A stretch of 64,000 bases of DNA from an uncultured Candidatus Saccharibacteria bacterium (GTDB lineage Bacteria > Patescibacteriota > Saccharimonadia > Saccharimonadales > UBA10212): assembly GCA_965231085.1 (NCBI GenBank), contig OZ246413.1, positions 155,991 through 219,990 of the forward strand. The letters run 5' to 3'. Below are positions 1-64,000 of the stretch, one piece after another. How positions within the stretch are numbered: position 1 is the first letter of the stretch; each line of letters opens with the position of its first letter. The position numbers and the translations under genes were made by a program. The notes under the pieces are model-generated. The model saw only the letters and a program-made list of their open reading frames with translations. It ran no database searches and had not been told where the DNA came from.

Positions 1-1
1 G

Positions 2-2368
2 CAAGCTAGCGCCTGTTTTATTTTGGCTGTCGAAGACACAATGCTATCGATTCTTAACTGGTACAAAGAGGAAGGTTTAATCTTTAAGGGCGGTTCGGGT
101 TCGGGTATTAACGTCAGTACTTTAAGAAGCTCAAAAGAAACCTTAGGTAAGAGTGCCGGAACAGCCAGTGGCCCACTATCCTTTATGCGTGGGGCAGATG
201 CTTCAGCCGGTGCTATCAAGAGTGGTGGCAAAACTCGCCGGGCTGCAAAAATGGTTATTTTGAATGTCGACCACCCAGATGTAGAGGAGTTTATCTGGTG
301 TAAGGCAATCGAGGAGCGTAAAGCTAGAGCCTTAGAGGCTGCCGGCTTTGACATGACCTTAGACGGCAAAGACAGCTTTAGCGTTCAGTATCAAAACGCC
401 AACAACTCAGTTCGCGTAACGGATGACTTTATGCGGGCCGTGGAAGACGATAGTGACTGGCAGTTAAGAGCCGTCACCACAGGCAAAACAGTTAAAACTG
501 TTAAGGCTAGGGAAATCTGGCGACAAATTGCTGAGGCGGCGTGGGAATGCGCTGATCCGGGGCTTCAATTTGATACGACTGTTAACAAGTGGCATACTGC
601 ACCAAACGCTGGCCGTATTAATGGCTCAAATCCATGCAGTGAGTATATGCATCTTGATAACTCAGCCTGTAACCTGGCGTCTATCAACTTACTCAAATAT
701 CTAAACGATGACTTCAGTTTTGATATTCAAGCGTTCAAACACACCGTGGAATTGATATTCACAGCCCAAGAAATTCTGGTTGGCTACAGCGAATACCCAA
801 CAGAGAGTATTACCAAAAACGCCAAAGCCTACAGAGAGCTAGGCATAGGTTACGCCAACCTCGGCGCACTGCTTATGGCCCAGGGCTTGCCATATGACTC
901 TGACGAAGGTAGAGCCCAGGCTGCGGCAATTACCGCTCTTCTAACAGGACATTCATATGCAACTAGTGCCCGCATGGCTCAGAAGGTTGGGCCATTCTCT
1001 GGATATCATAAAGACCGCGAAGCCATGAACAAAGTTCTTAGAATGCACCGCGATGAGGTAAAAAAGATCAACGTATCATTGGTGTCTGAGGAGCTTTTGA
1101 ATGCAGCTCAGACCGCCTGGGACGAAGCTGTTGAACTGGCCGAGTTACACGGAGTGCGCAACTCACAGGCCTCTGTTTTGGCTCCTACCGGTACTATTGG
1201 CCTTATGATGGACTGCGATACAACCGGAATTGAGCCAGATCTAGGGCTAACTAAGGTTAAAAAACTAGTTGGCGGTGGCACAATGTTTATCGTAAACCAA
1301 ACTGTGCCGCGTGCTCTTAAGGCCCTTGGCTATAATCGTGGCGAAGTAGAGGACATCATTAGCTATATAGATGTCGAGAAGACTATAATCGGGGCGCCAC
1401 ATCTTAAGGACGAACACTTAGATGTCTTTGCTTGCAGCATGGGCGACAATGCAATTCACTACTTGGGTCATGTAAAAATGATGGCAGCTGTACAGCCGTT
1501 TATCTCGGGCGCTATCAGTAAGACTGTAAACATGCCGGAAGAGGCAACAGTTGAGGATATTGAACAGCTGCACATGGACGCCTGGAAGATGGGTCTAAAA
1601 GCAGTGGCTATCTACAGAGATAACTGTAAAGTTGCTCAACCACTAGCCATGGCTAAAAAGGAGGGCTCCGAAAAAGCACTTCCTGCAACTGCGGTTGCAG
1701 CTGTTGAGGCAGTTAATGCTCCAGTCTTGGCTGCTGGCCCGATTCGACGTGAGATGCCAAAAATGCGAAACTCCAAAACTTTTAGTTTCCGAGTTGCTGA
1801 TAGCAAGGGATTCTTTACAGTTGGCGAGTACGAAGACGGAACCCCGGGCGAGCTATTTATTAGTACCAGTAAGCACGGATCAACCCTACGAGGTTTGTTT
1901 GACGCTTTTGGTATTAGTATCAGCTACGGCTTACAGCACGGCGTACCACTCAAGAACTACGTCAGAGGCTTAAGCCATATGGGCTTTGCCCCAAGCGGCA
2001 TAACCGACGATCCAGAGATTCGCACAGCAACATCAATCATTGACTATATTTTCCACAAATTGGCGCTTGTCTATCTATCTTTTGATGACCGCCTAGAGCT
2101 CGGCCTAGCTTCGATAGAGGATATGCCCGAAAATCAGACTAACCTACTAGACGACAGCGAGCAACAAGAACCAACGCCAACCCAAGCGGCCCAAGTTAGC
2201 ACATCTGTAGCTTCAGCAGTCTCAGAACCAGCACCAGTTGCCACCAAGACAGTCAAGGCTGCCAAAGACGACACAGCACCAATGTGCTTTAATTGTGGCA
2301 ATATCACGCAAAAAGCTGGCTCGTGTTACGTCTGCACCTCTTGCGGCTCAACAACTGGCTGCAGCTAG
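2..2368 (+). CDS. nrdJ: Ribonucleotide reductase, class II (adenosylcobalamin-dependent); N-terminus cut by window edge
   Basis: Frame is open to base 2 (QASACFILAVEDTM...). RNR-type motifs GSGSGINVS, GGKTRRAAKMVILNVDHPD, NPCSEY and LAPTGTIG are present. C-terminal Cys cluster CFNCG...CYVCTSCG. Confidence 0.85.
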   Translation, partial: QASACFILAVEDTMLSILNWYKEEGLIFKGGSGSGINVSTLRSSKETLGKSAGTASGPLSFMRGADASAGAIKSGGKTRRAAKMVILNVDHPDVEEFIWCKAIEERKARALEAAGFDMTLDGKDSFSVQYQNANNSVRVTDDFMRAVEDDSDWQLRAVTTGKTVKTVKAREIWRQIAEAAWECADPGLQFDTTVNKWHTAPNAGRINGSNPCSEYMHLDNSACNLASINLLKYLNDDFSFDIQAFKHTVELIFTAQEILVGYSEYPTESITKNAKAYRELGIGYANLGALLMAQGLPYDSDEGRAQAAAITALLTGHSYATSARMAQKVGPFSGYHKDREAMNKVLRMHRDEVKKINVSLVSEELLNAAQTAWDEAVELAELHGVRNSQASVLAPTGTIGLMMDCDTTGIEPDLGLTKVKKLVGGGTMFIVNQTVPRALKALGYNRGEVEDIISYIDVEKTIIGAPHLKDEHLDVFACSMGDNAIHYLGHVKMMAAVQPFISGAISKTVNMPEEATVEDIEQLHMDAWKMGLKAVAIYRDNCKVAQPLAMAKKEGSEKALPATAVAAVEAVNAPVLAAGPIRREMPKMRNSKTFSFRVADSKGFFTVGEYEDGTPGELFISTSKHGSTLRGLFDAFGISISYGLQHGVPLKNYVRGLSHMGFAPSGITDDPEIRTATSIIDYIFHKLALVYLSFDDRLELGLASIEDMPENQTNLLDDSEQQEPTPTQAAQVSTSVASAVSEPAPVATKTVKAAKDDTAPMCFNCGNITQKAGSCYVCTSCGSTTGCS

Positions 2369-2415
2369 AGTTTTCCTACTACAGGGATAGCTCAAATAGA
2401 GTTATCATAAGTAGT

Positions 2416-2685
2416 ATGAGACTAGCAATGCTATACAGGCCAGGTAGCGATAAAGCAGGCCTTGCCGAAGACTATGTAAAAGAATATGAACGGCTGTACC
2501 CAGGTAAAAAAATTGAACTGGTTAGTTTAAATACTGTTCAAGGAGCTGAGATGGCTAAGCTTTATGGTATTACTAACAACCCGGCAATTTTAGTTACAAC
2601 CAGCGATGGCAGCTTCTTGCAGATGTGGCAGAGTGAGCACTTGCCGCTATTTAACGAGCTCAACTATTATCAGCTGAAGCGTTAA
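2416..2685 (+). CDS. Small hypothetical protein, possibly thioredoxin-fold but without a CxxC motif
   Basis: ATG at 2416 lies inside the 2293..2685 ORF, whose upstream part overlaps nrdJ. The 89-aa product has a beta-alpha pattern (KIELVSLN...AILVTTSDG) and no cysteines. Confidence 0.4.
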   Translation: MRLAMLYRPGSDKAGLAEDYVKEYERLYPGKKIELVSLNTVQGAEMAKLYGITNNPAILVTTSDGSFLQMWQSEHLPLFNELNYYQLKR

Positions 2686-2726
2686 ACTTTGCCTTAACCT
2701 CTGTTTTTTAGGTACAATTAATACTA

Positions 2727-5603
2727 ATGCCTTACTCTAAGCGCCGAAAAGCAATTGAATACGAAAAAGACCTTGTTAGCTATTGGAAAAAAAATAGAAC
2801 TTTTGAAAAATCTGTTGAACAAAGACCAGCGTCTAATTCATATGTTTTTTATGACGGCCCACCCTTTATTACTGGAGTGCCACATCACGGCACGCTGTTA
2901 ACCAGTGTTATAAAGGACGCCGTGCCTCGGTACCAAACAATGAAGGGCAAGCGCGTTGAAAGGGTTTGGGGCTGGGATTGCCACGGCCTGCCGGCCGAAG
3001 TCTTTACCGAACAAAAACTTGGCATACATGATAGGCGCGATATTGGCACAAAGATTAGCCTGGAAGACTACATAAAAACCTGTCGTGAGAATATGGTGCA
3101 AACTGGCAATTTGTGGGAAGAAACGATTGATCGAATTGGGCGTTGGGTTGATTTTAAGGGCGCCTATAAAACCATGGATAAAGAATTCATGGAGTCTGTT
3201 TGGTGGGCCTTTAAAACACTTTACGACAAAGGCAAAATCTATGAAGGCGAGAAGGTTTTGCTTTACTGCACACGCGATGCTACTCCAGTATCTAAGGCAG
3301 AAGTGGCCATGGATAACTCCTATCAAGATGTCACCGACCCCAGTGTTTATGTGAAATTCAAAATTTGTGATCGCAACGAATTTTTATTGGCCTGGACAAC
3401 AACGCCTTGGACTTTGCCAGGGAACACAGCCATAGCTGTTAACGAGAATTTAGATTATGTCGAAGTTGAATTAAACGGCGAAAAACTTATCTTAGCAGAA
3501 AGCTTAACTAGTAAAGCTTTAACAAATGAAAAGCACGAGCCGCTAGATTACAAAGTTATAAAAAAGATAAAAGGCTCAGAGTTGGTCGGGCTGTCTTACG
3601 AGCCTTTGTTTGATAATAAATTAATAACGAGCAAGAACGCATATAAAGTTTGGCATGCCGATTTTGTTCACGACGAAGAAGGCACAGGGATAGCCCACGA
3701 GGCGCCAGCTTATGGCGAAGACGATTACCAGCTTAGCCGCCAGAATGACTTCCCCTTATCCAGCATTGTCGATGATAGTGGCTTATATACCTTTGGGCCA
3801 TGGGTCGGACAGCTAATATGGGATGTTAACAAAGAAGTCGCTAAAAGTCTTCATGAGCAAGGGGTGGTACTAAAAATTGATTATATCCGTCATCAATATC
3901 CACATTGTCACCGCTGTGGCACTAAGTTAATGTATCGGGCTCACCCGAGCTGGTTTATGGATATCGATGGTCAGCGCAGCCAAATGCTTGAGCAGAATGG
4001 TAACATCAACTGGTTTCCGGAGCATATTAAGCACGGCCGATTTGAAAAAACAGTCGAGTCCGCACCAGACTGGAACTTGAGTCGCGACCGCTTTTGGGCG
4101 ACGGCTATGCCGGTTTGGCGAGGCAAAGACAAGGACGGTAACGTCCTTACTAAGGTGATTGGCAGCTACGCCGAACTAAAAGACCTAAGCGGTGTTGAGC
4201 TCGAAGATTACCATCGCCCATGGATCGATGACGTCAAGTTCACGATTGACGACGTAGAATATACTCGCATCGAAAAAGTAATGGACTGCTGGTTTGAGTC
4301 GGGTAGTATGCCATTTGCCCAGTTTCATTATCCGTTTGAGAATGCCGAAAAATTTGAAGCTAATTTTCCGGGTGACTTTATTGTGGAGTATGTTGGCCAG
4401 GTTAGAGCCTGGTTTTATTACCTTCACGCTGTGAGCACGGGGATTTTTGGTAAATCGGCCTTTAAGACAGCTTTGGTACATGGCACAATTGCCGGCAACG
4501 ACGGTCGTAAAATGAGTAAAAGCTACGGCAACTATACCGATCCGAACGAACTAATGGATACTTACAGCGCCGATTCTTTGCGTTTCTTATTTTTGGCCTC
4601 GCCACTGCTTAACGGTGAGGATTTTGCGTTAGTCGACAAGGACGTTGCTGATGTTTCTAGAAAACTGGCAATGGTTTGGAATATGTATGATTTCTTTAGT
4701 TTATACGCTGATGTTGATGGCTGGGAGTGGGGGGGAGAATTAATCGACCCCACAGATGATTGTAAAAATTCACTAGATATTTGGATTATCTCGAGACTTC
4801 ATCAACTTATGGGAGAGGTTGAAGCTCATATGGACAACTACGACATTCAAAGTGCTGTTAAACCAATCATTCCGTTTATAGACGACGCTAGTAACTGGTA
4901 TGTACGCCGCAGTCGTAAGCGTTTCTGGAAAAGCGAAAATGATGCCGACAAAAACATGGCATATAAAACTCTGCATTACGTCTTGGTACAACTGGCTCAT
5001 ATAATGGCGCCATTTACGCCATTCTTGGCAGAGGAGTTATACATAAAATTAACCGGTGGCGAGTCGGTACATCTTAATGATTGGCCCAAGGCCGGGCACG
5101 TTAACGAATTGCTTATAGAACATATGGCCTATGTCCAATGGGTTGTTACTGAAGGCTTGTCAGCCCGGGCAGCAAATCAGATAAAAGTTAGGCAGCCGCT
5201 GCAAAAAATAAGTATAACCGCCGCATTCGAGCTAACAGATGAGCTAAAAGCTATTATTGCCGAAGAATTAAATGTCAAAGAGGTTGTGGTTACAATCGAC
5301 CAGGGTGATAAAATAATTGAACTCGATACCAAGATTACTGACGAACTAAAACTGGAAGGTATAGCCCGCGAGCTAATTAGGAGCATTCAGAGTGCTCGTA
5401 AAAAAGCCAACTTTAACGTAGATGACAGAATTAAAATAAGCATAGAATCTGATTCGAGCGAAATCAAAGAAGTTCTAGAGATCCACAGGCAAACAATATT
5501 TAACGAAGTGCTTGCCACGGGTAAACTAGAAGGTTCTCCGGAGTATCAAGAGGACATCATACTTGAGGGTAGCGATGTGACCTTGAAAATAGCTCGGTCT
5601 TAA
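2727..5603 (+). CDS. ileS: Isoleucyl-tRNA synthetase
   Basis: 958 aa with a HIGH-type motif (PHHGT), KMSKS, and the editing-domain signature WTTTPWTLPGNTAIAV. Confidence 0.9.
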   Translation: MPYSKRRKAIEYEKDLVSYWKKNRTFEKSVEQRPASNSYVFYDGPPFITGVPHHGTLLTSVIKDAVPRYQTMKGKRVERVWGWDCHGLPAEVFTEQKLGIHDRRDIGTKISLEDYIKTCRENMVQTGNLWEETIDRIGRWVDFKGAYKTMDKEFMESVWWAFKTLYDKGKIYEGEKVLLYCTRDATPVSKAEVAMDNSYQDVTDPSVYVKFKICDRNEFLLAWTTTPWTLPGNTAIAVNENLDYVEVELNGEKLILAESLTSKALTNEKHEPLDYKVIKKIKGSELVGLSYEPLFDNKLITSKNAYKVWHADFVHDEEGTGIAHEAPAYGEDDYQLSRQNDFPLSSIVDDSGLYTFGPWVGQLIWDVNKEVAKSLHEQGVVLKIDYIRHQYPHCHRCGTKLMYRAHPSWFMDIDGQRSQMLEQNGNINWFPEHIKHGRFEKTVESAPDWNLSRDRFWATAMPVWRGKDKDGNVLTKVIGSYAELKDLSGVELEDYHRPWIDDVKFTIDDVEYTRIEKVMDCWFESGSMPFAQFHYPFENAEKFEANFPGDFIVEYVGQVRAWFYYLHAVSTGIFGKSAFKTALVHGTIAGNDGRKMSKSYGNYTDPNELMDTYSADSLRFLFLASPLLNGEDFALVDKDVADVSRKLAMVWNMYDFFSLYADVDGWEWGGELIDPTDDCKNSLDIWIISRLHQLMGEVEAHMDNYDIQSAVKPIIPFIDDASNWYVRRSRKRFWKSENDADKNMAYKTLHYVLVQLAHIMAPFTPFLAEELYIKLTGGESVHLNDWPKAGHVNELLIEHMAYVQWVVTEGLSARAANQIKVRQPLQKISITAAFELTDELKAIIAEELNVKEVVVTIDQGDKIIELDTKITDELKLEGIARELIRSIQSARKKANFNVDDRIKISIESDSSEIKEVLEIHRQTIFNEVLATGKLEGSPEYQEDIILEGSDVTLKIARS

Positions 5604-5648
5604 GGGGTTTACAGATTGATTCTTATCTGTTATCCTCTAATCTGAATT

Positions 5649-5954
5649 ATGAAAAAAGCAGTAATAGCAACCGGCGGTAAGCAGTATCTCGTATCAGAAG
5701 GCGAGCAGCTTGAAGTTGAGATTGTTAGTCCAAGCAAAACAGTAGATTTTGACCCATTGCTAGTAATTGACGGCGATAAGGTCAGTATCGGAACACCGCT
5801 AGTTAGTGGTGCTAAAGTCACAGCCGATGTAGTTGAGCAAGAAGTAAAAGCTGACAAGGTTGTAGCGATTCGCTACAAAGCCAAGAAGCGTGTTAATAAA
5901 GTTCATGGTCACCGTCAAAGACATACGCTGATCAAAATTACCAAAATAGCTTAA
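5649..5954 (+). CDS. rplU: 50S ribosomal protein L21
   Basis: 101 aa. Reads MKKAVIATGGKQYLVSEGE...KVHGHRQRHTLIKI. Confidence 0.9.
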   Translation: MKKAVIATGGKQYLVSEGEQLEVEIVSPSKTVDFDPLLVIDGDKVSIGTPLVSGAKVTADVVEQEVKADKVVAIRYKAKKRVNKVHGHRQRHTLIKITKIA

Positions 5955-5971
5955 TCAAATATCCACCAAAA

Positions 5972-6005
5972 ATGACTCCTTTTTCTCTGAAAAGGGAGTC
6001 ATTTT
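5972..6005 (+). terminator. Intrinsic terminator after rplU
   Basis: Stem atgactcc/ggagtcat followed by a T-run. Confidence 0.7.
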
Positions 6006-6050
6006 ATGTTAATCTGTAAAGTGTCAGACCAAAGAGAGGGTAAGTAGTTA

Positions 6051-6812
6051 GTGTCAAATATTATTGCGATTTTAAATCAAAAAGGAGGGGTAGGTAAAAC
6101 TACAACTTCTATTAATTTAGCATCTTATCTTTCTAAGGCCGGCCGAAAGGTATTATTAGTTGATGCCGACCCTCAGGGCAATACAACTAGCGGTCTTGGT
6201 GTCGATAAAATGTCGGCTAAACATACTCTTTACGACGTCCTGTTTTCTAGAGCCGAGGTAGGGCAAGTTATTCAGAAGGTCGGCAGAGATAATCTGTTTT
6301 TATTACCATCTAATGCTCAACTTGCAGCGTCTGAAGTGGAGCTGGTGCAGCTCCCTGGCCGAGAATTTTACCTAAAGCATGTTCTAGAAAATCTAGAGTA
6401 TGACTACATTATAATTGACTGTCCGCCATCACTCGGACTAATTACTATTAATGCGCTTTGTGCAGCCTCAGAGGTCCTAATACCAGTTCAGGCTGAGTAT
6501 TATGCCATGGAGGGTTTAAGTCAGCTTCTGACGGTTATACAGCAGGTACAAGGAGCTCTAAACCCTAATCTGAATCTACTGGGTGTGGTGTTAACGCTTT
6601 ATGATTCTCGTAATAGCCTTAGCTCTCAGGTGCACAACGAACTTACGAAACACTTTGGCAATAAATTATTTGAGACGGTTATTCCACGCAACGTACGATT
6701 GGCTGAGGCGCCAAGTTTTGGCAAGACTATAGTTGAATATGACAAGTGGAGTAAAGGCGCTAGAGCCTATAAGGCCCTAGCAAAGGAACTAGAAAAGAGG
6801 CTATATGGTTAA
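6051..6812 (+). CDS. parA: Chromosome partitioning ATPase ParA/Soj
   Basis: Deviant Walker A (KGGVGKTTT), 253 aa, directly upstream of parB. Confidence 0.9.
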   Translation: MSNIIAILNQKGGVGKTTTSINLASYLSKAGRKVLLVDADPQGNTTSGLGVDKMSAKHTLYDVLFSRAEVGQVIQKVGRDNLFLLPSNAQLAASEVELVQLPGREFYLKHVLENLEYDYIIIDCPPSLGLITINALCAASEVLIPVQAEYYAMEGLSQLLTVIQQVQGALNPNLNLLGVVLTLYDSRNSLSSQVHNELTKHFGNKLFETVIPRNVRLAEAPSFGKTIVEYDKWSKGARAYKALAKELEKRLYG

Positions 6813-7659
6813 GCAGACACTAGGCAGGGGTTTTGATGTATTAATCCCTAAGGATCTCGATACTTCAATCTTGCAAGATGACCAAGGTAGAATACAAAAA
6901 CTACTCATCAATGATGTAGCTCCAAATCCCGACCAGCCGCGCAGGGTATTTGATGATGATGCACATAGTGAATTAACGATTTCTATTAAGCGACACGGAG
7001 TCCTGCAGCCCATCATAGTCGTTCGTAATAAGGCCGGAAGCGGCTATCGAATAGTGGCTGGTGAGCGTCGGTGGCGAGCTGCCAAGGCTGCTGAGCTAAC
7101 TCATATACCAGCGATTGTTCGCTCGCTAAAAGAACTAGAAGAGGTGGAGCTGGCCCTAATTGAGAATATTCAGCGGGTAGACTTATCGCCACTCGATCAG
7201 GCATTGAGCATATATAAATTACAACAGCAATTTAATTTAACACTCGACCAGATTGCCGGAAAGCTAGGTAAGGCTCCGAGCACCCTCAGCAACCTTACTC
7301 GGTTATTGCAGCTTCCTGAGGCAGCTAGAGCGGCGCTTGCCGAAGGCAAAATTACAGAAGGCCATGCCCGAGCGATACTGGCCCTAAAAGACCAGAAGGA
7401 TAAGCAAAACGAATTATTGAGTTGTATTTTAAACAATGGGTGGACAGTGCGTCAGGCCGAACAGTTTGTAGTTGCCTCTAGGCAAGGCTCATCAGTCGCT
7501 AAAGCTAAGACAACTACGGCCTCAGAGAACGAGCTGACTACAAGTATTGGTAAAAAACTAGCAACAAAGGTCAAAATTAGGCGCACGGCTCGCGGTGGTC
7601 AATTGATAATAAATTTTAGTTCAGACGAAGATCTAAATAGAATTGCAAACTTGCTCTAA
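6805..7659 (+). CDS. parB: Chromosome partitioning protein ParB/Spo0J
   Basis: ParB box (IVAGERRWRAAK) and an HTH region. Overlaps the parA stop. Confidence 0.9.
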   Translation: MVKQTLGRGFDVLIPKDLDTSILQDDQGRIQKLLINDVAPNPDQPRRVFDDDAHSELTISIKRHGVLQPIIVVRNKAGSGYRIVAGERRWRAAKAAELTHIPAIVRSLKELEEVELALIENIQRVDLSPLDQALSIYKLQQQFNLTLDQIAGKLGKAPSTLSNLTRLLQLPEAARAALAEGKITEGHARAILALKDQKDKQNELLSCILNNGWTVRQAEQFVVASRQGSSVAKAKTTTASENELTTSIGKKLATKVKIRRTARGGQLIINFSSDEDLNRIANLL

Positions 7660-7692
7660 TCTGTCCGAGCTAAATTGTTGCTCAAAGCACAG

Positions 7693-8265
7693 CTAGTAGT
7701 GGCTAACTTTGCTTAGCGGAAAGATCCTAAATGTTAATTTACCGACAATTTGATTTGAATTGATTGGTCCAAAGTAGCGAGAGTCTTCCGAATTGTTACG
7801 ATTGTCGCCGCAAACATAAAGCTGGTTAGATCCTAAGGTTACGTCGATGATACCAAGAGTTATTGAGCTAGCTAATTTATAGCCTACTACCTTATCAGGA
7901 TTAAAGCCCTTAGGATTAGCTGAGTTATATACGGTAATTGAACCGTCTTTAATTACTATATGATCTCCCGGCAGGCCAATAACTCGCTTGATTAACTGTT
8001 TTTGGCCGATATAGCCTGGTAGACCGGATTGGTTAAAAATAATTATGTCGCCACGTTTTGGTATAAATGGGTGCCCACTAATTCGCGCAAAAGTCTCGGG
8101 TAGTTTATTAACTAATAGCCTATCACTGCTTTGTAGGGTCGTTTCCATGCTTTGACCATCCACTATATAAGGTTGGACGATATAAGCTTTTGTAAATAGA
8201 GCAATTAATATTGCTAGCGTGAACAGCCCAGCCGTAGTTATAAGATTCTTATTTCTCTGGAACAT
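7693..8265 (-). CDS. lepB: Signal peptidase I
   Basis: N-terminal TM segment, SM..TL and GDNRNNSEDSRYFG boxes. Confidence 0.85.
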   Translation of the reverse strand: MFQRNKNLITTAGLFTLAILIALFTKAYIVQPYIVDGQSMETTLQSSDRLLVNKLPETFARISGHPFIPKRGDIIIFNQSGLPGYIGQKQLIKRVIGLPGDHIVIKDGSITVYNSANPKGFNPDKVVGYKLASSITLGIIDVTLGSNQLYVCGDNRNNSEDSRYFGPINSNQIVGKLTFRIFPLSKVSHY

Positions 8266-8350
8266 TATCTGTACATTATAGACTACATATAAACATAAAC
8301 AATTTTGGAGCCTACTCAGGCGCCTAGAATGGTATACTGGATTCTAGAAA

Positions 8351-9991
8351 ATGCACGACAAAAAGAAGCTTATAGGGCGTAAAAGATCACACGCCTCAGT
8401 AGACGGAATGATATCGGATGGGCGCCGACTAGGTTTGCCTATTGATCTTTCAAGATCATCCAAAAAAGAGAAAAGAGAGAGCCTAGGAGATCTAACAGAT
8501 AAAAAAGAGGGTTTTCACCCAATGCGCTCAAGCTCACATGCGCTCGGGACGGATGATTCTACGGAACTTGATGCAATGGGGCTAGATAAGCCCATAATTC
8601 TAGATGATAACTCCCCCAAAGTTAAAAAATCACGTTTTCATTTTGGCTGGCCTAAATTTCATCGGCCTACCAGAAGAACTGTACTGAAACGTGGTGGTTT
8701 AGCTCTTTTAGCCTTGCTGATAGCCTCGGTCGCCTATTTTGGCATAAAGACATATGTAATAGAGAAGCACGTATTTAGAGGGGGCGGCAAAGCACCGGCT
8801 CTATCTAGCAAAGTCGATATAACCCAGCTAAAAGGCGAAGGCGATGGCCGAATAAACATTCTGCTACTTGGTATTGGTGGTCCGGGGCACGATGGCTCTG
8901 ATTTAACCGACACCATAATGATCGCTAGCATTGACCCAGTTAATAATAAAACGGTGCTTCTTAGTATTCCCAGAGACCTATGGGTAAAAATACCAGGCAA
9001 CGGTTCACAGAAGATTAATGCTGCCTACGCCTATGGCAAACAAGAATCCAGCGCCAAAACCGAAGAAGGTAAAGACCAGGACGGTCTTGATTTAGTTGAT
9101 AAGACAATCTCCCCAGTTATTGGTATTAACATCCACTATCACGTGGTTGTAGACTTTAAAGCTTTTAAAGATATGGTTGACGCGGTTGATGGCGTAAATA
9201 TTAACGTGCCAGAAACGCTTTATGATCCGACTGTTGCCTGGGAGAATAACTGGAACTCAACAATTGCTAAAGCCGGTCCGCAGACCATGCATGGCGCACA
9301 GGCCTTGCTTTATGCACGGTCGCGCGAGACTAGCTCTGACTTTGCCAGAGGCGAAAGACAAAGACTATTAATAGTGGCCCTGAAAGAAAAAATCTTTAGC
9401 CTCGGTACTTTTACCAACCCAGCTAAAATATCGAGTCTTTTAAATAGCTTTGGTAATAATGTCTACACTGACTTCTCGCTATCCGACATAAATAGGTTAT
9501 ATCAGATAGTTTCCAAGATTCCGTCTGCCGACATTAGCTCGCTCGATCTTGTGACTCCACCGCACAATCTTCTGACAACAGCGGCGGTTAATGGTCTATC
9601 AACTGTCCAGCCAAGAGCAGGTACTTATGATTACACTGACCTACAAACCTACATAAAGTCAGTTTTGGTTGATGGATATATTGCCAAAGAAAACGCAACC
9701 ATTGCAATCTATAACGCTACCAACACCGCCGGGCTGGCCACTACAAAATCCGATCTTTTAAAATCGTATGGCTATAACGTCACAACCGTAGACAGTACAA
9801 AAACGGCTACTAATCCTCCAAAAACTACCATTGTCGATCTATCTAAAGGCAAAAAATACACCAGGAACTACCTAGAAAAACGCTTTGGTGTAACGGCGGT
9901 AACTAGTTTGCCATCTGGTGTTGACGTAACACCACCAGTTAACACAGATTTTGTTATAATTCTAGGACAAGATGCTGCAACTTCCGGCTAA
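8351..9991 (+). CDS. LytR-CpsA-Psr (LCP) family cell-envelope phosphotransferase
   Basis: TM anchor followed by ILLLGIGG...DTIMIASIDP...LLSIPRDLWV, which is typical of LCP domains. Confidence 0.75.
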   Translation: MHDKKKLIGRKRSHASVDGMISDGRRLGLPIDLSRSSKKEKRESLGDLTDKKEGFHPMRSSSHALGTDDSTELDAMGLDKPIILDDNSPKVKKSRFHFGWPKFHRPTRRTVLKRGGLALLALLIASVAYFGIKTYVIEKHVFRGGGKAPALSSKVDITQLKGEGDGRINILLLGIGGPGHDGSDLTDTIMIASIDPVNNKTVLLSIPRDLWVKIPGNGSQKINAAYAYGKQESSAKTEEGKDQDGLDLVDKTISPVIGINIHYHVVVDFKAFKDMVDAVDGVNINVPETLYDPTVAWENNWNSTIAKAGPQTMHGAQALLYARSRETSSDFARGERQRLLIVALKEKIFSLGTFTNPAKISSLLNSFGNNVYTDFSLSDINRLYQIVSKIPSADISSLDLVTPPHNLLTTAAVNGLSTVQPRAGTYDYTDLQTYIKSVLVDGYIAKENATIAIYNATNTAGLATTKSDLLKSYGYNVTTVDSTKTATNPPKTTIVDLSKGKKYTRNYLEKRFGVTAVTSLPSGVDVTPPVNTDFVIILGQDAATSG

Positions 9992-10721
9992 AATTAAACC
10001 CGTTCAGGGATTCTCCCACGTAGCGCATATAGCCTTAAAAGCTTTATTGCCAATTTTAGCCTATATATTAGTTCGGATTAGCTTTGTATGGCCGGCAATA
10101 CTACTGATCATCTTAAGTAAATGGCGCATGTTTGCGGTGCGGCCTAGATACTGGTTGGCAAACATAATAGCCAACAGTGTCGATATTATAGTTGGCGTTG
10201 GTTTAATTTTGTTTATGGCTAGCACGGTTGTTGTTTGGTGGCAGATTTTTTGGATGGTGCTCTACACTGGTTGGTTAATTTGGCTAAAACCTAGATACGA
10301 TGTTTTGAGTGTTTCGGCGCAGGCTATGATAGGGCAACTCTTAGGCTTGGCAGTTATATATCTTAAGCTTGGGGACGCGCCTCTTTTGGTTCTAGTGCTT
10401 GGCACCTGGATTGTTGCTTATTCAGCTGCCAGACATTTCTTAACTAGCTTCGAGGAAGCATATTCAACATTGCTGGCTCACGTTTGGGGTTTTTTCTCAG
10501 CTTGTCTGGCTTTTATACTGGGCCACTGGCTGCTATTTTACGGATCCATAGCCCAAATAATTCTAATTATGACCACCATAGGTTATGGTTTAGCAGCTTT
10601 GTATTATCTTGAGGCGACCGATAAACTAACACCGACTATAGAAAGACAGCTAGTCGGGATTATGTGTGCAATATTATTGGTGATCTTAGCCTTGTCGGAC
10701 TGGTCCGGCGCAACCGTTTAA
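9972..10721 (+). CDS. Polytopic membrane protein, function unknown
   Basis: 249 aa with about 7 hydrophobic segments. Start overlaps the end of the LCP gene. Confidence 0.6.
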   Translation: MLQLPAKIKPVQGFSHVAHIALKALLPILAYILVRISFVWPAILLIILSKWRMFAVRPRYWLANIIANSVDIIVGVGLILFMASTVVVWWQIFWMVLYTGWLIWLKPRYDVLSVSAQAMIGQLLGLAVIYLKLGDAPLLVLVLGTWIVAYSAARHFLTSFEEAYSTLLAHVWGFFSACLAFILGHWLLFYGSIAQIILIMTTIGYGLAALYYLEATDKLTPTIERQLVGIMCAILLVILALSDWSGATV

Positions 10722-10762
10722 GTTAATTTTCAGTAAAAAGTTTTATAGTATATTGGAATTAT

Positions 10763-12028
10763 ATGAAGCAACCTGCAGACCAAGACCCTATCAATAAACT
10801 TGGCTCAACCCCAACGAGGCCAGATACTATTACCAAGGCCAAGAGCATAATAGTTTCAAAAATGCCGACCCAGAAGATTAAGTTACAGGCTTGGCACCTT
10901 AAGTTCGCAACTGTAGCTATTGCCATGCTAGTTATCAGTATAGTGGGCGGATACTTTGGTGCTCGTATTTATGATCATGGTGCTGGTTCGCATAAATCCA
11001 CAGCCGTTAAGCAGCAATACATCTCTGATGAGAGTTCGTTGATAGCCAGCATAGCCAAAAATGTTGGCCAGAGCGTTGTATCAATTGACGCCCAGAGCCA
11101 AGATACAATCTTAAGCCCATTTGGTTTTGCTCAACCCTCGGCTCAAGAAAGTGCTGGCACGGGTTTTATTATCAGTGCCGACGGCATTATAGTAACCAAC
11201 CGCCACGTAGTGCCAGTAGGTACAACCAGCGTTAGTGTCGTGCTTGCAGACGGTACCAAGTTTGATAATGTTACGATTCTCGGCCGGACTTCAACCAGTA
11301 GTTCGCAAGACGTTGCCTTCTTAAAAATATCCGATCTTAAAGGTAAAACATTAGTTCCGGTCACCCTCGGTGATTCTTCTAAAGTTCAGGTTGGCGATAG
11401 GGTTATCGCTATTGGCAACGCCCTTGGGCAGTTTCAGAATACGGTAACGAGCGGTATTATTTCTGGCTATGGACGAGATGTAACAGCCGGTGATAGTAGT
11501 GGGCTGCTAGCCTCGGAGAGTCTAACTGATCTATTCCAAACCGATGCAGCGATCAACGAGGGCAACTCGGGCGGCCCGCTGGTCAATATAAATGGGGAGG
11601 TGGTTGGTATTAATACAGCTATCGCCAGCAATGCTCAAAACATTGGTTTTGCCCAACCAATTAACGACATTAAGGGGTTAGTAGCAAGCATATTGGGCAG
11701 CGGGACCTTGCAACAACCATTCCTAGGGGTTCGCTATATATCTTTAACAGATGATATTGCAGCGCAGCTTAATACAACTACCAAACGGGGAGCATATATC
11801 ACCTCTAACGACGGCAGTGCATCGGTTGTTGTCGGCAGTCCAGCCTACAACGCCGGTCTTAAAGACAAAGACATAATCGTTAAAGTTGATTCAGTATCCA
11901 TAGACGAAAAAACTAGCTTAACCAGCGCGCTTAGCCGACATAAGGTTGGTGATAAAGTTACTTTAACGATTGTTAGATCTGGCAAGACTATCAGTCTCAG
12001 CGCGACTCTTGCCGCTGCGAGTGATTAG
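10763..12028 (+). CDS. htrA: HtrA/DegP-type serine protease with PDZ domain
   Basis: TM anchor, trypsin-like core (TNRHV...GNSGGPLVN) and a C-terminal PDZ-like region. Confidence 0.8.
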   Translation: MKQPADQDPINKLGSTPTRPDTITKAKSIIVSKMPTQKIKLQAWHLKFATVAIAMLVISIVGGYFGARIYDHGAGSHKSTAVKQQYISDESSLIASIAKNVGQSVVSIDAQSQDTILSPFGFAQPSAQESAGTGFIISADGIIVTNRHVVPVGTTSVSVVLADGTKFDNVTILGRTSTSSSQDVAFLKISDLKGKTLVPVTLGDSSKVQVGDRVIAIGNALGQFQNTVTSGIISGYGRDVTAGDSSGLLASESLTDLFQTDAAINEGNSGGPLVNINGEVVGINTAIASNAQNIGFAQPINDIKGLVASILGSGTLQQPFLGVRYISLTDDIAAQLNTTTKRGAYITSNDGSASVVVGSPAYNAGLKDKDIIVKVDSVSIDEKTSLTSALSRHKVGDKVTLTIVRSGKTISLSATLAAASD

Positions 12029-12043
12029 AGACCAAAGCTAGTT

Positions 12044-13423
12044 TTACCTTAAATCCTCATACTGTGGTATCCAGTCTGAGTCAATCCTACCTTCAAGTCC
12101 ATTCGCTACGATTCGGGCGTTAACATAGACTGCTGTATTAGCCGCATCTCCGTCTCCTAGTGCTCTTACAATATTAAATAATTTCTGAAATCGTGGTTCG
12201 TCTGTATCCACCGACAAGGCTACTCTTGGTCTAATAAGGGGCGAAGAGTCAAAGTGATTGTCTTTAAGACTCAAGTAGGTGTTATTAATTACTATTTCAC
12301 CCCAAGTACTCATGATTTGATGGGCTAGTCTTCTATGGTCCATCCAGTCCACATAAAAAGCTTCACCCCGCATATGTTCTCGAAGCTCTGGTGGGCAAAT
12401 GTATATTTTCATATCTAGCCCAGTTTCTGGTGTTACCCCACGAGCTTCAAGAGCAACAACCGAATCTTGCGTTTGACTGATTTCGAAAGGCTTTCGAGGG
12501 TCAATAAGATGACCAGTTTTTAAGTATTGCAGAAAGTATAGCTCACCATCATCACCGTATTGCATTTCTATTAACGGGGCCTGTCTAGCATCAAATCTTG
12601 GCAAGGTTCTTATATCTTCATAAAATTGTATTACCCGTTCTATGTCCACTTCATTTTTGCCGTTATAAGGCATAATGGTTGTCTGATAATCAGCCGTGTC
12701 AATAATTACCCCTTGGCCGAAATTTCGTTCGCCCGTAAAGCCAAGATGATATCGGCCATCTACGCTAGGGTCTCTGAATACTCGAATGTTTGTGCCGGCT
12801 ACATATCTCCAAGTACTGACGTTTTCGTGACCCGTATAAAAATCAAGCTCTATACCCAATCGAGCGGCTTCAACAGTTAGCCTTTCGCTACTCCATACAA
12901 AAGTTCGCATATAGGTTACTGGATCAAACTCAAGAGTTTCCAGACCTTTGTATAGTTGTTCGGCTAATGCTTGCTTAAAGCTTAATCCTGAATTATCGAG
13001 TAAACCACCAACTATGTTGCCAAGTATATTTCTAGGGCTGATAACTCGACTATCTAATAGGCCCGAATAGCCATCGTAGTCTTGCGGCATTTCGCTACGC
13101 AGCATGGCCATACCGTTACGAAAAGCTGCTTGCCACTCCTCCATGTTTCTAATCAACGGCACAGGGAAACCTTGCTCGGCTACGTATAAGCCAATTTCAT
13201 ACTTCGGTCTTCGCGGGCGATATCTATCAAAGTAATCAAGGTTCGGGCTATCTATGTATTCTTGTCGTTCTTGGTCGATCGTATTTTGCTTTGCAAGTCT
13301 TTCTGCTAGAATCTCTGCTTCCACACGGACTGCTTCTTCATAGGGGAGCATTCCGGTTGCATAATACATCTCGAGATCAAAGTCGTCTTCTGTGCCATGC
13401 GGTGATTCTCCAAATATGCTCAT
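12044..13423 (-). CDS. Large hypothetical protein (ORFan); weak ATP-grasp / PEP-utilising-like stretch
   Basis: 459-aa ORF with backbone-like composition. Only a weak resemblance (IEMQYGDDGELYFLQYLKTG) to nucleotide-binding grasp folds. Confidence 0.5.
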   Translation of the reverse strand: MSIFGESPHGTEDDFDLEMYYATGMLPYEEAVRVEAEILAERLAKQNTIDQERQEYIDSPNLDYFDRYRPRRPKYEIGLYVAEQGFPVPLIRNMEEWQAAFRNGMAMLRSEMPQDYDGYSGLLDSRVISPRNILGNIVGGLLDNSGLSFKQALAEQLYKGLETLEFDPVTYMRTFVWSSERLTVEAARLGIELDFYTGHENVSTWRYVAGTNIRVFRDPSVDGRYHLGFTGERNFGQGVIIDTADYQTTIMPYNGKNEVDIERVIQFYEDIRTLPRFDARQAPLIEMQYGDDGELYFLQYLKTGHLIDPRKPFEISQTQDSVVALEARGVTPETGLDMKIYICPPELREHMRGEAFYVDWMDHRRLAHQIMSTWGEIVINNTYLSLKDNHFDSSPLIRPRVALSVDTDEPRFQKLFNIVRALGDGDAANTAVYVNARIVANGLEGRIDSDWIPQYEDLR

Positions 13424-13474
13424 ATGAAAGATTATCTAGCAACAACTGCTTATTGCAAGCTTGAGCACAATTGC

Positions 13475-14281
13475 TTAGTACTTAAAAACTTGGATAAAAT
13501 CCTGCTCGGTCCGAAGACTATACTTGGACTTGGTGGCTATCTGTTCTAATTTTTCATGTTGTGGGGGCAGAGATTCGGTCAGTATGTATTTTGGTTTATT
13601 TCGCATCGAGTCAATCTGAATGAACATTTTGCGGTACAGGTCTAAGCCGTCAGATCCTCCAAAGATAGCGACGCGGGGTTCCATAGCTGCCGCTTCGTTA
13701 ATTTGGTAATTATCCGGCACGTAAGGTAGGTTGGCGAGAATTACTGCTGCCTCGCTATTTTTAGTTAAAACAGGTTGCATCAAATCACCTTCGTGAAACT
13801 CAAGCTCTACTTTGTGGTCTTTGGCGTTCTGTTTAGCAACCGAAAGGCACTTTGAGTCAATATCAATGGCCACAACTTTTGATCTAGGTATTTCTAATTT
13901 GGCGGTTATAGCTAGGGCACCGGAACCTGTGCCGACGTCCACAATCACCTGTTTTGCTGGTAGATCCAGACTTAACAATAGTTCGATCATAGTTTCAGAT
14001 TCGGGTCGGGGCTCGAGTACATCTTTGTTAACAATAAATTTACGTCCATAAAACTCGGTAAATCCACGAATATAGGCCAGTGGTTCATGCTTAGCACGCC
14101 GAGCGATTTTTTTATTGAGTTCATTTACGTCCGCGATTTCTTCGTTTGGGTGAGCCAGAATATAGGCTCGGTCTTTATTAATCGCGTCTTCAAGCAGGAT
14201 TAAGCTATCAAGCCGAGCCGAGCCAATGCCAGACGCTTCCAATTTCTTGGTAGCTGCAGTAACCCAGTCTTTAACTTTCAT
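13475..14281 (-). CDS. prmC: Release-factor glutamine N5-methyltransferase
   Basis: SAM motif [12 protein letters not shown] and an NLPY catalytic motif. Overlaps and follows prfA. Confidence 0.85.
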
Positions 14282-15326
14282 CTTTAATAGCTTGGCGTTC
14301 AGCGTTTTGCATCTGCTGAATTAGATCATTAATATCGCCGTCTAGAGCTGCCGGAATATTGCTGCGGCTATAACCAATACGGTGGTCGGTTATGCGGTCC
14401 TGCGGGAAGTTATAAGTTCTAATTTTTTCGCTTCTATCGCCGGAGCCAATCAGTTTAAGTCGGTCTGCTGATAAGGCCTTTTGTTCTTCTTCAATCTTAT
14501 TTTGGAGCAAGCGCGACCTAAGCACGGTCATAGCTTTAGCCTTATTTTTAATTTGGCTTTTCTCGTCTTGCTGGCTAACTACAATACCGGTTGGTAGGTG
14601 TGTGATACGAACTGCTGAGTCAGTGGTGTTAACCGACTGGCCGCCGTGGCCGCCGGCGCGAAAGACGTCAATGCGCAGGTCCGCCGGGTTAATTTCTATA
14701 TCAGTTTCTTCGGCTTCAGGCAGAACGGCGACGGTTGTAGTGCTGGTATGAATTCGGCCACTACTTTCGGTTACGGGGATTCTCTGTACACGATGAACGC
14801 CGGCCTCAAACTTCAAGTTTTTATAGGCGTCCGGTCCGTGAACTTCAAAAACAATTTCCTTAAAGCCACCAGCCTCTGATGGGCTCTCAGAGATAAGTTC
14901 TAGTTTGTAGTTATTCTTTTCGCACCAGCGAGCATACATGCGGTAGAGCTCACCGGCGAACAGGCTAGATTCATCGCCACCAGCCGCAGCCCGGATTTCA
15001 ATAATGCAGTCCCGCTCATCGTTAGGGTCTTTGGGCAGCAGAGCGTCTTGCAGCATTGCCTCGTTTATGCCGATCAGCTCTTCGGTTTTAGACAACTCTT
15101 CTTTGGCGAGTTCTGCCAGCTCACCCCCGGCGTTAACTAGTTCTTTATCGTCCTGAAGTTGTTTTGAGAGTCTATGTTTTTGATCAAATAGATCCAGAAT
15201 ACGGCCCAGCTCGGCTGCGCGTTTAGCAAGGCGGGGATAATCTTTTGACGAATATATAGCGGGATCCTCAAGTTTTGATTTGAGTTCTTGGTATTCGGCT
15301 CTTAAGTTAGCTTCTTTATGTTCCAT
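14271..15326 (-). CDS. prfA: Peptide chain release factor 1
   Basis: GGQ motif ([19 protein letters not shown]) and the RF1-type PVT tripeptide. Confidence 0.9.
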
Positions 15327-15398
15327 ATGATTATTTATAGTTTATAAAAAACTTCCCAATATACCTAAAAGGCCAGGGAAGTTTTTTATTGTGTTTAG

Positions 15399-15746
15399 TT
15401 ACTCTTGAGTTGAGGGGGCGGCAGAACCAATTTTTTGAGTTTCGTCGATTTTCATCTTTTTAACTTTTGGTTTTGCGGCCAGTTTAGCCTCCTTAGCCTT
15501 TTTAGCAGCTTCGGCACGGGCTTTAAACTTATCTACTCGGCCTTCGACGTCCACAATACGCTCTTCACCAGTAAAGAATGGGTGACTAGAGCTAGAGATA
15601 TGTACTTTTACTAGAGGGTATTCAACACCGTCAAGAATAATAGTCTCATCTGTTGCAACAGTTGAGCGGGTAAGTATGGTTTTAGAGTCGTTCAGATCCT
15701 GAAAGACGACTGGGCGATAAGTTGTAGGATGTATTCCTTGTTTCAT
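15399..15746 (-). CDS. rpmE: 50S ribosomal protein L31 with a Lys/Ala-rich C-terminal tail
   Basis: Starts MKQGIHPTTYRPVVFQD and contains HPFFTG. Confidence 0.85.
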   Translation of the reverse strand: MKQGIHPTTYRPVVFQDLNDSKTILTRSTVATDETIILDGVEYPLVKVHISSSSHPFFTGEERIVDVEGRVDKFKARAEAAKKAKEAKLAAKPKVKKMKIDETQKIGSAAPSTQE

Positions 15747-15936
15747 AATTCCTGGTTAGTATACCTGTTTTACCTCTGTTGGTCAACACAGATACGGGCC
15801 ACTTGCAAAAAACACTTAACAGAGGTAGAATGGTTTCAGTATCAATTAAACAGTGCGGCGAATGACAATCCTCCCAGTAACTTCCGCGTAGGAAATACTA
15901 GGGTAATCGCCAAACAATGAGGAAGGATTAGAGATT

Positions 15937-16698
15937 ATGGCTACAAGTGTAGACATTAAACAACTATTAGAAGCTGGGGCGCATTTTGGCCACCAGACCA
16001 GCCGTTGGCACCCTAAAATGGCGCCGTTTATTCACAGTAAGCGTGAAGGCACACATATTATCGATTTAGTTAAAACTGTTGAAGCTTTAGACAAAGCCCT
16101 GCCGTTTTTAACCGAGACTGCTGCAGCTGGTAAGCAAATATTGCTAGTTAGCACTAAACGCCAGGCAAAAGACAAAATTAAGGAAGTGGCGCTAGCTACA
16201 AATATGCCGTACGTCAGCGAGCGATGGCTGGGCGGTATGCTAACTAACGTCAATACTATTACTGGCCGAATCAAGCATCTCAAAGATCTTGAGAGTCGTA
16301 TGATTAGCGGTGAGCTAGAAAACCGTTATTCGAAACTTGAAGTTCAGCGCTTCCAAGAAGAAATTGACGAAATGAACCGCATCTACGGAGGCATAAAAGA
16401 TCTAGCTGTCAAACCCGGTGCTGTATTTGTAGCCGACGTGCTTAATGACATTAATGTTGTCCGTGAAGCTAACAAACTTGGCATTCCAGTTGTAGCACTG
16501 GTAGACACTAATGCCGATCCAACCCTTATCAACTATCCGATTCCATGCAACGACGATGCAATCAAGGCAATCAACTTAGTACTTGGTTACGTTCAGGCTG
16601 CTATCGAGGAAGGCAAAAATAAAACCAAAAAAGTTGAGAAAGTCGATAAAATAGAAGAGAAGGTTGAAGACAAGAAGGAAGGGGAGGGCGACAAATAA
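15937..16698 (+). CDS. rpsB: 30S ribosomal protein S2
   Basis: LLEAGAHFGHQTSRWHPKM motif, with tsf immediately downstream. Confidence 0.9.
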   Translation: MATSVDIKQLLEAGAHFGHQTSRWHPKMAPFIHSKREGTHIIDLVKTVEALDKALPFLTETAAAGKQILLVSTKRQAKDKIKEVALATNMPYVSERWLGGMLTNVNTITGRIKHLKDLESRMISGELENRYSKLEVQRFQEEIDEMNRIYGGIKDLAVKPGAVFVADVLNDINVVREANKLGIPVVALVDTNADPTLINYPIPCNDDAIKAINLVLGYVQAAIEEGKNKTKKVEKVDKIEEKVEDKKEGEGDK

Positions 16699-16699
16699 A

Positions 16700-17299
16700 A
16701 TGGCCGATGTATCACTAGAAGATATTAAACGATTGCGCGAACTGACAGGCGTAGGTATTACCGATGCTAAGCAGGCACTAGTAGACTCTAAGGGCGACTT
16801 TGACGTAGCCCTCAAGGAAATGCGCAAAAAAGGCTTAACCAAGGCCGAAAAACGCGGTGAGCGCGAGGCCCGCAGCGGTATGATTGGCAGCTACGTGCAC
16901 GATGGCCGTATTGGCGTACTGGTAGAAGTAAACTGTGAAACCGACTTTGTAGCCCGTAACGAAAACTTCACTGATCTTGTCAAAGATTTGACTTTGCACA
17001 TTGCTGCTAGCGCACCTGAGTTTGTGAGCGCAGATGATATCCCAGCTGACGTTAAAAAAGCCGCCGAAGCTGAGTTTACCGAAAAAGCCAAAGCCGACGG
17101 TAAGCCAGAAGCTATGATCCCTCAAATTGTTGAAGGCATGCTAAAGAAACACTTTGTTGAAAAGTGTTTACTAGACCAGCCTTTTATCAAAAATCCTGAC
17201 CAAACAGTTGACCAAGTAGTTAAAGAAGCTATCGCTAAACTCGGTGAGAATATTGTAGTTAGACGCTTTAGCCGAATGGTTATCGGCGAAGTAAATTAA
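16700..17299 (+). CDS. tsf: Elongation factor Ts (short form)
   Basis: ATG at 16700 gives MADVSLEDIKRLRELTGVGITDAKQAL. The upstream extension of the tracked ORF overlaps rpsB. Confidence 0.85.
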   Translation: MADVSLEDIKRLRELTGVGITDAKQALVDSKGDFDVALKEMRKKGLTKAEKRGEREARSGMIGSYVHDGRIGVLVEVNCETDFVARNENFTDLVKDLTLHIAASAPEFVSADDIPADVKKAAEAEFTEKAKADGKPEAMIPQIVEGMLKKHFVEKCLLDQPFIKNPDQTVDQVVKEAIAKLGENIVVRRFSRMVIGEVN

Positions 17300-17323
17300 T
17301 TTAAACAGACCGTAGCTACTAGC

Positions 17324-17347
17324 AAAACCGCCGAAAGGCGGTTTTTT
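17324..17347 (+). terminator. Intrinsic terminator after tsf
   Basis: Reads aaaaccgcc-gaaa-ggcggtttttt. Confidence 0.8.
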
Positions 17348-17382
17348 GTTAATATGTTAATATCTATCTAGTTAGAATAAAA

Positions 17383-18129
17383 ATGACAGAAATAAACTAT
17401 CCAGATATAGGCGTAGAACCAACCTTACAGGAGGCACAAACTGGTTCGTCTATAGGCGAGGTCAACCGCGATCTCTTGGCCCCTACAAATTCGAGACTGG
17501 GGCTTTTGGATATTTATGAAGCTGCAACAAGATCGAATCCTACTCTTAAAAGAGTGAGGGTTGTACCCATAGATCCTAGCGATAAAAGTAGAATTGGTTG
17601 TGCTAAAAATGGCTTTCAGGATGGGGATGGTGTACACAGTGTATTTATAAATATGAGTCCAGCAGGCTTAGAGTTGGCTCGCCACCACCTAGTAGATGAT
17701 AAGTTTCCTGTTCAGTTGATTGCAGAGATGGTGGGGTCTGAGCTCGAGGATTTTACGCCTGAAAATTTGATACGTTTTATGTTTGCTCACGAATTAGGAC
17801 ACACATTATTCTACGAACAATTTACAGATAACCCCTCAGAATATAAAAAGCTTACAGACTTTGAATTTTCCAAATTACCTATTCCAAACGTTAGGGCGTC
17901 ATGGCTTACGACAGATGAGGGTAGAAAGTGGGTAGCAGAAAACTGGCAAGCAATTCAACACAATCTAGGAGTATCAACGTTTGATGAGCTTGTAAGTAGG
18001 CAGGCCAGAGCATATCGCCAAATGAGACAAGAAAGATTTGCTGATGATTTTGCTATCAAGTTGCTTGGAAAACAAAAAGGTAAGAGAGAAGTAACGCGAA
18101 ATAAACTTGCGAAACTTCTGAGACGTTAG
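17383..18129 (+). CDS. Hypothetical protein with HExxH zinc-metallopeptidase-like motif
   Basis: 248 aa with FAHELGHTLFYE and no other recognisable domain. Confidence 0.5.
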   Translation: MTEINYPDIGVEPTLQEAQTGSSIGEVNRDLLAPTNSRLGLLDIYEAATRSNPTLKRVRVVPIDPSDKSRIGCAKNGFQDGDGVHSVFINMSPAGLELARHHLVDDKFPVQLIAEMVGSELEDFTPENLIRFMFAHELGHTLFYEQFTDNPSEYKKLTDFEFSKLPIPNVRASWLTTDEGRKWVAENWQAIQHNLGVSTFDELVSRQARAYRQMRQERFADDFAIKLLGKQKGKREVTRNKLAKLLRR

Positions 18130-18325
18130 CGATTTAATCAAATAGTAGAATAAATACTTAACTAGTTGAGTAATTTTAAGATATTAAAATACCCAGCACC
18201 AAAACTTGATATTACATAATCTGATTACAGACTACTTCATTCATGTTTTAGAGCTGGGCTAAGTCGCGGAGTGCAGCCAAGCGAGCAAGTTAATGCTACA
18301 AGCCTTTGCGGCGCACATGCCGCTG

Positions 18326-18356
18326 ACCGACGCGAACTCCACAGGTTCGCGTCGGT
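18326..18356. repeat. I1 hairpin family, copy 4 (12-bp stem accgacgcgaac/gttcgcgtcggt)
   Basis: Lies just downstream of I1-g and shares the CGACGCGA...TCGCGTCG core. Confidence 0.7.
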
Positions 18357-18372
18357 TGTTGATCATCTGGAA

Positions 18373-18486
18373 TCAGCGCTTCACGAAGTGACGCCTGGTT
18401 GCCCAGAGGTTGCACCACACGTCACTGCTGAGCTTGATCCCACCGAAGATGGCGATGAGAGCGAGCACACCATCCAGGTCTGACAT
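18373..18486 (-). CDS. I1-g micro-protein (37 aa; below the ORF-track cutoff)
   Basis: ATG 5 nt after GGGAGG. My translation is MSDLDGVLALIAIFGGIKLSSDVWCNLWATRRHFVKR. Confidence 0.5.
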   Translation of the reverse strand: MSDLDGVLALIAIFGGIKLSSDVWCNLWATRRHFVKR

Positions 18487-18508
18487 GTGATCCTCCCATT
18501 TGTTGTTT

Positions 18509-18544
18509 CGACGCGAGTTTCGAATGACCCCGCGTCGGGTGGAC
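18509..18544. repeat. I1 hairpin family, copy 3 (36-nt unit)
   Basis: Matches the 18763..18798 unit at 33 of 36 positions by hand alignment. Sits between I1-f and I1-g. Confidence 0.75.
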
Positions 18545-18553
18545 GAACTTGTC

Positions 18554-18721
18554 TCATCCCGGGGGGTTGAGGAAGTTGAGCCCCGAGAACGTGGCCACTG
18601 TCAGGGCCCCCAGCATCACGAAAAACATGAGCCGGGCCAACCATTTCCTCCTGACGGTTAGTCCGCGTAGGACGAGTCCGCAGAACAGGATGAACGTGAG
18701 TAGTGCGATGACTCCGCTCAT
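18554..18721 (-). CDS. I1-f small membrane protein (55 aa)
   Basis: Internal ATG (M44 of the 98-aa tracked ORF) preceded by aaggaag. Two hydrophobic segments. Confidence 0.55.
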   Translation of the reverse strand: MSGVIALLTFILFCGLVLRGLTVRRKWLARLMFFVMLGALTVATFSGLNFLNPPG

Positions 18722-18762
18722 GACACGGGCCTCTGCTTCCTTTCTTGGCCGAAGCCGGTTGC

Positions 18763-18798
18763 CGACGCGAGTTCCGGATGACCTCGCGTCGGGTGGAC
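18763..18798. repeat. I1 hairpin family, copy 2 (36-nt unit)
   Basis: Reads cgacgcgagttccggatgacctcgcgtcgggtggac, between I1-e and I1-f. Confidence 0.75.
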
Positions 18799-18806
18799 CG
18801 TGTGGT

Positions 18807-18944
18807 TCAGGTCTTCGATCTCGGTCGGGGCGGTCTTGGGCTGCTACCACGCGCGTGGATGAGGCAGACCCAAACCAAAGCCAAAGTCGCGATGACGATG
18901 GAGATGATGAGGGTGATGGTCAGGACTGCGAGGAGCACGCTCAT
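18807..18944 (-). CDS. I1-e micro-protein (45 aa; below the ORF-track cutoff)
   Basis: Its ATG overlaps the I1-d stop as ATGA. My translation is MSVLLAVLTITLIISIVIATLALVWVCLIHARGSSPRPPRPRSKT, i.e. one TM segment plus a Pro/Arg tail. Confidence 0.45.
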   Translation of the reverse strand: MSVLLAVLTITLIISIVIATLALVWVCLIHARGSSPRPPRPRSKT

Positions 18945-19096
18945 GACCCGTGCTTCTGCTTCTCCAGCTCGTCCTCCCTGAGAAGCTGGATGCCGGTGTA
19001 CAGCAGGCAGAGGAGAGCGACGATCACGAGCACGGCTTCACCGACTCCCCAGCCGACCTTGCTCCAGTTGATGCTGGCAACGATTAGCGTGTACAA
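18941..19096 (-). CDS. I1-d small membrane protein (about 51 aa; start uncertain)
   Basis: TTG at 19096 lies 4 nt after AAGGAG. The alternative ATG at 19132 sits inside a hairpin. One TM segment plus a charged tail (EDELEKQKHGS). Confidence 0.45.
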   Translation of the reverse strand: MYTLIVASINWSKVGWGVGEAVLVIVALLCLLYTGIQLLREDELEKQKHGS

Positions 19097-19116
19097 GGGG
19101 CTCCTTTCCGGTTCGC

Positions 19117-19134
19117 CGATGCGAACTCGCATCG
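19117..19134. repeat. I1 hairpin family, copy 1 (variant cgatgcg-aact-cgcatcg)
   Basis: 7-bp stem between I1-c and I1-d. Confidence 0.55.
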
Positions 19135-19151
19135 AGCGCTAGTGGATGCAG

Positions 19152-19382
19152 CTAGCCGTAGATGGTGCCGGCTGCGATGAGGGCCAGGAATTCTGCGAAG
19201 GCGGTGAGAACCGCGAAGAGCACGCCGGCACCATTTGCCGACGACTCATGCATCCCCGCCAGCCTAGCGACTCCGTAGGCGATGTACATCACTGCGAAGG
19301 GCAGAAGGCAGGCGCCCACCAGGATTCCGAAGAAAGCAAGGATCTTGGCGTCACCTCCCATGGCGATGAGCATTCCGAGCAT
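19152..19382 (-). CDS. I1-c small membrane protein (76 aa)
   Basis: ATG preceded by gaaagga. Two to three hydrophobic segments. Confidence 0.6.
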   Translation of the reverse strand: MLGMLIAMGGDAKILAFFGILVGACLLPFAVMYIAYGVARLAGMHESSANGAGVLFAVLTAFAEFLALIAAGTIYG

Positions 19383-19403
19383 CGGAGAGTTTCCTTTCTC
19401 GGC

Positions 19404-19610
19404 TTAGAGCCGCATGATGCCGTAGATGGCGCCGAACACGAACGCGGCGCAGATCAGAGCCAGGCACAGGGCGAACAGTCGTCCGAGCACTGTGCCTAGG
19501 TCTCCCTTGCAGTAGGCCCGGTACTCGAAGGTCTCGAACACCCTGTTGAGCGTAAGGCCCGTAAAGGCCAGGGCGACTAGGCCCAGAGCCACTTGAGCGA
19601 CATAGTTCAT
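19404..19610 (-). CDS. I1-b small membrane protein (68 aa)
   Basis: ATG 7 nt after GGGAGG, with two hydrophobic segments. Confidence 0.65.
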   Translation of the reverse strand: MNYVAQVALGLVALAFTGLTLNRVFETFEYRAYCKGDLGTVLGRLFALCLALICAAFVFGAIYGIMRL

Positions 19611-19622
19611 CGTATAGCCTCC

Positions 19623-19817
19623 CTACCAGGCGACGAAGGATGCGCCGACGAAGAAGCCTGTGATAACGACTCCTCCAACGACGAAGTAGATCTTCTTGCG
19701 GGTCTTGGCTACCGTCCACGTGGCCAATGTCGTGGCGAGCACGGACACACCGGCTGCTGCCCAAAGGGCTCCGGCTTTCTCAGTCACGTGGATCTGGCTT
19801 AGCAAGTAAGCAAACAC
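19623..19817 (-). CDS. I1-a small membrane protein (64 aa, 2 hydrophobic segments)
   Basis: GTG start 4 nt after GGAGG, GC3-rich codons, and its stop lies inside the SD of the next ORF. Confidence 0.6.
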   Translation of the reverse strand: MFAYLLSQIHVTEKAGALWAAAGVSVLATTLATWTVAKTRKKIYFVVGGVVITGFFVGASFVAW

Positions 19818-19883
19818 TTAACCTCCAGGTGAAGGTACGGGGACTAGCCCCGCACAAAGCGCAGGGCAAAATCCGATTAGCAG

Positions 19884-19912
19884 ATTATACAATCTTAACT
19901 TACTTTTATCAA
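19884..19912 (-). promoter_or_regulatory. Sigma70-like promoter for the I1 operon
   Basis: Minus strand reads TTGATA-N17-TATAAT. It is divergent from frr. Confidence 0.55.
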
Positions 19913-19940
19913 CGAATAGATTATGAGATATAATAGGCAC

Positions 19941-20504
19941 ATGAATCCAAATCAAACTTTAGAGCAGGTGAAGAACAAACTAAATAGTGCAACAGAGCAC
20001 TTCAAACAGGAGCTCGGCAAAATCCGAACCGGTCGGGCGCATCCTAGTATGCTCGATGGTTTGATGGTTGACGCCTATGGCCAAAGCATGCCACTAAAAG
20101 CTGTAGCCACCGTGACCGCTCCTGAGGCACAGCTTCTTCAGATCTCACCCTTTGATCCCGATAATCTTTTGGCAATATCCAATGCTATACGTGATAACCA
20201 AAGCTTGGGGTTAAATCCAGCAGACGATGGTCGAGTAGTGCGCATTCAAATACCACCGCTAACTACCGAAACCAGGCAGCAAATGGTTAAGGTTGTTGGT
20301 CAAAAACTGGAAGAGTGCATGATTAGCGCGCGGCAAATTCGCCATGATGCGATGCATGCCTGCGAGCAAGCCGAGAAGAATAAAGAAATTAGTAAAGACG
20401 ATCGAACTCGGTTCGAAAAACAAGTCGATGAGCTGGTCTCAAAACAAAAGTCCGACGCCGAAAATCTGTGCCGAGCCAAAGAACAAGAAATAATGACAGT
20501 ATAG
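19941..20504 (+). CDS. frr: Ribosome recycling factor
   Basis: MNPNQTLEQVKNKL...GKIRTGRAHPSMLD. The ATG at 19941 lies 6 nt after a TATAAT. Confidence 0.9.
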   Translation: MNPNQTLEQVKNKLNSATEHFKQELGKIRTGRAHPSMLDGLMVDAYGQSMPLKAVATVTAPEAQLLQISPFDPDNLLAISNAIRDNQSLGLNPADDGRVVRIQIPPLTTETRQQMVKVVGQKLEECMISARQIRHDAMHACEQAEKNKEISKDDRTRFEKQVDELVSKQKSDAENLCRAKEQEIMTV

Positions 20505-20532
20505 TAATCTAACGGTTGCTATACTTATAGAC

Positions 20533-21720
20533 ATGCAGTTTTTGCTTTTTATTATCGCCATAACCTTATTCGTTGGGTTAGTTGCGATCCATGAGTTTGG
20601 ACATTTCATAGTAGCCAGGCGCAACGGTGTTAAAAGCGAACAGTTTGCTATTGGTTTTCCGCCTAAAATTTGGAGCAAGAAGTTAAAAAGTGGCTTGGTG
20701 TTTAGTATAAATTGGTTACCCCTGGGTGGCTTTGTAAAGCTAAAAGGCGAGAGCGATAGCGACACAACGCCCGGCGGCTTTGGAGCGGCCAGTACATGGG
20801 CTAAAACTAAGATTCTGCTTGCTGGCGTAGGCATGAACCTAATAGTTGGTCTAATACTTATGACGATTTTAGCGGCTATTGGCATGCCATCTCTAATCGA
20901 CAAAGACTACTATGGGCAAGACCAGTTTACGGCTAAAAGTGACACCAAGGTTATTAAACAGGAAGTCATGGTTGGCTCAATACTGAGCGGTTCACCAGCC
21001 GATAAGGCTGGGCTTAGGAGCACCGATGAGTTAATAAGTATTAGTAATGATAATTCGACCAAGCAAATTAGAACTGCCGCGGATCTAAAAGTAGCGACAA
21101 CCTACTATGCCGGTCAAAAAGTGACTCTAGATTATAAACGCTCTGGCAAACAATACTCCAAACAAATTCAGCTACTTAGCTCCGCAGAAGTCGCAGCTAG
21201 CGAAAACACAGCCAGCCCTAAAGGCTATCTGGGTATAGTGCCCAGCGACTTGACTCTGCAGCGCTCAACCTGGAGCTCTCCAATTGTTGCAGTTGGCTTT
21301 ACAGCCCAACTTGCAAAATTAACTTTGCAGGGCCTATGGCACGCAGTTTCGGGACTTGGCTCAACGGTGGCTGGCTTTTTTAGCGGCAATCATACGGCTC
21401 GCGAAAACGGCCAAGCTCAGGCCTCTAACCAAGTTGGTGGCCCAGTGGCGGTGATGAAAATTTTGTGGAATAGTGGCAGCCTGGGAGTCAATTTTATGCT
21501 TGCCATTATAGCGGTTGTGTCGCTGACGCTTGTGATTATGAATCTTTTACCAATTCCGGGCCTAGACGGTGGCCGGCTAGCAATGATATTAATAGCCAGA
21601 TTAGTTCTAAAACGTCCATTAACGAAAGTAGCCGAGGAAAGGGTAATCTCCTATGGCTTGCTAATCATAGCTAGTCTAATAATCCTAGTAACAGTTGTTG
21701 ATGTTAAGCGTATTTTCTAA
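20533..21720 (+). CDS. rseP: Site-2 (RseP/M50) intramembrane zinc metalloprotease with PDZ domain
   Basis: HEFGHFIVA motif, a PDZ-like insert, and C-terminal LLPIPGLDGG. Confidence 0.85.
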   Translation: MQFLLFIIAITLFVGLVAIHEFGHFIVARRNGVKSEQFAIGFPPKIWSKKLKSGLVFSINWLPLGGFVKLKGESDSDTTPGGFGAASTWAKTKILLAGVGMNLIVGLILMTILAAIGMPSLIDKDYYGQDQFTAKSDTKVIKQEVMVGSILSGSPADKAGLRSTDELISISNDNSTKQIRTAADLKVATTYYAGQKVTLDYKRSGKQYSKQIQLLSSAEVAASENTASPKGYLGIVPSDLTLQRSTWSSPIVAVGFTAQLAKLTLQGLWHAVSGLGSTVAGFFSGNHTARENGQAQASNQVGGPVAVMKILWNSGSLGVNFMLAIIAVVSLTLVIMNLLPIPGLDGGRLAMILIARLVLKRPLTKVAEERVISYGLLIIASLIILVTVVDVKRIF

Positions 21721-22471
21721 AGTCTCGATTAAGCAAAAAACTAAGCAGGACCTCGGCGGGCCGGGGGCAGTAGTTTTTCTCACAATTGCAACGTTTTTGA
21801 TCAGCCAGTTTTTAGCCGTTATAGTAGCCGGCTTATTATTTGTGGCAGCTAATCATTTAATTCCTGGTCACTCGTGGTCGGACTCCTCAGTCCCGGGCCA
21901 GTTTTTGTATATTTTAGTGGCCGAGGCGGCTGCTGTTTGGATGGTAATTAGATTAGTCAGGCTAAGAGGTTTAAAATTAGAATTCATTGGCCTTGGCAGA
22001 AAGCCAGTTAGGGCTGATCTATGGCAGGCCATTATTACTTTCTTTGTCTATTACGCGGCCTTATTTGTTGTGGCAGTTATTTTAAAAGTCCTGCTTCCGC
22101 ATTTTGATACCAACCAGTCACAAAATCTTGGCTTTCAACATCTAGACACGGGCTTTTACAAAGCCTTAGCCTTCTTGTCATTAGTGATTCTGCCGCCACT
22201 TGGCGAAGAAGTGCTGGTGAGAGGATATTTGTATTCTGGCCTTAAAGCAAGGTTAATGGTTTTGCCGGCGGCCCTTATAACCAGCCTGTTATTTGCAATC
22301 GCTCATCTTGAGTTTGGCTCGGGTAGTCCGTTAGTTTGGGGAGCGGCGATTCAGACCTTTGTATTGTCTTTGGTTCTTGTGCGTTTAAGGGAAAAAACAG
22401 GGGCTCTGTATTCTGGAATGGTATTGCACTTTATGAATAACATTATTGCTTTTTTTGTAATCTACCACTAA
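21695..22471 (+). CDS. CPBP (CAAX) family intramembrane glutamic endopeptidase
   Basis: EEVLVRGYLY, FAIAHL and HFMNN motifs. The exact start is uncertain. Confidence 0.7.
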   Translation: MLMLSVFSKVSIKQKTKQDLGGPGAVVFLTIATFLISQFLAVIVAGLLFVAANHLIPGHSWSDSSVPGQFLYILVAEAAAVWMVIRLVRLRGLKLEFIGLGRKPVRADLWQAIITFFVYYAALFVVAVILKVLLPHFDTNQSQNLGFQHLDTGFYKALAFLSLVILPPLGEEVLVRGYLYSGLKARLMVLPAALITSLLFAIAHLEFGSGSPLVWGAAIQTFVLSLVLVRLREKTGALYSGMVLHFMNNIIAFFVIYH

Positions 22472-22587
22472 AAAGCGGGTAAGCAGGGAATAGACTTACA
22501 TCTTTTCAGCTCTGCTCACAATCTGATTGCAGGCTGCTGAACAATCAGGCAAAAATGCGGGACAAGTCTGTTAAAATGTTAATCAAG

Positions 22588-23862
22588 ATGAAAAGAAGTC
22601 AATTGTTTGTTAGTACTCGCAAAGATGTACCAGCCGATGAAACTGCTAAAAATGCCCAACTACTAATTAGGGCCGGTTTTATTCATAAGGAAATGGCCGG
22701 GGTTTATGACTATTTGCCATTCGGATTGATTGTTCTAAATAAAATTATTCAAGTAATACGCGACGAGATGAATGCAATTGGTGGCGAGGAGTTGTATTTG
22801 AGTGCCTTGCAACCAAAAGATAACTGGGAGACATCCGGGCGCTGGCATGACGATGTAGTAGACGTGTGGTTTAAAACTAAAATGCATTCTGGCGATGGCT
22901 ACCACCTAGGCCCTGAACTTGGCTTAGGCAACACTCACGAGGAAGCCCTGACTTCACTCATGAAAAACTACATCCATTCTTACAAAGATCTGCCAACCTA
23001 TCCTTATCAGTTTCAGACCAAATTCCGCAACGAGCTTAGAAGTAAGAGCGGTATTATGCGTTGCCGCGAATTTATCATGAAGGACTTATATTCTTTTAGT
23101 AAAGATCAAGCGCAACACGATGAGTTCTACGAAAAGGTTAAAGCAGCATACCTGCGCATTTTTGATCGGCTTGGTCTTGGCGACATAACTTACGTTACTT
23201 TTGCTAGCGGCGGTAGTTTTAGCAAATTCAGCCACGAATTCCAGACCATTACAGACGTAGGCGAAGACACTGTTTATGTACACGAAGAGAAGAAGCTTGC
23301 TATCAATAAGGAAGTTTACAACGACGAAGTTCTGGCTGAGCTTGGTATCAAAAAGGACGAGTTAGTTGAGAAAAAGGCCGTTGAAGTTGGCAATATCTTT
23401 ACGCTTGGTACACGATTTTCTGAACCTTTAGGGTTAAACTTTACAGATGAAAACGGCAGCCTCAAGCCAGTTATAATGGGCAGTTATGGTATCGGGCCGG
23501 GCAGGGTGATGGGCACAATAGTCGAACATTTTGCCGATGATAAAGGCATGGTTTGGCCAGACGGCATAGCGCCATTTGATGTTTATATCTGTCAGATTGG
23601 TGATAGTACGGATATTGAAAAAGCAGCCCAAGATGCCTATAATTTATTGTCCGGGCAAGGCATAAGCGTTTTATGGGACGATCGTAACGAACGCCCGGGT
23701 GCGCAGTTTGCCGACGCAGACCTATTCGGAATTCCAAACCGAGTGGTAGTTAGCGAGAAATCAGTGGCAAGCGGTGGCTATGAACTTAAAAAACGTACCG
23801 AGGATAACACCAGAATCGTTAGCTTAGACGAGCTCGGCAAAACACTAGGCAAGCAGAAGTAA
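22588..23862 (+). CDS. proS: Prolyl-tRNA synthetase (short type without a large editing insertion)
   Basis: MKRSQLFVSTRKDVPADE start and class II motifs. The ATG at 22588 is preferred over 22555. Confidence 0.85.
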   Translation: MKRSQLFVSTRKDVPADETAKNAQLLIRAGFIHKEMAGVYDYLPFGLIVLNKIIQVIRDEMNAIGGEELYLSALQPKDNWETSGRWHDDVVDVWFKTKMHSGDGYHLGPELGLGNTHEEALTSLMKNYIHSYKDLPTYPYQFQTKFRNELRSKSGIMRCREFIMKDLYSFSKDQAQHDEFYEKVKAAYLRIFDRLGLGDITYVTFASGGSFSKFSHEFQTITDVGEDTVYVHEEKKLAINKEVYNDEVLAELGIKKDELVEKKAVEVGNIFTLGTRFSEPLGLNFTDENGSLKPVIMGSYGIGPGRVMGTIVEHFADDKGMVWPDGIAPFDVYICQIGDSTDIEKAAQDAYNLLSGQGISVLWDDRNERPGAQFADADLFGIPNRVVVSEKSVASGGYELKKRTEDNTRIVSLDELGKTLGKQK

Positions 23863-23944
23863 GACTGCTATAATCCCACGAATACATTAATTTTGACGTC
23901 TCTAGAGTGGGTAGATAAGTAAGGAAGTAAAGGTTGGTATAATC

Positions 23945-24394
23945 ATGAAAAAATTATTCAGACTCACCCAAGAAGGGCTAGACGAACTTAAGAAAGAGCT
24001 AGAGGTCTTAATTGCTGGGCGTGGTCCAATTGCCGAGAAGATTAAGTCAGCTCGTCAGCTTGGTGATCTGTCTGAAAATGCTGAATACCAGACCGCTCGC
24101 GAAGAGCAGGATAAACTTGAAAGCCGAATATCAGAAGTTGATCATATTGTTAAAAACGCCCAAATTATTAAAAAACCAAAAACTAATGGTGCCGTAAAAC
24201 TAGGCTCAGTTGTTAAATTGAAATCTACAGAAGGCAAAACTCAGGAGTTCCAGGTTGTAGGGACTATGGAAGCCGATCCACTACACGGTAAAATTAGCGA
24301 CGAATCTCCTATCGGTAAAGCCGTGATGGATAAAAAAGTTGGCGACACTGTCGAGATAAAGACCACTAAATTTAAAATTGCTGAAATCGCCTAA
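23945..24394 (+). CDS. greA: Transcription elongation factor GreA
   Basis: 149 aa. Contains DLSENAEYQTAREEQ in a coiled-coil region. Confidence 0.9.
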   Translation: MKKLFRLTQEGLDELKKELEVLIAGRGPIAEKIKSARQLGDLSENAEYQTAREEQDKLESRISEVDHIVKNAQIIKKPKTNGAVKLGSVVKLKSTEGKTQEFQVVGTMEADPLHGKISDESPIGKAVMDKKVGDTVEIKTTKFKIAEIA

Positions 24395-24440
24395 AGCTTT
24401 TTCTTTCGGCTTTAGCGATTACAATCTATAATTCATCTAT

Positions 24441-25961
24441 ATGAATTGGTTAAATAAAATTGTTGACGAAGTTCAGGCAAAATACCCAGACGGGGAAATT
24501 ATTGTTTCATCAGGGGCTTCTCCGTCTGGCACGTACCACATAGGGCACTTAAGAGAGATAATCATAAGTGATGCGGTGGTTAGATTACTGCGGGCTAAAA
24601 ATCGCCAGGCTCGCCAATTACATTTTGTTGATGATCTTGATGGGCTCAGAAAAGTACCGGTTAATGTACCTACTGATTATGATAAATATTTGGGCCAGCC
24701 ACTTTGTGATATCCCGGCACCGGATGGCTCAGATATGAGCTATGGTGAATTTTTTGTAAAAGATTTTTTAGAAACCGCCAAAAAACTCGGTATTGAAATG
24801 GACGTAGAATACAGTCATAAAAAATATCGAGAAGGGTTTTTTGTGTCAGCTATTGAAACAGCGCTTAGTAATATTGATGGAGCTAAAAAGATTCTCGAAG
24901 AAGTCTCTGGTAGGCAGTTAGGTGAAGAATGGTCACCAATTCAAGTCAATGAAGACGGCTACCTCAAGAAACGACCCTTTATATCAATTAATAAAAACGA
25001 TAAAACAATTGAGTATCTTGATAAAGATAGCTCGAAACAAGCAATTAGTTACGCTAAGGGTGATGTAAAGCTGGATTGGCGCCTAGACTGGCCAGCTCGC
25101 TGGGCTTTAGTTGGCGTCAATGTCGAGGCCTTTGGTCGGGACCATGCCAGCAGCGGCGGTAGTTATGATACTGGTAAAGAAATTGTCGAAAAAGTTTTTA
25201 ATGCTAAATCTCCGATCCCGATACCATATGACTTTGTAAACAGAGCGGGCGACACCAAAAAAATGAGCGCCAGCAAAGGCACGGGCGTTAATGCTTCAGA
25301 GGTGGTAGAGGTCTTACCCCCAGAGATAGTACGGTTCTTTATGCTTCGTTACGCCCCTGACAAACGGCTATATTTTGATACAGGCGAGGGAGCCATGCAT
25401 TTGTTTGACGAGTTTGCTGAAGCTAGTACACAAGCCCCAGATGATTTACTAATGGAACTGTCTTGCCCGGATAAAACCAATTTAACAATTAGCAATATTC
25501 CATTTTCACATCTTGTAGCTAGTTATCAAGCAGCCTTGAAGGACAGTGCTAAAACCATTGAAGTTGTTCAGCGTACCGAACATGCCGATGTAGCTGGAGC
25601 TCAAAAAGCCGTTATTGAAAAAGAGCTGACTTATATAGACCAATGGTTACAAAAGTGGGCACCAGAGGACGTAAAGTTTGAGCTGACCGAATCGGTTAAC
25701 GCCAATGATTTTAATGATCAAGAAAAGACTTTTCTAAATTCGCTAGCAGATAAGATTGAACAGGCGCCAGAGGAAGCTGATGGGGAATGGTTCCATAAAA
25801 CTGTCTATGATCTTAAAGATGAGTGCGGGCTTGAACCAAAAGCAATGTTTGCCTGCTTGTATAGGGTGCTAATCAATAAATCCGCCGGCCCTCGCGCTGG
25901 TTGGTTCTTGAGTATTTTGCCTCGCGAATGGCTCATCGAACGTTTACGCTTGAAAAAGTAA
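24441..25961 (+). CDS. lysK: Lysyl-tRNA synthetase, class I
   Basis: Class I signatures: HIGH-type PSGTYHIGHLRE and KMSKS-type KMSASKG. Confidence 0.85.
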   Translation: MNWLNKIVDEVQAKYPDGEIIVSSGASPSGTYHIGHLREIIISDAVVRLLRAKNRQARQLHFVDDLDGLRKVPVNVPTDYDKYLGQPLCDIPAPDGSDMSYGEFFVKDFLETAKKLGIEMDVEYSHKKYREGFFVSAIETALSNIDGAKKILEEVSGRQLGEEWSPIQVNEDGYLKKRPFISINKNDKTIEYLDKDSSKQAISYAKGDVKLDWRLDWPARWALVGVNVEAFGRDHASSGGSYDTGKEIVEKVFNAKSPIPIPYDFVNRAGDTKKMSASKGTGVNASEVVEVLPPEIVRFFMLRYAPDKRLYFDTGEGAMHLFDEFAEASTQAPDDLLMELSCPDKTNLTISNIPFSHLVASYQAALKDSAKTIEVVQRTEHADVAGAQKAVIEKELTYIDQWLQKWAPEDVKFELTESVNANDFNDQEKTFLNSLADKIEQAPEEADGEWFHKTVYDLKDECGLEPKAMFACLYRVLINKSAGPRAGWFLSILPREWLIERLRLKK

Positions 25962-25978
25962 TCACTTTATGTTATTAT
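25950..25978 (+). promoter_or_regulatory. Sigma70-like promoter for cassette I2, overlapping the lysK stop
   Basis: Reads TTGAAA-N17-TATTAT. Confidence 0.45.
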
Positions 25979-26058
25979 ATCGCCCGACCTGGCAGTTTGG
26001 GTAATACCAAACAGTCCTGGTTGCACACACCGTTCACCAACACGGGAGGAACAGAGCA

Positions 26059-26496
26059 ATGCGTTCCAAGCTCGGCAATCTCGCCTTTCTCGCCACGCTG
26101 GTCCTGCTGGCCGTCATCACGGTCCGCGAGGTCCAGTACTGGACGAGGGCCGACTTCGTCGACCAGAAGTACGGGTACCCCGCGCCGAGGATCAACCTCG
26201 ACACGCTCTTCAGCTCCCACGTCGCCACGATCCTGACCTGGATCGCCGTGGTCGCGGCCTTCGCGTCGGCGTTCCTGCTGTTCGGGCGCGTCCGCGTCGG
26301 GCTGGTGGCGCTCGTCTGGCTCGGGCTGGGGCTGACCCTCGACGGTCACTTCTTCCACCCGGCCGAGGGGGCCGTCTGGATCGCCATCGTCGTCGTGACG
26401 GGCTGCGCGGTCCTGCTCCCGGTCATGATGCCCAGGCTGAGGCGCTTCGTGGTGTACGGCGGGCCTCACCGCCGCTACTACCGCCTCGAGTGGTAG
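26059..26496 (+). CDS. I2 membrane protein (145 aa, about 4 TM) with a G-H motif
   Basis: ATG 8 nt after GGGAGGA, GC3-rich codons, and DGHFFHPAEGAVWIAIV near TM4. Confidence 0.75.
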   Translation: MRSKLGNLAFLATLVLLAVITVREVQYWTRADFVDQKYGYPAPRINLDTLFSSHVATILTWIAVVAAFASAFLLFGRVRVGLVALVWLGLGLTLDGHFFHPAEGAVWIAIVVVTGCAVLLPVMMPRLRRFVVYGGPHRRYYRLEW

Positions 26497-26521
26497 CAGC
26501 CGTCAGCTTCACAGCTGGCAT

Positions 26522-26543
26522 GGGGGTCCCCTCGGGGACCCCC
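26522..26543 (+). terminator. GC-rich palindrome after the I2 ORF
   Basis: Reads gggggtcccc-tc-ggggaccccc. Confidence 0.65.
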
Positions 26544-26673
26544 GCTCACTTGATTGCTTAAATATATTTTGAGCCTTCAAGCGAGCTGATCAAAAATCAA
26601 AACATGTGGATAAATATTGTGTATTTGCAAAAACAGGAATACGATGAGATTACTACTAACTAAGGAGGGAAGT

Positions 26674-26985
26674 ATGGACTTCTTTAAGGTAAACAAACAG
26701 ATGGTGGAGAATTCCGTCACGATGTTTGTTGGTCTTGCTGAACTTGGACTCGCACTTCGCGTGGTACTCAAGTTCTTCTTTACAAGTGCTGGTGGGAGTT
26801 TTGTGCACTGGGGCGTATCAACAACTGATGCGTTACTTGCACCGTTCCGCTGGGTATTTCCAGACCCAACCGCAACAGCCGGCAACTGGTATGTTGACTG
26901 GGTGGCATTATTTGCCATGGCAGTCTACTTGGCCGGTGGAGCAATCCTGCTCGGCTTAGTCAGCCGCTGGGGCAACCGAAAATAA
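26674..26985 (+). CDS. YggT-like small membrane protein
   Basis: ATG at 26674 follows AAGGAGGG. The TDALLAPFRWVFP...YVDWVALFAM pattern resembles the YggT family. Confidence 0.5.
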   Translation: MDFFKVNKQMVENSVTMFVGLAELGLALRVVLKFFFTSAGGSFVHWGVSTTDALLAPFRWVFPDPTATAGNWYVDWVALFAMAVYLAGGAILLGLVSRWGNRK

Positions 26986-27085
26986 CCCACGCACAAATAT
27001 CTTGATGCTCGAAATAGAGATATTCTCTCTCTTCTCGCTTCAGGATTTTATGCGGGGCAAGCCTAAACAAAAAATTTAAAAATAA

Positions 27086-27112
27086 ACGCCTCGGTTTACC
27101 GGGGCGTTTTTG
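27086..27112 (+). terminator. Intrinsic terminator
   Basis: Stem acgcctcg/ccggggcgt followed by ttttt. Confidence 0.65.
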
Positions 27113-27137
27113 TTAGAGCTGATACAATAGTTGGACA

Positions 27138-27908
27138 ATGGCATACGAGAGAAGTCCGGCTTACAAACCCGGACAAAAAGAGGTCTATAAACTAAGTCGA
27201 AGCAAAATCGACCTATTCGTCCAGTGTCCGAGGTGTTTTTGGCTTGGTGAGCGTCTAAAGATTAAACGCCCCAGCAGCCCGCCGTTTCAGATCAATAAGG
27301 CCATAGATGAACTGTTTAAAAAGGAGTTCGATATATATCGGGCTAAGGGTGAAGCTCATCCGTTAATGACTGACAATCAAATCAAGGCGGTCCCCATGCA
27401 GCATAAAGACTTAGACAAATGGCGGCATAACTTTACTGGCGTAACAACCCTGCACAAGCCAACCAATCTTCATATTTTTGGGGCAATTGATGATGTTTGG
27501 ATAAATGACGATGACGAACTAATCGTCGTGGACTATAAAGCCACAGCCAAAGCCACAGAAGTTAATTTAGACTCGGACTGGCAGATTGCTTACAAACGCC
27601 AAATGGAAATATATCAGTGGTTGTTAAGGCAAAATGGCTTTAAGGTTAGCGATACTGGCTATTTTGTTTATACCAATGGTCGGATGGATTTAGATGGCTT
27701 TTATAACAAAGTGGAGTTCGTTACAAAAGTAATCGCCTATACTGGCGATGATTCCTGGGTAGAAGGCACGATCAGGAAGATGAAAGAATGCCTAGACGGC
27801 GATATGCCAGAAGTTGGTACCGCGGCTATGGGTGGCCCCTGCGAATTCTGCTCTTATGCCAAGGCTCGTACAGAACTTACAATAAAATCGCTCCAGGGCA
27901 AAAAGTAG
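27138..27908 (+). CDS. PD-(D/E)XK nuclease, Cas4/RecB-like, with four Cys residues
   Basis: N-terminal CPRCFW, VVDYK core, QMEIYQWLL (QxxxY) and C-terminal CEFCSY. Confidence 0.6.
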   Translation: MAYERSPAYKPGQKEVYKLSRSKIDLFVQCPRCFWLGERLKIKRPSSPPFQINKAIDELFKKEFDIYRAKGEAHPLMTDNQIKAVPMQHKDLDKWRHNFTGVTTLHKPTNLHIFGAIDDVWINDDDELIVVDYKATAKATEVNLDSDWQIAYKRQMEIYQWLLRQNGFKVSDTGYFVYTNGRMDLDGFYNKVEFVTKVIAYTGDDSWVEGTIRKMKECLDGDMPEVGTAAMGGPCEFCSYAKARTELTIKSLQGKK

Positions 27909-27921
27909 ATATAATATAAGC

Positions 27922-29226
27922 ATGTTGGATATCAAATTCATTCGCGATAATGCTGAGCTTGTTGAAGAAAAGGCCAAACAAAAAGGTTATTCAGTTGATA
28001 TTAAAAAACTCCTAGAAGTCGACAATCAGCGCCGTGAGTTAGGCCAAAAGGTCGAGGCCCTAAGGGCCGAGCGTAATGAATTGAACTCGCAATCAAAAGG
28101 CGCTAAGCCATCTGAAGAAGCAATCGAGAGAGGCAAGACTTTAAAAGACCAGCTGGCTCAGGTCGAGGACAAGCTCAAGCCGCTGGATGATGAATATACA
28201 AAGCTTTTGAAGCAAGTGCCTAACATGCCTGAAGAAGATGTGCATGAGGGTAGTTCCGAGGACGACAACAAGGTAGTAAAAGAATGGGGCGAAAAGCCCA
28301 AGTTTGATTTTGAGCCAAAAACCCACTGGGAAATAGCCGAAAAACGGAACCTTATAGACAAAGGACGGGCGGCAAAAGTTACCGGCGCCAGATTTGCCTA
28401 CATAAAAGGCGATTTGGTTAAGTTGCAGTTTGCTATAGTCCAATTTGTGCTCGATACCTTAACCGATGAAAAAGTCCTACAAAAAATTATCACTGACAAT
28501 AATTTAAAAGTTAGCTCTAAAGTTTTTACCCCAGTTTTACCGCCGGCTATGCTAAAAACTGAAGTGTTCGAGGCCATGGATAGGCTTGATCCGCGTGACG
28601 ACAGATACAAAGTCGGTGAAGCCGAGGATGACCTGTGGCTGCAGGGCAGCGCTGAGCACACCATAGGGCCAATGTATAAGGACGAGATCATTGGTGCTCA
28701 AGATCTGCCGATCCGCTATATCGGCTATAGCCCAAGCTTTAGGCGCGAGGCCGGCACTTACGGCAAAGACACAGAAGGCATTATCCGTATGCACCAGTTC
28801 GACAAGCTTGAGATGGAAGTGTTTTCAGATGCTGAATCCGGCCGGGCAGAACACGACTTTTTGATAGCCGTACAAGAATATCTAATGCAACAACTAAAAA
28901 TTCCATATCAACTTATAGATAAGTGTACTTTTGATATTGGCAAACCCAACGCTCGAGGCGTAGATATTAATGCCTGGATGCCAGGCCAAGATAGATTCCG
29001 CGAGACCCACACCGCTGACTTTATGCGCGACTACCAGGCTAGACGATTGATGACTCGCTATAAAAACGACCAAGGCCAAATTAATTTTGTTCACACCAAT
29101 GATGCTACCGCCTTTGCGCTAGGGCGCACTATGGTAGCTATTATCGAAAACTATCAAAAAAAAGACGGCAGCGTAACAGTCCCAGAAGCCCTGCGGGGCT
29201 ACATGGGTGGCCAAGCAAGCCTCTGA
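27922..29226 (+). CDS. serS: Seryl-tRNA synthetase
   Basis: N-terminal coiled-coil arm and a class II core (FRRE, HTNDATA). Confidence 0.9.
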   Translation: MLDIKFIRDNAELVEEKAKQKGYSVDIKKLLEVDNQRRELGQKVEALRAERNELNSQSKGAKPSEEAIERGKTLKDQLAQVEDKLKPLDDEYTKLLKQVPNMPEEDVHEGSSEDDNKVVKEWGEKPKFDFEPKTHWEIAEKRNLIDKGRAAKVTGARFAYIKGDLVKLQFAIVQFVLDTLTDEKVLQKIITDNNLKVSSKVFTPVLPPAMLKTEVFEAMDRLDPRDDRYKVGEAEDDLWLQGSAEHTIGPMYKDEIIGAQDLPIRYIGYSPSFRREAGTYGKDTEGIIRMHQFDKLEMEVFSDAESGRAEHDFLIAVQEYLMQQLKIPYQLIDKCTFDIGKPNARGVDINAWMPGQDRFRETHTADFMRDYQARRLMTRYKNDQGQINFVHTNDATAFALGRTMVAIIENYQKKDGSVTVPEALRGYMGGQASL

Positions 29227-29324
29227 AAATATTTATATTTACACCAGTTTCTACGTGATTAATCCAAAAAATTAAGCTAAAATATAGGAACTGTTTTATT
29301 ACCTTATGGAGATGTTCTTTTTTC

Positions 29325-31952
29325 ATGGCTCTAATCAATAAAAAACTTATAAAACGAGTCTTGGGCGATCCTCAGGCTGCAACCGTAAAACGACTGCGCA
29401 AGCGAGCGGAGATTATCAATGGTCTTGGTGACAAATACAAAAAAATGTCTGACTCCGAGTTGCGCAGCCAAACGGATGTCCTAAAGAAAAAGCTGGCCAG
29501 CGGTAAAAAGCTGGATGATATTTTGCCTGATGCCTTTGCAGTTGTACGTGAGGCGGCCACCAGAACGTTAAAACAAAGGCACTTTGATGTGCAGCTAATT
29601 GGTGGGATGGTTCTACACGAGGGCAAAGTGGCTGAGATGAAAACCGGCGAAGGTAAAACCCTAGTTGCGACACTGCCAGTGTATTTAAACGCTCTGGAAG
29701 GCAAAGGTGTTCATGTAGTTACCGTCAACGACTACCTGGCCCAGCGTGATGCCGGATGGATGGGGCAGATTTATAATTTCTTGGGTCTCACAACGGGTGT
29801 GATTATCCCTGAGGAATCTTATGTTTTTGACGCAAAATACAAAAACGAAAAACATTTTGACGAACGGATGAAGCATTTAAAACCATCTACGCGCCAAGAA
29901 GCCTACGCCGCAGACATTACCTATGGTACGAACAACGAATTCGGTTTTGATTACCTACGCGACAATATGGTGCGTGAAACCGACCAGCTTCGCCAACGCG
30001 ACCTTCATTATGCCATTGTCGACGAAGTGGATAGTATTCTAATTGACGAAGCCCGTACCCCGCTAATTATTAGCGCTCCGGCCACAGCCAGCGGAGCGTC
30101 TTACGCCCAGTTTTCCAAAGTAGTTAGGAACCTAAAGGAGACCGAGCATTACGAGAAAGATGAAAAACGCAGGAGTGTAATTTTAACAGATGCCGGCGTT
30201 GAGCTGGTTGAAAAAATCTTAGGTATTACAAGCTTATATGCTACCGAAAATTTGCGTACTATTTATCACCTAGAGCAAGCGTTGAAAGCCCAGGTGCTAT
30301 TTCATAGAGACAAAGACTACGTAGTAACCAAAGAGGGCGAGATTGTAATCGTAGATGATTTTACCGGACGCTTACTAAAAGGTCGCCGGTACAACGAGGG
30401 TCTGCACCAGGCTATTGAGGCCAAAGAAGGAGTAGAAGTACAAGAAGAATCGATGACGCTAGCTACAATTTCTTTCCAGAATTATTTCAGACTATATAAC
30501 AAACTGGCTGGTATGACTGGGACAGCTATGACCGAGAGCGAAGAGTTCCACCAAATATACAAACTCGACGTTATAGAAGTGCCAGCTAACCGCCAAATTA
30601 TCAGAAAAGACTTGCCGGACAGAATCTATAAAACGGAAGCCGGAAAATTCAAAGCCATAGCTAGAGAAGTAGAGGAGCTATATAAAAAAGGCCAACCAGT
30701 TCTACTTGGCACAGTTAGTATCGAAAAAAATGAACACCTAAGCCGGCTGTTAAAAGCTGCCAAAATCCCTCACGAGATCTTGAATGCTAAGAACAATGAA
30801 AAAGAAGCAGCGATTGTTGCAAAAGCCGGTAATAAAAAAGCGGTAACGTTAGCTACTAACATTGCTGGTCGTGGTACGGACATTGTGCTTGGTGAGGGCG
30901 TAAAAGAGCTCGGCGGTTTATTTGTGCTTGGTACTGAGCGCCATGAATCACGTCGCATCGATAACCAGCTCAGAGGACGAGCCGGCCGCCAAGGTGACCC
31001 AGGCGCGACTCAGTTCTATGTATCAACCGAGGACGACCTAATGCGTATTTACGGTGGCGAAAGAATTGGCGCCATTATGGATCGCCTAAAGGTAGCTGAT
31101 GATACGCCAATTGAAAGCCGCATGATTACTAAAAGCCTGGAAGGCGCCCAAAAGAAAGTTGAAGGCTTTAACTTTGATATGCGTAAAAACGTTGTCCAGT
31201 ATGACGACGTTATGAACCGTCACCGTCGAGCCATTTATGCTATGCGCCGCGAAGTTCTAAAAGCCGAAGACATTAGCCCGCGTATTAAAAAGTTCATCGA
31301 TGAGGAGGCCGAATGGTTGGCCATGCATCCAGAATCAGCCTCCGAAAATTATGAGGCTATTCTAACCGAAACATTTCCGTTGGATGATAAAACCCTAGAT
31401 AAGTTATTTGATGTCGAAGCTGATAAGTTTAAAGAAGAGTTACAGAAGGCTGCCCACAAGCACTACAAAGACCAAGAAAAGAAATTCACCGCCGAGGTAA
31501 TGCGCAAAGTAGAGCGCGATATATACTTACAGGTTCTGGATAACCTCTGGATGCAACATTTAGAAAACATGGATCACCTAAGAGAAGGCATCCATTGGAT
31601 AAGTGTTGGCCAGCGCGACCCGCTAGTTGAATATCGCCGCCAAGGTCAGAAGATATTTGAAGAAATGCAGGCTGAGCTTCGACATGAAATTGTTCGAGGC
31701 GTATCACACGCCCAGCCGGTGGATGCTGACGCGACCTTATCGTCGGCGGTTGATACAGAACTAACCCGGGCAGCTAAAAGTTCAGTCGACAACGCTGATA
31801 GGATTGTCGAAGCAGAAGTTTACGATGAGTCTGACTTTAAGCCGCTAGCTGACGAGCAGGCCAAACAAGCTCGTTTGCATGCCGAGCGTAAGAAGGCTCG
31901 CAAGGCCGAACGTCAACGCAAGAAGCAAACTAAGAAAAAGAAACGGAAGTAG
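29325..31952 (+). CDS. secA: Preprotein translocase ATPase SecA
   Basis: 875 aa with MKTGEGKTLV, DEVDSILIDEARTPLIIS and TNIAGRGTDI motifs and a basic C-terminal tail. Confidence 0.95.
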   Translation: MALINKKLIKRVLGDPQAATVKRLRKRAEIINGLGDKYKKMSDSELRSQTDVLKKKLASGKKLDDILPDAFAVVREAATRTLKQRHFDVQLIGGMVLHEGKVAEMKTGEGKTLVATLPVYLNALEGKGVHVVTVNDYLAQRDAGWMGQIYNFLGLTTGVIIPEESYVFDAKYKNEKHFDERMKHLKPSTRQEAYAADITYGTNNEFGFDYLRDNMVRETDQLRQRDLHYAIVDEVDSILIDEARTPLIISAPATASGASYAQFSKVVRNLKETEHYEKDEKRRSVILTDAGVELVEKILGITSLYATENLRTIYHLEQALKAQVLFHRDKDYVVTKEGEIVIVDDFTGRLLKGRRYNEGLHQAIEAKEGVEVQEESMTLATISFQNYFRLYNKLAGMTGTAMTESEEFHQIYKLDVIEVPANRQIIRKDLPDRIYKTEAGKFKAIAREVEELYKKGQPVLLGTVSIEKNEHLSRLLKAAKIPHEILNAKNNEKEAAIVAKAGNKKAVTLATNIAGRGTDIVLGEGVKELGGLFVLGTERHESRRIDNQLRGRAGRQGDPGATQFYVSTEDDLMRIYGGERIGAIMDRLKVADDTPIESRMITKSLEGAQKKVEGFNFDMRKNVVQYDDVMNRHRRAIYAMRREVLKAEDISPRIKKFIDEEAEWLAMHPESASENYEAILTETFPLDDKTLDKLFDVEADKFKEELQKAAHKHYKDQEKKFTAEVMRKVERDIYLQVLDNLWMQHLENMDHLREGIHWISVGQRDPLVEYRRQGQKIFEEMQAELRHEIVRGVSHAQPVDADATLSSAVDTELTRAAKSSVDNADRIVEAEVYDESDFKPLADEQAKQARLHAERKKARKAERQRKKQTKKKKRK

Positions 31953-31953
31953 A

Positions 31954-33246
31954 GTGATTCATACAAGCAAAGAGGTAGAACTGAAAAATGGTGCTCACGG
32001 AATATTAATTGATGTTCCCGGCGCAACTGTCATGGATTTTGAGTTTAACTTTAGAGCCGGCGAATATCTGGTTGATAGAACCAAATGGGAAGTCCCGCAT
32101 TTGATGGAACACGTACTACTGGGGGCAAACAGACTAATTCCAAAAGCCAGACTATTCCAGGCCGAGTTCGAAAAAAACGGCGCAGGTAATAATGCTAGCA
32201 CTGGCTTGTATCACATAACCTACGAGGCCGAATGTGCCGACTTTGAGTGGGAAAGAATATTGGACTTAATGCTTACGGCGATTAGTAAGCCTCTTTTTTT
32301 GCGCGATGAATTTAAGGCCGAGTTTGGCAATGTTAAAGATGAGCTAACTGCCAGGAGTAATAATCATTTTAGAACTTTAAGCCTAGCGGCCAGGGAGGCC
32401 CATGGTCTAATCGCCATGAGTGACCGTGAACGGCTAAAACAGATCAAGAATGTTCGCCTTAAAGACATCAAAGATCATTACGAGGCGACTCATACAACTC
32501 GCAACATGCGGTTTGTTGTAGCCGGTAATCTTGCTGGTCGAGAGACAGAAGTTATGAAAATGCTAGAGGCCGTCGACCTACCTAAAGGCCGCTCGGTTAT
32601 AGAACTGCCCGATGAAAGGCCTTTGAACCTAGATAACCCGGTATTCGTGGCCCGGCCGTCCGTTAAAAACGTTTATTTTGACCTCGATACTTTTGCCTTA
32701 AAAAGATTCTCTGACGAAGACATGGACGCCCTAGAACTAGTTAACGGAATGTTAACAGCTACGCTATATTCTAGGATCCTGGGCGAAGCTAGGGAGAAAG
32801 GGCTAGTGTACAGCATGGGTTCTGGCGTAGAAGTTATGAAGAATGCTACCGAGTGGTGGTTTAGCGCTCAAGTGATTGCCAAGAACGCACCGGCTCTATT
32901 TGAGATTATTGTTCGCGAGATTCAAAGGGTACGAGCTGGTGATATAAGCGACGAAGATCTGGACGCAGCTAAACAATATTGGCTTGGTCGTCATCAGCGC
33001 AGCGCTCAGACAGTATCTGGGACACTATCAGGTTACTCTAACCGTTACTATTTTGACGGGGTAGTAAACGACTATAATGCCATACCTGATCGAATTAAAG
33101 CCGTTACTAAAGAGCGAATCGTAAAGGTTGCCAACGAGATGTTCGCTGATAATGTTGGAGGATTGAGTGTGCTGGGCGGCGGCGGGCGCAGCCGCGAACT
33201 AACCGAAAAGCTAAATAGTATGATTCAGCCTCTATGGAAGAGCTAA
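31954..33246 (+). CDS. M16 (pitrilysin/insulinase) family peptidase
   Basis: HxxEH motif (HLMEH). GTG at 31954, just after the secA stop, is preferred to the overlapping 31879 start. Confidence 0.7.
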   Translation: MIHTSKEVELKNGAHGILIDVPGATVMDFEFNFRAGEYLVDRTKWEVPHLMEHVLLGANRLIPKARLFQAEFEKNGAGNNASTGLYHITYEAECADFEWERILDLMLTAISKPLFLRDEFKAEFGNVKDELTARSNNHFRTLSLAAREAHGLIAMSDRERLKQIKNVRLKDIKDHYEATHTTRNMRFVVAGNLAGRETEVMKMLEAVDLPKGRSVIELPDERPLNLDNPVFVARPSVKNVYFDLDTFALKRFSDEDMDALELVNGMLTATLYSRILGEAREKGLVYSMGSGVEVMKNATEWWFSAQVIAKNAPALFEIIVREIQRVRAGDISDEDLDAAKQYWLGRHQRSAQTVSGTLSGYSNRYYFDGVVNDYNAIPDRIKAVTKERIVKVANEMFADNVGGLSVLGGGGRSRELTEKLNSMIQPLWKS

Positions 33247-34313
33247 GCAAAAAAGCCAAAGACCTGCAGACCCAGATTAATCAGGCAGCTGACAAGATCG
33301 AACTAGATAAATTAATCGCTGAACAACAAGCCCTTCAAAATAAAATGAAGCAGCCTGACTTTTGGTCAGATAATAAAATTGCCCAGGATATTAGTAAGAA
33401 GGAAGCGGGTTTAACAAAACGGGTTGAGCCCTGGCTGGCTCTTAAAGAGGCTATTGAGGAAATACAAGAACTAATTGCACTAAACGATGAGACTACCAAA
33501 ACCGAAATTTCAAACAATTTAGAGCAACTAGATCAAAACTTTAACAGCTTAAAAAAAGAGTTACAATTTAGCGGCCCATATGATGAGCGTGATGTAATTT
33601 TGAGCATTCATGCCGGGGCGGGTGGCACTGACGCCCAAGACTGGGCCGAGATGTTGATGCGAATGTACTTGCGGTGGGCAGAAAGCCAAGGCTTAAAAAC
33701 CGTAGTGGTTGATGAGTCTAAGGGCGAGGAGGCAGGTATAAAAAGTGTAACCCTAGAGCTTAGTGGCGGTAGCTTCTTGTACGGTAAATTAGCTGGTGAG
33801 CACGGTGTTCACCGATTAGTTCGGCTTAGTCCATTCAACTCTGATAATTTGCGTCAAACTAGCTTTGCTAAGGTAGAAGTAACACCAATTATAGACAAAC
33901 CTGAAGATCTAGAGCTAGACGAAAAGGATCTGAAGATAGATGTTTATCGAGCTGGTGGTCATGGTGGCCAATCTGTAAATACTACTGATTCAGCGGTCCG
34001 CATTACTCATATTCCAACGGGTATTACAGTGGCCATCCAAAATGAGAGGTCACAGCTACAAAACAAAGAAATGGCCATGACTATATTGCGTTCCAAATTG
34101 GCGCAATTACAGATGGAGCAACACGCCGACAACGTGGCACAAATAAAAGGGCCCAATCAGTCGGCCGAGTGGGGCAATCAGATTAGGAGTTACGTTATTC
34201 ACCCCTATAAACAGGTTAAAGACTTACGTACTGGCTATGAAACCAGTGATCCTCAGAAACTGCTAGACGGCGATCTGTCACCTCTGATAGATGCCTGGTT
34301 GGAACACTCTTAG
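33234..34313 (+). CDS. prfB: Peptide chain release factor 2, uninterrupted (no +1 frameshift site)
   Basis: SPF tripeptide, GGQ motif, single 359-aa ORF. Confidence 0.9.
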   Translation: MEELSKKAKDLQTQINQAADKIELDKLIAEQQALQNKMKQPDFWSDNKIAQDISKKEAGLTKRVEPWLALKEAIEEIQELIALNDETTKTEISNNLEQLDQNFNSLKKELQFSGPYDERDVILSIHAGAGGTDAQDWAEMLMRMYLRWAESQGLKTVVVDESKGEEAGIKSVTLELSGGSFLYGKLAGEHGVHRLVRLSPFNSDNLRQTSFAKVEVTPIIDKPEDLELDEKDLKIDVYRAGGHGGQSVNTTDSAVRITHIPTGITVAIQNERSQLQNKEMAMTILRSKLAQLQMEQHADNVAQIKGPNQSAEWGNQIRSYVIHPYKQVKDLRTGYETSDPQKLLDGDLSPLIDAWLEHS

Positions 34314-34318
34314 AAGTA

Positions 34319-34347
34319 TTGACAATTCTAAGCATAAGTAGTATAAT
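34319..34347 (+). promoter_or_regulatory. Perfect-consensus sigma70 promoter upstream of cassette I3
   Basis: TTGACA (34319-34324), a 17-nt spacer, then TATAAT (34342-34347). Confidence 0.6.
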
Positions 34348-34512
34348 AGCGCGGTATTTTGGTTGAGGTGTTAAATACCTCCCAAAATCGCAATTTGACA
34401 GAGTAGATTAGATTTCATGAAGTGTTTACTGCTTATTGCTCGCCATATTTGGTGGGCGTTAAGCAGTAAATACACCTGTCCAAACACTACGCCTTAAGGA
34501 GGCGCTAGTTTC
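34348..34512 (+). promoter_or_regulatory. Structured leader of about 165 nt for the I3 gene
   Basis: Hairpin 34356-34388 (attttgg..gaggt / acctc..ccaaaat). Hairpin 34425-34470 (11-bp stem tttactgctta/taagcagtaaa). SD AAGGAGG at 34496-34502. Confidence 0.45.
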
Positions 34513-35124
34513 ATGTCCGACAACTGCAAGGTCATCGTCCTGCTCGGCGTCGGCCAGGACTCCCGCAACTTCTTCCGCGAGCTCAAGTTCTTCATGGGCC
34601 ACCGGACGATCCGCCTCATCGACATCGACGTCGCCAAGCTCGGCTCGGGCTGGTCGGAGGATCCGACCTCGCCTGCCATGACGAGCTACATCGACTCGAT
34701 GGTCTACCGGGCCGGCTACTCGCCGACGATGATCGAGTCCTACGGCCACGAGAGCGTCACCGACGTCGTCGTCGACGCCGGCTATCTCTCGGATCAGAAC
34801 GAGCCCGGCGTGTACACCATGCTGTGCACGATCTTCCCGAACGCCAAGATCCTCAAGGATGTCGGTGTCCACCGCACCGACCTCAAGCCGCCGATCTGGC
34901 ACGTCCCGATCGAGGAGCTCGAGATCGGCGTGCCGGCCTACAACAAGCTCAAGCGCGTCGGCATCGAGACCGTCGGCGACCTGATCAGCAAGTCGGCCGA
35001 GGAGCTCGAGGCCAAGAACCTCAAGCTCTCGCCGAAGATGCTCCTCGGCATCCGCGAGGCCCTCGCCAAGCACAAGCTGGCCCTCAAGGGCGAGCAGCCG
35101 TACATGCCCAACGACAAGGTCTAG
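34513..35124 (+). CDS. I3 protein: unknown N-terminal domain fused to an RNA polymerase alpha C-terminal-domain-like HhH module
   Basis: C-terminus PIEELEIGVPAYNKLKRVGIETVGDLISKSAEELEAKNLKLSPKMLLGIREALAKHKLAL is collinear with E. coli alpha-CTD ([26 protein letters not shown]...[20 protein letters not shown]). Codons are GC3-rich. Confidence 0.7.
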   Translation: MSDNCKVIVLLGVGQDSRNFFRELKFFMGHRTIRLIDIDVAKLGSGWSEDPTSPAMTSYIDSMVYRAGYSPTMIESYGHESVTDVVVDAGYLSDQNEPGVYTMLCTIFPNAKILKDVGVHRTDLKPPIWHVPIEELEIGVPAYNKLKRVGIETVGDLISKSAEELEAKNLKLSPKMLLGIREALAKHKLALKGEQPYMPNDKV

Positions 35125-35139
35125 CGCTTACGGGCAATG

Positions 35140-35175
35140 GGTGGTGGGGAACTCTGTAAAGAGAACCCCACCACC
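35140..35175 (+). terminator. GC-rich stem-loop after the I3 ORF
   Basis: Outer stem ggtggtgggg/ccccaccacc with inner ctct/agag. No clear U-tract. Confidence 0.5.
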
Positions 35176-35270
35176 ACACCCATCTACTCTGTCTCTCGAA
35201 CCTAGTTCTAAAGCATTTAGACCTGAGTTTGAGACAAAAAACGTAAGCATCATCTGGTATACTAAATACG

Positions 35271-35960
35271 ATGATTCTTCTCGATAGGGTTAGTAAAACT
35301 TATAACCGCCAGGGCGACGCTCTAGAAAAAATATCTTTGCACGTGGATGCTAAAGAATTTGTAATTATTGTTGGCCCCAGCGGGGCCGGTAAGTCCACTC
35401 TTTTTAAACTTCTAACCCGTGAGGAAAAACCGACAAGCGGCAAAATTATTGTAGGTGGAATCGACTACGAGCAGCTGAAAGATAAAGAAGTGCCATTGTT
35501 GCGCCGCAAGATTGGCGTGGTTTTTCAAGACTTTAAACTGTTACTTAATAAAACTGTTTATGAAAACGTAGCTTTTGCACTGGAAATTGCTGGTATCCCC
35601 AACGCTGAAATTAGACACACTGTACCAAAAGTACTGGAGGTCGTAGGCCTATCTGGTAAGGAAAATAATTATCCACTGGAGTTATCTGGTGGCGAGCGTC
35701 AACGCGTGGCGATTGCCAGAGCTATTGTACGCCAGCCCAAGATTCTAATTGCCGACGAGCCGACCGGTAACCTAGACCCCAAACATGCCTGGGATGTCAT
35801 AAAAGTGCTAGAGAAGGTTAACCAATTCGGCACCACGGTGCTGCTTACCACGCACAACATGGAAATTGTTAATGCCCTAAAGCGCCGAGTTGTAACTATC
35901 CAAGATGGCAAAATAGTTTCTGACAAAGCTGTTGGCCAGTACAAAGGGGCGGGTAAGTGA
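35271..35960 (+). CDS. ftsE: Cell-division ABC ATPase FtsE
   Basis: Walker A GPSGAGKST, signature LSGGERQR, and ftsX downstream. Confidence 0.9.
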   Translation: MILLDRVSKTYNRQGDALEKISLHVDAKEFVIIVGPSGAGKSTLFKLLTREEKPTSGKIIVGGIDYEQLKDKEVPLLRRKIGVVFQDFKLLLNKTVYENVAFALEIAGIPNAEIRHTVPKVLEVVGLSGKENNYPLELSGGERQRVAIARAIVRQPKILIADEPTGNLDPKHAWDVIKVLEKVNQFGTTVLLTTHNMEIVNALKRRVVTIQDGKIVSDKAVGQYKGAGK

Positions 35961-36904
35961 AAGACAAGGACCACAGATTTATAACCTTAGAGCGCATTTT
36001 AAAAAACGGCGCTGTTAACTTTACGCGCAATGTTTGGCTGTCGATTGCCGCCATTGCCATGATGACCATCACCCTAACTATCTTGCTTTTTGCGGTTGTG
36101 GCTAACGCTACTTTTAGCCACACGGTAAATGACTTAACTAGCAAGATCGATGTTTCGGTTTACCTTAAAGATTCAGTAACGACTGCCCAAAAAGATAGTC
36201 TTGTTAGCCAGCTTTATAAAATTAGCAATGTAAAAACTGTGCAATATCTGAATAAAGACCAGGTGTTGGCAAATTACGAGAAAACTAACGCCGGCAATAC
36301 CTTGCTCTTGTCGGCAATATCACAAACCGATAACCCGCTATCGGCCGAACTACACATAACGCCTAAAGACCCAAACCAACTAGGCTCAATTAAAACCTTC
36401 CTGGATCGAACCGACATAACAGCTCTTCAGTCGGATCCTACCAGCTACTCCGGGGATAGAAAAACCGCCATCGACAACATTACTCGAGCTACCCACTTTT
36501 TTAAGCAAGCTGGAGTAGTTGGGATTGGTGTGTTTATGGTTATATCAATCCTTATAATTTTGAACACTATCCGAATGGCAATTTTTAACCGACGCGACGA
36601 ACTGATAATTATGCGCCTGCTTGGTGCCAGCACTAGCTATATCCGTGGACCGTTTATTGTCGAAACAATGATGTACGGAATTGCGGCAGCACTTATTTCC
36701 GTTGGCCTTTGTGCTGGGTTGTTTAAGATTGCTGCAACAACCCTGCAAGCTAGCAGCCTCGGACTACTCGATATCAAGTATTCAGACAACTTCTTTACCT
36801 CCCATCTTTTACTAATCCTAGGGACCCAGGTTGGTATTGGTATAATAATAGGTGCGGTTTCCTCACTTATTGCTACTCGCCGCTACCTAAAATCTTCTAG
36901 ATAA
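35957..36904 (+). CDS. ftsX: Cell-division permease-like protein FtsX
   Basis: 4-TM topology with a large first extracytoplasmic loop. Overlaps the ftsE stop. Confidence 0.85.
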   Translation: MKDKDHRFITLERILKNGAVNFTRNVWLSIAAIAMMTITLTILLFAVVANATFSHTVNDLTSKIDVSVYLKDSVTTAQKDSLVSQLYKISNVKTVQYLNKDQVLANYEKTNAGNTLLLSAISQTDNPLSAELHITPKDPNQLGSIKTFLDRTDITALQSDPTSYSGDRKTAIDNITRATHFFKQAGVVGIGVFMVISILIILNTIRMAIFNRRDELIIMRLLGASTSYIRGPFIVETMMYGIAAALISVGLCAGLFKIAATTLQASSLGLLDIKYSDNFFTSHLLLILGTQVGIGIIIGAVSSLIATRRYLKSSR

Positions 36905-36957
36905 AAACAAAATATAACAACCAATCAAACTTGAAATATGCAAGGGGTGGGTATATC

Positions 36958-38094
36958 ATGAAACTGTTAATGCTAAAACAAAAATTACCAACAATTACTA
37001 GATTTAGGCTGTTTGCCGTCACGGCAATTATTTTGATATTTGGCTTCCCGATTGTTCACGCTGATCAATTCGATGAACAGATCAAAGCACTGCAGCAACA
37101 AAACAGTGCCAATTCCGCGCAGGCCAGTTCGCTAGCAGCACAGGCTAGCAGTTATGAAGACGCTATAAACAGGCTAGAAGCTCAGATTAACAGTCTGCAG
37201 CAGAGCATTGTGAGTACCCAAAACAAGATAGACGATCTTAACAATCAGATTACAATAGCCGAAGCCGATCTCGCCCAGCAAAAAAAAGTACTTGGTGAAA
37301 ATATAAAGGCTATGTATCTAGAAGGTGATATTTCGGCACTGGAGGTTCTAGCTTCAAGTAAAAACCTGAGTGACTTTGTTGACAAGCAGCAAAACCGAAA
37401 TGCTGTACAGTCTAAAGTAGCAGCCACCCTTACAAAGATTAATGATCTAAAGGCTCAATTGGTTCAGCAGCAAAAGGAGCAAAATGGCCTCTTAAGCAAT
37501 CTGCAGGGCCAGCGGGCGCAGGTTCAAGCCTCGGAAAATCAGCAGGCTAGTTTACTGAGTTTTACTCAAGCTCAGAAGGCATCTTATGATCAGCAAATAA
37601 AATCAAACAATACCCAAATTGCGAGCCTGCGAGCCCAGCAGGCTGCGGCTAATGCCAGGTTGTTTGCTGGTGCTAACGTTGTTCTTGGTTCGGCTTGTGA
37701 TACCGCACATGGTGATACTTATCCATCGCCCTGGTGCTCTTCATATCAAGATAGCATGCTTGATAGCTGGGGAATGCTGAACCGCGAATGTGTAAGCTAT
37801 ACAGCCTGGAAGGTAGCCGAGAGTGGTCGATTTATGCCTTACTGGGGTGGTGTTGGCAACGCTAATCAGTGGGATGAGGACGCCATAGCTGATGGTATTC
37901 CGGTAGATGGTACCCCAAGGGCCGGCGATGTAGCTATAAAGAACTCACAGCCTTACGGGCACGCTATGTATGTCGAGTCGGTTAATGGTGACGGAACAAT
38001 TAATATCAGCCAGTATAACGCCAACTTAGACGGCCGATACTCCCAGGTTTATAACTTATCGCCGAGCGGTTTGGTGTTTATACATTTTCCGTAG
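36958..38094 (+). CDS. Coiled-coil + CHAP-domain peptidoglycan hydrolase (PcsB-like)
   Basis: Signal/TM segment, then a long Q/A-rich coiled coil. C-terminal CHAP signature CVSYTAWKV...GHAMYVE. Confidence 0.75.
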   Translation: MKLLMLKQKLPTITRFRLFAVTAIILIFGFPIVHADQFDEQIKALQQQNSANSAQASSLAAQASSYEDAINRLEAQINSLQQSIVSTQNKIDDLNNQITIAEADLAQQKKVLGENIKAMYLEGDISALEVLASSKNLSDFVDKQQNRNAVQSKVAATLTKINDLKAQLVQQQKEQNGLLSNLQGQRAQVQASENQQASLLSFTQAQKASYDQQIKSNNTQIASLRAQQAAANARLFAGANVVLGSACDTAHGDTYPSPWCSSYQDSMLDSWGMLNRECVSYTAWKVAESGRFMPYWGGVGNANQWDEDAIADGIPVDGTPRAGDVAIKNSQPYGHAMYVESVNGDGTINISQYNANLDGRYSQVYNLSPSGLVFIHFP

Positions 38095-38148
38095 TTTATA
38101 ATATTACTTAAACGCTGATGAAAGAGCAGTAAAATAGCTACTGAGACT

Positions 38149-39360
38149 ATGCCAAATAAATATAGATCTGGGCCCTGGCCAATTAAAAAAATCCTGAGCC
38201 TTTTGATTTTTACCGCTCTTATTTTTGGGCTTGGGGTATCAGTTGGACGAGGCAACATTAACCTGGGTAACCTTAGCCTGAGCGCCAGCTCCAAGGCCTC
38301 CACGCAGCTTGATTATTCATCGGTAGATCGAGTTTATTCACTGTTGCAAAAAGATTTCGACGGTACCCTGGATCCATTAAAGCTTATTGATGGATTAAAA
38401 TCTGGTCTTGTGAGTTCGGCGGGTGATCCTTATACAGTTTATTTTAACCCTAAGGATGCCAAGGCTTTTAACGATCAACTGTCAGGGAGTATTACCGGAA
38501 TAGGCGCTGAGCTGGGCAGCGATAGCAGCAACGATATCGTTATAGTTTCGCCACTGTCTGGCTACCCAGCCGAAAAAGCTGGACTAAAATCTAAAGACTT
38601 AATAGCTGCAATCGATGGCCAAACTACAAGTGGTATGAGCGTTGATACAGCCGTTTCAAAGATTCGAGGTAATCCCGGTACTCAGGTGAAGCTTACAATT
38701 GTCCGCGACGGTGGAGCACCGTTTGAGGTAACGATTACTCGCGAAAAAATCACTATTCCTTCTGTTGAGTATCACGAGGACGGCAACATTGGCTACATAA
38801 AGATAAGCCAGTTTGGTCCGGACACAGTTGATCTTGCCCAAAAGGCAGCTCAGGAGTTTAAGGACAAAGGTGTTAAGGGGGTGGTGCTTGATCTTCGTAA
38901 TAACCCGGGTGGCTATTTGTCTGGTGCGGTTGATATTTCTAGCCTGTGGTTGGATAGCGGCAAAACCGTTGTTACCGAAAAGCGCGGCCAAACAGTTATC
39001 GACACTCAATACTCATCCGGAAACAGCTTGTTAAAAGGTTTACCAACAGTAGTTTTAATAAATGGCGGGAGTGCTAGTGCTAGTGAAATCACAGCTGGGG
39101 CTCTGAGCGATAACCAGGCGGCAACCTTGGTTGGCGAAAAGAGCTTTGGCAAAGGTAGTGTGCAGCAGGTAGAGAAGCTGGCAGATGGCTCAGAACTTAA
39201 AATCACGATTGCTCGTTGGTATACACCAAATGGCAAAAACATTGATAAGCAGGGCATAACACCTGATACGGCCGTATCAATCTCGGATGCTGATATAAAA
39301 GCTGGCAACGATCCCCAAAAAGACAAAGCCTACGAAATCTTGACGTCAAAAATTCAATAG
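38149..39360 (+). CDS. S41 carboxy-terminal processing protease with PDZ domain
   Basis: PDZ region plus the LDLRNNPGGYL and GGSASASEI motifs. Confidence 0.85.
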   Translation: MPNKYRSGPWPIKKILSLLIFTALIFGLGVSVGRGNINLGNLSLSASSKASTQLDYSSVDRVYSLLQKDFDGTLDPLKLIDGLKSGLVSSAGDPYTVYFNPKDAKAFNDQLSGSITGIGAELGSDSSNDIVIVSPLSGYPAEKAGLKSKDLIAAIDGQTTSGMSVDTAVSKIRGNPGTQVKLTIVRDGGAPFEVTITREKITIPSVEYHEDGNIGYIKISQFGPDTVDLAQKAAQEFKDKGVKGVVLDLRNNPGGYLSGAVDISSLWLDSGKTVVTEKRGQTVIDTQYSSGNSLLKGLPTVVLINGGSASASEITAGALSDNQAATLVGEKSFGKGSVQQVEKLADGSELKITIARWYTPNGKNIDKQGITPDTAVSISDADIKAGNDPQKDKAYEILTSKIQ

Positions 39361-39416
39361 TCGTTGCCTGTAACCAACTCTTTAGGGTACTATATCTTTA
39401 ATTATGGAGATTACGC

Positions 39417-41030
39417 GTGGCAAAACACCAGGCTCAAACTAAATATGTGTTTGTGACTGGCGGCGTCCTTTCGGGCGTCGGCAAGGGAATTACTGCTGCC
39501 TCAATCGGCACAATATTAAAGGCCCGCGGATTATCGGTAAACATCCAAAAGTGCGACCCATATCTGAACGTCGATGCTGGTACGCTCAACCCGGCTGAGC
39601 ACGGCGAATGCTTTGTTACTCGTGATGGCGCCGAAACAGACCTAGATCTTGGTCACTACGAGCGCTTTATGGATATTGAGTTGACTCAAAGCAGCAGCTT
39701 GATGTCCGGGCGCATATTGCAAACAGTTATTAGCGATGAGCGCAGGGGTAAGTATTTGGGCAAGACGGTTCAAATTATCCCGCATGTCACTAACCAAATT
39801 CAAAAAACGATTGCCGAAACGGGCAAGGGCTTTGATGTTCATATTGTTGAGATTGGCGGCACGGTTGGGGATTACGAAGGCCTAAGCTTTATTGAAGCAA
39901 TTCGCGAAATGGGGATGAAGGTTGGTGCCGAAAACTGTATTTATGTCCACGTTGTTTATATTCCGTACCTTGGTGCTAGCCATGAATTTAAAACCAAACC
40001 AGCTCAGAATGCTGTTAGGGAGCTGCGCGGTCTTGGAATTGTGCCAGACATAGTGGTTGCTCGGAGCGAGGTCATGCCACCTAAATCGGTTGTGCCCAAG
40101 CTAGCCCTATTTACTGGCGTTGATGAAGAAGCGGTTTTCTTGATGCCTAACGTCCCGAGTATTTACGAAGTCCCTTTAACTCTTGAAAAATCTAAAACTG
40201 CCGAAGTCGTTATCGAGCGATTGGGGCTTCGTGCTCATAAACCAGATTTGAGTAGTTGGAGCCGCATGGTCAAGAACTCACTTACGACCTATAAAAACAC
40301 AGTCAAGATTGGCGTAATAGCTAAGTACGTAGACAACAAAGACACTTATATGTCCGTTTTTGAAGCACTAAGAGCGGCGGCCTGGTCAAACGAAGTTAAT
40401 ATTGATCTTGTTTGGGTTCACGCCGAGAAGCTCGAAAAAGACAAGAAGTATAGCGAGATTCTTTCTAGTCTAGATGGAATCGTAGTGCCTGGCGGTTTTG
40501 GCTCGAGGGGCATTGAAGGTAAGATCATGGCTGCAGGCTACGCACTCGACAGTAAAACACCTTATCTGGGGTTATGTCTTGGCTTGCAAGTTGGTTTGAT
40601 TGCTTCCGCTAGAAGAGCTGGGTTAAGCCGAGCCAACTCTACTGAGTTTGATCCAAAAACTCCCGACCCAGTGGTTAGTACAATGCTAGAGCAAATTGGC
40701 AAGGAGAACACCGGTGGCACAATGCGGCTGGGTGACTATAAGTGCGTGTTAGAGTCTGGCAGCAAGGCTCGTAAAGCATACGGTCAAAGTGAAATCGTTG
40801 AACGCCACCGCCACCGCTACGAAGCTAATAACAGTTACTTGGATAAATATGGCGAGTGGGGGATATCCGCTAGTGGCATGAGCCCCGATGGCAAGTTGGT
40901 GGAAATGATTGAAGCTAAGGATCATCCGTTCTTTGTGGGCACTCAAGCTCACCCTGAATTTCGTTCACGTCCAGCCCGCCCACACCCACTGTTTGTGAGC
41001 TTTATAAAATCCGTTATCGCCAATAAGTAA
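39417..41030 (+). CDS. pyrG: CTP synthase
   Basis: KYVFVTGGVLSGVGKG N-terminus and a GATase domain (GLCLGLQ, HRHRYE). Confidence 0.95.
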   Translation: MAKHQAQTKYVFVTGGVLSGVGKGITAASIGTILKARGLSVNIQKCDPYLNVDAGTLNPAEHGECFVTRDGAETDLDLGHYERFMDIELTQSSSLMSGRILQTVISDERRGKYLGKTVQIIPHVTNQIQKTIAETGKGFDVHIVEIGGTVGDYEGLSFIEAIREMGMKVGAENCIYVHVVYIPYLGASHEFKTKPAQNAVRELRGLGIVPDIVVARSEVMPPKSVVPKLALFTGVDEEAVFLMPNVPSIYEVPLTLEKSKTAEVVIERLGLRAHKPDLSSWSRMVKNSLTTYKNTVKIGVIAKYVDNKDTYMSVFEALRAAAWSNEVNIDLVWVHAEKLEKDKKYSEILSSLDGIVVPGGFGSRGIEGKIMAAGYALDSKTPYLGLCLGLQVGLIASARRAGLSRANSTEFDPKTPDPVVSTMLEQIGKENTGGTMRLGDYKCVLESGSKARKAYGQSEIVERHRHRYEANNSYLDKYGEWGISASGMSPDGKLVEMIEAKDHPFFVGTQAHPEFRSRPARPHPLFVSFIKSVIANK

Positions 41031-41043
41031 AAACTTAGATTTT

Positions 41044-41316
41044 TTAGTCGACGGTAACTTCGGTACGGCTAACACTTCGGCCGCTGAAAGTTCGGATACG
41101 GCGTTCTTTAAAGCCTACGATCCCGTCCTTAGCTGCATGAATTGTATAATTTCGAGAAATAAAAGTACCCTTACCAGATCGTTTAGTCTGGCCAACTTGC
41201 CGCACAAGAACATCGCCAGTCTTAACCTTTTGGCCACCCCACGCCTTAATACCCAGTCTTTGGCCTGGGCTATCGTGTACGTTTTTGGCTGTTCCGCCAG
41301 CTTTTACATGACTCAT
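41044..41316 (-). CDS. rpmA: 50S ribosomal protein L27
   Basis: Starts MSHVKAGGTAKNVHDSPGQRLGIK. Not adjacent to rplU. Confidence 0.9.
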   Translation of the reverse strand: MSHVKAGGTAKNVHDSPGQRLGIKAWGGQKVKTGDVLVRQVGQTKRSGKGTFISRNYTIHAAKDGIVGFKERRIRTFSGRSVSRTEVTVD

Positions 41317-41317
41317 G

Positions 41318-42493
41318 TTATTTCTTCTCGATTCTTATTAATTGTCTAGCCACGACTTGGTCCTCGCGGTAGTAAACCAGCTCAGAGTTCGGTACGTGTT
41401 TTAATTCCAAGTAATTGTACCCCATCTCTGTTAAATGGTCAATAAGCGGTAGCTGCATAAAAATACCGTCTGGGCGCCGCCAGGCAGGGACGGCTAGGCA
41501 AGCTATTTGGCCTGATTTCATTTGCGGCAACAAATTAATCAAGAACTTTTTGATAATAGTATTAACATCAGAAATTGCTTGCTTAAGGTCGGTTTCATTA
41601 GGAAAGCTAGAAAAAGGTCTGCCAAGATAGGTTTCACTGGCGACGCTGTCGAATTCTGGCCAATGATGGTTGGTGGCATCTGCAGCCTCTAAATCAGGTT
41701 CAGCCCCTAAGTTAGGATATTGCTTAGCTAGCCACGCCAGATTTTCTCGGGAATATTCAATCATTCGTGGTTCTAGATCTGTGCCAATTGCCCTATAACC
41801 CATCAATAAAGCTTCCTGCAAAAGCACGCCAGTGCCGCAGAACGGATCCAGAATTGTTCCACCATCGCGGGTATTGGTTAGGTTGATTATGGTTTGAGCG
41901 AGTTTTGGCGGCAGCATGCCAACCCTAGAATCACGTTTTGGTCTGGCTTGGTCGCGAGCTGCGTAGGCATCAATATCTTGCACGAACAAAGTTTGGGCCA
42001 CTAAAGTCTCGCTGCCATTTCGGATAAGTAGCAATTCCCAGGCCCCCCGGTGCGTTAACTTATTAAATAGCACCTGCGCGCTATTAAGTTCCAATGCTTT
42101 ATTTTGTAAAACCCTTACCGGTCGACCGGAAGCCCTAATAATTTTCTTTACCTGCAGGAGAGTTTTGTTAATTTCCTCAACTCGCGCATCAACACCATAA
42201 ACGCTAAGACCTAGAGTAATTTTGCCCTCGTCAAGCATGGCAACGTGCTTTGGTACGTCATTCTTTAAATATTTGGATAATCGGTCCCAGTCGCTATAGG
42301 GTAGGGTTTCAAGAATCCTGGCGACCTTAATGCTGCCGCCCAGCCGTTTGAAGTTAATAGTCTCAGCCGGAATATCAAGTAGAGCTGCGCCTTCAATCGG
42401 CGCAACATGCTCGGATCCATAGAGACTTTCCAACTCGGCTACACCTAGAGCGGGCAGGCGCCCTAATATACATATACTTTTAAAATTATTCAT
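41318..42493 (-). CDS. Putative SAM-dependent RNA methyltransferase (THUMP/Trm11/RlmL-like)
   Basis: SAM-binding LDPFCGTGVLLQEA...GTDLE with an N-terminal putative RNA-binding region. Confidence 0.5.
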   Translation of the reverse strand: MNNFKSICILGRLPALGVAELESLYGSEHVAPIEGAALLDIPAETINFKRLGGSIKVARILETLPYSDWDRLSKYLKNDVPKHVAMLDEGKITLGLSVYGVDARVEEINKTLLQVKKIIRASGRPVRVLQNKALELNSAQVLFNKLTHRGAWELLLIRNGSETLVAQTLFVQDIDAYAARDQARPKRDSRVGMLPPKLAQTIINLTNTRDGGTILDPFCGTGVLLQEALLMGYRAIGTDLEPRMIEYSRENLAWLAKQYPNLGAEPDLEAADATNHHWPEFDSVASETYLGRPFSSFPNETDLKQAISDVNTIIKKFLINLLPQMKSGQIACLAVPAWRRPDGIFMQLPLIDHLTEMGYNYLELKHVPNSELVYYREDQVVARQLIRIEKK

Positions 42494-42530
42494 TGCTTAC
42501 TTAAGATATAATACCTCATATAAACTATTT

Positions 42531-43577
42531 ATGACTCAAACTCCAGATACACACAAACCTAAGTGGCGCCAAATTCTTACGCTTGTAACCTTCTTAATCA
42601 TGGCCGTTTTGGTTTACAGCCTGCGCAAGCAAATAGGCAGCGTCATACAGGATTTTGGGAAGATTAATGCTTTTGCGCTGCTTCTAATTATTCCGGTAGA
42701 GTTCTTAAATTATGATGCCTATGCTCGCTTTCTCAGAAAGATATATTCTATTCTAGGTGAGCAGGTTAGGTACTCTACGATGTTCAAGTTCATGCTCGAG
42801 CTAAATTTCGTTAACCATATTTTGCCTAGTGGCGGTGTGAGCGGTATTTCATATTTTAATCTTAGGGCCAGAAGCTTGGGCATCAGCTCAGGCAAAAATA
42901 CCTTAACCCAGTTTATGAAATTCTTTTTATTATTCCTTAGCTTCCAGCCATTACTAGTTTTGGCGGTCTTTTTGTTAGCTGCCCGGGGTCATACCAATAA
43001 CCTCATTTTAGTTACCGTTACTTCGCTAATCACACTGCTGATTGTTGGTACGGCTATCATGATATACATTATCGAAAGTCGTACGCGGATCAACGGCGCA
43101 ATGACGTTTGTAACCAAAGTAATAAATCGGATTATTCAGATTGTTCGCCCTAAATTTCCAGAGACTATCAAGGTGGCTAGTGTTCAGCGCACATTCAATG
43201 AGCTTCATGATAATTATGTTGAGCTAAAATCCAGATGGCGTGATTTAAAGTCGCCTTTCTTCTACATGTTAATGGCCAACGTAACAGAAATTGCTGCCCT
43301 TTATGTTGTCTACATCGCCTTTGGCGAATTTGTTAATGTTGGGGCAATAATTTTAGCCTACGCCATTGCTAATTTCGCCGGGCTGATTTCGGTACTGCCA
43401 GCCGGAATTGGCGTATGGGAGGGTTTAATGACCGGTGTGCTGGTGGCTTGTGGCGTGCCAGCTGAGCTCAGCATTCCGGTGACTATCATGTACCGAGTTG
43501 TAAATATGTTTATTCAGTTAACACCAGGCTATTTTCTGTATCAGAAAGCTCTAAAAAACGGTCTATCAACCAGCTAG
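42531..43577 (+). CDS. Polytopic membrane protein, LPG-synthase-TM / UPF0104-like
   Basis: 348 aa with about 8 TM segments. Family assignment is tentative. Confidence 0.45.
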   Translation: MTQTPDTHKPKWRQILTLVTFLIMAVLVYSLRKQIGSVIQDFGKINAFALLLIIPVEFLNYDAYARFLRKIYSILGEQVRYSTMFKFMLELNFVNHILPSGGVSGISYFNLRARSLGISSGKNTLTQFMKFFLLFLSFQPLLVLAVFLLAARGHTNNLILVTVTSLITLLIVGTAIMIYIIESRTRINGAMTFVTKVINRIIQIVRPKFPETIKVASVQRTFNELHDNYVELKSRWRDLKSPFFYMLMANVTEIAALYVVYIAFGEFVNVGAIILAYAIANFAGLISVLPAGIGVWEGLMTGVLVACGVPAELSIPVTIMYRVVNMFIQLTPGYFLYQKALKNGLSTS

Positions 43578-43688
43578 TGATGCAATCCCGTTAGAACTAA
43601 AAAACAGATGAAAGCAACAAGATGTTTAAAGCCCAGATAACCACCATAGCCGTCATTAAGTCGGTTAAATTGAGTGAGTTCTAACGGG

Positions 43689-44810
43689 ATGCAAGACGTA
43701 ATTCTAAGCCCGAGCGATTTTGTAGCACTGGTTAACCAGACTTTCGAATTTGCATTCCCGATTATTGCTATTGAGGGCGAAGTATCGGAGTTTAGAATTT
43801 CAAAAAACCGTTGGGTGTATTTTAATCTTAAAGACGATGTATCGGTTGTTAAGTTTTTTGGCACGGTCTATCAAATGCCGGGCCCGCTTGAGGACGGAAT
43901 GATGGTTCGGGTTATGGGCTCGCCGCGTTTGCATGAAAAATTTGGCTTTAGCGTTACGGTCCAGTCTGTTGTGCCAGTAGGGCAGGGCTCAATAAAAAAG
44001 GCTGCTGATTTGCTACGGATTAAGTTAGAGAAAGAGGGGTTGTTTGCGCTTGAGCGGAAACGGCTATTACCAAAATACCCGGTTAGGGTAGGGCTAGTAA
44101 CCGCCGGAACTTCGGCCGCATATGCGGACTTTATCAAGATTGCCGCTGAACGGTGGGGTGGTGTAGAGATTACGCTGGCTGATGTGCATGTGCAGGGTGA
44201 ACAAGCACCAGGACTAATAATTGAGGCGATAGAGAAGCTTAACATGTTAAGTAATCCTCTGCAGGTAATTGTTATTATCCGTGGCGGTGGAAGCGCTGAA
44301 GACTTAGCAGCGTTTAACGACGAGCGGGTTGTAAGGGCGGTGGCCGCTAGCCGCATCCCGACAGTTGTAGCTATAGGGCACGAAGTAGATGAAAGTCTGG
44401 CTGAGCTAGCAGCAGATCTGCGGGCTAGCACTCCCAGTAATGCTGCCCAACTTATCTTCCCAGACAAAAAACACGAACTGTCAAATTTAAAAAGCTTGAG
44501 TCAGTCTATTCAGGCCGAAGTCTTAGATTTATATATTGCTGCTTACGACGAGCTAAACAATGGGGCGGTGAATATCCGTAGAGCCGTCCAAGGTATTTTC
44601 GATTTTGAGAACCAGCGACTGGCTAGTAGCCTTCGGTTAGTAAAAATATTTAATCCGGCAGAAGCCTTAAAACGTGGTTACGCCATAGTTCGTAAGGATG
44701 GAGAATTAATTACAAGCATCAACCAAGTGAAGATTAGCGACTCGATTGACCTGAATTTATCGGATGGTACAATACGAGCAAACATAAGTAAGGTGGAAAA
44801 GGAGATCTAA
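43689..44810 (+). CDS. xseA: Exodeoxyribonuclease VII large subunit
   Basis: OB-fold N-terminus (VEGEVSEF...WVYFNLKD) and the IIRGGGSAEDL motif. Confidence 0.85.
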   Translation: MQDVILSPSDFVALVNQTFEFAFPIIAIEGEVSEFRISKNRWVYFNLKDDVSVVKFFGTVYQMPGPLEDGMMVRVMGSPRLHEKFGFSVTVQSVVPVGQGSIKKAADLLRIKLEKEGLFALERKRLLPKYPVRVGLVTAGTSAAYADFIKIAAERWGGVEITLADVHVQGEQAPGLIIEAIEKLNMLSNPLQVIVIIRGGGSAEDLAAFNDERVVRAVAASRIPTVVAIGHEVDESLAELAADLRASTPSNAAQLIFPDKKHELSNLKSLSQSIQAEVLDLYIAAYDELNNGAVNIRRAVQGIFDFENQRLASSLRLVKIFNPAEALKRGYAIVRKDGELITSINQVKISDSIDLNLSDGTIRANISKVEKEI

Positions 44811-44812
44811 AT

Positions 44813-45112
44813 ATGAGTATCGAATTTTCATCATCAACGCCCGAGATTAGAAGGCTTGCAGGTGATGCTGGTCATCTTGCAGGCGATGCTATGCGAGCTA
44901 CTGGTGCTAGCCCATCAGCTGCATATGGCCTTGGAGCCAATGCCGGAGGTATGGCAGTAGAAATTTTGCTAGGCGCACTTGCTGAGGAAGAACTCTTAGA
45001 GCTTGCTGGAACAGAGATTGATCTTATTCGGAGTGCCATGGACCGTATTGTAGCCAGAGCTAACATCCCAGAGGCACTCGCGAGATTAAGAGCTGACGAA
45101 GCAACGAGATGA
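44813..45112 (+). CDS. Ala/Gly/Leu-rich 99-aa ORFan inserted between xseA and xseB
   Basis: ATG 2 nt after the xseA stop, preceded by GGAG. About 50% GC with A/T-ending codons. Confidence 0.45.
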   Translation: MSIEFSSSTPEIRRLAGDAGHLAGDAMRATGASPSAAYGLGANAGGMAVEILLGALAEEELLELAGTEIDLIRSAMDRIVARANIPEALARLRADEATR

Positions 45113-45134
45113 AAGTAATTAGTTTAAATTCTAT

Positions 45135-45335
45135 ATGATGGCAGGTGTAAATAAATCGTATCAGCAAATGAATGACGAACTGGCTGAGCTTATGGCTTGG
45201 TTTGAAAGTGAGCACGTTGATCTTGACCAAGCCGTGGCTAAATACGAAGAAGCTATGAAGCTGCTCGAGCAGATGCAAAAGCACTTAAAAACCGCCGAGA
45301 TTAATATTAAAAAAATCTCTGCTAAGTTCGAGTGA
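45135..45335 (+). CDS. xseB: Exodeoxyribonuclease VII small subunit
   Basis: 66-aa helical hairpin protein (LDQAVAKYEEAMKLL). Confidence 0.8.
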   Translation: MMAGVNKSYQQMNDELAELMAWFESEHVDLDQAVAKYEEAMKLLEQMQKHLKTAEINIKKISAKFE

Positions 45336-45832
45336 TGATTACTTATTTGCTAGTGGTTTTAATAATATGTTTTGGTGTTGTGTTGTTTTTTGGCGCGCCT
45401 TATCTTCCGACCAGGCGGCAGGAGCGTCTTAGGGCTCTGGAACTACTTAAGCTAAAGCCCGGGCAAACACTGCTTGAGCTTGGGTCTGGCGATGGCAGCT
45501 TGCTAATCGCAGCGGCAAAGTCTGGCCTAAAAGTTGTTGGCTATGAGCTTAACCCTATATTGGTGCTAGTCTCGTATCTTAGATGTTTTAAATATCGCAA
45601 GAACATTCGAATTATCTGGGGTAATTTTTGGCGCGCTGATTTATCAAATGCGGATGGTGTGTACGTTTTTTTGCTAGATAGATTTATGACAAAGTTAGAC
45701 GCCAAGCTTACCGGCACAAATAAAGAGTTAAAACTCGTTAGCTATGCTTTTGCTATTCCAGGGCGCAAAGTTATCAAAAAGACTGGTCCCATGTCGCTTT
45801 ATCACTATCAACCGATTGATAAGCAACACTAA
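45332..45832 (+). CDS. Small class I SAM-dependent methyltransferase with an N-terminal TM segment
   Basis: Contains LLELGSGDGSLLIAAAKSGLKVVGYELNP. Confidence 0.6.
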   Translation: MMITYLLVVLIICFGVVLFFGAPYLPTRRQERLRALELLKLKPGQTLLELGSGDGSLLIAAAKSGLKVVGYELNPILVLVSYLRCFKYRKNIRIIWGNFWRADLSNADGVYVFLLDRFMTKLDAKLTGTNKELKLVSYAFAIPGRKVIKKTGPMSLYHYQPIDKQH

Positions 45833-45851
45833 ATCGTTTAACATAAGCTTA

Positions 45852-46547
45852 ATGAATCCTCAGCAAGCAACTTATCCGCTACCAGTGCCACCCAAATCTA
45901 AAAAGACAACGCTATTTTTGATTGTTCTTGGGCTATTACTAATTGGTGCTTTGGCTTTTGGCATTTGGGCTTACATGGGTAAAAGTGATTTACAGAAAAA
46001 TACCAACCAAAAAATTACCGCGGCTGTAGCTAGTGCTAAAACGGCTCAGACCGCAACCTTGCAGGCTCAGTTTGATGAACAAAGTAAATCACCTAGTAAA
46101 ACTTTTACTGGTTCGGCCACCTACGGTAGCGTAACATTTAACTACCCAAAGACTTGGAGCGGCTACCTAGACACCAGCAACACCGGGCAGCCACTAAATG
46201 CCTATTTCTATCCAGACTTGGTGCCTGGCACACAGTCTGGCGCTAGCTATGCTCTAAGAGTAGAGATCGTTAATGATGCCTACGCCGATGTGCTTACTCA
46301 GTACCAGTCGCAAATTAGCGCTGGTAGTTTAACGGCCGCAGCCTATATTCCAGAAAAACTAAAAACTAATACCAGTGTTCAGGTTGGCACCAAGTTTGAT
46401 GGTCTTTTGACCTCAGATGCTAAGAGCAAAGGCTCCATGGTGGTTATGCGAGTAAGGGATAAAACTCTCAAGGTATATACCATGAGCAGTGACTTTGTGG
46501 CTGACTACAACAATACGATTCTGCCGTCGTTGACCTTTGTTCCATAA
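45852..46547 (+). CDS. Membrane-anchored hypothetical protein
   Basis: ATG at 45852 gives MNPQQATYPLPVPPKSKKTTLFLIVLGLLLIGALAF... The upstream extension overlaps the previous gene. Confidence 0.55.
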   Translation: MNPQQATYPLPVPPKSKKTTLFLIVLGLLLIGALAFGIWAYMGKSDLQKNTNQKITAAVASAKTAQTATLQAQFDEQSKSPSKTFTGSATYGSVTFNYPKTWSGYLDTSNTGQPLNAYFYPDLVPGTQSGASYALRVEIVNDAYADVLTQYQSQISAGSLTAAAYIPEKLKTNTSVQVGTKFDGLLTSDAKSKGSMVVMRVRDKTLKVYTMSSDFVADYNNTILPSLTFVP

Positions 46548-46625
46548 AGATAATTTTTACAATCATTAGTTACCATCGGAGGACAACCGATGTATAATTC
46601 AGTTATTGTTTGATGAGAGAGGGTA

Positions 46626-47369
46626 GTGAAAAGGCAGCTAAATCGTAATCAAGAACGGTTGGCCCGCCAGCGAGCTTTGCTGGTGGCTCTTAGTGACGAT
46701 CTAGCACTACCATTTCTACAAGTCAAAAACTCAATAGAAATAGCTGCTAGTGAGAGTTTTGCTAGTGAAGTTATGAATGAACATGCTAGCACTATTTCGC
46801 TGACGGCCGAAGCCGGTCTGCAGCTGGTCGAAGCTTATCGCCTACTACTCAGATCCGAAGAACTCTTAAATACTCCGTTTGAGCCAGTAGCAATCGGGGC
46901 CACTCTAGAAGAAGTTGCTCACCGTTTGCAAGGCTACGCCAAAAAATATGCCACTCGAATAGAAGTGGATGTGCAGGGCAGGTTTGCTCCGGTGCTAGCT
47001 AACCAAGAAAGCCTAGCAATGGCTATCGAGGTACTTAGCTCCAGTTTGATCCGTGCTCAGTCGGCACAGGAACACAAAGAGCTCCACCGTATAGTTTTAG
47101 GGGCTCATCGTTCGACGGACGGGTTGTTGGCCGCTGGGGTATTTAGTAATGTTCATGGTCTTAGCGACAAAAGCCTCAGAGCAGCTAGAAGCCTAGTTGG
47201 GCAGGCTCGCCAACCGCTACCAGCCATACCACCGGGAGCCGCCAGTGGCATATTGGTTGCAGATATGTTGTGTGCCACACTCTGGCAACCACTTAGAACT
47301 GCCGCGCACCGTTCGCTTGGTGGACTGGCCACAAATCTACCAATTTCTAAGCAGCTGCAGTTTATATAA
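46626..47369 (+). CDS. Hypothetical protein with degenerate histidine-kinase-like layout (no phospho-acceptor His seen)
   Basis: LVALSDDLALPFLQV occupies the place of an H-box, and a region reminiscent of an N-box follows. No clear G-boxes. Immediately upstream of a receiver domain. Confidence 0.4.
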   Translation: MKRQLNRNQERLARQRALLVALSDDLALPFLQVKNSIEIAASESFASEVMNEHASTISLTAEAGLQLVEAYRLLLRSEELLNTPFEPVAIGATLEEVAHRLQGYAKKYATRIEVDVQGRFAPVLANQESLAMAIEVLSSSLIRAQSAQEHKELHRIVLGAHRSTDGLLAAGVFSNVHGLSDKSLRAARSLVGQARQPLPAIPPGAASGILVADMLCATLWQPLRTAAHRSLGGLATNLPISKQLQFI

Positions 47370-47370
47370 A

Positions 47371-47754
47371 ATGGCCAGAGCTTTAATTTTAGAATCAGAC
47401 AAAGTCCTGGCTTTGGGTATCGCTAGCGCCTTGAAAACAAAAGGCCATGTTGTTGATTGGGCAGTTGAGCCTCAGGCTGCAATTAGCGCGGCCGATAAGA
47501 ACACGCCGGACGTGGTAGTCATGGACTTATTATTGGCCGGCCGCAGCGGCGTTGAGTTCTTGTATGAATTTGTTAGTTACCCGGAGTGGCAGACTGTACC
47601 AGTGGTTTTACTAGCCTCGGTTCCAGAACACGAAGTTAACGTTCATGGCGATGGTTTTGCTCAGCTAAACGTTAAGAAATACCTTTATAAACCACACGCT
47701 TCCATAGCCCAAATTATGGATGCCGTGGACTACGCTACTAAAGTAACGCAATGA
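47371..47754 (+). CDS. Stand-alone response-regulator receiver domain
   Basis: MARALILESD...PDVVVMDLLLAGRSG...VLLAS, a CheY-like pattern. Confidence 0.7.
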   Translation: MARALILESDKVLALGIASALKTKGHVVDWAVEPQAAISAADKNTPDVVVMDLLLAGRSGVEFLYEFVSYPEWQTVPVVLLASVPEHEVNVHGDGFAQLNVKKYLYKPHASIAQIMDAVDYATKVTQ

Positions 47755-48449
47755 AAACGCTTAACACCCAAGCAATCATTCTAAAGCGGACCGATTTTGG
47801 CGAGGCGGACAGAATTATTACCTTTTTGACTCCCGATCACGGCAAGGTCCGGGGGTTAGCAAGGGGCGTGCGTAAAACCAAAAGTAAGCTGGCCGGTGGC
47901 ATAGAGCTATTTAGTGTTAGCGATATTAGTTACATTGTGGGCCGTGGAGAAATTAGTACATTAGTGTCGACCAGGCTTGTTAAGCATTACGCTCAGATTG
48001 TAAAAGATCTAGATAGAACTAACGCCGGTTATGAGTTTATAAAACTAATCAACAAACTAACCGAGGATCACCCAGAGCCTGTCTATTTTGAATTGCTTGT
48101 TAATTCATTTGAAGCGCTAGACGATGCAGCTATCAATCTCGATCTTATTCAACTGTGGTTTAAGGCTCAGCTTTTAAAGCTGGCCGGGCATAGCCCAAAT
48201 CTTGCAACTGATGAAAGTGGTAAAAAGCTGGAAGCTACCGCTAGCTACATGTTTAATTTTGAGACGATGAATTTTAATAAGAACGGCAACCACGATGATT
48301 CGTTTGATGTTAACTCTATAAAGTTTCTAAGGCTAATGTTCAGTAATAACTTGCCTGGAATTATGCAAAAAGTGCAGGGGGCCAATTTGCTTGCTAAACG
48401 AACCTATCCGCTAGTTAATTCGATGCTCCAGGTTTACGTAAGGGTTTAA
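47751..48449 (+). CDS. recO: DNA repair protein RecO
   Basis: OB-fold N-terminus (AIILKRTDFGEADRIITFLTPDHGK). Confidence 0.8.
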   Translation: MKTLNTQAIILKRTDFGEADRIITFLTPDHGKVRGLARGVRKTKSKLAGGIELFSVSDISYIVGRGEISTLVSTRLVKHYAQIVKDLDRTNAGYEFIKLINKLTEDHPEPVYFELLVNSFEALDDAAINLDLIQLWFKAQLLKLAGHSPNLATDESGKKLEATASYMFNFETMNFNKNGNHDDSFDVNSIKFLRLMFSNNLPGIMQKVQGANLLAKRTYPLVNSMLQVYVRV

Positions 48450-48460
48450 TAAAGCCCGGA

Positions 48461-48492
48461 GGTGCAGGTCAGCCTCGCGGCTGGCCTGCACC
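48461..48492. terminator. Bidirectional GC-rich hairpin between recO and the I4 ORF
   Basis: Reads ggtgcaggtcagcc-tcgc-ggctggcctgcacc, with one mismatch. Confidence 0.6.
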
Positions 48493-48521
48493 CCTCGGGG
48501 ACGTCTACTTTGTGCGGCTTT

Positions 48522-49001
48522 TTAGGCCGCGGCTCCCCGGAGCTCTCGGGCGTCGAACGGAGCCACCACACCGACCAGCGTGATGAGCCGTGCCTCGAGG
48601 CTCTCGGCATCGTGCCTCAGCGGGTTCTTGTCGCCGAGGTTGATGAGTGCCTGCCGCGTGATGCGCAGTGCCCGACACAGGATCTCGCGCCGGTTGGCCT
48701 CGGGAGCGGTGTCGGCGGTCTCGATCAGGCAGGCCGCCCTCTGGGCCTGGGCTTCTGCTCTCAGCTCAGCCGACAGGTTGACGTTGAGGCTGGCGGCATG
48801 GAAGTACGGAGCCGCCTCAGCGAGCTTGCGCAGGCGCATGTAGTGCCTGCCGAGCTGTAGCTCGACCTTGCCGCGCTCGGCGGAGCCAGAGCGGGTTGCC
48901 TGATGCTCCAGCTGGAGCATCTCGAGGTCGTAGTCGACCCTTGAGATCTTGCCTTCCTTCAACTGGGCGCGCAATAGTCTGCGCCTTTGGTCTGGCTTCA
49001 T
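48522..49001 (-). CDS. I4 ORFan (159 aa, helical, Arg/Ala/Leu-rich)
   Basis: ATG at 49001 lies 5 nt after GGAGG (M28 of the tracked 186-aa ORF). Codons are GC3-rich. Confidence 0.6.
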   Translation of the reverse strand: MKPDQRRRLLRAQLKEGKISRVDYDLEMLQLEHQATRSGSAERGKVELQLGRHYMRLRKLAEAAPYFHAASLNVNLSAELRAEAQAQRAACLIETADTAPEANRREILCRALRITRQALINLGDKNPLRHDAESLEARLITLVGVVAPFDARELRGAAA

Positions 49002-49110
49002 CTGTTCCTCCACGCTCGGGGATTGCCGAAAGTAGTCGAAGAGCAAAATACCATATAACAGATTAAAATGCAAGACGGCCAATCTTCAAATCGGCTATAA
49101 TTTTAGGACA

Positions 49111-49749
49111 ATGAATATTTTAGAAATTTATGAAAAGTATAAAATCTTGCCGTCTCTTGCAGAACATCAGCTTCGAGTTGCGGCTGTAGCTATGCAGCTT
49201 TGCCAAGCTATTAGCACAAAAGTTGACGATGAAAGTATTGTTAAAGCTTGTTTGCTGCACGACATGGGTAATCTTTTAAAGTTTGACTTTGCCCAGTTTC
49301 CGCATTTTTTTGAACCTCAAGGCGCAGCTTATTGGCAGCGGGTAAAGGAGGAAATCATTAAGACGTACGGAACAACAGACGAGCATCAGGCGACACTCAA
49401 AATTGCTGCCGAAATAGGTGTGAGTAAACAGGTGCTTAGTTATATAGATTGCATTGGTTTTACTCACGCAACTGATAATTTGAATCGACCAGTGGATTTT
49501 AAAATATGCAATTATGCCGATATGCGGGTTGGACCAGTGGGCGTCTTAAGTTTAGACGAGCGGATGGCAGATGGTGCAAAACGCTATAAGAATCGACTGG
49601 CAGCGGAGGTTATTGGCGATGCCCGCTTAGTAGAAGCAATTCATAGGATCGAAGATGACATTTTTAAAATCTCAAAAATAAAACCACAGGACATAACAGA
49701 CGAATCTATCGGGCCAATTATTGAGCAGCTAAAAAGTTATAAAATCTAG
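49111..49749 (+). CDS. HD-domain phosphohydrolase
   Basis: Contains the LLHDMGN motif. 212 aa. Confidence 0.7.
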   Translation: MNILEIYEKYKILPSLAEHQLRVAAVAMQLCQAISTKVDDESIVKACLLHDMGNLLKFDFAQFPHFFEPQGAAYWQRVKEEIIKTYGTTDEHQATLKIAAEIGVSKQVLSYIDCIGFTHATDNLNRPVDFKICNYADMRVGPVGVLSLDERMADGAKRYKNRLAAEVIGDARLVEAIHRIEDDIFKISKIKPQDITDESIGPIIEQLKSYKI

Positions 49750-49761
49750 AACAAAAAAGAA

Positions 49762-49800
49762 CCGGGTAGGGCCAGCGCACTCGAGCGCCAGCCCTCCCGG
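49762..49800 (-). terminator. GC-rich compound hairpin downstream of the I5 ORF
   Basis: Outer stem ccggg(t)agggc/gccctcccgg with inner gcgc-actcga-gcgc. Confidence 0.5.
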
Positions 49801-49810
49801 GTAGTCCACT

Positions 49811-50401
49811 TCAGGCGGCGACCGTGTCGGCGGAAGCCGGCAGCAGCGCCTCGATCCTCGAGCGGTTCCTGCCGACCATCATCAGCAGGCCGGGGAACCT
49901 CTCGCCGAGATCGTCGAACGCGGCGTGGTTCGGACTGAGCAGGTCGTACGCCTTGCGCAGATGCCCGATGGCCCAGCGTTCGCTGCCCGCGAACTGGTGG
50001 TCCGTCCGCCTCGACAGGGCCTCGTGGACCCTGGACAGCGTGATGATCGACGTCGCCCAGGTTGGGTTGGGCAGGCCGCGCGACACGTCGCCGACGGCCT
50101 GAACCAGTTGCAGCTTGGCCTGGATGAGCCGAACCGTCGTGATGGCCCTCGGGTCGAAGATCTTGTCGCCCGCTGGGACCCAGCACTTGGCCTGGGTGGC
50201 CTGTACCATGCAGAGGTGCACAGCGTGGTTCGGCTTCTGCGTGTACTCGGCGAGCATCTTGCCGAACACGATTTCCGCTTCGCCGCGCGTCATGGTGTTC
50301 TGGCGCACGGCTACCAGGACTCGGTTCAGCTCCCGGTGCAAATCCTCGTAGGGGGTTATCACAACCGTTACCAACCTTTCGTCGGGGAACACGTCGTACA
50401 T
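49811..50401 (-). CDS. I5 ORFan (196 aa)
   Basis: This frame has a consistent GC3 bias. It contains an Rx4H string (ERWAIGH). No obvious SD. Confidence 0.6.
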   Translation of the reverse strand: MYDVFPDERLVTVVITPYEDLHRELNRVLVAVRQNTMTRGEAEIVFGKMLAEYTQKPNHAVHLCMVQATQAKCWVPAGDKIFDPRAITTVRLIQAKLQLVQAVGDVSRGLPNPTWATSIITLSRVHEALSRRTDHQFAGSERWAIGHLRKAYDLLSPNHAAFDDLGERFPGLLMMVGRNRSRIEALLPASADTVAA

Positions 50402-50487
50402 CCGAAGGTGGATGACAAATACGATATCATCATTTTACTGTTTACGCAATAATCTACCAGATGGGCTATATGATAAAATACGAGTTA

Positions 50488-51849
50488 ATGAGTAGCGTGA
50501 CTTTAGAAGAAATTGTTAGCCTCGCAAAGAGAAGGGGTTTTATATATCAGGGTTCTGAGATTTACGGCGGTTTAGCCGGTACTTACGATTACGGTCCGCT
50601 GGGCACGCTGCTCAAGCACAACATTGTAAATGAATGGCTAAAGTTCTTTGTAGACGGCTGGGACGACATGTACCAGATAGACTCGGCAATTCTTATGAAC
50701 CCTAAAGTCTGGCAAGCCAGCGGCCATGTAGATACTTTTAATGATCCACTAATTGAAGATGTTAAAACTAAAAAGCGCTACCGCCTAGACCATCTTTTGG
50801 AAGACGCCGGTATTGAAGCTGTTTCAAAAATGACTATTGATCAAATGGTCGCTTTGGTAAAAGAAAAGAATATTAAAAGTCCTGATGGCAACGAGCTAGG
50901 CAATCCTGCCAAGTTTAATCTGCTTTTTAGCACCACAACTGGCTCAACCGAGGAAGACAAACAAACGGTTTATCTGCGCGGAGAGACAGCCCAGGGTATG
51001 TTTGTTAATTTTAAAAACATTCTAGATAGCTTTTACCCAGATATTCCGTTTGGAGTGGCACAAGTGGGCAGGGCTTTTCGTAACGAAATTAGCCCGCGTG
51101 ACTTCGTATTTCGTGTTCGCGAGTTCGAGATTATGGAGTTCGAGTACTTCATAAACCCAGCCGACTGGGAAAAGAACTTCGATAAATGGCTCGCCGACTA
51201 CCGTAAATGGTTCGAGATTTTAGGCCTACCAAAAGACAAAATTCGTGAGATTGAGGTGCCAGCCGAAGACCGCGCACACTATTCTAAGCGCTCTGTAGAT
51301 TTTGAGTTTGAGTATCCGTTTGGTGTTAAAGAAATCGGTGGCATAGCTTACCGCACCGATTTCGATTTAAGCGCCCATCAAAAACTCTCGGGCAAGAACC
51401 TAGAATATCGGCCTAAAGACGGCAGCCCAGCTTTTATCCCGCATGTTATAGAGCCAACCTTTGGGTTAGACCGCACAATCCTGGCCGTACTTGCCAACGC
51501 CTACACAGAAGATGAGCAGAATGGTGAGAAAAGAGTTTACCTAAAACTGCCTAAAAATCTTGCGCCAATAAAGGTTGCCGTTAGCCCGCTTGCTAAAAAC
51601 AAGCCAGAGCTGGTAGCTAAAGCCAAAGAGGTTTATAAAATGCTGCAAAAAGAGCTTGGCGGTGGTGTTATGTGGATAGACACTGGTAATGTCGGCAAAA
51701 ACTACCGTCGCGCCGATGAAATCGGTATCCCGCAGTGTATTACCGTAGACTTCGACACGCTAGAAGACGACGCCGTAACCGTTCGTGACCGCGACACTAC
51801 CGAGCAAAAACGCGTCAAAGTTTCTGAACTTCTAAAATCAGTAAAATAA
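50488..51849 (+). CDS. glyQS: Glycyl-tRNA synthetase (dimeric, class II)
   Basis: RRGFIYQGSEIYGGLAGTYDYGPLG N-terminus. The ATG at 50488 lies 8 nt after TAAAAT. Confidence 0.9.
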   Translation: MSSVTLEEIVSLAKRRGFIYQGSEIYGGLAGTYDYGPLGTLLKHNIVNEWLKFFVDGWDDMYQIDSAILMNPKVWQASGHVDTFNDPLIEDVKTKKRYRLDHLLEDAGIEAVSKMTIDQMVALVKEKNIKSPDGNELGNPAKFNLLFSTTTGSTEEDKQTVYLRGETAQGMFVNFKNILDSFYPDIPFGVAQVGRAFRNEISPRDFVFRVREFEIMEFEYFINPADWEKNFDKWLADYRKWFEILGLPKDKIREIEVPAEDRAHYSKRSVDFEFEYPFGVKEIGGIAYRTDFDLSAHQKLSGKNLEYRPKDGSPAFIPHVIEPTFGLDRTILAVLANAYTEDEQNGEKRVYLKLPKNLAPIKVAVSPLAKNKPELVAKAKEVYKMLQKELGGGVMWIDTGNVGKNYRRADEIGIPQCITVDFDTLEDDAVTVRDRDTTEQKRVKVSELLKSVK

Positions 51850-51856
51850 AACCATG
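51840..51856 (+). repeat. 17-nt junction AGTAAAATAAAACCATG, copy 1
   Basis: Contains the glyQS stop and the start of the next ORF. Confidence 0.9.
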
Positions 51857-52231
51857 GGTTCGTTTATAGAAATCAACGACACACTGCGAATCACTAACGA
51901 GCAAGGTTTCCCAGCTGAGCTAGATATTAATAAGCACCTAGAATCTCCATATAAATTCCAAGATTTTAAAGACAAAGTTTTTGAGTTCAAATCCAAGCCC
52001 AAAATAAGAGTTTACCAAGTTGCGCCTGTCCGCAACTTTTTAGTGCAAGATATTGGCGGCAAGTGGTTGTACTGGGGCAGGTGCCACATTATTGAAATCC
52101 GGCATGATTATCTTAAACAAGAAACATCGGGTAAGTTCAAAATAATTTCAATCAATTCTCCTGAAGAGATGAAGCAGGCATTCAGTCTCATGGACAATCG
52201 CCCGGAGCTTGATTTCTTTAAGTCGGAGTAA
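51854..52231 (+). CDS. Hypothetical protein (125 aa)
   Basis: Backbone-like composition. Bounded by the 17-nt junction repeat. Confidence 0.55.
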   Translation: MGSFIEINDTLRITNEQGFPAELDINKHLESPYKFQDFKDKVFEFKSKPKIRVYQVAPVRNFLVQDIGGKWLYWGRCHIIEIRHDYLKQETSGKFKIISINSPEEMKQAFSLMDNRPELDFFKSE

Positions 52232-52243
52232 AATAAAACCATG
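52227..52243 (+). repeat. 17-nt junction, copy 2
   Basis: Identical 17-mer. The stop codon is read in a different register from copies 1 and 3. Confidence 0.9.
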
Positions 52244-52501
52244 AATGATTTCGAGAAAAGACTTTCTGCAATTGAAGAGCGCAACAAAAGGGTAGAGCTA
52301 GATAAGGCCTGGGAAACCAGCTGGACTCGTCGTTTGGTCATTGGCTCTCTAACGTATGCAGTAGTGGTGATTTATCTATTTGTTATTAATAACAATGCAC
52401 CATTTATAAATGGTGCTGTGCCGGTAGCAGGCTTTATATTATCAACCCTTGTTGTCCGGAGGGTAAAAGAACTCTGGCAGAAGAATAATCGAGTAAAATA
52501 A
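52241..52501 (+). CDS. Hypothetical small membrane protein (86 aa)
   Basis: Two hydrophobic segments. Bounded by the 17-nt junction repeat. Confidence 0.55.
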   Translation: MNDFEKRLSAIEERNKRVELDKAWETSWTRRLVIGSLTYAVVVIYLFVINNNAPFINGAVPVAGFILSTLVVRRVKELWQKNNRVK

Positions 52502-52508
52502 AACCATG
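52492..52508 (+). repeat. 17-nt junction, copy 3
   Basis: Identical 17-mer ahead of the dehydrogenase gene. Confidence 0.9.
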
Positions 52509-53429
52509 AGTAAAAAAATCCTAGTTACCGATTCACTGTTTATATTTGATGAGCATATCAAGCAACTTGAAGCTGCAGGTTATGAAGTCGAACGTCTGGA
52601 TAAAGCGCGGGCTACAGAAGCCGAGCTCACTGAGGCAGTCAAAGATAAGGTTGGCTATATTTTGGGTGGCATCGAGCATGTCACCGATAAGGTTCTTGAG
52701 GCTGCCAGTGAACTAAAAGCCATTGCTTTTACGGGGGCTGACTATAAAGCTCTGATTCCTGGCTGGGAGTCTGCAGGAGAAAAGGGGATAGCCATTACTA
52801 CCACTCCTGGCGCTAATGCCACGGCAGTAGCCGAGTTCGCCATGGCGGCAGCATTAATCATGCAGCGCAACTTACTAGAACTCGGTCGAACCGGAAGCAA
52901 AAAATTTGAGACAGCCAAGAGTATGCAAAACTCTGTCATTGGGATAATTGGGGCAGGCAACATAGGCCTAAAACTGGCTGAGATGGTAAATACTTTCAGT
53001 CCGAGCGAGGTGATATATTTTAACCGATCAAAAAATGAAAAAATTGATGCAAAATATGTCGAGTTCGACGGACTACTGCAAACCGCGGACGTGATTTTCG
53101 TTGCTGTACCTGGTAGCGCCGGCCAGTTATTTAATGCTGAGAATCTCGCAAAAACCAAGAAGGGTGCACTAATAATCAGCATTTCACCAACTAATCTTTT
53201 TGATTTCGAGGCGCTCTTACCAAAATTACAAAACAACGAGTTGCGGGTGGCGATCGACTGGTCGGCTCCAAATGAAGAATTCGCAAAACTGCCTATGAAC
53301 GTCTGGTTCAACACTAATGACCATACTGGTTATAACACTTTTGTTGCCAATAAGATTGCCAGTGATATGGCAGTCGAGTCTTTGTTGAATGTTTTGAGAA
53401 CCGGCGAAGATAAATACAGGGTTGTCTAA
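52506..53429 (+). CDS. D-isomer-specific 2-hydroxyacid dehydrogenase family protein
   Basis: NAD-binding GIIGAGNIGLKLAE with a conserved C-terminal His region. Confidence 0.75.
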   Translation: MSKKILVTDSLFIFDEHIKQLEAAGYEVERLDKARATEAELTEAVKDKVGYILGGIEHVTDKVLEAASELKAIAFTGADYKALIPGWESAGEKGIAITTTPGANATAVAEFAMAAALIMQRNLLELGRTGSKKFETAKSMQNSVIGIIGAGNIGLKLAEMVNTFSPSEVIYFNRSKNEKIDAKYVEFDGLLQTADVIFVAVPGSAGQLFNAENLAKTKKGALIISISPTNLFDFEALLPKLQNNELRVAIDWSAPNEEFAKLPMNVWFNTNDHTGYNTFVANKIASDMAVESLLNVLRTGEDKYRVV

Positions 53430-53520
53430 CCGGAGTAAGTTAAACCAAACGGCTCTGTTCAAAACTTATAAAACATTGTAGAATATGCCTATTCCTGATG
53501 TAGACATCAAGGAGGTTCGC

Positions 53521-53988
53521 ATGACCGCCATAGAGGGCTATGTCCCTCGGCGAGTACGCCGCAGGGATGAGCGCCGCCACAAGAGCGCGGCTGCCCAGGC
53601 TGGCAGGAGCGAGAACCGGGCTGCCGAGGCCAGGCGGCTGGCAGAGATCGCGCAGCTGGAAGCGGATCTCACCAGCTACATCGAGATGCTGGGCAAGTCG
53701 CCCGACTGCGTCATCGAGATGGAGACCGGCAACCGCAACCTGACGGCTGGCACGCGTCTGCGCCACTGGCTGACCCCGGCCAGGCCCGGCCACAAGCTGC
53801 TGGTGCTGGAGTCGTCGTGCTTCGCCCTCAGCGAGCAGGGCAGGCTCTACCACGGCTACGTCAGCCACCAGCCGGCCATGGGGGCAGCGTTCGTCGCGAT
53901 CCACTCCTTCACGGAGTACGATCGCCAGTTCCCCAGCTACGCGGAGGCCGCTGCCCGCGCACTGAGGGGGCTGCTGCCCGAGCGCTAG
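53521..53988 (+). CDS. I6 ORFan (155 aa; basic N-terminus)
   Basis: ATG at 53521 lies 5 nt after AAGGAGG. The 53485 ATG abuts a -10-like TAGAAT and is unlikely to be used. Confidence 0.6.
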   Translation: MTAIEGYVPRRVRRRDERRHKSAAAQAGRSENRAAEARRLAEIAQLEADLTSYIEMLGKSPDCVIEMETGNRNLTAGTRLRHWLTPARPGHKLLVLESSCFALSEQGRLYHGYVSHQPAMGAAFVAIHSFTEYDRQFPSYAEAAARALRGLLPER

Positions 53989-54016
53989 CCGCCGCGGGAA
54001 GACACCTACAAGGGAT

Positions 54017-54054
54017 GAGGCGAGAGGCTTTTAGTGAGCTCTCGCCTCCGCGCC
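54017..54054 (+). repeat. Shared 38-nt hairpin module, copy A
   Basis: Reads gaggcgagag-gcttttagtgag-ctctcgcctc-cgcgcc. Matches 55959-55996 at 37 of 38 positions. Confidence 0.85.
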
Positions 54055-54078
54055 AGGGAACTCCACCTGGCGTCTTTT
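54051..54078 (+). terminator. Intrinsic terminator after I6
   Basis: Reads cgccagg-gaactcca-cctggcg, then tctttt. Confidence 0.7.
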
Positions 54079-54115
54079 ATAATCTACAAGGCAGAACAGA
54101 ACTTTATATTTGCTA

Positions 54116-54144
54116 TTGGCACAATAATGTTTTAGAAGTATAAT
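54116..54144 (+). promoter_or_regulatory. Sigma70-like promoter for cassette I7
   Basis: Reads TTGGCA-N17-TATAAT, followed by a leader of about 100 nt with a long-range stem (ggcaagaa.../...tttcttgcc). Confidence 0.5.
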
Positions 54145-54251
54145 ATTGGGCAAGAATTCTCGCTTAATGTAAATAGGCGAGGGTTTAGTCTTGGTGAGGA
54201 ATTTGCGCAATTTCTTGCCAGGTTCACAAGCGATCGAAAGCGAGGACGCAC

Positions 54252-55367
54252 ATGAAGTTCCCCTCGAAGCACGCCTGGCTGCTGCTGGCCGTGGTGGCCG
54301 CCCTGGTGGCCAGCGTCGCGTCGGCCTCGGCCAACACGAACAACTCGCTCGGCAACAAGGCCGACGGGTCGCTCAAGGCCGCCTGGATCTACGTCGGCCC
54401 ACACAACGACGGTGGCTGGTCGCAGGCCCACGACATGGGCCGGCTCTACGTGCAGAAGATGCTCGGCAACAAGGTGCAGACGACCTACAAGGAGAACGTC
54501 CCCGAGGGGCCGCAGGTCGCGCAGGTGATCGAGTCGCTCATCCGCGACGGCAACAAGATCATCTTCGCCACCTCGTTCGGCTTCCAGAACGCCATGGCCA
54601 CCGCCGCCAAGAAGCACCCCGACGTCAAGTTCGAGATGGCGACGGGCACCACCTACGGCGGCAACATGTCCGAGTACTTCGGCGCGGGGGAGGACGCGAT
54701 CTACCTGTCCGGCATGGCCGCCGGAGCCGCCACCAAGAGCGGCGTCATCGGCTACATCGTGCCGTTCCCGATCCCGGAGGTCATCCGCCACGCCAACGCG
54801 TTCGCGCTCGGCGCCCAGGCGATGAACCCGAAGGTCAAGGTCAAGCTCGTGTGGACGCTGTCGTGGTTCGCGCCCGACAAGGAGAAGAAGGCCGCCGAGA
54901 GCCTCAAGGCCGCCGGCGCGGACGTGATCGGCCAGAACGTCGACAGCCCCGCCGCCGGCCAGTACGCCGAGAGCGCCGGGCTGTCGTGGGTTGGCTACGA
55001 CTCCGACGCCTCGCAGTTCGCGCCGAAGCAGTGGCTCACCGCCGCCGTCTACAACTGGGGTCCGTACTACGCGAGCCGGGTCAAGGCCGTGATGAACGGC
55101 ACCTGGAAGGCCGGCTTCTACTACGGCAGCATCAAGGACGGCTTCGTGGACATCGCCAAGTTCGGGCCGAGCGTCTCGGCCGCGACCAAGGCAGCGATCG
55201 CCGCGAAGCGCAAGGCGCTGATCGCCGGCACGTTCTACGAGTTCGCCGGCCCGATCACCGACCAGTCCGGCAAGGTGCGAGTCGCGGCCGGCAAGAAGCT
55301 CGGTCTCAACGACCTGTACATGATCGACTGGCTCGTCAAGGGCATCGACGGCAGCCCGAAGGGCTGA
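54252..55367 (+). CDS. BMP-family (PnrA/Med-like) ABC-transporter substrate-binding protein; orphan
   Basis: Signal peptide ending ASA with no lipobox Cys. BMP-like blocks: AAWIYVGPHNDGGWSQAH, IIFATSFGF, GVIGYIVPFPIPEV and GADVIGQNVDS. Confidence 0.8.
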   Translation: MKFPSKHAWLLLAVVAALVASVASASANTNNSLGNKADGSLKAAWIYVGPHNDGGWSQAHDMGRLYVQKMLGNKVQTTYKENVPEGPQVAQVIESLIRDGNKIIFATSFGFQNAMATAAKKHPDVKFEMATGTTYGGNMSEYFGAGEDAIYLSGMAAGAATKSGVIGYIVPFPIPEVIRHANAFALGAQAMNPKVKVKLVWTLSWFAPDKEKKAAESLKAAGADVIGQNVDSPAAGQYAESAGLSWVGYDSDASQFAPKQWLTAAVYNWGPYYASRVKAVMNGTWKAGFYYGSIKDGFVDIAKFGPSVSAATKAAIAAKRKALIAGTFYEFAGPITDQSGKVRVAAGKKLGLNDLYMIDWLVKGIDGSPKG

Positions 55368-55400
55368 CTGCTCGGTCTACCGACGACCATGGTTCACCTC

Positions 55401-55436
55401 GAGGGGGCGTCCGTCCGCGCAAGCGGACGCCCCCTC
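55401..55436 (+). terminator. 13-bp GC-rich hairpin after the I7 ORF
   Basis: Reads gagggggcgtccg-N10-cggacgccccctc. Confidence 0.7.
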
Positions 55437-55538
55437 ACACTTTATAAATAGACGCCTACCAGGGCATATGCAAAAACACTAAAAAATTATATAATCCAAA
55501 AATCCTGATACATCAACAGTGTTTGGAGGTCTTACGGT

Positions 55539-55946
55539 ATGAGGCGAATGATACCGCCCACTCATGCACAGCTATGCGAGGCTGCCGAGGCCGCGCGGGC
55601 AGCTCGGATCACGTACGAGAATGCCATGAGCGATCTGCACAACTACGCAGCGCCGCTCGCGCACAGGTGGGTGAAGCTGACGGCTGCAGAGAGGAACGTG
55701 ATGGACCCGGTCGTCTTCGTGCAGCGCCGTCACAAGGGCGGGGAGTGGAGCTCCAAGGCCAGACTCGGCTACTTCACGCTGCCGGCCAGTGCCGATGGGA
55801 GCACCACGGCCATGGTCTCGGAGGTCGTCGTCGAGACGTACGGCCTGATCAGGCTGGTGCTGATCATCCCGGGCCAATCCGATGAGTTCCAGGTCAATGC
55901 CGAGCAGTTCAAGATCGAGGTGCTCGAGCACCTGACGAGCTCGTGA
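55539..55946 (+). CDS. I8 ORFan (135 aa)
   Basis: ATG 9 nt after GGAGG. Codons are GC3-rich. Confidence 0.6.
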   Translation: MRRMIPPTHAQLCEAAEAARAARITYENAMSDLHNYAAPLAHRWVKLTAAERNVMDPVVFVQRRHKGGEWSSKARLGYFTLPASADGSTTAMVSEVVVETYGLIRLVLIIPGQSDEFQVNAEQFKIEVLEHLTSS

Positions 55947-55958
55947 TGTACGACAGGC

Positions 55959-55996
55959 GAGGCGAGAGGCTTTTAGCGAGCTCTCGCCTCCGCGCC
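55959..55996 (+). repeat. Shared 38-nt hairpin module, copy B
   Basis: Reads gaggcgagag-gcttttagcgag-ctctcgcctc-cgcgcc. Confidence 0.85.
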
Positions 55997-56015
55997 GGGA
56001 GTAATCCCGGCTTTT
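55994..56015 (+). terminator. Intrinsic terminator after I8
   Basis: Reads gccggga-gtaa-tcccggc, then tttt. Confidence 0.7.
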
Positions 56016-56039
56016 CTTATAAAGATATATAATAAAGCC

Positions 56040-56660
56040 ATGAAACTGACTAGATATTACCAGAGCTGTCTAATTGTTGAAGAAGATGGTGTCCGGCTGT
56101 TAATAGACGCTAGCGTCCAGGAGATCGAGAGGATTGAGCAATTTGGCCATATTGACGCAGTGCTTTTTACTCACGAACATTCAGATCATTTTAGCTCCGA
56201 GCTTGCTGAAAAGTATCGCCAAATTGGTGTTCCAATTTATGCTAACGATAGTACTGCTAAAAATATGATCAGCCCGCCAAATATTATGGTCAGTGGCCAG
56301 GAATTTGAGGTGAAGGGTGTAAAAATTAAGCCAATAGATTTACCGCACTGTCTGTTGTTCGACGGCCGTAGCGGACCTCAGAATACAGCTTTGCTTATAA
56401 ATAACAAGTTTCTGGATTCGGGCGATAGCGTGGAAATAACTAGCCTAACGGCGGAGATTGCTGCTATCCCAATGGTTGGGCCGGATGTATCTTTTAAAGA
56501 TTCGATTGCCTACGCTAAAAGTCTGCAAGCTAAAGTCATAGTGCCTCTGCACTATGACTATCTAGGGGGTAATCCCGAAGTTTTTTCTGAAGTTCTGGCT
56601 AGGGTTAATTCTGGGCAGCAGGTGCGTCCGCTTCAATTGGGCGAGACGGTGCAACTGTAG
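56040..56660 (+). CDS. Metallo-beta-lactamase-fold hydrolase
   Basis: HxHxDH motif (HEHSDH). 206 aa. Confidence 0.75.
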   Translation: MKLTRYYQSCLIVEEDGVRLLIDASVQEIERIEQFGHIDAVLFTHEHSDHFSSELAEKYRQIGVPIYANDSTAKNMISPPNIMVSGQEFEVKGVKIKPIDLPHCLLFDGRSGPQNTALLINNKFLDSGDSVEITSLTAEIAAIPMVGPDVSFKDSIAYAKSLQAKVIVPLHYDYLGGNPEVFSEVLARVNSGQQVRPLQLGETVQL

Positions 56661-57318
56661 GACGGTGCTCTATAGCGCCTAGAATGTCCTGAAACTGAAA
56701 CCAGGGGCCAAGTTTTATTAAATCTAAGATCGCTGTTTTAAAAGCCTCGGTAGTTGGCCGCAGCCCCTCGTTTGCTACTAGCCCATTCATAAACTGACTG
56801 TCCCAAACCGCTTCTTGCATTTGCTGAATCATAGGCGCTGGTTTACCCATAACTTGGCCGACGGCGGGTAGCTGGGTTAGATCTGCAGGAACAGCCTTTT
56901 TGCCAAAGGCTCTCGTGATACTAAATCTACCAACTTTGCGTTGTGGTTCTAGAACGCTTTCGCGCTCAGCCTTGTCTTGGCGGGCAATTTCAAGAGCACG
57001 GTTCATATCCGCAATTAGTCTTTCAACAGTTGCTCGGATCAAACTTATTCCACCATCAGGGGCTTTTTGAGCCTCTTGGGCTAGAATGGTAGCTAACTTA
57101 GAAAAAGTTAAGCTAATCATGGCTTCAGCAGCGTCAACATAGGAGTCTTGTTTACTATGATCACCTGCTGCAAAATTCGCTAGATAAACTGCTAGTATCC
57201 CATAAGTTTCACTAATTAGCTCCTCCGGCGAGGGGGATCTTTCGGCGGTGGGTATATGTAAATTAATGTCTGGTTTCATATCTGGGGCAACTATAGTTAT
57301 AGAAGTTTGATTCGTCAA
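56605..57318 (-). CDS. Hypothetical protein (237 aa; start uncertain)
   Basis: Backbone-like composition. Its 3' end overlaps the convergent MBL gene by 56 nt. Confidence 0.5.
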   Translation of the reverse strand: MTNQTSITIVAPDMKPDINLHIPTAERSPSPEELISETYGILAVYLANFAAGDHSKQDSYVDAAEAMISLTFSKLATILAQEAQKAPDGGISLIRATVERLIADMNRALEIARQDKAERESVLEPQRKVGRFSITRAFGKKAVPADLTQLPAVGQVMGKPAPMIQQMQEAVWDSQFMNGLVANEGLRPTTEAFKTAILDLIKLGPWFQFQDILGAIEHRPTVAPSRPIEADAPAAQN

Positions 57319-57338
57319 GACTCGCTAGAAGGGTCTCG

Positions 57339-57377
57339 CCAAAACCAACTACTAAAAAAGTAATTACCTTTGGTGAG
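57339..57377. repeat. Flank repeat, copy A (ends in TAATTACCTTTGGTGAG)
   Basis: Imperfect direct repeat of about 40 nt matching 58073-58114. The terminal 17-mers match at 16 of 17 positions. Confidence 0.75.
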
Positions 57378-57379
57378 AC

Positions 57380-57416
57380 GGGCGACGCACACGGGTACTT
57401 CCCGCATACGTCGCCC
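57380..57416 (-). terminator. GC-rich hairpin downstream of the I9 ORF
   Basis: Outer stem gggcgacg...cgtcgccc with an inner acggg/cccg pairing. Confidence 0.5.
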
Positions 57417-57443
57417 TGGTTGCGCTTTTTAAGGGCCGCGCAA

Positions 57444-57956
57444 CTAGCCCGCCTTGCGCCGAGGCTCGGCGAAGGGAATCCCGGCGCTCATGATCCCCTC
57501 GTTGAAGAGCTGGAGGTCGTAGGTCACCACGGCTGCCTCCGGCTTCTCGGCCGTCTCGTCCGAGCTGGTGATCGGCTTGACCTTGGCCGCCTGGCGGTCG
57601 ATGTCCAGCGCGATGAGGCACAGGACGACGCCGCAGATCCCCAGCACCCAGAGGTAGTCGAGAGGGTTGGGCAGGGCGTGCCCGGCCATCAGACCGACCG
57701 ACAGCGTGATGACGCCGCTGCCGATGAGCGTCGCCTCGTCCTTCTGGATGTAGGCGATGGCGATCAGCATCAGGAACGCGAACATCAGCAGGTAGGCGAG
57801 AGCTCTGGCCCAGTCGGGCCCGAGATCGCCGTTCCACCAGCCGAGGTTCTTGGCACCGAGCTTGGTGGCGCCGCTGCACAGCAGGCAGACGATCAGCGCC
57901 AGGTTGGAGAACATCAGGCCGTACTTCACGTCGTTGGCGGTGACGCGAAGATGCAC
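57444..57956 (-). CDS. I9 membrane protein (170 aa, about 4 TM + acidic tail) with a G-H motif
   Basis: GTG at 57956 lies 7 nt after AGAGGAGG. Contains AGHALPNPLDYLWVLGI. Confidence 0.65.
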   Translation of the reverse strand: MHLRVTANDVKYGLMFSNLALIVCLLCSGATKLGAKNLGWWNGDLGPDWARALAYLLMFAFLMLIAIAYIQKDEATLIGSGVITLSVGLMAGHALPNPLDYLWVLGICGVVLCLIALDIDRQAAKVKPITSSDETAEKPEAAVVTYDLQLFNEGIMSAGIPFAEPRRKAG

Positions 57957-58017
57957 TTCAAGACCTCCTCTTGGGAGAGTTCTTGTACCACCGCAGAACT
58001 TCAGTGGATTGATATAG

Positions 58018-58046
58018 ATTATACAATTTAAAGCCTTATTTAGCAA
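58018..58046 (-). promoter_or_regulatory. Sigma70-like promoter for I9
   Basis: Minus strand reads TTGCTA-N17-TATAAT, with leader box TCAATCCACTG 5 nt downstream. Confidence 0.55.
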
Positions 58047-58072
58047 TAAGACGTAAAGAAGAGCTACTCTTA

Positions 58073-58114
58073 CCAAAACCTACTAACTTCTAAGGGTTAA
58101 TAACCTTTGGTGAG
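58073..58114. repeat. Flank repeat, copy B (ends in TAATAACCTTTGGTGAG)
   Basis: See copy A. Confidence 0.75.
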
Positions 58115-58147
58115 GAGCAGACACGCATATCATATGCGTGTCTGCTC
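58115..58147 (-). terminator. 16-bp perfect palindrome downstream of the I10 ORF
   Basis: Reads gagcagacacgcatat-c-atatgcgtgtctgctc. Confidence 0.6.
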
Positions 58148-58192
58148 GGGGGTGGGCGGGGAACGTGGGCCAGCATCACTCAGCGTTGGATG

Positions 58193-58597
58193 CTAGCGCG
58201 ACTTGGGGTGGCCGTCGTCGATGTTCCACCGGTACGTGGCCGTGAGGAAGTAGACCACCGCGTAGGCCACCAGGATCCACTTGCCGCTCTCGAACATCCC
58301 CGACGGGATGGAGTGGCCGAACAGCAGCATCACGATCGCGATGGCCAGGCCGCTGAGGCAGACCACGACGGGCTTCTTGATGAAGTAGCCGATGACCGAC
58401 GCGACGGCGACGGAGCAGACCACCAGCCAGCCGAACAGGTCGGTGGTGGCCGAGCTGAGGCCGACGGTCAGCGGGCCCGGGTCGCTGTTGATCATGATGG
58501 CGTTGTCGGCGGCGTAGTGCGCGCCGATCAGCAGCAGCGCCAGGATCGAGCCGAAGGCGTACAGGCCGTACATCAGGTGCTGCAGGCGGATGTTCAT
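58193..58597 (-). CDS. I10 membrane protein (134 aa, about 4 TM) with a G-H motif
   Basis: ATG at 58597 lies downstream of GGGAGG. Contains FGHSIPSGMFESGKWILV and is collinear with the I9 protein. Confidence 0.65.
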   Translation of the reverse strand: MNIRLQHLMYGLYAFGSILALLLIGAHYAADNAIMINSDPGPLTVGLSSATTDLFGWLVVCSVAVASVIGYFIKKPVVVCLSGLAIAIVMLLFGHSIPSGMFESGKWILVAYAVVYFLTATYRWNIDDGHPKSR

Positions 58598-58659
58598 TTG
58601 TGAATCGACCTCCCTGGGTCGTTGCGCCGCCAAGCGGGATTGCCAGCGGATTGAGAGGT

Positions 58660-58688
58660 ATTATATAACAAAACACTGTAAAAAGCAA
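58660..58688 (-). promoter_or_regulatory. Sigma70-like promoter for I10
   Basis: Minus strand reads TTGCTT-N17-TATAAT, with leader box TCAATCCGCTG 5 nt downstream. Confidence 0.55.
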
Positions 58689-58745
58689 TATCTAGGTTAA
58701 ACAAACAGAATATAACAAACCTGTAGTAGAATTAAAGGGTAAACA

Positions 58746-59321
58746 ATGATAAGAAAACGAAAACCGCGTGTATACGCTTTTATAGATAGCCAGAACCTAA
58801 ACGTTAGCGTGCAGAACTATGGCTGGAAAATGAACTGGAAAAAGTTCAGAGAGTTTTTAACTGATAAATACGGAGTCGATAAGGCTTTTATGTTTATTGG
58901 CTATGTACCAGAACACGAGGATTTATACGAGAAAATGCACGAGGCCGGTTATGCTGTGGTATTAAAGCAAACTTATGACATGAGTCGCCCAGCACCAGAG
59001 GCTAGCCCAGACAAAAAGCCAGGCGAGGAGCGCAAGATTAAAGGCAATGTGGATGCTGACCTTGTGCTTTGGGCCATGAAGGAACTGAGCAACTACGATA
59101 AGTGCATTATAGTGTCCGGTGACGGCGATTTTCATAGCCTCGTAGAGTACTTAATTAGTAAAAATCGTTTACTTAGGCTATTGACGCCTACCGGCCATTA
59201 CTCTAGCTTGTATCGGCCGCTAGAGCAGTATATTGACCGTATAGATGAACATCGCCGTGAACTAGCCTATTACGATAAAAAGAAACCTCATCAGGCTAAC
59301 AATCACAATGCAGGGCAATAA
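58746..59321 (+). CDS. NYN/LabA-like domain protein (putative RNase)
   Basis: AFIDSQNL...GNVDADLVLWAM...IVSGDGDFHSLVEYL. Confidence 0.65.
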   Translation: MIRKRKPRVYAFIDSQNLNVSVQNYGWKMNWKKFREFLTDKYGVDKAFMFIGYVPEHEDLYEKMHEAGYAVVLKQTYDMSRPAPEASPDKKPGEERKIKGNVDADLVLWAMKELSNYDKCIIVSGDGDFHSLVEYLISKNRLLRLLTPTGHYSSLYRPLEQYIDRIDEHRRELAYYDKKKPHQANNHNAGQ

Positions 59322-60594
59322 GCAGTCTAATTTATCAAAAGATTTTTTATGGGGCGCTAGCACTTCTGCGTATCAGGTGGAAGGCAATAGCCGCACCCAG
59401 TGGACAGAGTGGGAGATTGCCAACGCTGACCGCCAGGCAAAAAAGGCCAGCCGCCGATATCTAAAATACATACGCCTATCAACAAAAACCTGGCATCGCA
59501 TAAAAGATCAAGCCGAAGACCCTGAAAACTACATCAATGGGCCAGGGGTAGATCACTACAATCGTTACCAAGAAGACTTCGACATATTAAAGCAGCTCAA
59601 CTTTAATAGTTTTAGATTTGGCATTGAGTGGTCCAGAATCGAACCAACAGAAGGTCAGTGGGATCAAGCAGCCATCGATCATTACAAAAAATATATTGCT
59701 GAACTCAAGAAAAGAAACATAGAGCCAGTCATTAATCTCTGGCACTGGACTAATCCCATATGGTTCGAAGAGAAAGGTGCCTTTTTAAAGCGCAAGAACA
59801 TCAAGTATTTTGAGAGATTTGTCGAGAAAATCACCCAAGAACTATTAACAGACATCAACTACGTAATAGTTATTAATGAGGCTAACAACTACGCATTGCT
59901 TTCATACTTGCTAGGCTATTGGCCACCCCAAAAACGAAACGTAGTTTCCTTTGTTCGATGTTATTACCATCTGATGCTAGCTCAAAAAAGATCCTATGCG
60001 ATAATAAAGTCCAAAAAACCCAACGCTAAAGTCGGGACGGCTCACAGCGTTACACCGGCCGAGTCTGTAAATAAATACAACCCAGTGAGCCGACTGGTAG
60101 AGGCATTTATTAATTACACCTTCTGCGACTGGTTTTATGCCCGTATAAAAAACCATCAAGATTTTATTGGAGCCAATTATTACCAAACTCATCATGTTCG
60201 AGGTGTATTGATTTTTAATTTTAAGAATGAACCCAGGAATGATATAGGTTGGTACATGGAGCCGCGATCTGTTGGTAAGGTGGCCTCAAGGCTTTATAAA
60301 AAGTTTGGTAAAGAAGTTATTATCACCGAAAATGGTCTGGCTGACGCCCAGGACCAGCACCGTAAATGGTGGATACAAGAAACCCTGGCTGGGCTGGAAG
60401 AAGCCGCCGCTAACGGTGTTAGGATATCTGGCTATTTCCACTGGAGTTTATTAGATAACTTTGAATGGGCCGAAGGCTGGTGGCCTAAGTTTGGGCTGGT
60501 AGAAGTAGACCGCAAGCATGACATGAAGCGTACAATTCGCCCTAGTGCCAAATGGTTCGGCGAAGAGCTAGCCAGACGCCAGAAACATAACTAA
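59308..60594 (+). CDS. Glycoside hydrolase family 1 (beta-glucosidase-like)
   Basis: FLWGASTSAYQVEG N-terminus, NEA acid/base region and the ITENG nucleophile motif. Confidence 0.8.
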   Translation: MQGNKQSNLSKDFLWGASTSAYQVEGNSRTQWTEWEIANADRQAKKASRRYLKYIRLSTKTWHRIKDQAEDPENYINGPGVDHYNRYQEDFDILKQLNFNSFRFGIEWSRIEPTEGQWDQAAIDHYKKYIAELKKRNIEPVINLWHWTNPIWFEEKGAFLKRKNIKYFERFVEKITQELLTDINYVIVINEANNYALLSYLLGYWPPQKRNVVSFVRCYYHLMLAQKRSYAIIKSKKPNAKVGTAHSVTPAESVNKYNPVSRLVEAFINYTFCDWFYARIKNHQDFIGANYYQTHHVRGVLIFNFKNEPRNDIGWYMEPRSVGKVASRLYKKFGKEVIITENGLADAQDQHRKWWIQETLAGLEEAAANGVRISGYFHWSLLDNFEWAEGWWPKFGLVEVDRKHDMKRTIRPSAKWFGEELARRQKHN

Positions 60595-60636
60595 GCTTGA
60601 CCATTTTAACAGATTGTGCTATAGTGTAATTCGAAC

Positions 60637-60984
60637 ATGACAGAAACAAAAAGCACAATAGATCCTGCAGTCGAGAGTCAAGCCACGGAGCTTGACTATA
60701 GGTTCACTGTTTTTACTACCGAACAAAGACAGGAGAGAGCTAAAGCATTAGCCGAACTAGCAGACAGGCGGGCCCAAAGACGAGAAGCCAAAGGTAGAGG
60801 CAGGACTATGAGCCGAGCGACACTCGGTCTGGCAGTAGCTTCCGCAGCTCTAGTATCGGCTATTAGTATTGGTTTACGACCACAGGAAGTTATACATGCC
60901 GTCTTCCCGGACGATCAGCCACCTACTACTCATAGCAACTACCAGCATCGCAACGCCGAGTTCTTGGCTAGTGAACCTAGATAG
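60637..60984 (+). CDS. Hypothetical protein with one TM segment (115 aa)
   Basis: Open frame with a hydrophobic segment (LGLAVASAALVSAISIGL). Confidence 0.45.
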   Translation: MTETKSTIDPAVESQATELDYRFTVFTTEQRQERAKALAELADRRAQRREAKGRGRTMSRATLGLAVASAALVSAISIGLRPQEVIHAVFPDDQPPTTHSNYQHRNAEFLASEPR

Positions 60985-61039
60985 CCAGCAGACACCATAT
61001 ATTGTGTAATTATTAGCTAACTAGTATTTCTGTGGATAA

Positions 61040-61063
61040 GTGCCCTCACAAGAGGGCACTTTT
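61040..61063 (+). terminator. Intrinsic terminator
   Basis: Reads gtgccctc-acaa-gagggcac, then tttt. Confidence 0.75.
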
Positions 61064-61082
61064 GTATATAAAGTACTTGCTA

Positions 61083-61130
61083 GTGGGTAGTAGTGGGTTA
61101 TATGCTGTTGTCAGTGGGTAATCGTGGGTA
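61083..61130 (+). promoter_or_regulatory. Four phased GTGGGTW direct repeats: candidate MraZ operator
   Basis: Boxes at 61083, 61093, 61114 and 61124, spaced 10, 21 and 10 bp, lying 68-115 nt upstream of the mraZ ATG. Confidence 0.6.
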
Positions 61131-61197
61131 GCCAAAACAGCTAGGTCACGAAGAAAACAAAAAGCCACTAGTAGATCAAAAAGATAGTAAGGAAACC

Positions 61198-61566
61198 ATG
61201 GGAGACTACTTCGAACGAAAGCTTGACGATAAGCGGCGGCTGACAATTCCAGCTGAACTTAGAGACGAGTTTGAAAGCGGGGCAGTCATTACCAGGGGTT
61301 TTCGTAATTATCTGCACCTTTACCCAAAGGCAGTTTGGAATGAACAAGTCGAACCAGCTCTAGCAGGGAATATCCTGGATGAAGCTACGGCCGATCTAAA
61401 CGTTCAGTTCCGAACCGGTAAAACCGATAGCGAGATTGATGCTAAGCAGGGCAGGATCCAGCTACCGCAGCATTTACTAGACTTTGCAGGCATCGATAAA
61501 GATGTTGTTGCAGTCAGGGCCGGACGCTACTGGCGTTTAATGGCCAAAGCCCAAGAAGCTCTTTAA
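61198..61566 (+). CDS. mraZ: Transcriptional regulator MraZ (short form)
   Basis: Two DxxxR-type repeats (LDDKRRLTIP and DAKQGRIQLP). First gene of the dcw cluster. Confidence 0.8.
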   Translation: MGDYFERKLDDKRRLTIPAELRDEFESGAVITRGFRNYLHLYPKAVWNEQVEPALAGNILDEATADLNVQFRTGKTDSEIDAKQGRIQLPQHLLDFAGIDKDVVAVRAGRYWRLMAKAQEAL

Positions 61567-61911
61567 TAATCGAATCATTTCCTGGCGCGATAAGAAAAAC
61601 CCGTAGGGGTATCTTATGGCAAGTTCGAGATTAGCTATTCGACAGTCAACCGGTGAATCAAAGGAAACATCGTCAAAAAAATCCTCGCACCTTTTAACAT
61701 TTGTAACACCTCCCAAAACTCCACCTCACAAAAGTCTCTTTCTAAAAAAAGAACTTTCTTTAGAGTCTAAGATAAGAATCTCTAGCCTTTAACAAGCTAG
61801 ACCAAATTCGCATCCTAAGCTCTTCGTTCGACAAAAACAAAAAACTCCAAAGTAAAAACAAAAAGCTGACTGTCGATTAGGTGATCTCGTAAAACAAAAA
61901 TTTCACCAAAA

Positions 61912-62041
61912 CCCAGCACTTACCGTGCAGTTCTCCGCTAGCGCGGATAAAAATAACTAACGGCGAGAAAGGGAAAAGAGTTGCCAACACGAGCCAGGTA
62001 GTAATAAATTGTAAAATTTATTCTGCAAGGTAAGTGCTGGG
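61912..62041 (+). ncRNA. Candidate structured RNA or cis-regulatory element upstream of rsmH
   Basis: 19-bp long-range stem (18 of 19 paired) cccagcacttaccgtgcag / ctgcaaggtaagtgctggg encloses 92 nt. It lies in a 490-nt region with no ORF of 60 aa or longer. Confidence 0.25.
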
Positions 62042-62055
62042 CAAAACAAAAATAG

Positions 62056-62970
62056 ATGCGCCAAAACACACAACGCGGGGAGCGTTTGCACATCCCGGTA
62101 TTAGCCAAAGAAGTTATTGACTACTTGCAGCCGCAAGCGGGAGATAGCTATTTGGATCTAACAGCTGGTTACGGTGGTCACACCGAATTAGTTCTTAGTA
62201 TTACTAAAGCACCTCAGAAGGCCACTTTGGTCGATAGAGATGAAAAAGCAATAGAAGTACTAGTTAGCAAATTCCCAAACTCAGAAGTCATTCATAACGA
62301 CTTCTTGAGCGCCTGCAAGGTTCTGAAAGAGCAGGGTAGACAGTTCGATTGTATTTTGGCCGATCTAGGAATAAGTTCGCCGCACCTTGATAATCCCGAA
62401 AGGGGATTTGCGTTCAAAACATCAGGACCGCTCGACATGCGAATGGACCAAAGGCAGCAAAAAACTGCTAACCAGTTGGTCAACGAAGCAAGCGAGCAAG
62501 AACTGGCCGATATCATCAAAAGATACGGCGAAGATCCAAGGGCCAAGGCCATAGCCAAAACCATAGTGGCTAGCCGACCAATAGGCACCACTGATGAACT
62601 GGCGCAAGTCATAGAATCCGCGCACGGACGAAAATTTCGTTCACGAAAAGTACATCCAGCAACCCTAACTTTTCAGGCGCTAAGAATAGCTATTAACGAT
62701 GAGCTCACACAAATTGAGCAAAGTTTACCGCTGATGGAAAGCTTGCTAGCCCCGGGTGGGCGGCTAGCAATCATCAGCTTCCATAGCTTGGAAGATAGGA
62801 TCGTTAAAAGTTATTTCAAAGAAAATGCTGGCGATAGATACGATGCAAATTTACGGCTACTGACTAAAAAGCCAATCGTCGCTACCAGCAATGAATTAGT
62901 TTTAAATCCGCGAGCCCGCAGTGCAAAATTGCGAGTCGCAGTAAAAATAAAAACAATAGAAGGGAAGTAG
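62056..62970 (+). CDS. rsmH: 16S rRNA (cytosine1402-N4)-methyltransferase RsmH/MraW
   Basis: HIPVL start, DLTAGYGGHT, DLGISSPHLD and SFHSLEDRIVK motifs. Confidence 0.9.
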   Translation: MRQNTQRGERLHIPVLAKEVIDYLQPQAGDSYLDLTAGYGGHTELVLSITKAPQKATLVDRDEKAIEVLVSKFPNSEVIHNDFLSACKVLKEQGRQFDCILADLGISSPHLDNPERGFAFKTSGPLDMRMDQRQQKTANQLVNEASEQELADIIKRYGEDPRAKAIAKTIVASRPIGTTDELAQVIESAHGRKFRSRKVHPATLTFQALRIAINDELTQIEQSLPLMESLLAPGGRLAIISFHSLEDRIVKSYFKENAGDRYDANLRLLTKKPIVATSNELVLNPRARSAKLRVAVKIKTIEGK

Positions 62971-63119
62971 GAACTCGAATGCCAATAAAGGTACAGAGTA
63001 ACTCCCGAGCGTACAAAGTCCGAGTGAGAGTCCTTTAACTAAGACTTTTGCCCGAACACCGGGAATTGGCAGTGCAAATTACGCTAAACATGCACTGCCA
63101 CCAAAATAAAAACAAAAAT

Positions 63120-63467
63120 ATGACATACTCAAGCACTGTATCAGCACAAAGAAGAGGCTATGCGTCACGCAATCAAAACGCAGTAAGTTTTACGGCTACA
63201 AGCCGAGCTCTAGGACCAGTAAGCAATACTATCATTTTGATTGTCTTGGCTTGCTTAATCGGCTTACTGTATTTAACTCAAGTAACTAAAACTAACAGTT
63301 ACGGCTATACTATTAACAGTCTGCAGCAGCAGCAAAATCAATTAAAGGATGAAAAGGCGAATCTAGAAGTTGCATCTGCGAGACTTCAGTCACTAGACAG
63401 GGTAGCTAGTAGCGATGTTGCAAAAACTCTGGTTTCTGTTGCACCGAGCGGATCAATCGCACAATAG
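63120..63467 (+). CDS. ftsL: FtsL-like cell-division protein
   Basis: ATG at 63120. One TM segment followed by a coiled coil (LQQQQNQLKDEKANLE). Sits between rsmH and ftsI. Confidence 0.6.
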   Translation: MTYSSTVSAQRRGYASRNQNAVSFTATSRALGPVSNTIILIVLACLIGLLYLTQVTKTNSYGYTINSLQQQQNQLKDEKANLEVASARLQSLDRVASSDVAKTLVSVAPSGSIAQ

Positions 63468-63482
63468 TTCTTGAAGTAGTTC

Positions 63483-64000
63483 ATGAATCCAAATTACAAT
63501 CAGTCGAACAAGCATAGGGTATTTAGCGCCAATCGTCGACTAGGCATCTGGTATGGTGTCTTAGTTTTTATTATCATCGCCTGCATACTCCGGCTGTTTT
63601 ATCTGCAGATAATTAGACACGATCATTATAGACAGGCAGCCATGACTAGCCAGCTCAAACAATATTCGATTGCGCCGGAGCGGGGAATTATTAAAGCCTA
63701 TGAAGCCGGCAAGCAAGTGCCACTGGTACTCAATCAAAAACTCTATACCCTATATGCTGATCCAAAATTTATCAAGAACGCTTCGGAAGATTCACTGAAG
63801 CTAGCAGCTATTATTGGCGGTAATCCACAGGAATACAGCAACCTAATGGGTACTAAGCTTCGCTATGTAATTTTGGCAAAACGTCTTAGCGAAGATCAGG
63901 CTAATAAGATCAAAGCTCTTAAACTCCCGGGCATCGGAACTCAGGCCCTGGATTATAGAACCTATCCGCAGGGAGTTCTAGCTGCCCAAGTACTAGGATT
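63483..64000 (+). CDS. ftsI: Penicillin-binding protein (FtsI/PBP2-type), C-terminally truncated by window edge
   Basis: My translation is MNPNYNQSNKHRVF..., then a TM segment, then LRLFYLQIIRHDHYRQAA...RTYPQGVLAAQVLG. The frame is open to base 64000. Confidence 0.75.
   Translation, partial: MNPNYNQSNKHRVFSANRRLGIWYGVLVFIIIACILRLFYLQIIRHDHYRQAAMTSQLKQYSIAPERGIIKAYEAGKQVPLVLNQKLYTLYADPKFIKNASEDSLKLAAIIGGNPQEYSNLMGTKLRYVILAKRLSEDQANKIKALKLPGIGTQALDYRTYPQGVLAAQVLG

Follow-up and report, generated by a model that had tools for sequence, protein, structure and literature searches.

Ten high-GC expression units resembling phage morons between the housekeeping genes of a Saccharibacteria chromosome

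Introduction

How do ten sharply bounded high-GC segments come to lie between intact housekeeping genes of a mid-GC chromosome, and are they all recent arrivals? The window, the whole 64-kb stretch of DNA analysed here, is part of a Saccharibacteria (TM7) chromosome, as a first, sequence-only reading had supposed; the organism is environmental, with soil as its probable source. Horizontal transfer has been used to guess the hosts of Patescibacteria, and the functions acquired in this way include components of ABC transporters (PMC12455944; PMC8386444; PMC11659515). In an aquifer survey, transfers occurred mostly between Patescibacteria, a single counted event had an Actinomycetota donor and recent transfers from other phyla were rare (PMC12455944).

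Results

Two-state GC segmentation of the 64-kb window returned ten high-GC segments (I1 to I10), neither more nor fewer, with limits within about 50-100 nt of those first read from the letters. They total 7,086 bp or 11% of the window, close to the initial estimate of about 7.4 kb or 12%, and range from 60 to 68% GC against a backbone of 0.44, with AT-rich spacers of 0.35-0.39. The compositional steps, which the sequence-only reading had proposed to verify, are present in the computed GC segmentation and in the GC3 of the ORFs. One ORF was found per segment, except for seven tandem ORFs in I1. GC3-rich coding sequence had been predicted, and the island ORFs indeed reach 0.72-1.00 in comparison to 0.43 +/- 0.03 in the backbone; the distribution is bimodal, without a real gene between the two values. 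The islands fill intergenic gaps, again as first read: no backbone gene is interrupted and the flanking genes (frr, class-I lysS, prfB, ftsE, recO, an HD-domain gene and glyQS) are intact on both sides. The features of the islands, each with its segmentation limits (seg.) and GC content, are:

I1: 18252..19912, minus strand; 1.5-kb high-GC block (0.60) of seven small membrane-peptide ORFs (19623-19817, 19404-19610, 19152-19382, 18941-19132, 18807-18944, 18554-18721, 18373-18486; GC3 0.72-0.80), most preceded by an SD; promoter TTGATA-N17-TATAAT, 19884-19912; internal hairpin repeats (repeat families D2, D11), 18509-18544 and 18763-18798; terminal hairpin near 18327-18356; seg. 18308-19775, GC 0.60
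I2: 25972..26545, plus strand; ORF 26059-26496, 145 aa, GC3 0.97, R>>K, predicted by eye as a multi-pass membrane protein; TTGAAA-N17-TATTAT-like promoter (by eye); GGAGG SD; double GC hairpin, 26502-26543; seg. 26016-26545, GC 0.68
I3: 34319..35193, plus strand; ORF 34513-35124, 203 aa, GC3 0.97; seg. 34536-35149, GC 0.64
I4: 48454..49082, minus strand; ORF 48522-49001, 159 aa, R-rich, GC3 0.82, probably helical from by-eye reading; GGAGG SD; GC hairpin, about 48455-48499; in the gap between recO and the HD-domain gene; seg. 48454-49028, GC 0.66
I5: 49757..50405, minus strand; orphan ORF 49811-50401 (or start at 50392), 193-196 aa, GC3 0.89; sole island without an SD; hairpin followed by a T-run, about 49762-49800; in the gap between the HD-domain gene and glyQS; seg. 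49762-50355, GC 0.67
I6: 53505..54073, plus strand; orphan ORF 53521-53988, 155 aa, R-rich, GC3 0.88; SD AAGGAGG within 53505-53520; double 3' hairpin with an element of repeat family D4, 54017-54057; seg. 53511-54072, GC 0.68
I7: 54116..55437, plus strand; ORF 54252-55367, 371 aa, GC3 0.98; promoter TTGGCA-N17-TATAAT, 54116-54144, followed by an AT-rich leader of about 100 nt; GC hairpin, about 55401-55436; seg. 54240-55434, GC 0.67
I8: 55539..56012, plus strand; orphan ORF 55539-55946, 135 aa, GC3 0.84; GGAGG SD; 3' double hairpin, 55957-56011; seg. 55554-56011, GC 0.64
I9: 57361..58046, minus strand; ORF 57444-57956, 170 aa, GC3 0.94, predicted by eye as a multi-pass membrane protein; SD GGAGG; promoter TTGCTA-N17-TATAAT, 58018-58046; GC hairpin, about 57380-57416; AT-rich 3' element CTCACCAAAGGTAATTA, 57361-57377; seg. 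57372-57947, GC 0.66
I10: 58098..58688, minus strand; ORF 58193-58597, 134 aa, GC3 1.00, predicted by eye as a multi-pass membrane protein (the public gene call sits on the wrong strand); SD GGAGG; promoter TTGCTT-N17-TATAAT, 58660-58688; GC hairpin, about 58115-58147; AT-rich 3' element CTCACCAAAGGTTATTA, 58098-58114; seg. 58136-58649, GC 0.66

Each segment is a stand-alone expression unit in which an AT-rich promoter is followed by a leader with a GGAGG-type SD, a GC3-high ORF and a very stable GC hairpin. These elements had been noticed by eye and withstood counting. The motif TTG-N20-TATAAT occurs six times in the window (0.85 expected; none of 100 shuffles reached six), and five of the six sites lie in correct orientation upstream of I1, I3, I7, I9 and I10, in agreement with the TTGnnn-N17-TATAAT promoters claimed for at least five islands. 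Of the 14 island ORFs, 12 have a GGAGG-type SD in front of them, versus 2 of 31 backbone ORFs. The stem-loops announced for the islands were recovered at all ten 3' ends, with folding energies between -30 and -42 kcal/mol (z-scores -3.1 to -5.3). The proteins of I2, I4, I5, I6 and I8 have an amino acid make-up of the high-GC type (R>>K, GARP 0.30-0.39). Those of I3, I9 and I10 combine a backbone-like make-up (K>=R, FYMINK 0.24-0.29) with the most extreme GC3.

I7 encodes a BMP/PnrA-like ABC substrate-binding protein without transporter partners. It shares 86-88% nucleotide identity with bmp genes on actinobacterial-type contigs of 69-72% GC, and the identity ends at the stop codon. In the donor-type loci the gene order is CMD, phosphoribosyltransferase, Bmp, ABC ATPase and permeases, a hairpin also follows bmp, and the named relatives are Gaiellaceae. 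The lineage-specific synonymous changes of I7 are swaps between C and G rather than GC to AT. The high identity and the absent amelioration thus indicate a recent transfer, and on these nucleotide comparisons I7 demonstrably derives from a high-GC, Gaiellales-like actinobacterial lineage.

The history of I3 is a different one. Its protein combines a novel N-terminal domain with an RNA polymerase alpha-CTD-like domain (PF03118), for which the closest matches are the RpoA C-termini of GARP-rich proteins (55-58% identity). Only one full-length homolog was present among 1.84 billion representatives. Besides the ORF and its SD (AAGGAGG), the cassette contains the following elements:

34319-34347, plus strand: promoter TTGACA-N17-TATAAT
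34397-34408: left inverted repeat GACAGAGTAGAT
about 34422-34473: 23-bp leader hairpin
about 35138-35175: GC hairpin
35182-35193: right inverted repeat ATCTACTCTGTC

An I3 ortholog with the same boundaries occupies the same site between prfB and ftsE in the distant relative L170; such same-locus conservation had been named in advance as evidence against the sequence-only reading. The two proteins share 42% amino acid identity, the intergenic flanks are 84-88% identical, and the GC3 of the ORF is 0.97 in the window and 0.88 in L170. Estimated from 33 prfB codons and the I3 ORF, synonymous sites are saturated between the two genomes, with a third-position identity of 33% in prfB and a same-codon fraction of 0.68 (0.70 expected at saturation). 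A rough neutral-amelioration calculation gave an expected I3 GC3 of about 0.77 or lower versus the 0.88-0.97 seen. The third member, L171, lies at another locus adjoining a tRNA-Leu gene. Its GC3 is 0.72, compared to 0.41-0.48 for the neighbouring genes, and the inverted repeat, leader hairpin and SD of the family are all present. Across the family the leader hairpin covaries with eight compensatory pairs, and the perfect 12-bp inverted repeat is significant, family-specific and conserved in the three genomes. All members reside on mid-GC, CPR-like contigs, with a GC3 0.25-0.5 above that of their neighbours; relatives of I3 on high-GC contigs were not found. From these sequence comparisons, I3 is not a recent capture.

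In the homologous loci of 160 other Saccharibacteria (about 2.4 Mb), high-GC island-like sequence accounts for less than 0.5%. In the synteny comparison the islands are absent from the loci of these relatives, and the I3 ortholog lies at its site in L170. RecO directly adjoins glyQS in 101 of 150 loci of relatives; the filled gaps contain unrelated genes, several of them with the layout of promoter, SD, GC3-high ORF and hairpin. By its behaviour across relatives, the recO-glyQS gap appears to be an insertion hot spot.

Donors were not detected for eight of the ten islands. The orphan islands had no homolog in phage, viral-contig or family libraries; in particular, I1 had no match in the phage collections searched, I2 none in Pfam, PHROG, NCBIfam or PADLOC, and the viral-contig scan was negative for I4. 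The orphan status of I2, I4-I6 and I8-I10 seems less well supported than that of I3. The proposal that genes of actinobacterial hosts were captured is partly supported: I7 comes from an actinobacterial lineage that may be the host's, but a donor is lacking for the eight islands and I3 is not a recent capture. I6 and I8 share at their 3' ends a 41-nt element (54017-54057 and 55959-55999; 95% identical), while their ORFs have no detectable mutual similarity. I10 is likely a distant paralog of I9. The flanking elements common to I9/I10 and to I6/I8 point to duplication inside the recipient genome.

Discussion

We consider the ten segments to be moron-like accessory cassettes with horizontally acquired cores, not all of them recent, and a foreign dialect maintained in the recipient, at a rough probability of 0.5. 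The coding core would be written in a high-GC, actinobacterial-type style: codons end in G or C, the ribosome-binding site is GGAGG and the terminator hairpin is GC-rich. The surrounding AT-rich DNA would supply a near-consensus sigma-70 promoter to each. The cores may have been acquired horizontally, with high-GC bacteria or mobile elements of such bacteria as the source; this entry is demonstrated for I7 and suggested for the I1 block and the R-rich orphans I2, I4, I5, I6 and I8. Natural competence, which Saccharibacteria possess (PMC10633639), together with illegitimate recombination and deletional trimming to one gene, is a conceivable route of uptake. The I3 family would have spread among Saccharibacteria by descent or by transfer and taken its regulatory shell along.

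The alternative initially preferred, that all ten islands are recent, independent captures of actinobacterial host genes behind pre-existing promoters and had no time to ameliorate, is unlikely. I7 fits it fully, and the bimodal GC3 without intermediate backbone genes and the absence of the islands from the loci of relatives agree with it. High-GC Actinobacteria as a rule have strong SD motifs and GC hairpins, and in the donor-type contigs hairpins were seen after bmp. However, the saturated same-site ortholog of I3 keeps a GC3 above the neutral expectation, the implied duplications took place within the recipient, and eight islands have no donor. Capture behind resident promoters fails for I3 in particular: its AT-rich promoter, leader with inverted repeat, and 3' shell recur in three genomes and at two different loci, and a shell that is family-specific and conserved in this way is not a resident promoter.

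Quite unlikely is an origin of all cores except I7 as native, fast-evolving Saccharibacterial genes whose synonymous sites were driven to G/C in place, by gene-specific codon or mRNA selection or by GC-biased conversion at loci where natural transformation causes heavy recombination. An effect of such conversion on GC3 has been proposed for bacteria (PMC4450053), and I3 resembles that hypothesis in its sharp boundaries, a GC3 near 1.0 and a protein divergence accelerated relative to the conserved flanks. The confinement of the I3 family to mid-GC contigs and its saturated yet G/C-ending synonymous sites also speak for it, and the backbone-like composition of I3, I9 and I10 combined with extreme GC3 would fit native genes as well. 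A local run-up of GC3 of this kind is exemplified by the mouse Fxy gene at the pseudoautosomal boundary. In contrast, I7, inside the densest cluster, is unquestionably foreign and was not driven in place, and the proteins of I2, I4, I5, I6 and I8 are of the high-GC type. The SD and hairpin style of the islands is absent from the backbone, and a purely synonymous drive would not create it. To our knowledge, reported bacterial conversion effects amount to a few percent, compared to a rise from 0.43 to 1.0 here.

A dedicated system that mobilises units of ORF plus hairpin and inserts them between genes, either integron-like or a small transposon with inverted-repeat ends, is very unlikely. The perfect repeats bracketing I3 in three genomes, once beside a tRNA gene, and the imperfect hairpin behind the dissimilar I6 and I8 ORFs, reminiscent of integron attC, are suggestive. 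Of the flanking inverted repeats tested at the islands, however, only those of I3 were significant, and they are not element ends since the similarity within the I3 family runs past them. The cassettes are dispersed rather than arrayed, and the promoter regions are alike at the consensus level only. The cassette-type insertion mechanism offered by the sequence-only reading finds no backing: target-site duplications and a recombination site common to the islands were not found, and no integrase or transposase was seen among about 20 ORFs in or beside them.

Soil metagenomes are rich in high-GC Actinobacteria, and the sequences closest to I7 occur frequently in such data, but mis-joining of actinobacterial reads into the Saccharibacteria contig, or bin contamination, is a negligible explanation: the junctions have the same assembly in four sequencing runs, they recur in contigs of SRR14271365, SRR14271372 and SRR14271366 and on a 669-kb NCBI contig carrying island proteins, the Logan loci match the window at 100% identity, the independent contig L088 spans both I2 junctions, all 20 junctions are intergenic with matched promoters and terminators, and the I3-family mosaic reappears in unrelated sequencing projects.

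Phage morons, a concept of Hendrix and colleagues, are units of promoter, gene and terminator inserted among the genes of a prophage, and their base composition is usually deviant. The architecture of the islands appears to resemble them most: single genes with their own sigma-70-type promoter and factor-independent terminator, wedged between adjacent undisrupted genes, with a GC content sharply off their neighbours and accessory or unassigned functions. Unlike morons, they lie among housekeeping genes on a cellular chromosome instead of in a prophage, give no phage matches, differ from the backbone in translation initiation (SD versus no SD) and, in at least one case, are retained between divergent genomes. 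With integron cassettes they share compactness, mostly single and often orphan ORFs, an imperfect inverted repeat at the end, atypical codon usage and, in I6 and I8, a near-identical 3' hairpin behind unlike genes. But integron cassettes are promoterless and arrayed beside intI and attI, and the islands have their own promoters, lie scattered among core genes and lack a common core site and a visible integrase. Foreign genes in reduced episymbiont genomes are also known from published transfers into Saccharibacteria and other Patescibacteria (PMC12455944; PMC8386444; PMC11659515), although, in contrast to the aquifer survey (PMC12455944), uniform single-gene high-GC units make up 11% of the 64-kb window here. 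We found no published account of GC3-extreme cassettes at such a density, nor of their persistence.

With its own promoter, SD and terminator in an intergenic spot that tolerates insertions, a cassette would depend on its housekeeping neighbours for neither transcription nor translation. As the I3 dialect was kept at the same site through long divergence, the islands are not all recent arrivals. The I3 family retains G/C-ending codons and its SD after full synonymous turnover, which suggests that a foreign dialect is maintained in the recipient; codon or mRNA selection, GC-biased conversion and repeated renewal out of a high-GC pool are candidate causes.

Composition and authenticity of the islands

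A 300-nt composition profile and a two-state GC segmentation both resolved ten sharply bounded segments (islands I1 to I10) of 0.60-0.68 GC in a backbone of 0.44 GC, with the spacers between adjacent segments falling to 0.35-0.39. These are the ten GC-rich segments claimed in a sequence-only reading of the window, recovered with limits within about 50-100 nt of those proposed there, and they sum to 7,086 bp or 11% of the window. Apart from I1, every segment has one ORF coded in the manner of high-GC organisms (GC1 > GC2, GC3 0.80-1.00); I1 has seven ORFs for small membrane peptides, in tandem on the minus strand (GC3 0.72-0.80). The computed profile has the compositional step that the reading had called for: third-codon-position GC (GC3) is bimodal, with 0.72-1.00 across all ten islands versus 0.43 +/- 0.03 in backbone genes and no genuine intermediates. 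All ten islands depart in base composition and codon usage from the recipient norm, as is expected of horizontally acquired genes. The proteins of I2, I4, I5, I6 and I8 are R-rich and GARP-rich, as in high-GC organisms. Those of I3, I9 and I10 are backbone-like (K>=R) despite the most extreme GC3, and the Bmp protein of the lineage related to I7 is likewise K-rich. AT skew in the island intervals, read on the plus strand and not on the gene sense strand, was inconsistent in sign.

The I7 gene (bmp, encoding a BMP binding protein) and a backbone dehydrogenase gene are co-located on 100-kb and 77-kb Logan contigs (SRR14271365 and SRR14271372) as well as on a 669-kb NCBI contig. In a further run, SRR14271366, short contigs cross both ends of I2 and the 3' end of I3. 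The Logan loci fetched match the window with 100% identity. Because identical junctions were obtained from independent runs, a chimeric assembly is very unlikely and was rejected.

Expression architecture

The islands share predicted expression signals; promoters, leaders and terminators are described here as predictions from the sequence. The pattern TTG-N20-TATAAT occurs six times in the 64 kb, versus 0.85 occurrences expected and none of 100 shuffles reaching six. Five of the six sites lie just 5' of I1, I3, I7, I9 and I10 in the correct orientation, in agreement with the promoters anticipated at five or more islands; weaker look-alikes were read by eye at I2, I6 and I8. A GGAGG-type ribosome-binding site (SD) at proper spacing precedes 12 of the 14 island ORFs, bearing out the strong SD of the sequence-only reading, versus any SD-like tetramer at 2 of 31 backbone ORFs even with alternative start codons allowed. 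The GC-rich stem-loops proposed to follow the ORFs fold at all ten 3' ends (-30 to -42 kcal/mol, z-scores -3.1 to -5.3).

Backbone starts are either A-rich or lie 7-12 nt after a TATAAT, which suggests leaderless mRNAs. Examples of backbone genes with a TATAAT-like box 7-12 nt before the ATG are:

49111, 56040, 57279 minus strand

Thus islands and backbone differ in three independent ways, namely the composition of their codons, the way translation starts and the type of terminator. A mobile promoter module common to the islands was rejected, since the upstream regions of the islands are alike around the -10 element only.

In the backbone, the 17-mer AGTAAAATAAAACCATG recurs at three consecutive gene junctions, where it spans a stop codon and the ATG of the gene that follows (genes of 125, 86 and 307 aa). 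It has the look of a sequence used repeatedly, without an SD, for coupling or initiation.

51840-51859, first junction
52227-52246, second junction
52492-52511, third junction

Insertion sites and relatives

By its GlyRS the backbone belongs to Saccharibacteria, and the closest GlyRS among genomes and metagenome contigs is only 75-77% identical at the protein level; empty-site comparisons are limited to relatives at about 77% GlyRS identity or less. As had been claimed, the islands are all intergenic and their neighbouring genes intact. They lie between a hypothetical gene and frr, class-I lysS and a small ORF, prfB and ftsE, recO and an HD-domain gene, and this HD-domain gene and glyQS; the remaining islands occupy a variable stretch from a 2-hydroxyacid dehydrogenase gene to an NYN-domain gene.

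Same-site comparison covered I3, I4/I5 and I9/I10, and the I6-I8 interval was judged by the absence of homologues. Relatives with 60-77% GlyRS identity have nothing, or something else, at the sites of I4/I5 and I9/I10. At the site of I3, contig L170 has an orthologue. Homologues of the island proteins were not found in the loci of GTDB relatives. Three further genes near the islands were recorded, the first two being absent from the relatives examined, so that accessory genes of either composition occur at these hot spots:

49111-49749, HD-domain gene between I4 and I5, backbone-like GC
56605-57279, minus strand, 224-aa gene before I9, backbone-like GC
27138-27908, PD-(D/E)XK/Cas4-like nuclease gene about 600 nt 3' of I2

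In 101 of 150 loci recO directly adjoins glyQS (gap under 300 nt), and the filled gaps of different Saccharibacteria have contents without detectable mutual homology. Across the phylum this junction is a hot spot for insertions. Four of the fillings are minus-strand genes with GC3 raised 0.2-0.4 above their own backbone and with the layout of the islands, i.e. a consensus -10 element, a leader, an SD and a GC hairpin:

L027 8688-9898
L031 9202-9888
L050 9490-9906
L120 8742-9824

The phenomenon therefore exists in other environmental Saccharibacteria, although the window is far denser in such cassettes: in about 2.4 Mb from other Saccharibacteria (160 homologous loci) the same segmentation returned only some 25 small segments of high GC, which make up less than 0.5%.

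Two sets of segments in these loci are described separately. In four MAG loci of Saccharibacteria a segment with 0.63 GC, about 500 nt long, lies at the same position. No convincing ORF was found in the two checked (L057 and L070), nor an Rfam match in L057, and the segment may be an undescribed structured RNA. In three further loci a conserved 245-aa ORF, read in L142 and L162, has GC3 0.72 against a background of 0.54-0.58; it is apparently the counterpart of the window gene at 46626-47369, upstream of the response regulator.

L057 6482-6918, 0.63-GC segment
L070 6483-6982, 0.63-GC segment
L077 6496-6989, 0.63-GC segment
L080 6498-7028, 0.63-GC segment
L137 8022-8504, raised GC3
L142 7900-8637, raised GC3, 245-aa ORF
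L162 7024-7761, raised GC3, 245-aa ORF

Origin of I7

The 371-aa protein of I7 matches PF02608 (E = 3.6e-46, 158 bits versus a gathering cut-off of 24.1), which places it among the BMP/PnrA-like ABC substrate-binding proteins. Its relatives number in the thousands, with identities of 85-88% for the best, and those with a name belong to Gaiellaceae (Thermoleophilia, Actinomycetota). Contigs with close relatives have 69-72% GC and a native gene context of CMD, phosphoribosyltransferase and Bmp; in one of them (L086) an ABC ATPase and two permeases follow 3' of Bmp. The cognate ATPase and permeases are absent from the window, where the gene is solitary, flanked by I6 and I8. Nucleotide identity of 86-88% runs from codon 40 to the stop codon and ends there; a GC hairpin is also found 3' of bmp in the donor loci. 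Third-position changes unique to the I7 branch comprise 23 C<->G swaps versus 5 GC->AT changes, a spectrum that matches that of the actinobacterial branches, and therefore essentially all of the divergence accrued in a high-GC genome. I7 is the only island whose closest relatives were found in another lineage with matching composition and a native operon context, and on this evidence it is a recent import from a high-GC actinobacterial lineage. The proposed capture from Actinobacteria thus holds for I7, with its Gaiellaceae-type relatives; it does not extend to I3, whose relatives all lie on mid-GC contigs, and for the other eight islands no donor was found.

The I3 family

The I3 protein, encoded between prfB and ftsE, matches PF03118 over residues 127-169 (37.2 bits versus a cut-off of 23.8) and scores far below the cut-offs for full-length rpoA, so it contains an RNA polymerase alpha C-terminal domain and is not RpoA. 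Among 1.84 billion cluster representatives it has a single full-length homologue, P0144 (42% identity). The remaining matches are confined to the alpha-CTD-like domain, the best being RpoA C-termini of GARP-rich proteins (55-58% identity). A metagenome scan with I3 returned nothing, and a single-sequence AlphaFold model (mean pLDDT 52) was unusable.

P0144 is encoded on L170, a 1,075-nt contig of SRR22388336 that represents the same locus in another Saccharibacterium and reads in order prfB end, promoter, leader, GC-rich ORF, GC hairpin, AT-rich spacer and ftsE start. Same-locus conservation, which the sequence-only reading had set against its own proposal of capture, is thus found for I3.

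Identity between L170 and the window along the I3 locus
Upstream intergenic DNA: 84%
Leader: 67%
ORF, N-terminal part: 54% nt, 34% aa
ORF, C-terminal part: 73% nt, 53% aa
3' hairpin: 57%
Downstream spacer: 88%
First 29 nt of ftsE: 100%

Over the last 33 codons of prfB the two proteins are 88% identical and the third positions 33%, and conserved residues of the I3 ORF use the same codon in 68% of cases versus 70% expected at full saturation; synonymous sites have therefore fully turned over. Despite this turnover the window keeps a GC3 of 0.97 and L170 one of 0.88, a comparison drawn from one 1-kb contig, with about 0.77 or lower expected under neutral amelioration by our own rough estimate from few codons. 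A more distant member, P0158, occurs on L171 and L172 (JGI samples) at another locus, directly after tRNA-Leu(CAA), and has GC3 0.72 versus 0.41-0.48 in its neighbours. Together these comparisons indicate that I3 is not a recent capture and that the GC-rich style is a lasting property of its family.

The three I3 members also have a regulatory shell in common. An invariant TTTGACAGAGTAGA lies upstream and its reverse complement downstream; in the window the two give an inverted repeat that is perfect over 12 bp, and no shuffle gave one that long. In all three genomes the gene is bracketed by the repeat GACAGAGTAGA / TCTACTCTGTC, perfectly conserved over 11-12 bp.

34397-34408 and 35182-35193, window, perfect 12-bp inverted repeat
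183-193 and 959-969, L170, 11-12-bp inverted repeat round the I3-family gene
2527-2537 and 3647-3657, L171, 11-12-bp inverted repeat round the I3-family gene

The motif was not found elsewhere in the window or in the other fetched loci, except for L089, a same-strain contig overlapping I3. Further parts of the shell are an AAGGAG(G) SD, an AT-rich hairpin on the 3' side and a 23-bp leader hairpin; in this leader hairpin double changes preserve 8 pairs, with only three sequences compared. Neither the inverted repeat nor the leader hairpin has an Rfam match; the repeat could serve 5'-3' mRNA pairing or form a pair of protein-binding sites. Since the shell is conserved across three members, the AT-rich flanks are part of the cassette family rather than resident promoters that it has borrowed, which contradicts, for I3, the idea of capture behind such promoters.

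Other islands

The ORFs of I6 and I8 have no detectable similarity; behind each lies a 41-nt hairpin element, and the two copies are 95% identical. The adjacent I9 and I10 encode proteins that are weakly similar (protein BLAST E about 0.1-0.3) and, by eye, multi-pass membrane proteins. Common to both are the motifs YGL, GDxGP and GHxxP, the leader motif ATCAATCCRCTG and the AT-rich 3' element CTCACCAAAGGTWATTA, which occurs only twice in the window. These shared motifs and flanking elements are suggestive of a duplication that included the AT-rich flanks and was followed by strong divergence of the ORFs at GC3 0.94-1.00.

Seven islands count as orphans on the basis of family-library, phage and viral searches. 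A donor was found for one island only, and relatives of eight (all but I3 and I7) were not found, which is a weak test.

Within I10 the public gene call is a 137-aa plus-strand ORF, which the minus-strand ORF overlaps:

58190-58603, plus strand (L001 9939-10352), publicly called ORF
58193-58597, minus strand, ORF with GC3 1.00, SD, promoter and membrane-protein character

Judged by these features, the public call is on the wrong strand. High GC3 opens long antisense frames and thereby misleads gene callers trained on the backbone.

Class and origin of the cassettes

With their own promoter (as predicted) and terminator round a single ORF between two genes, the islands resemble phage morons. 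Unlike these, they do not lie in a prophage or phage genome: their neighbours are frr, lysS, prfB, ftsE, recO and glyQS. Their best single description is that of moron-like accessory expression cassettes, with cores written in a high-GC, SD-led style.

An insertion mechanism of cassette type, as the sequence-only reading had offered, is unsupported: target-site duplications, an integrase among the scanned ORFs and inverted repeats outside I3 were not found. An integron-like origin would require attC sites with a conserved core, arrayed beside intI and attI; the islands differ from such cassettes in being dispersed and in having 3' hairpins that are unrelated except for I6/I8. Flanking direct repeats did not exceed chance. 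An IS- or MITE-type element was rejected for want of target-site duplications and because homology in the I3 family, the only one with an inverted repeat, continues outside that repeat; flanking inverted repeats are accordingly no general island feature. A prophage or actinophage origin was rejected on negative searches: I1 had no blastn match in phage collections, no island protein had a tblastn match in 50,697 phage records, none of the ten island proteins scanned matched a PHROG, and viral-contig scans for I3, I4, I5, I6, I8 and I10 were all negative. A diversity-generating retroelement was dismissed because no template/variable repeat pair matches an island ORF, no RT was present among the scanned ORFs and the plus-strand AT skew gives no consistent sign of adenine mutagenesis, defence-system proteins because PADLOC was negative for the island proteins; no known RNA family was found in the window.

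Transfer from high-GC bacteria, which is documented for I7, is the most economical source of the R-rich orphans and of the I1 block. Uptake via natural competence followed by trimming to one gene would be a plausible route, natural competence being documented for Saccharibacteria (PMC10633639). In Patescibacteria horizontal transfer has been reported mostly within the phylum, and transfers from Actinomycetota and recent cross-phylum events have been called rare (PMC12455944). For oral lineages, host guesses based on horizontal transfer have been published (PMC8386444; PMC11659515). The literature on horizontal transfer in Saccharibacteria and Patescibacteria yielded no description of a dense, uniform cassette pattern or of its persistence.

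As the I3 family shows, some cassettes at least are long-lived and heritable, or mobile within Saccharibacteria, with their dialect retained. Codon or mRNA selection, GC-biased conversion or re-supply from a high-GC pool could keep it; conversion, a hypothesis put forward for bacteria (PMC4450053), could act in a highly recombining, fast-diverging gene. A broader reading is that Saccharibacteria may have a standing gene compartment whose dialect is that of their high-GC hosts (codons saturated with G/C, a strong SD where the genome at large uses none, and GC hairpin terminators), with conserved AT-rich regulatory shells and actively maintained over the long term, hence a functional heritable class and not transient debris of horizontal transfer. 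We consider this tentative and rather improbable as it stands (roughly 0.3). Maintenance of the dialect would then come from selection linked to the host-attached lifestyle, from continual conversion by host DNA that has been ingested, or from GC-biased conversion acting locally.

Significance

In practical terms, composition-based binning or decontamination could wrongly discard the islands, and gene callers trained on the backbone mis-call their genes, as with the strand of I10. The foreign-style expression cassettes form a clean, dense and reproducible set. I7 gives a traceable donor lineage (Gaiellales-like), so that a host can be proposed, and the proposal tested, for an uncultured lineage from soil. 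Of greater weight than this donor is the I3 family, for its extreme GC3 and SD persist past synonymous saturation in a mid-GC genome otherwise without SD, which standard amelioration theory does not predict. Population data would allow a direct test of the forces that act on codons and GC content where a genome is reduced and its bearer naturally competent.
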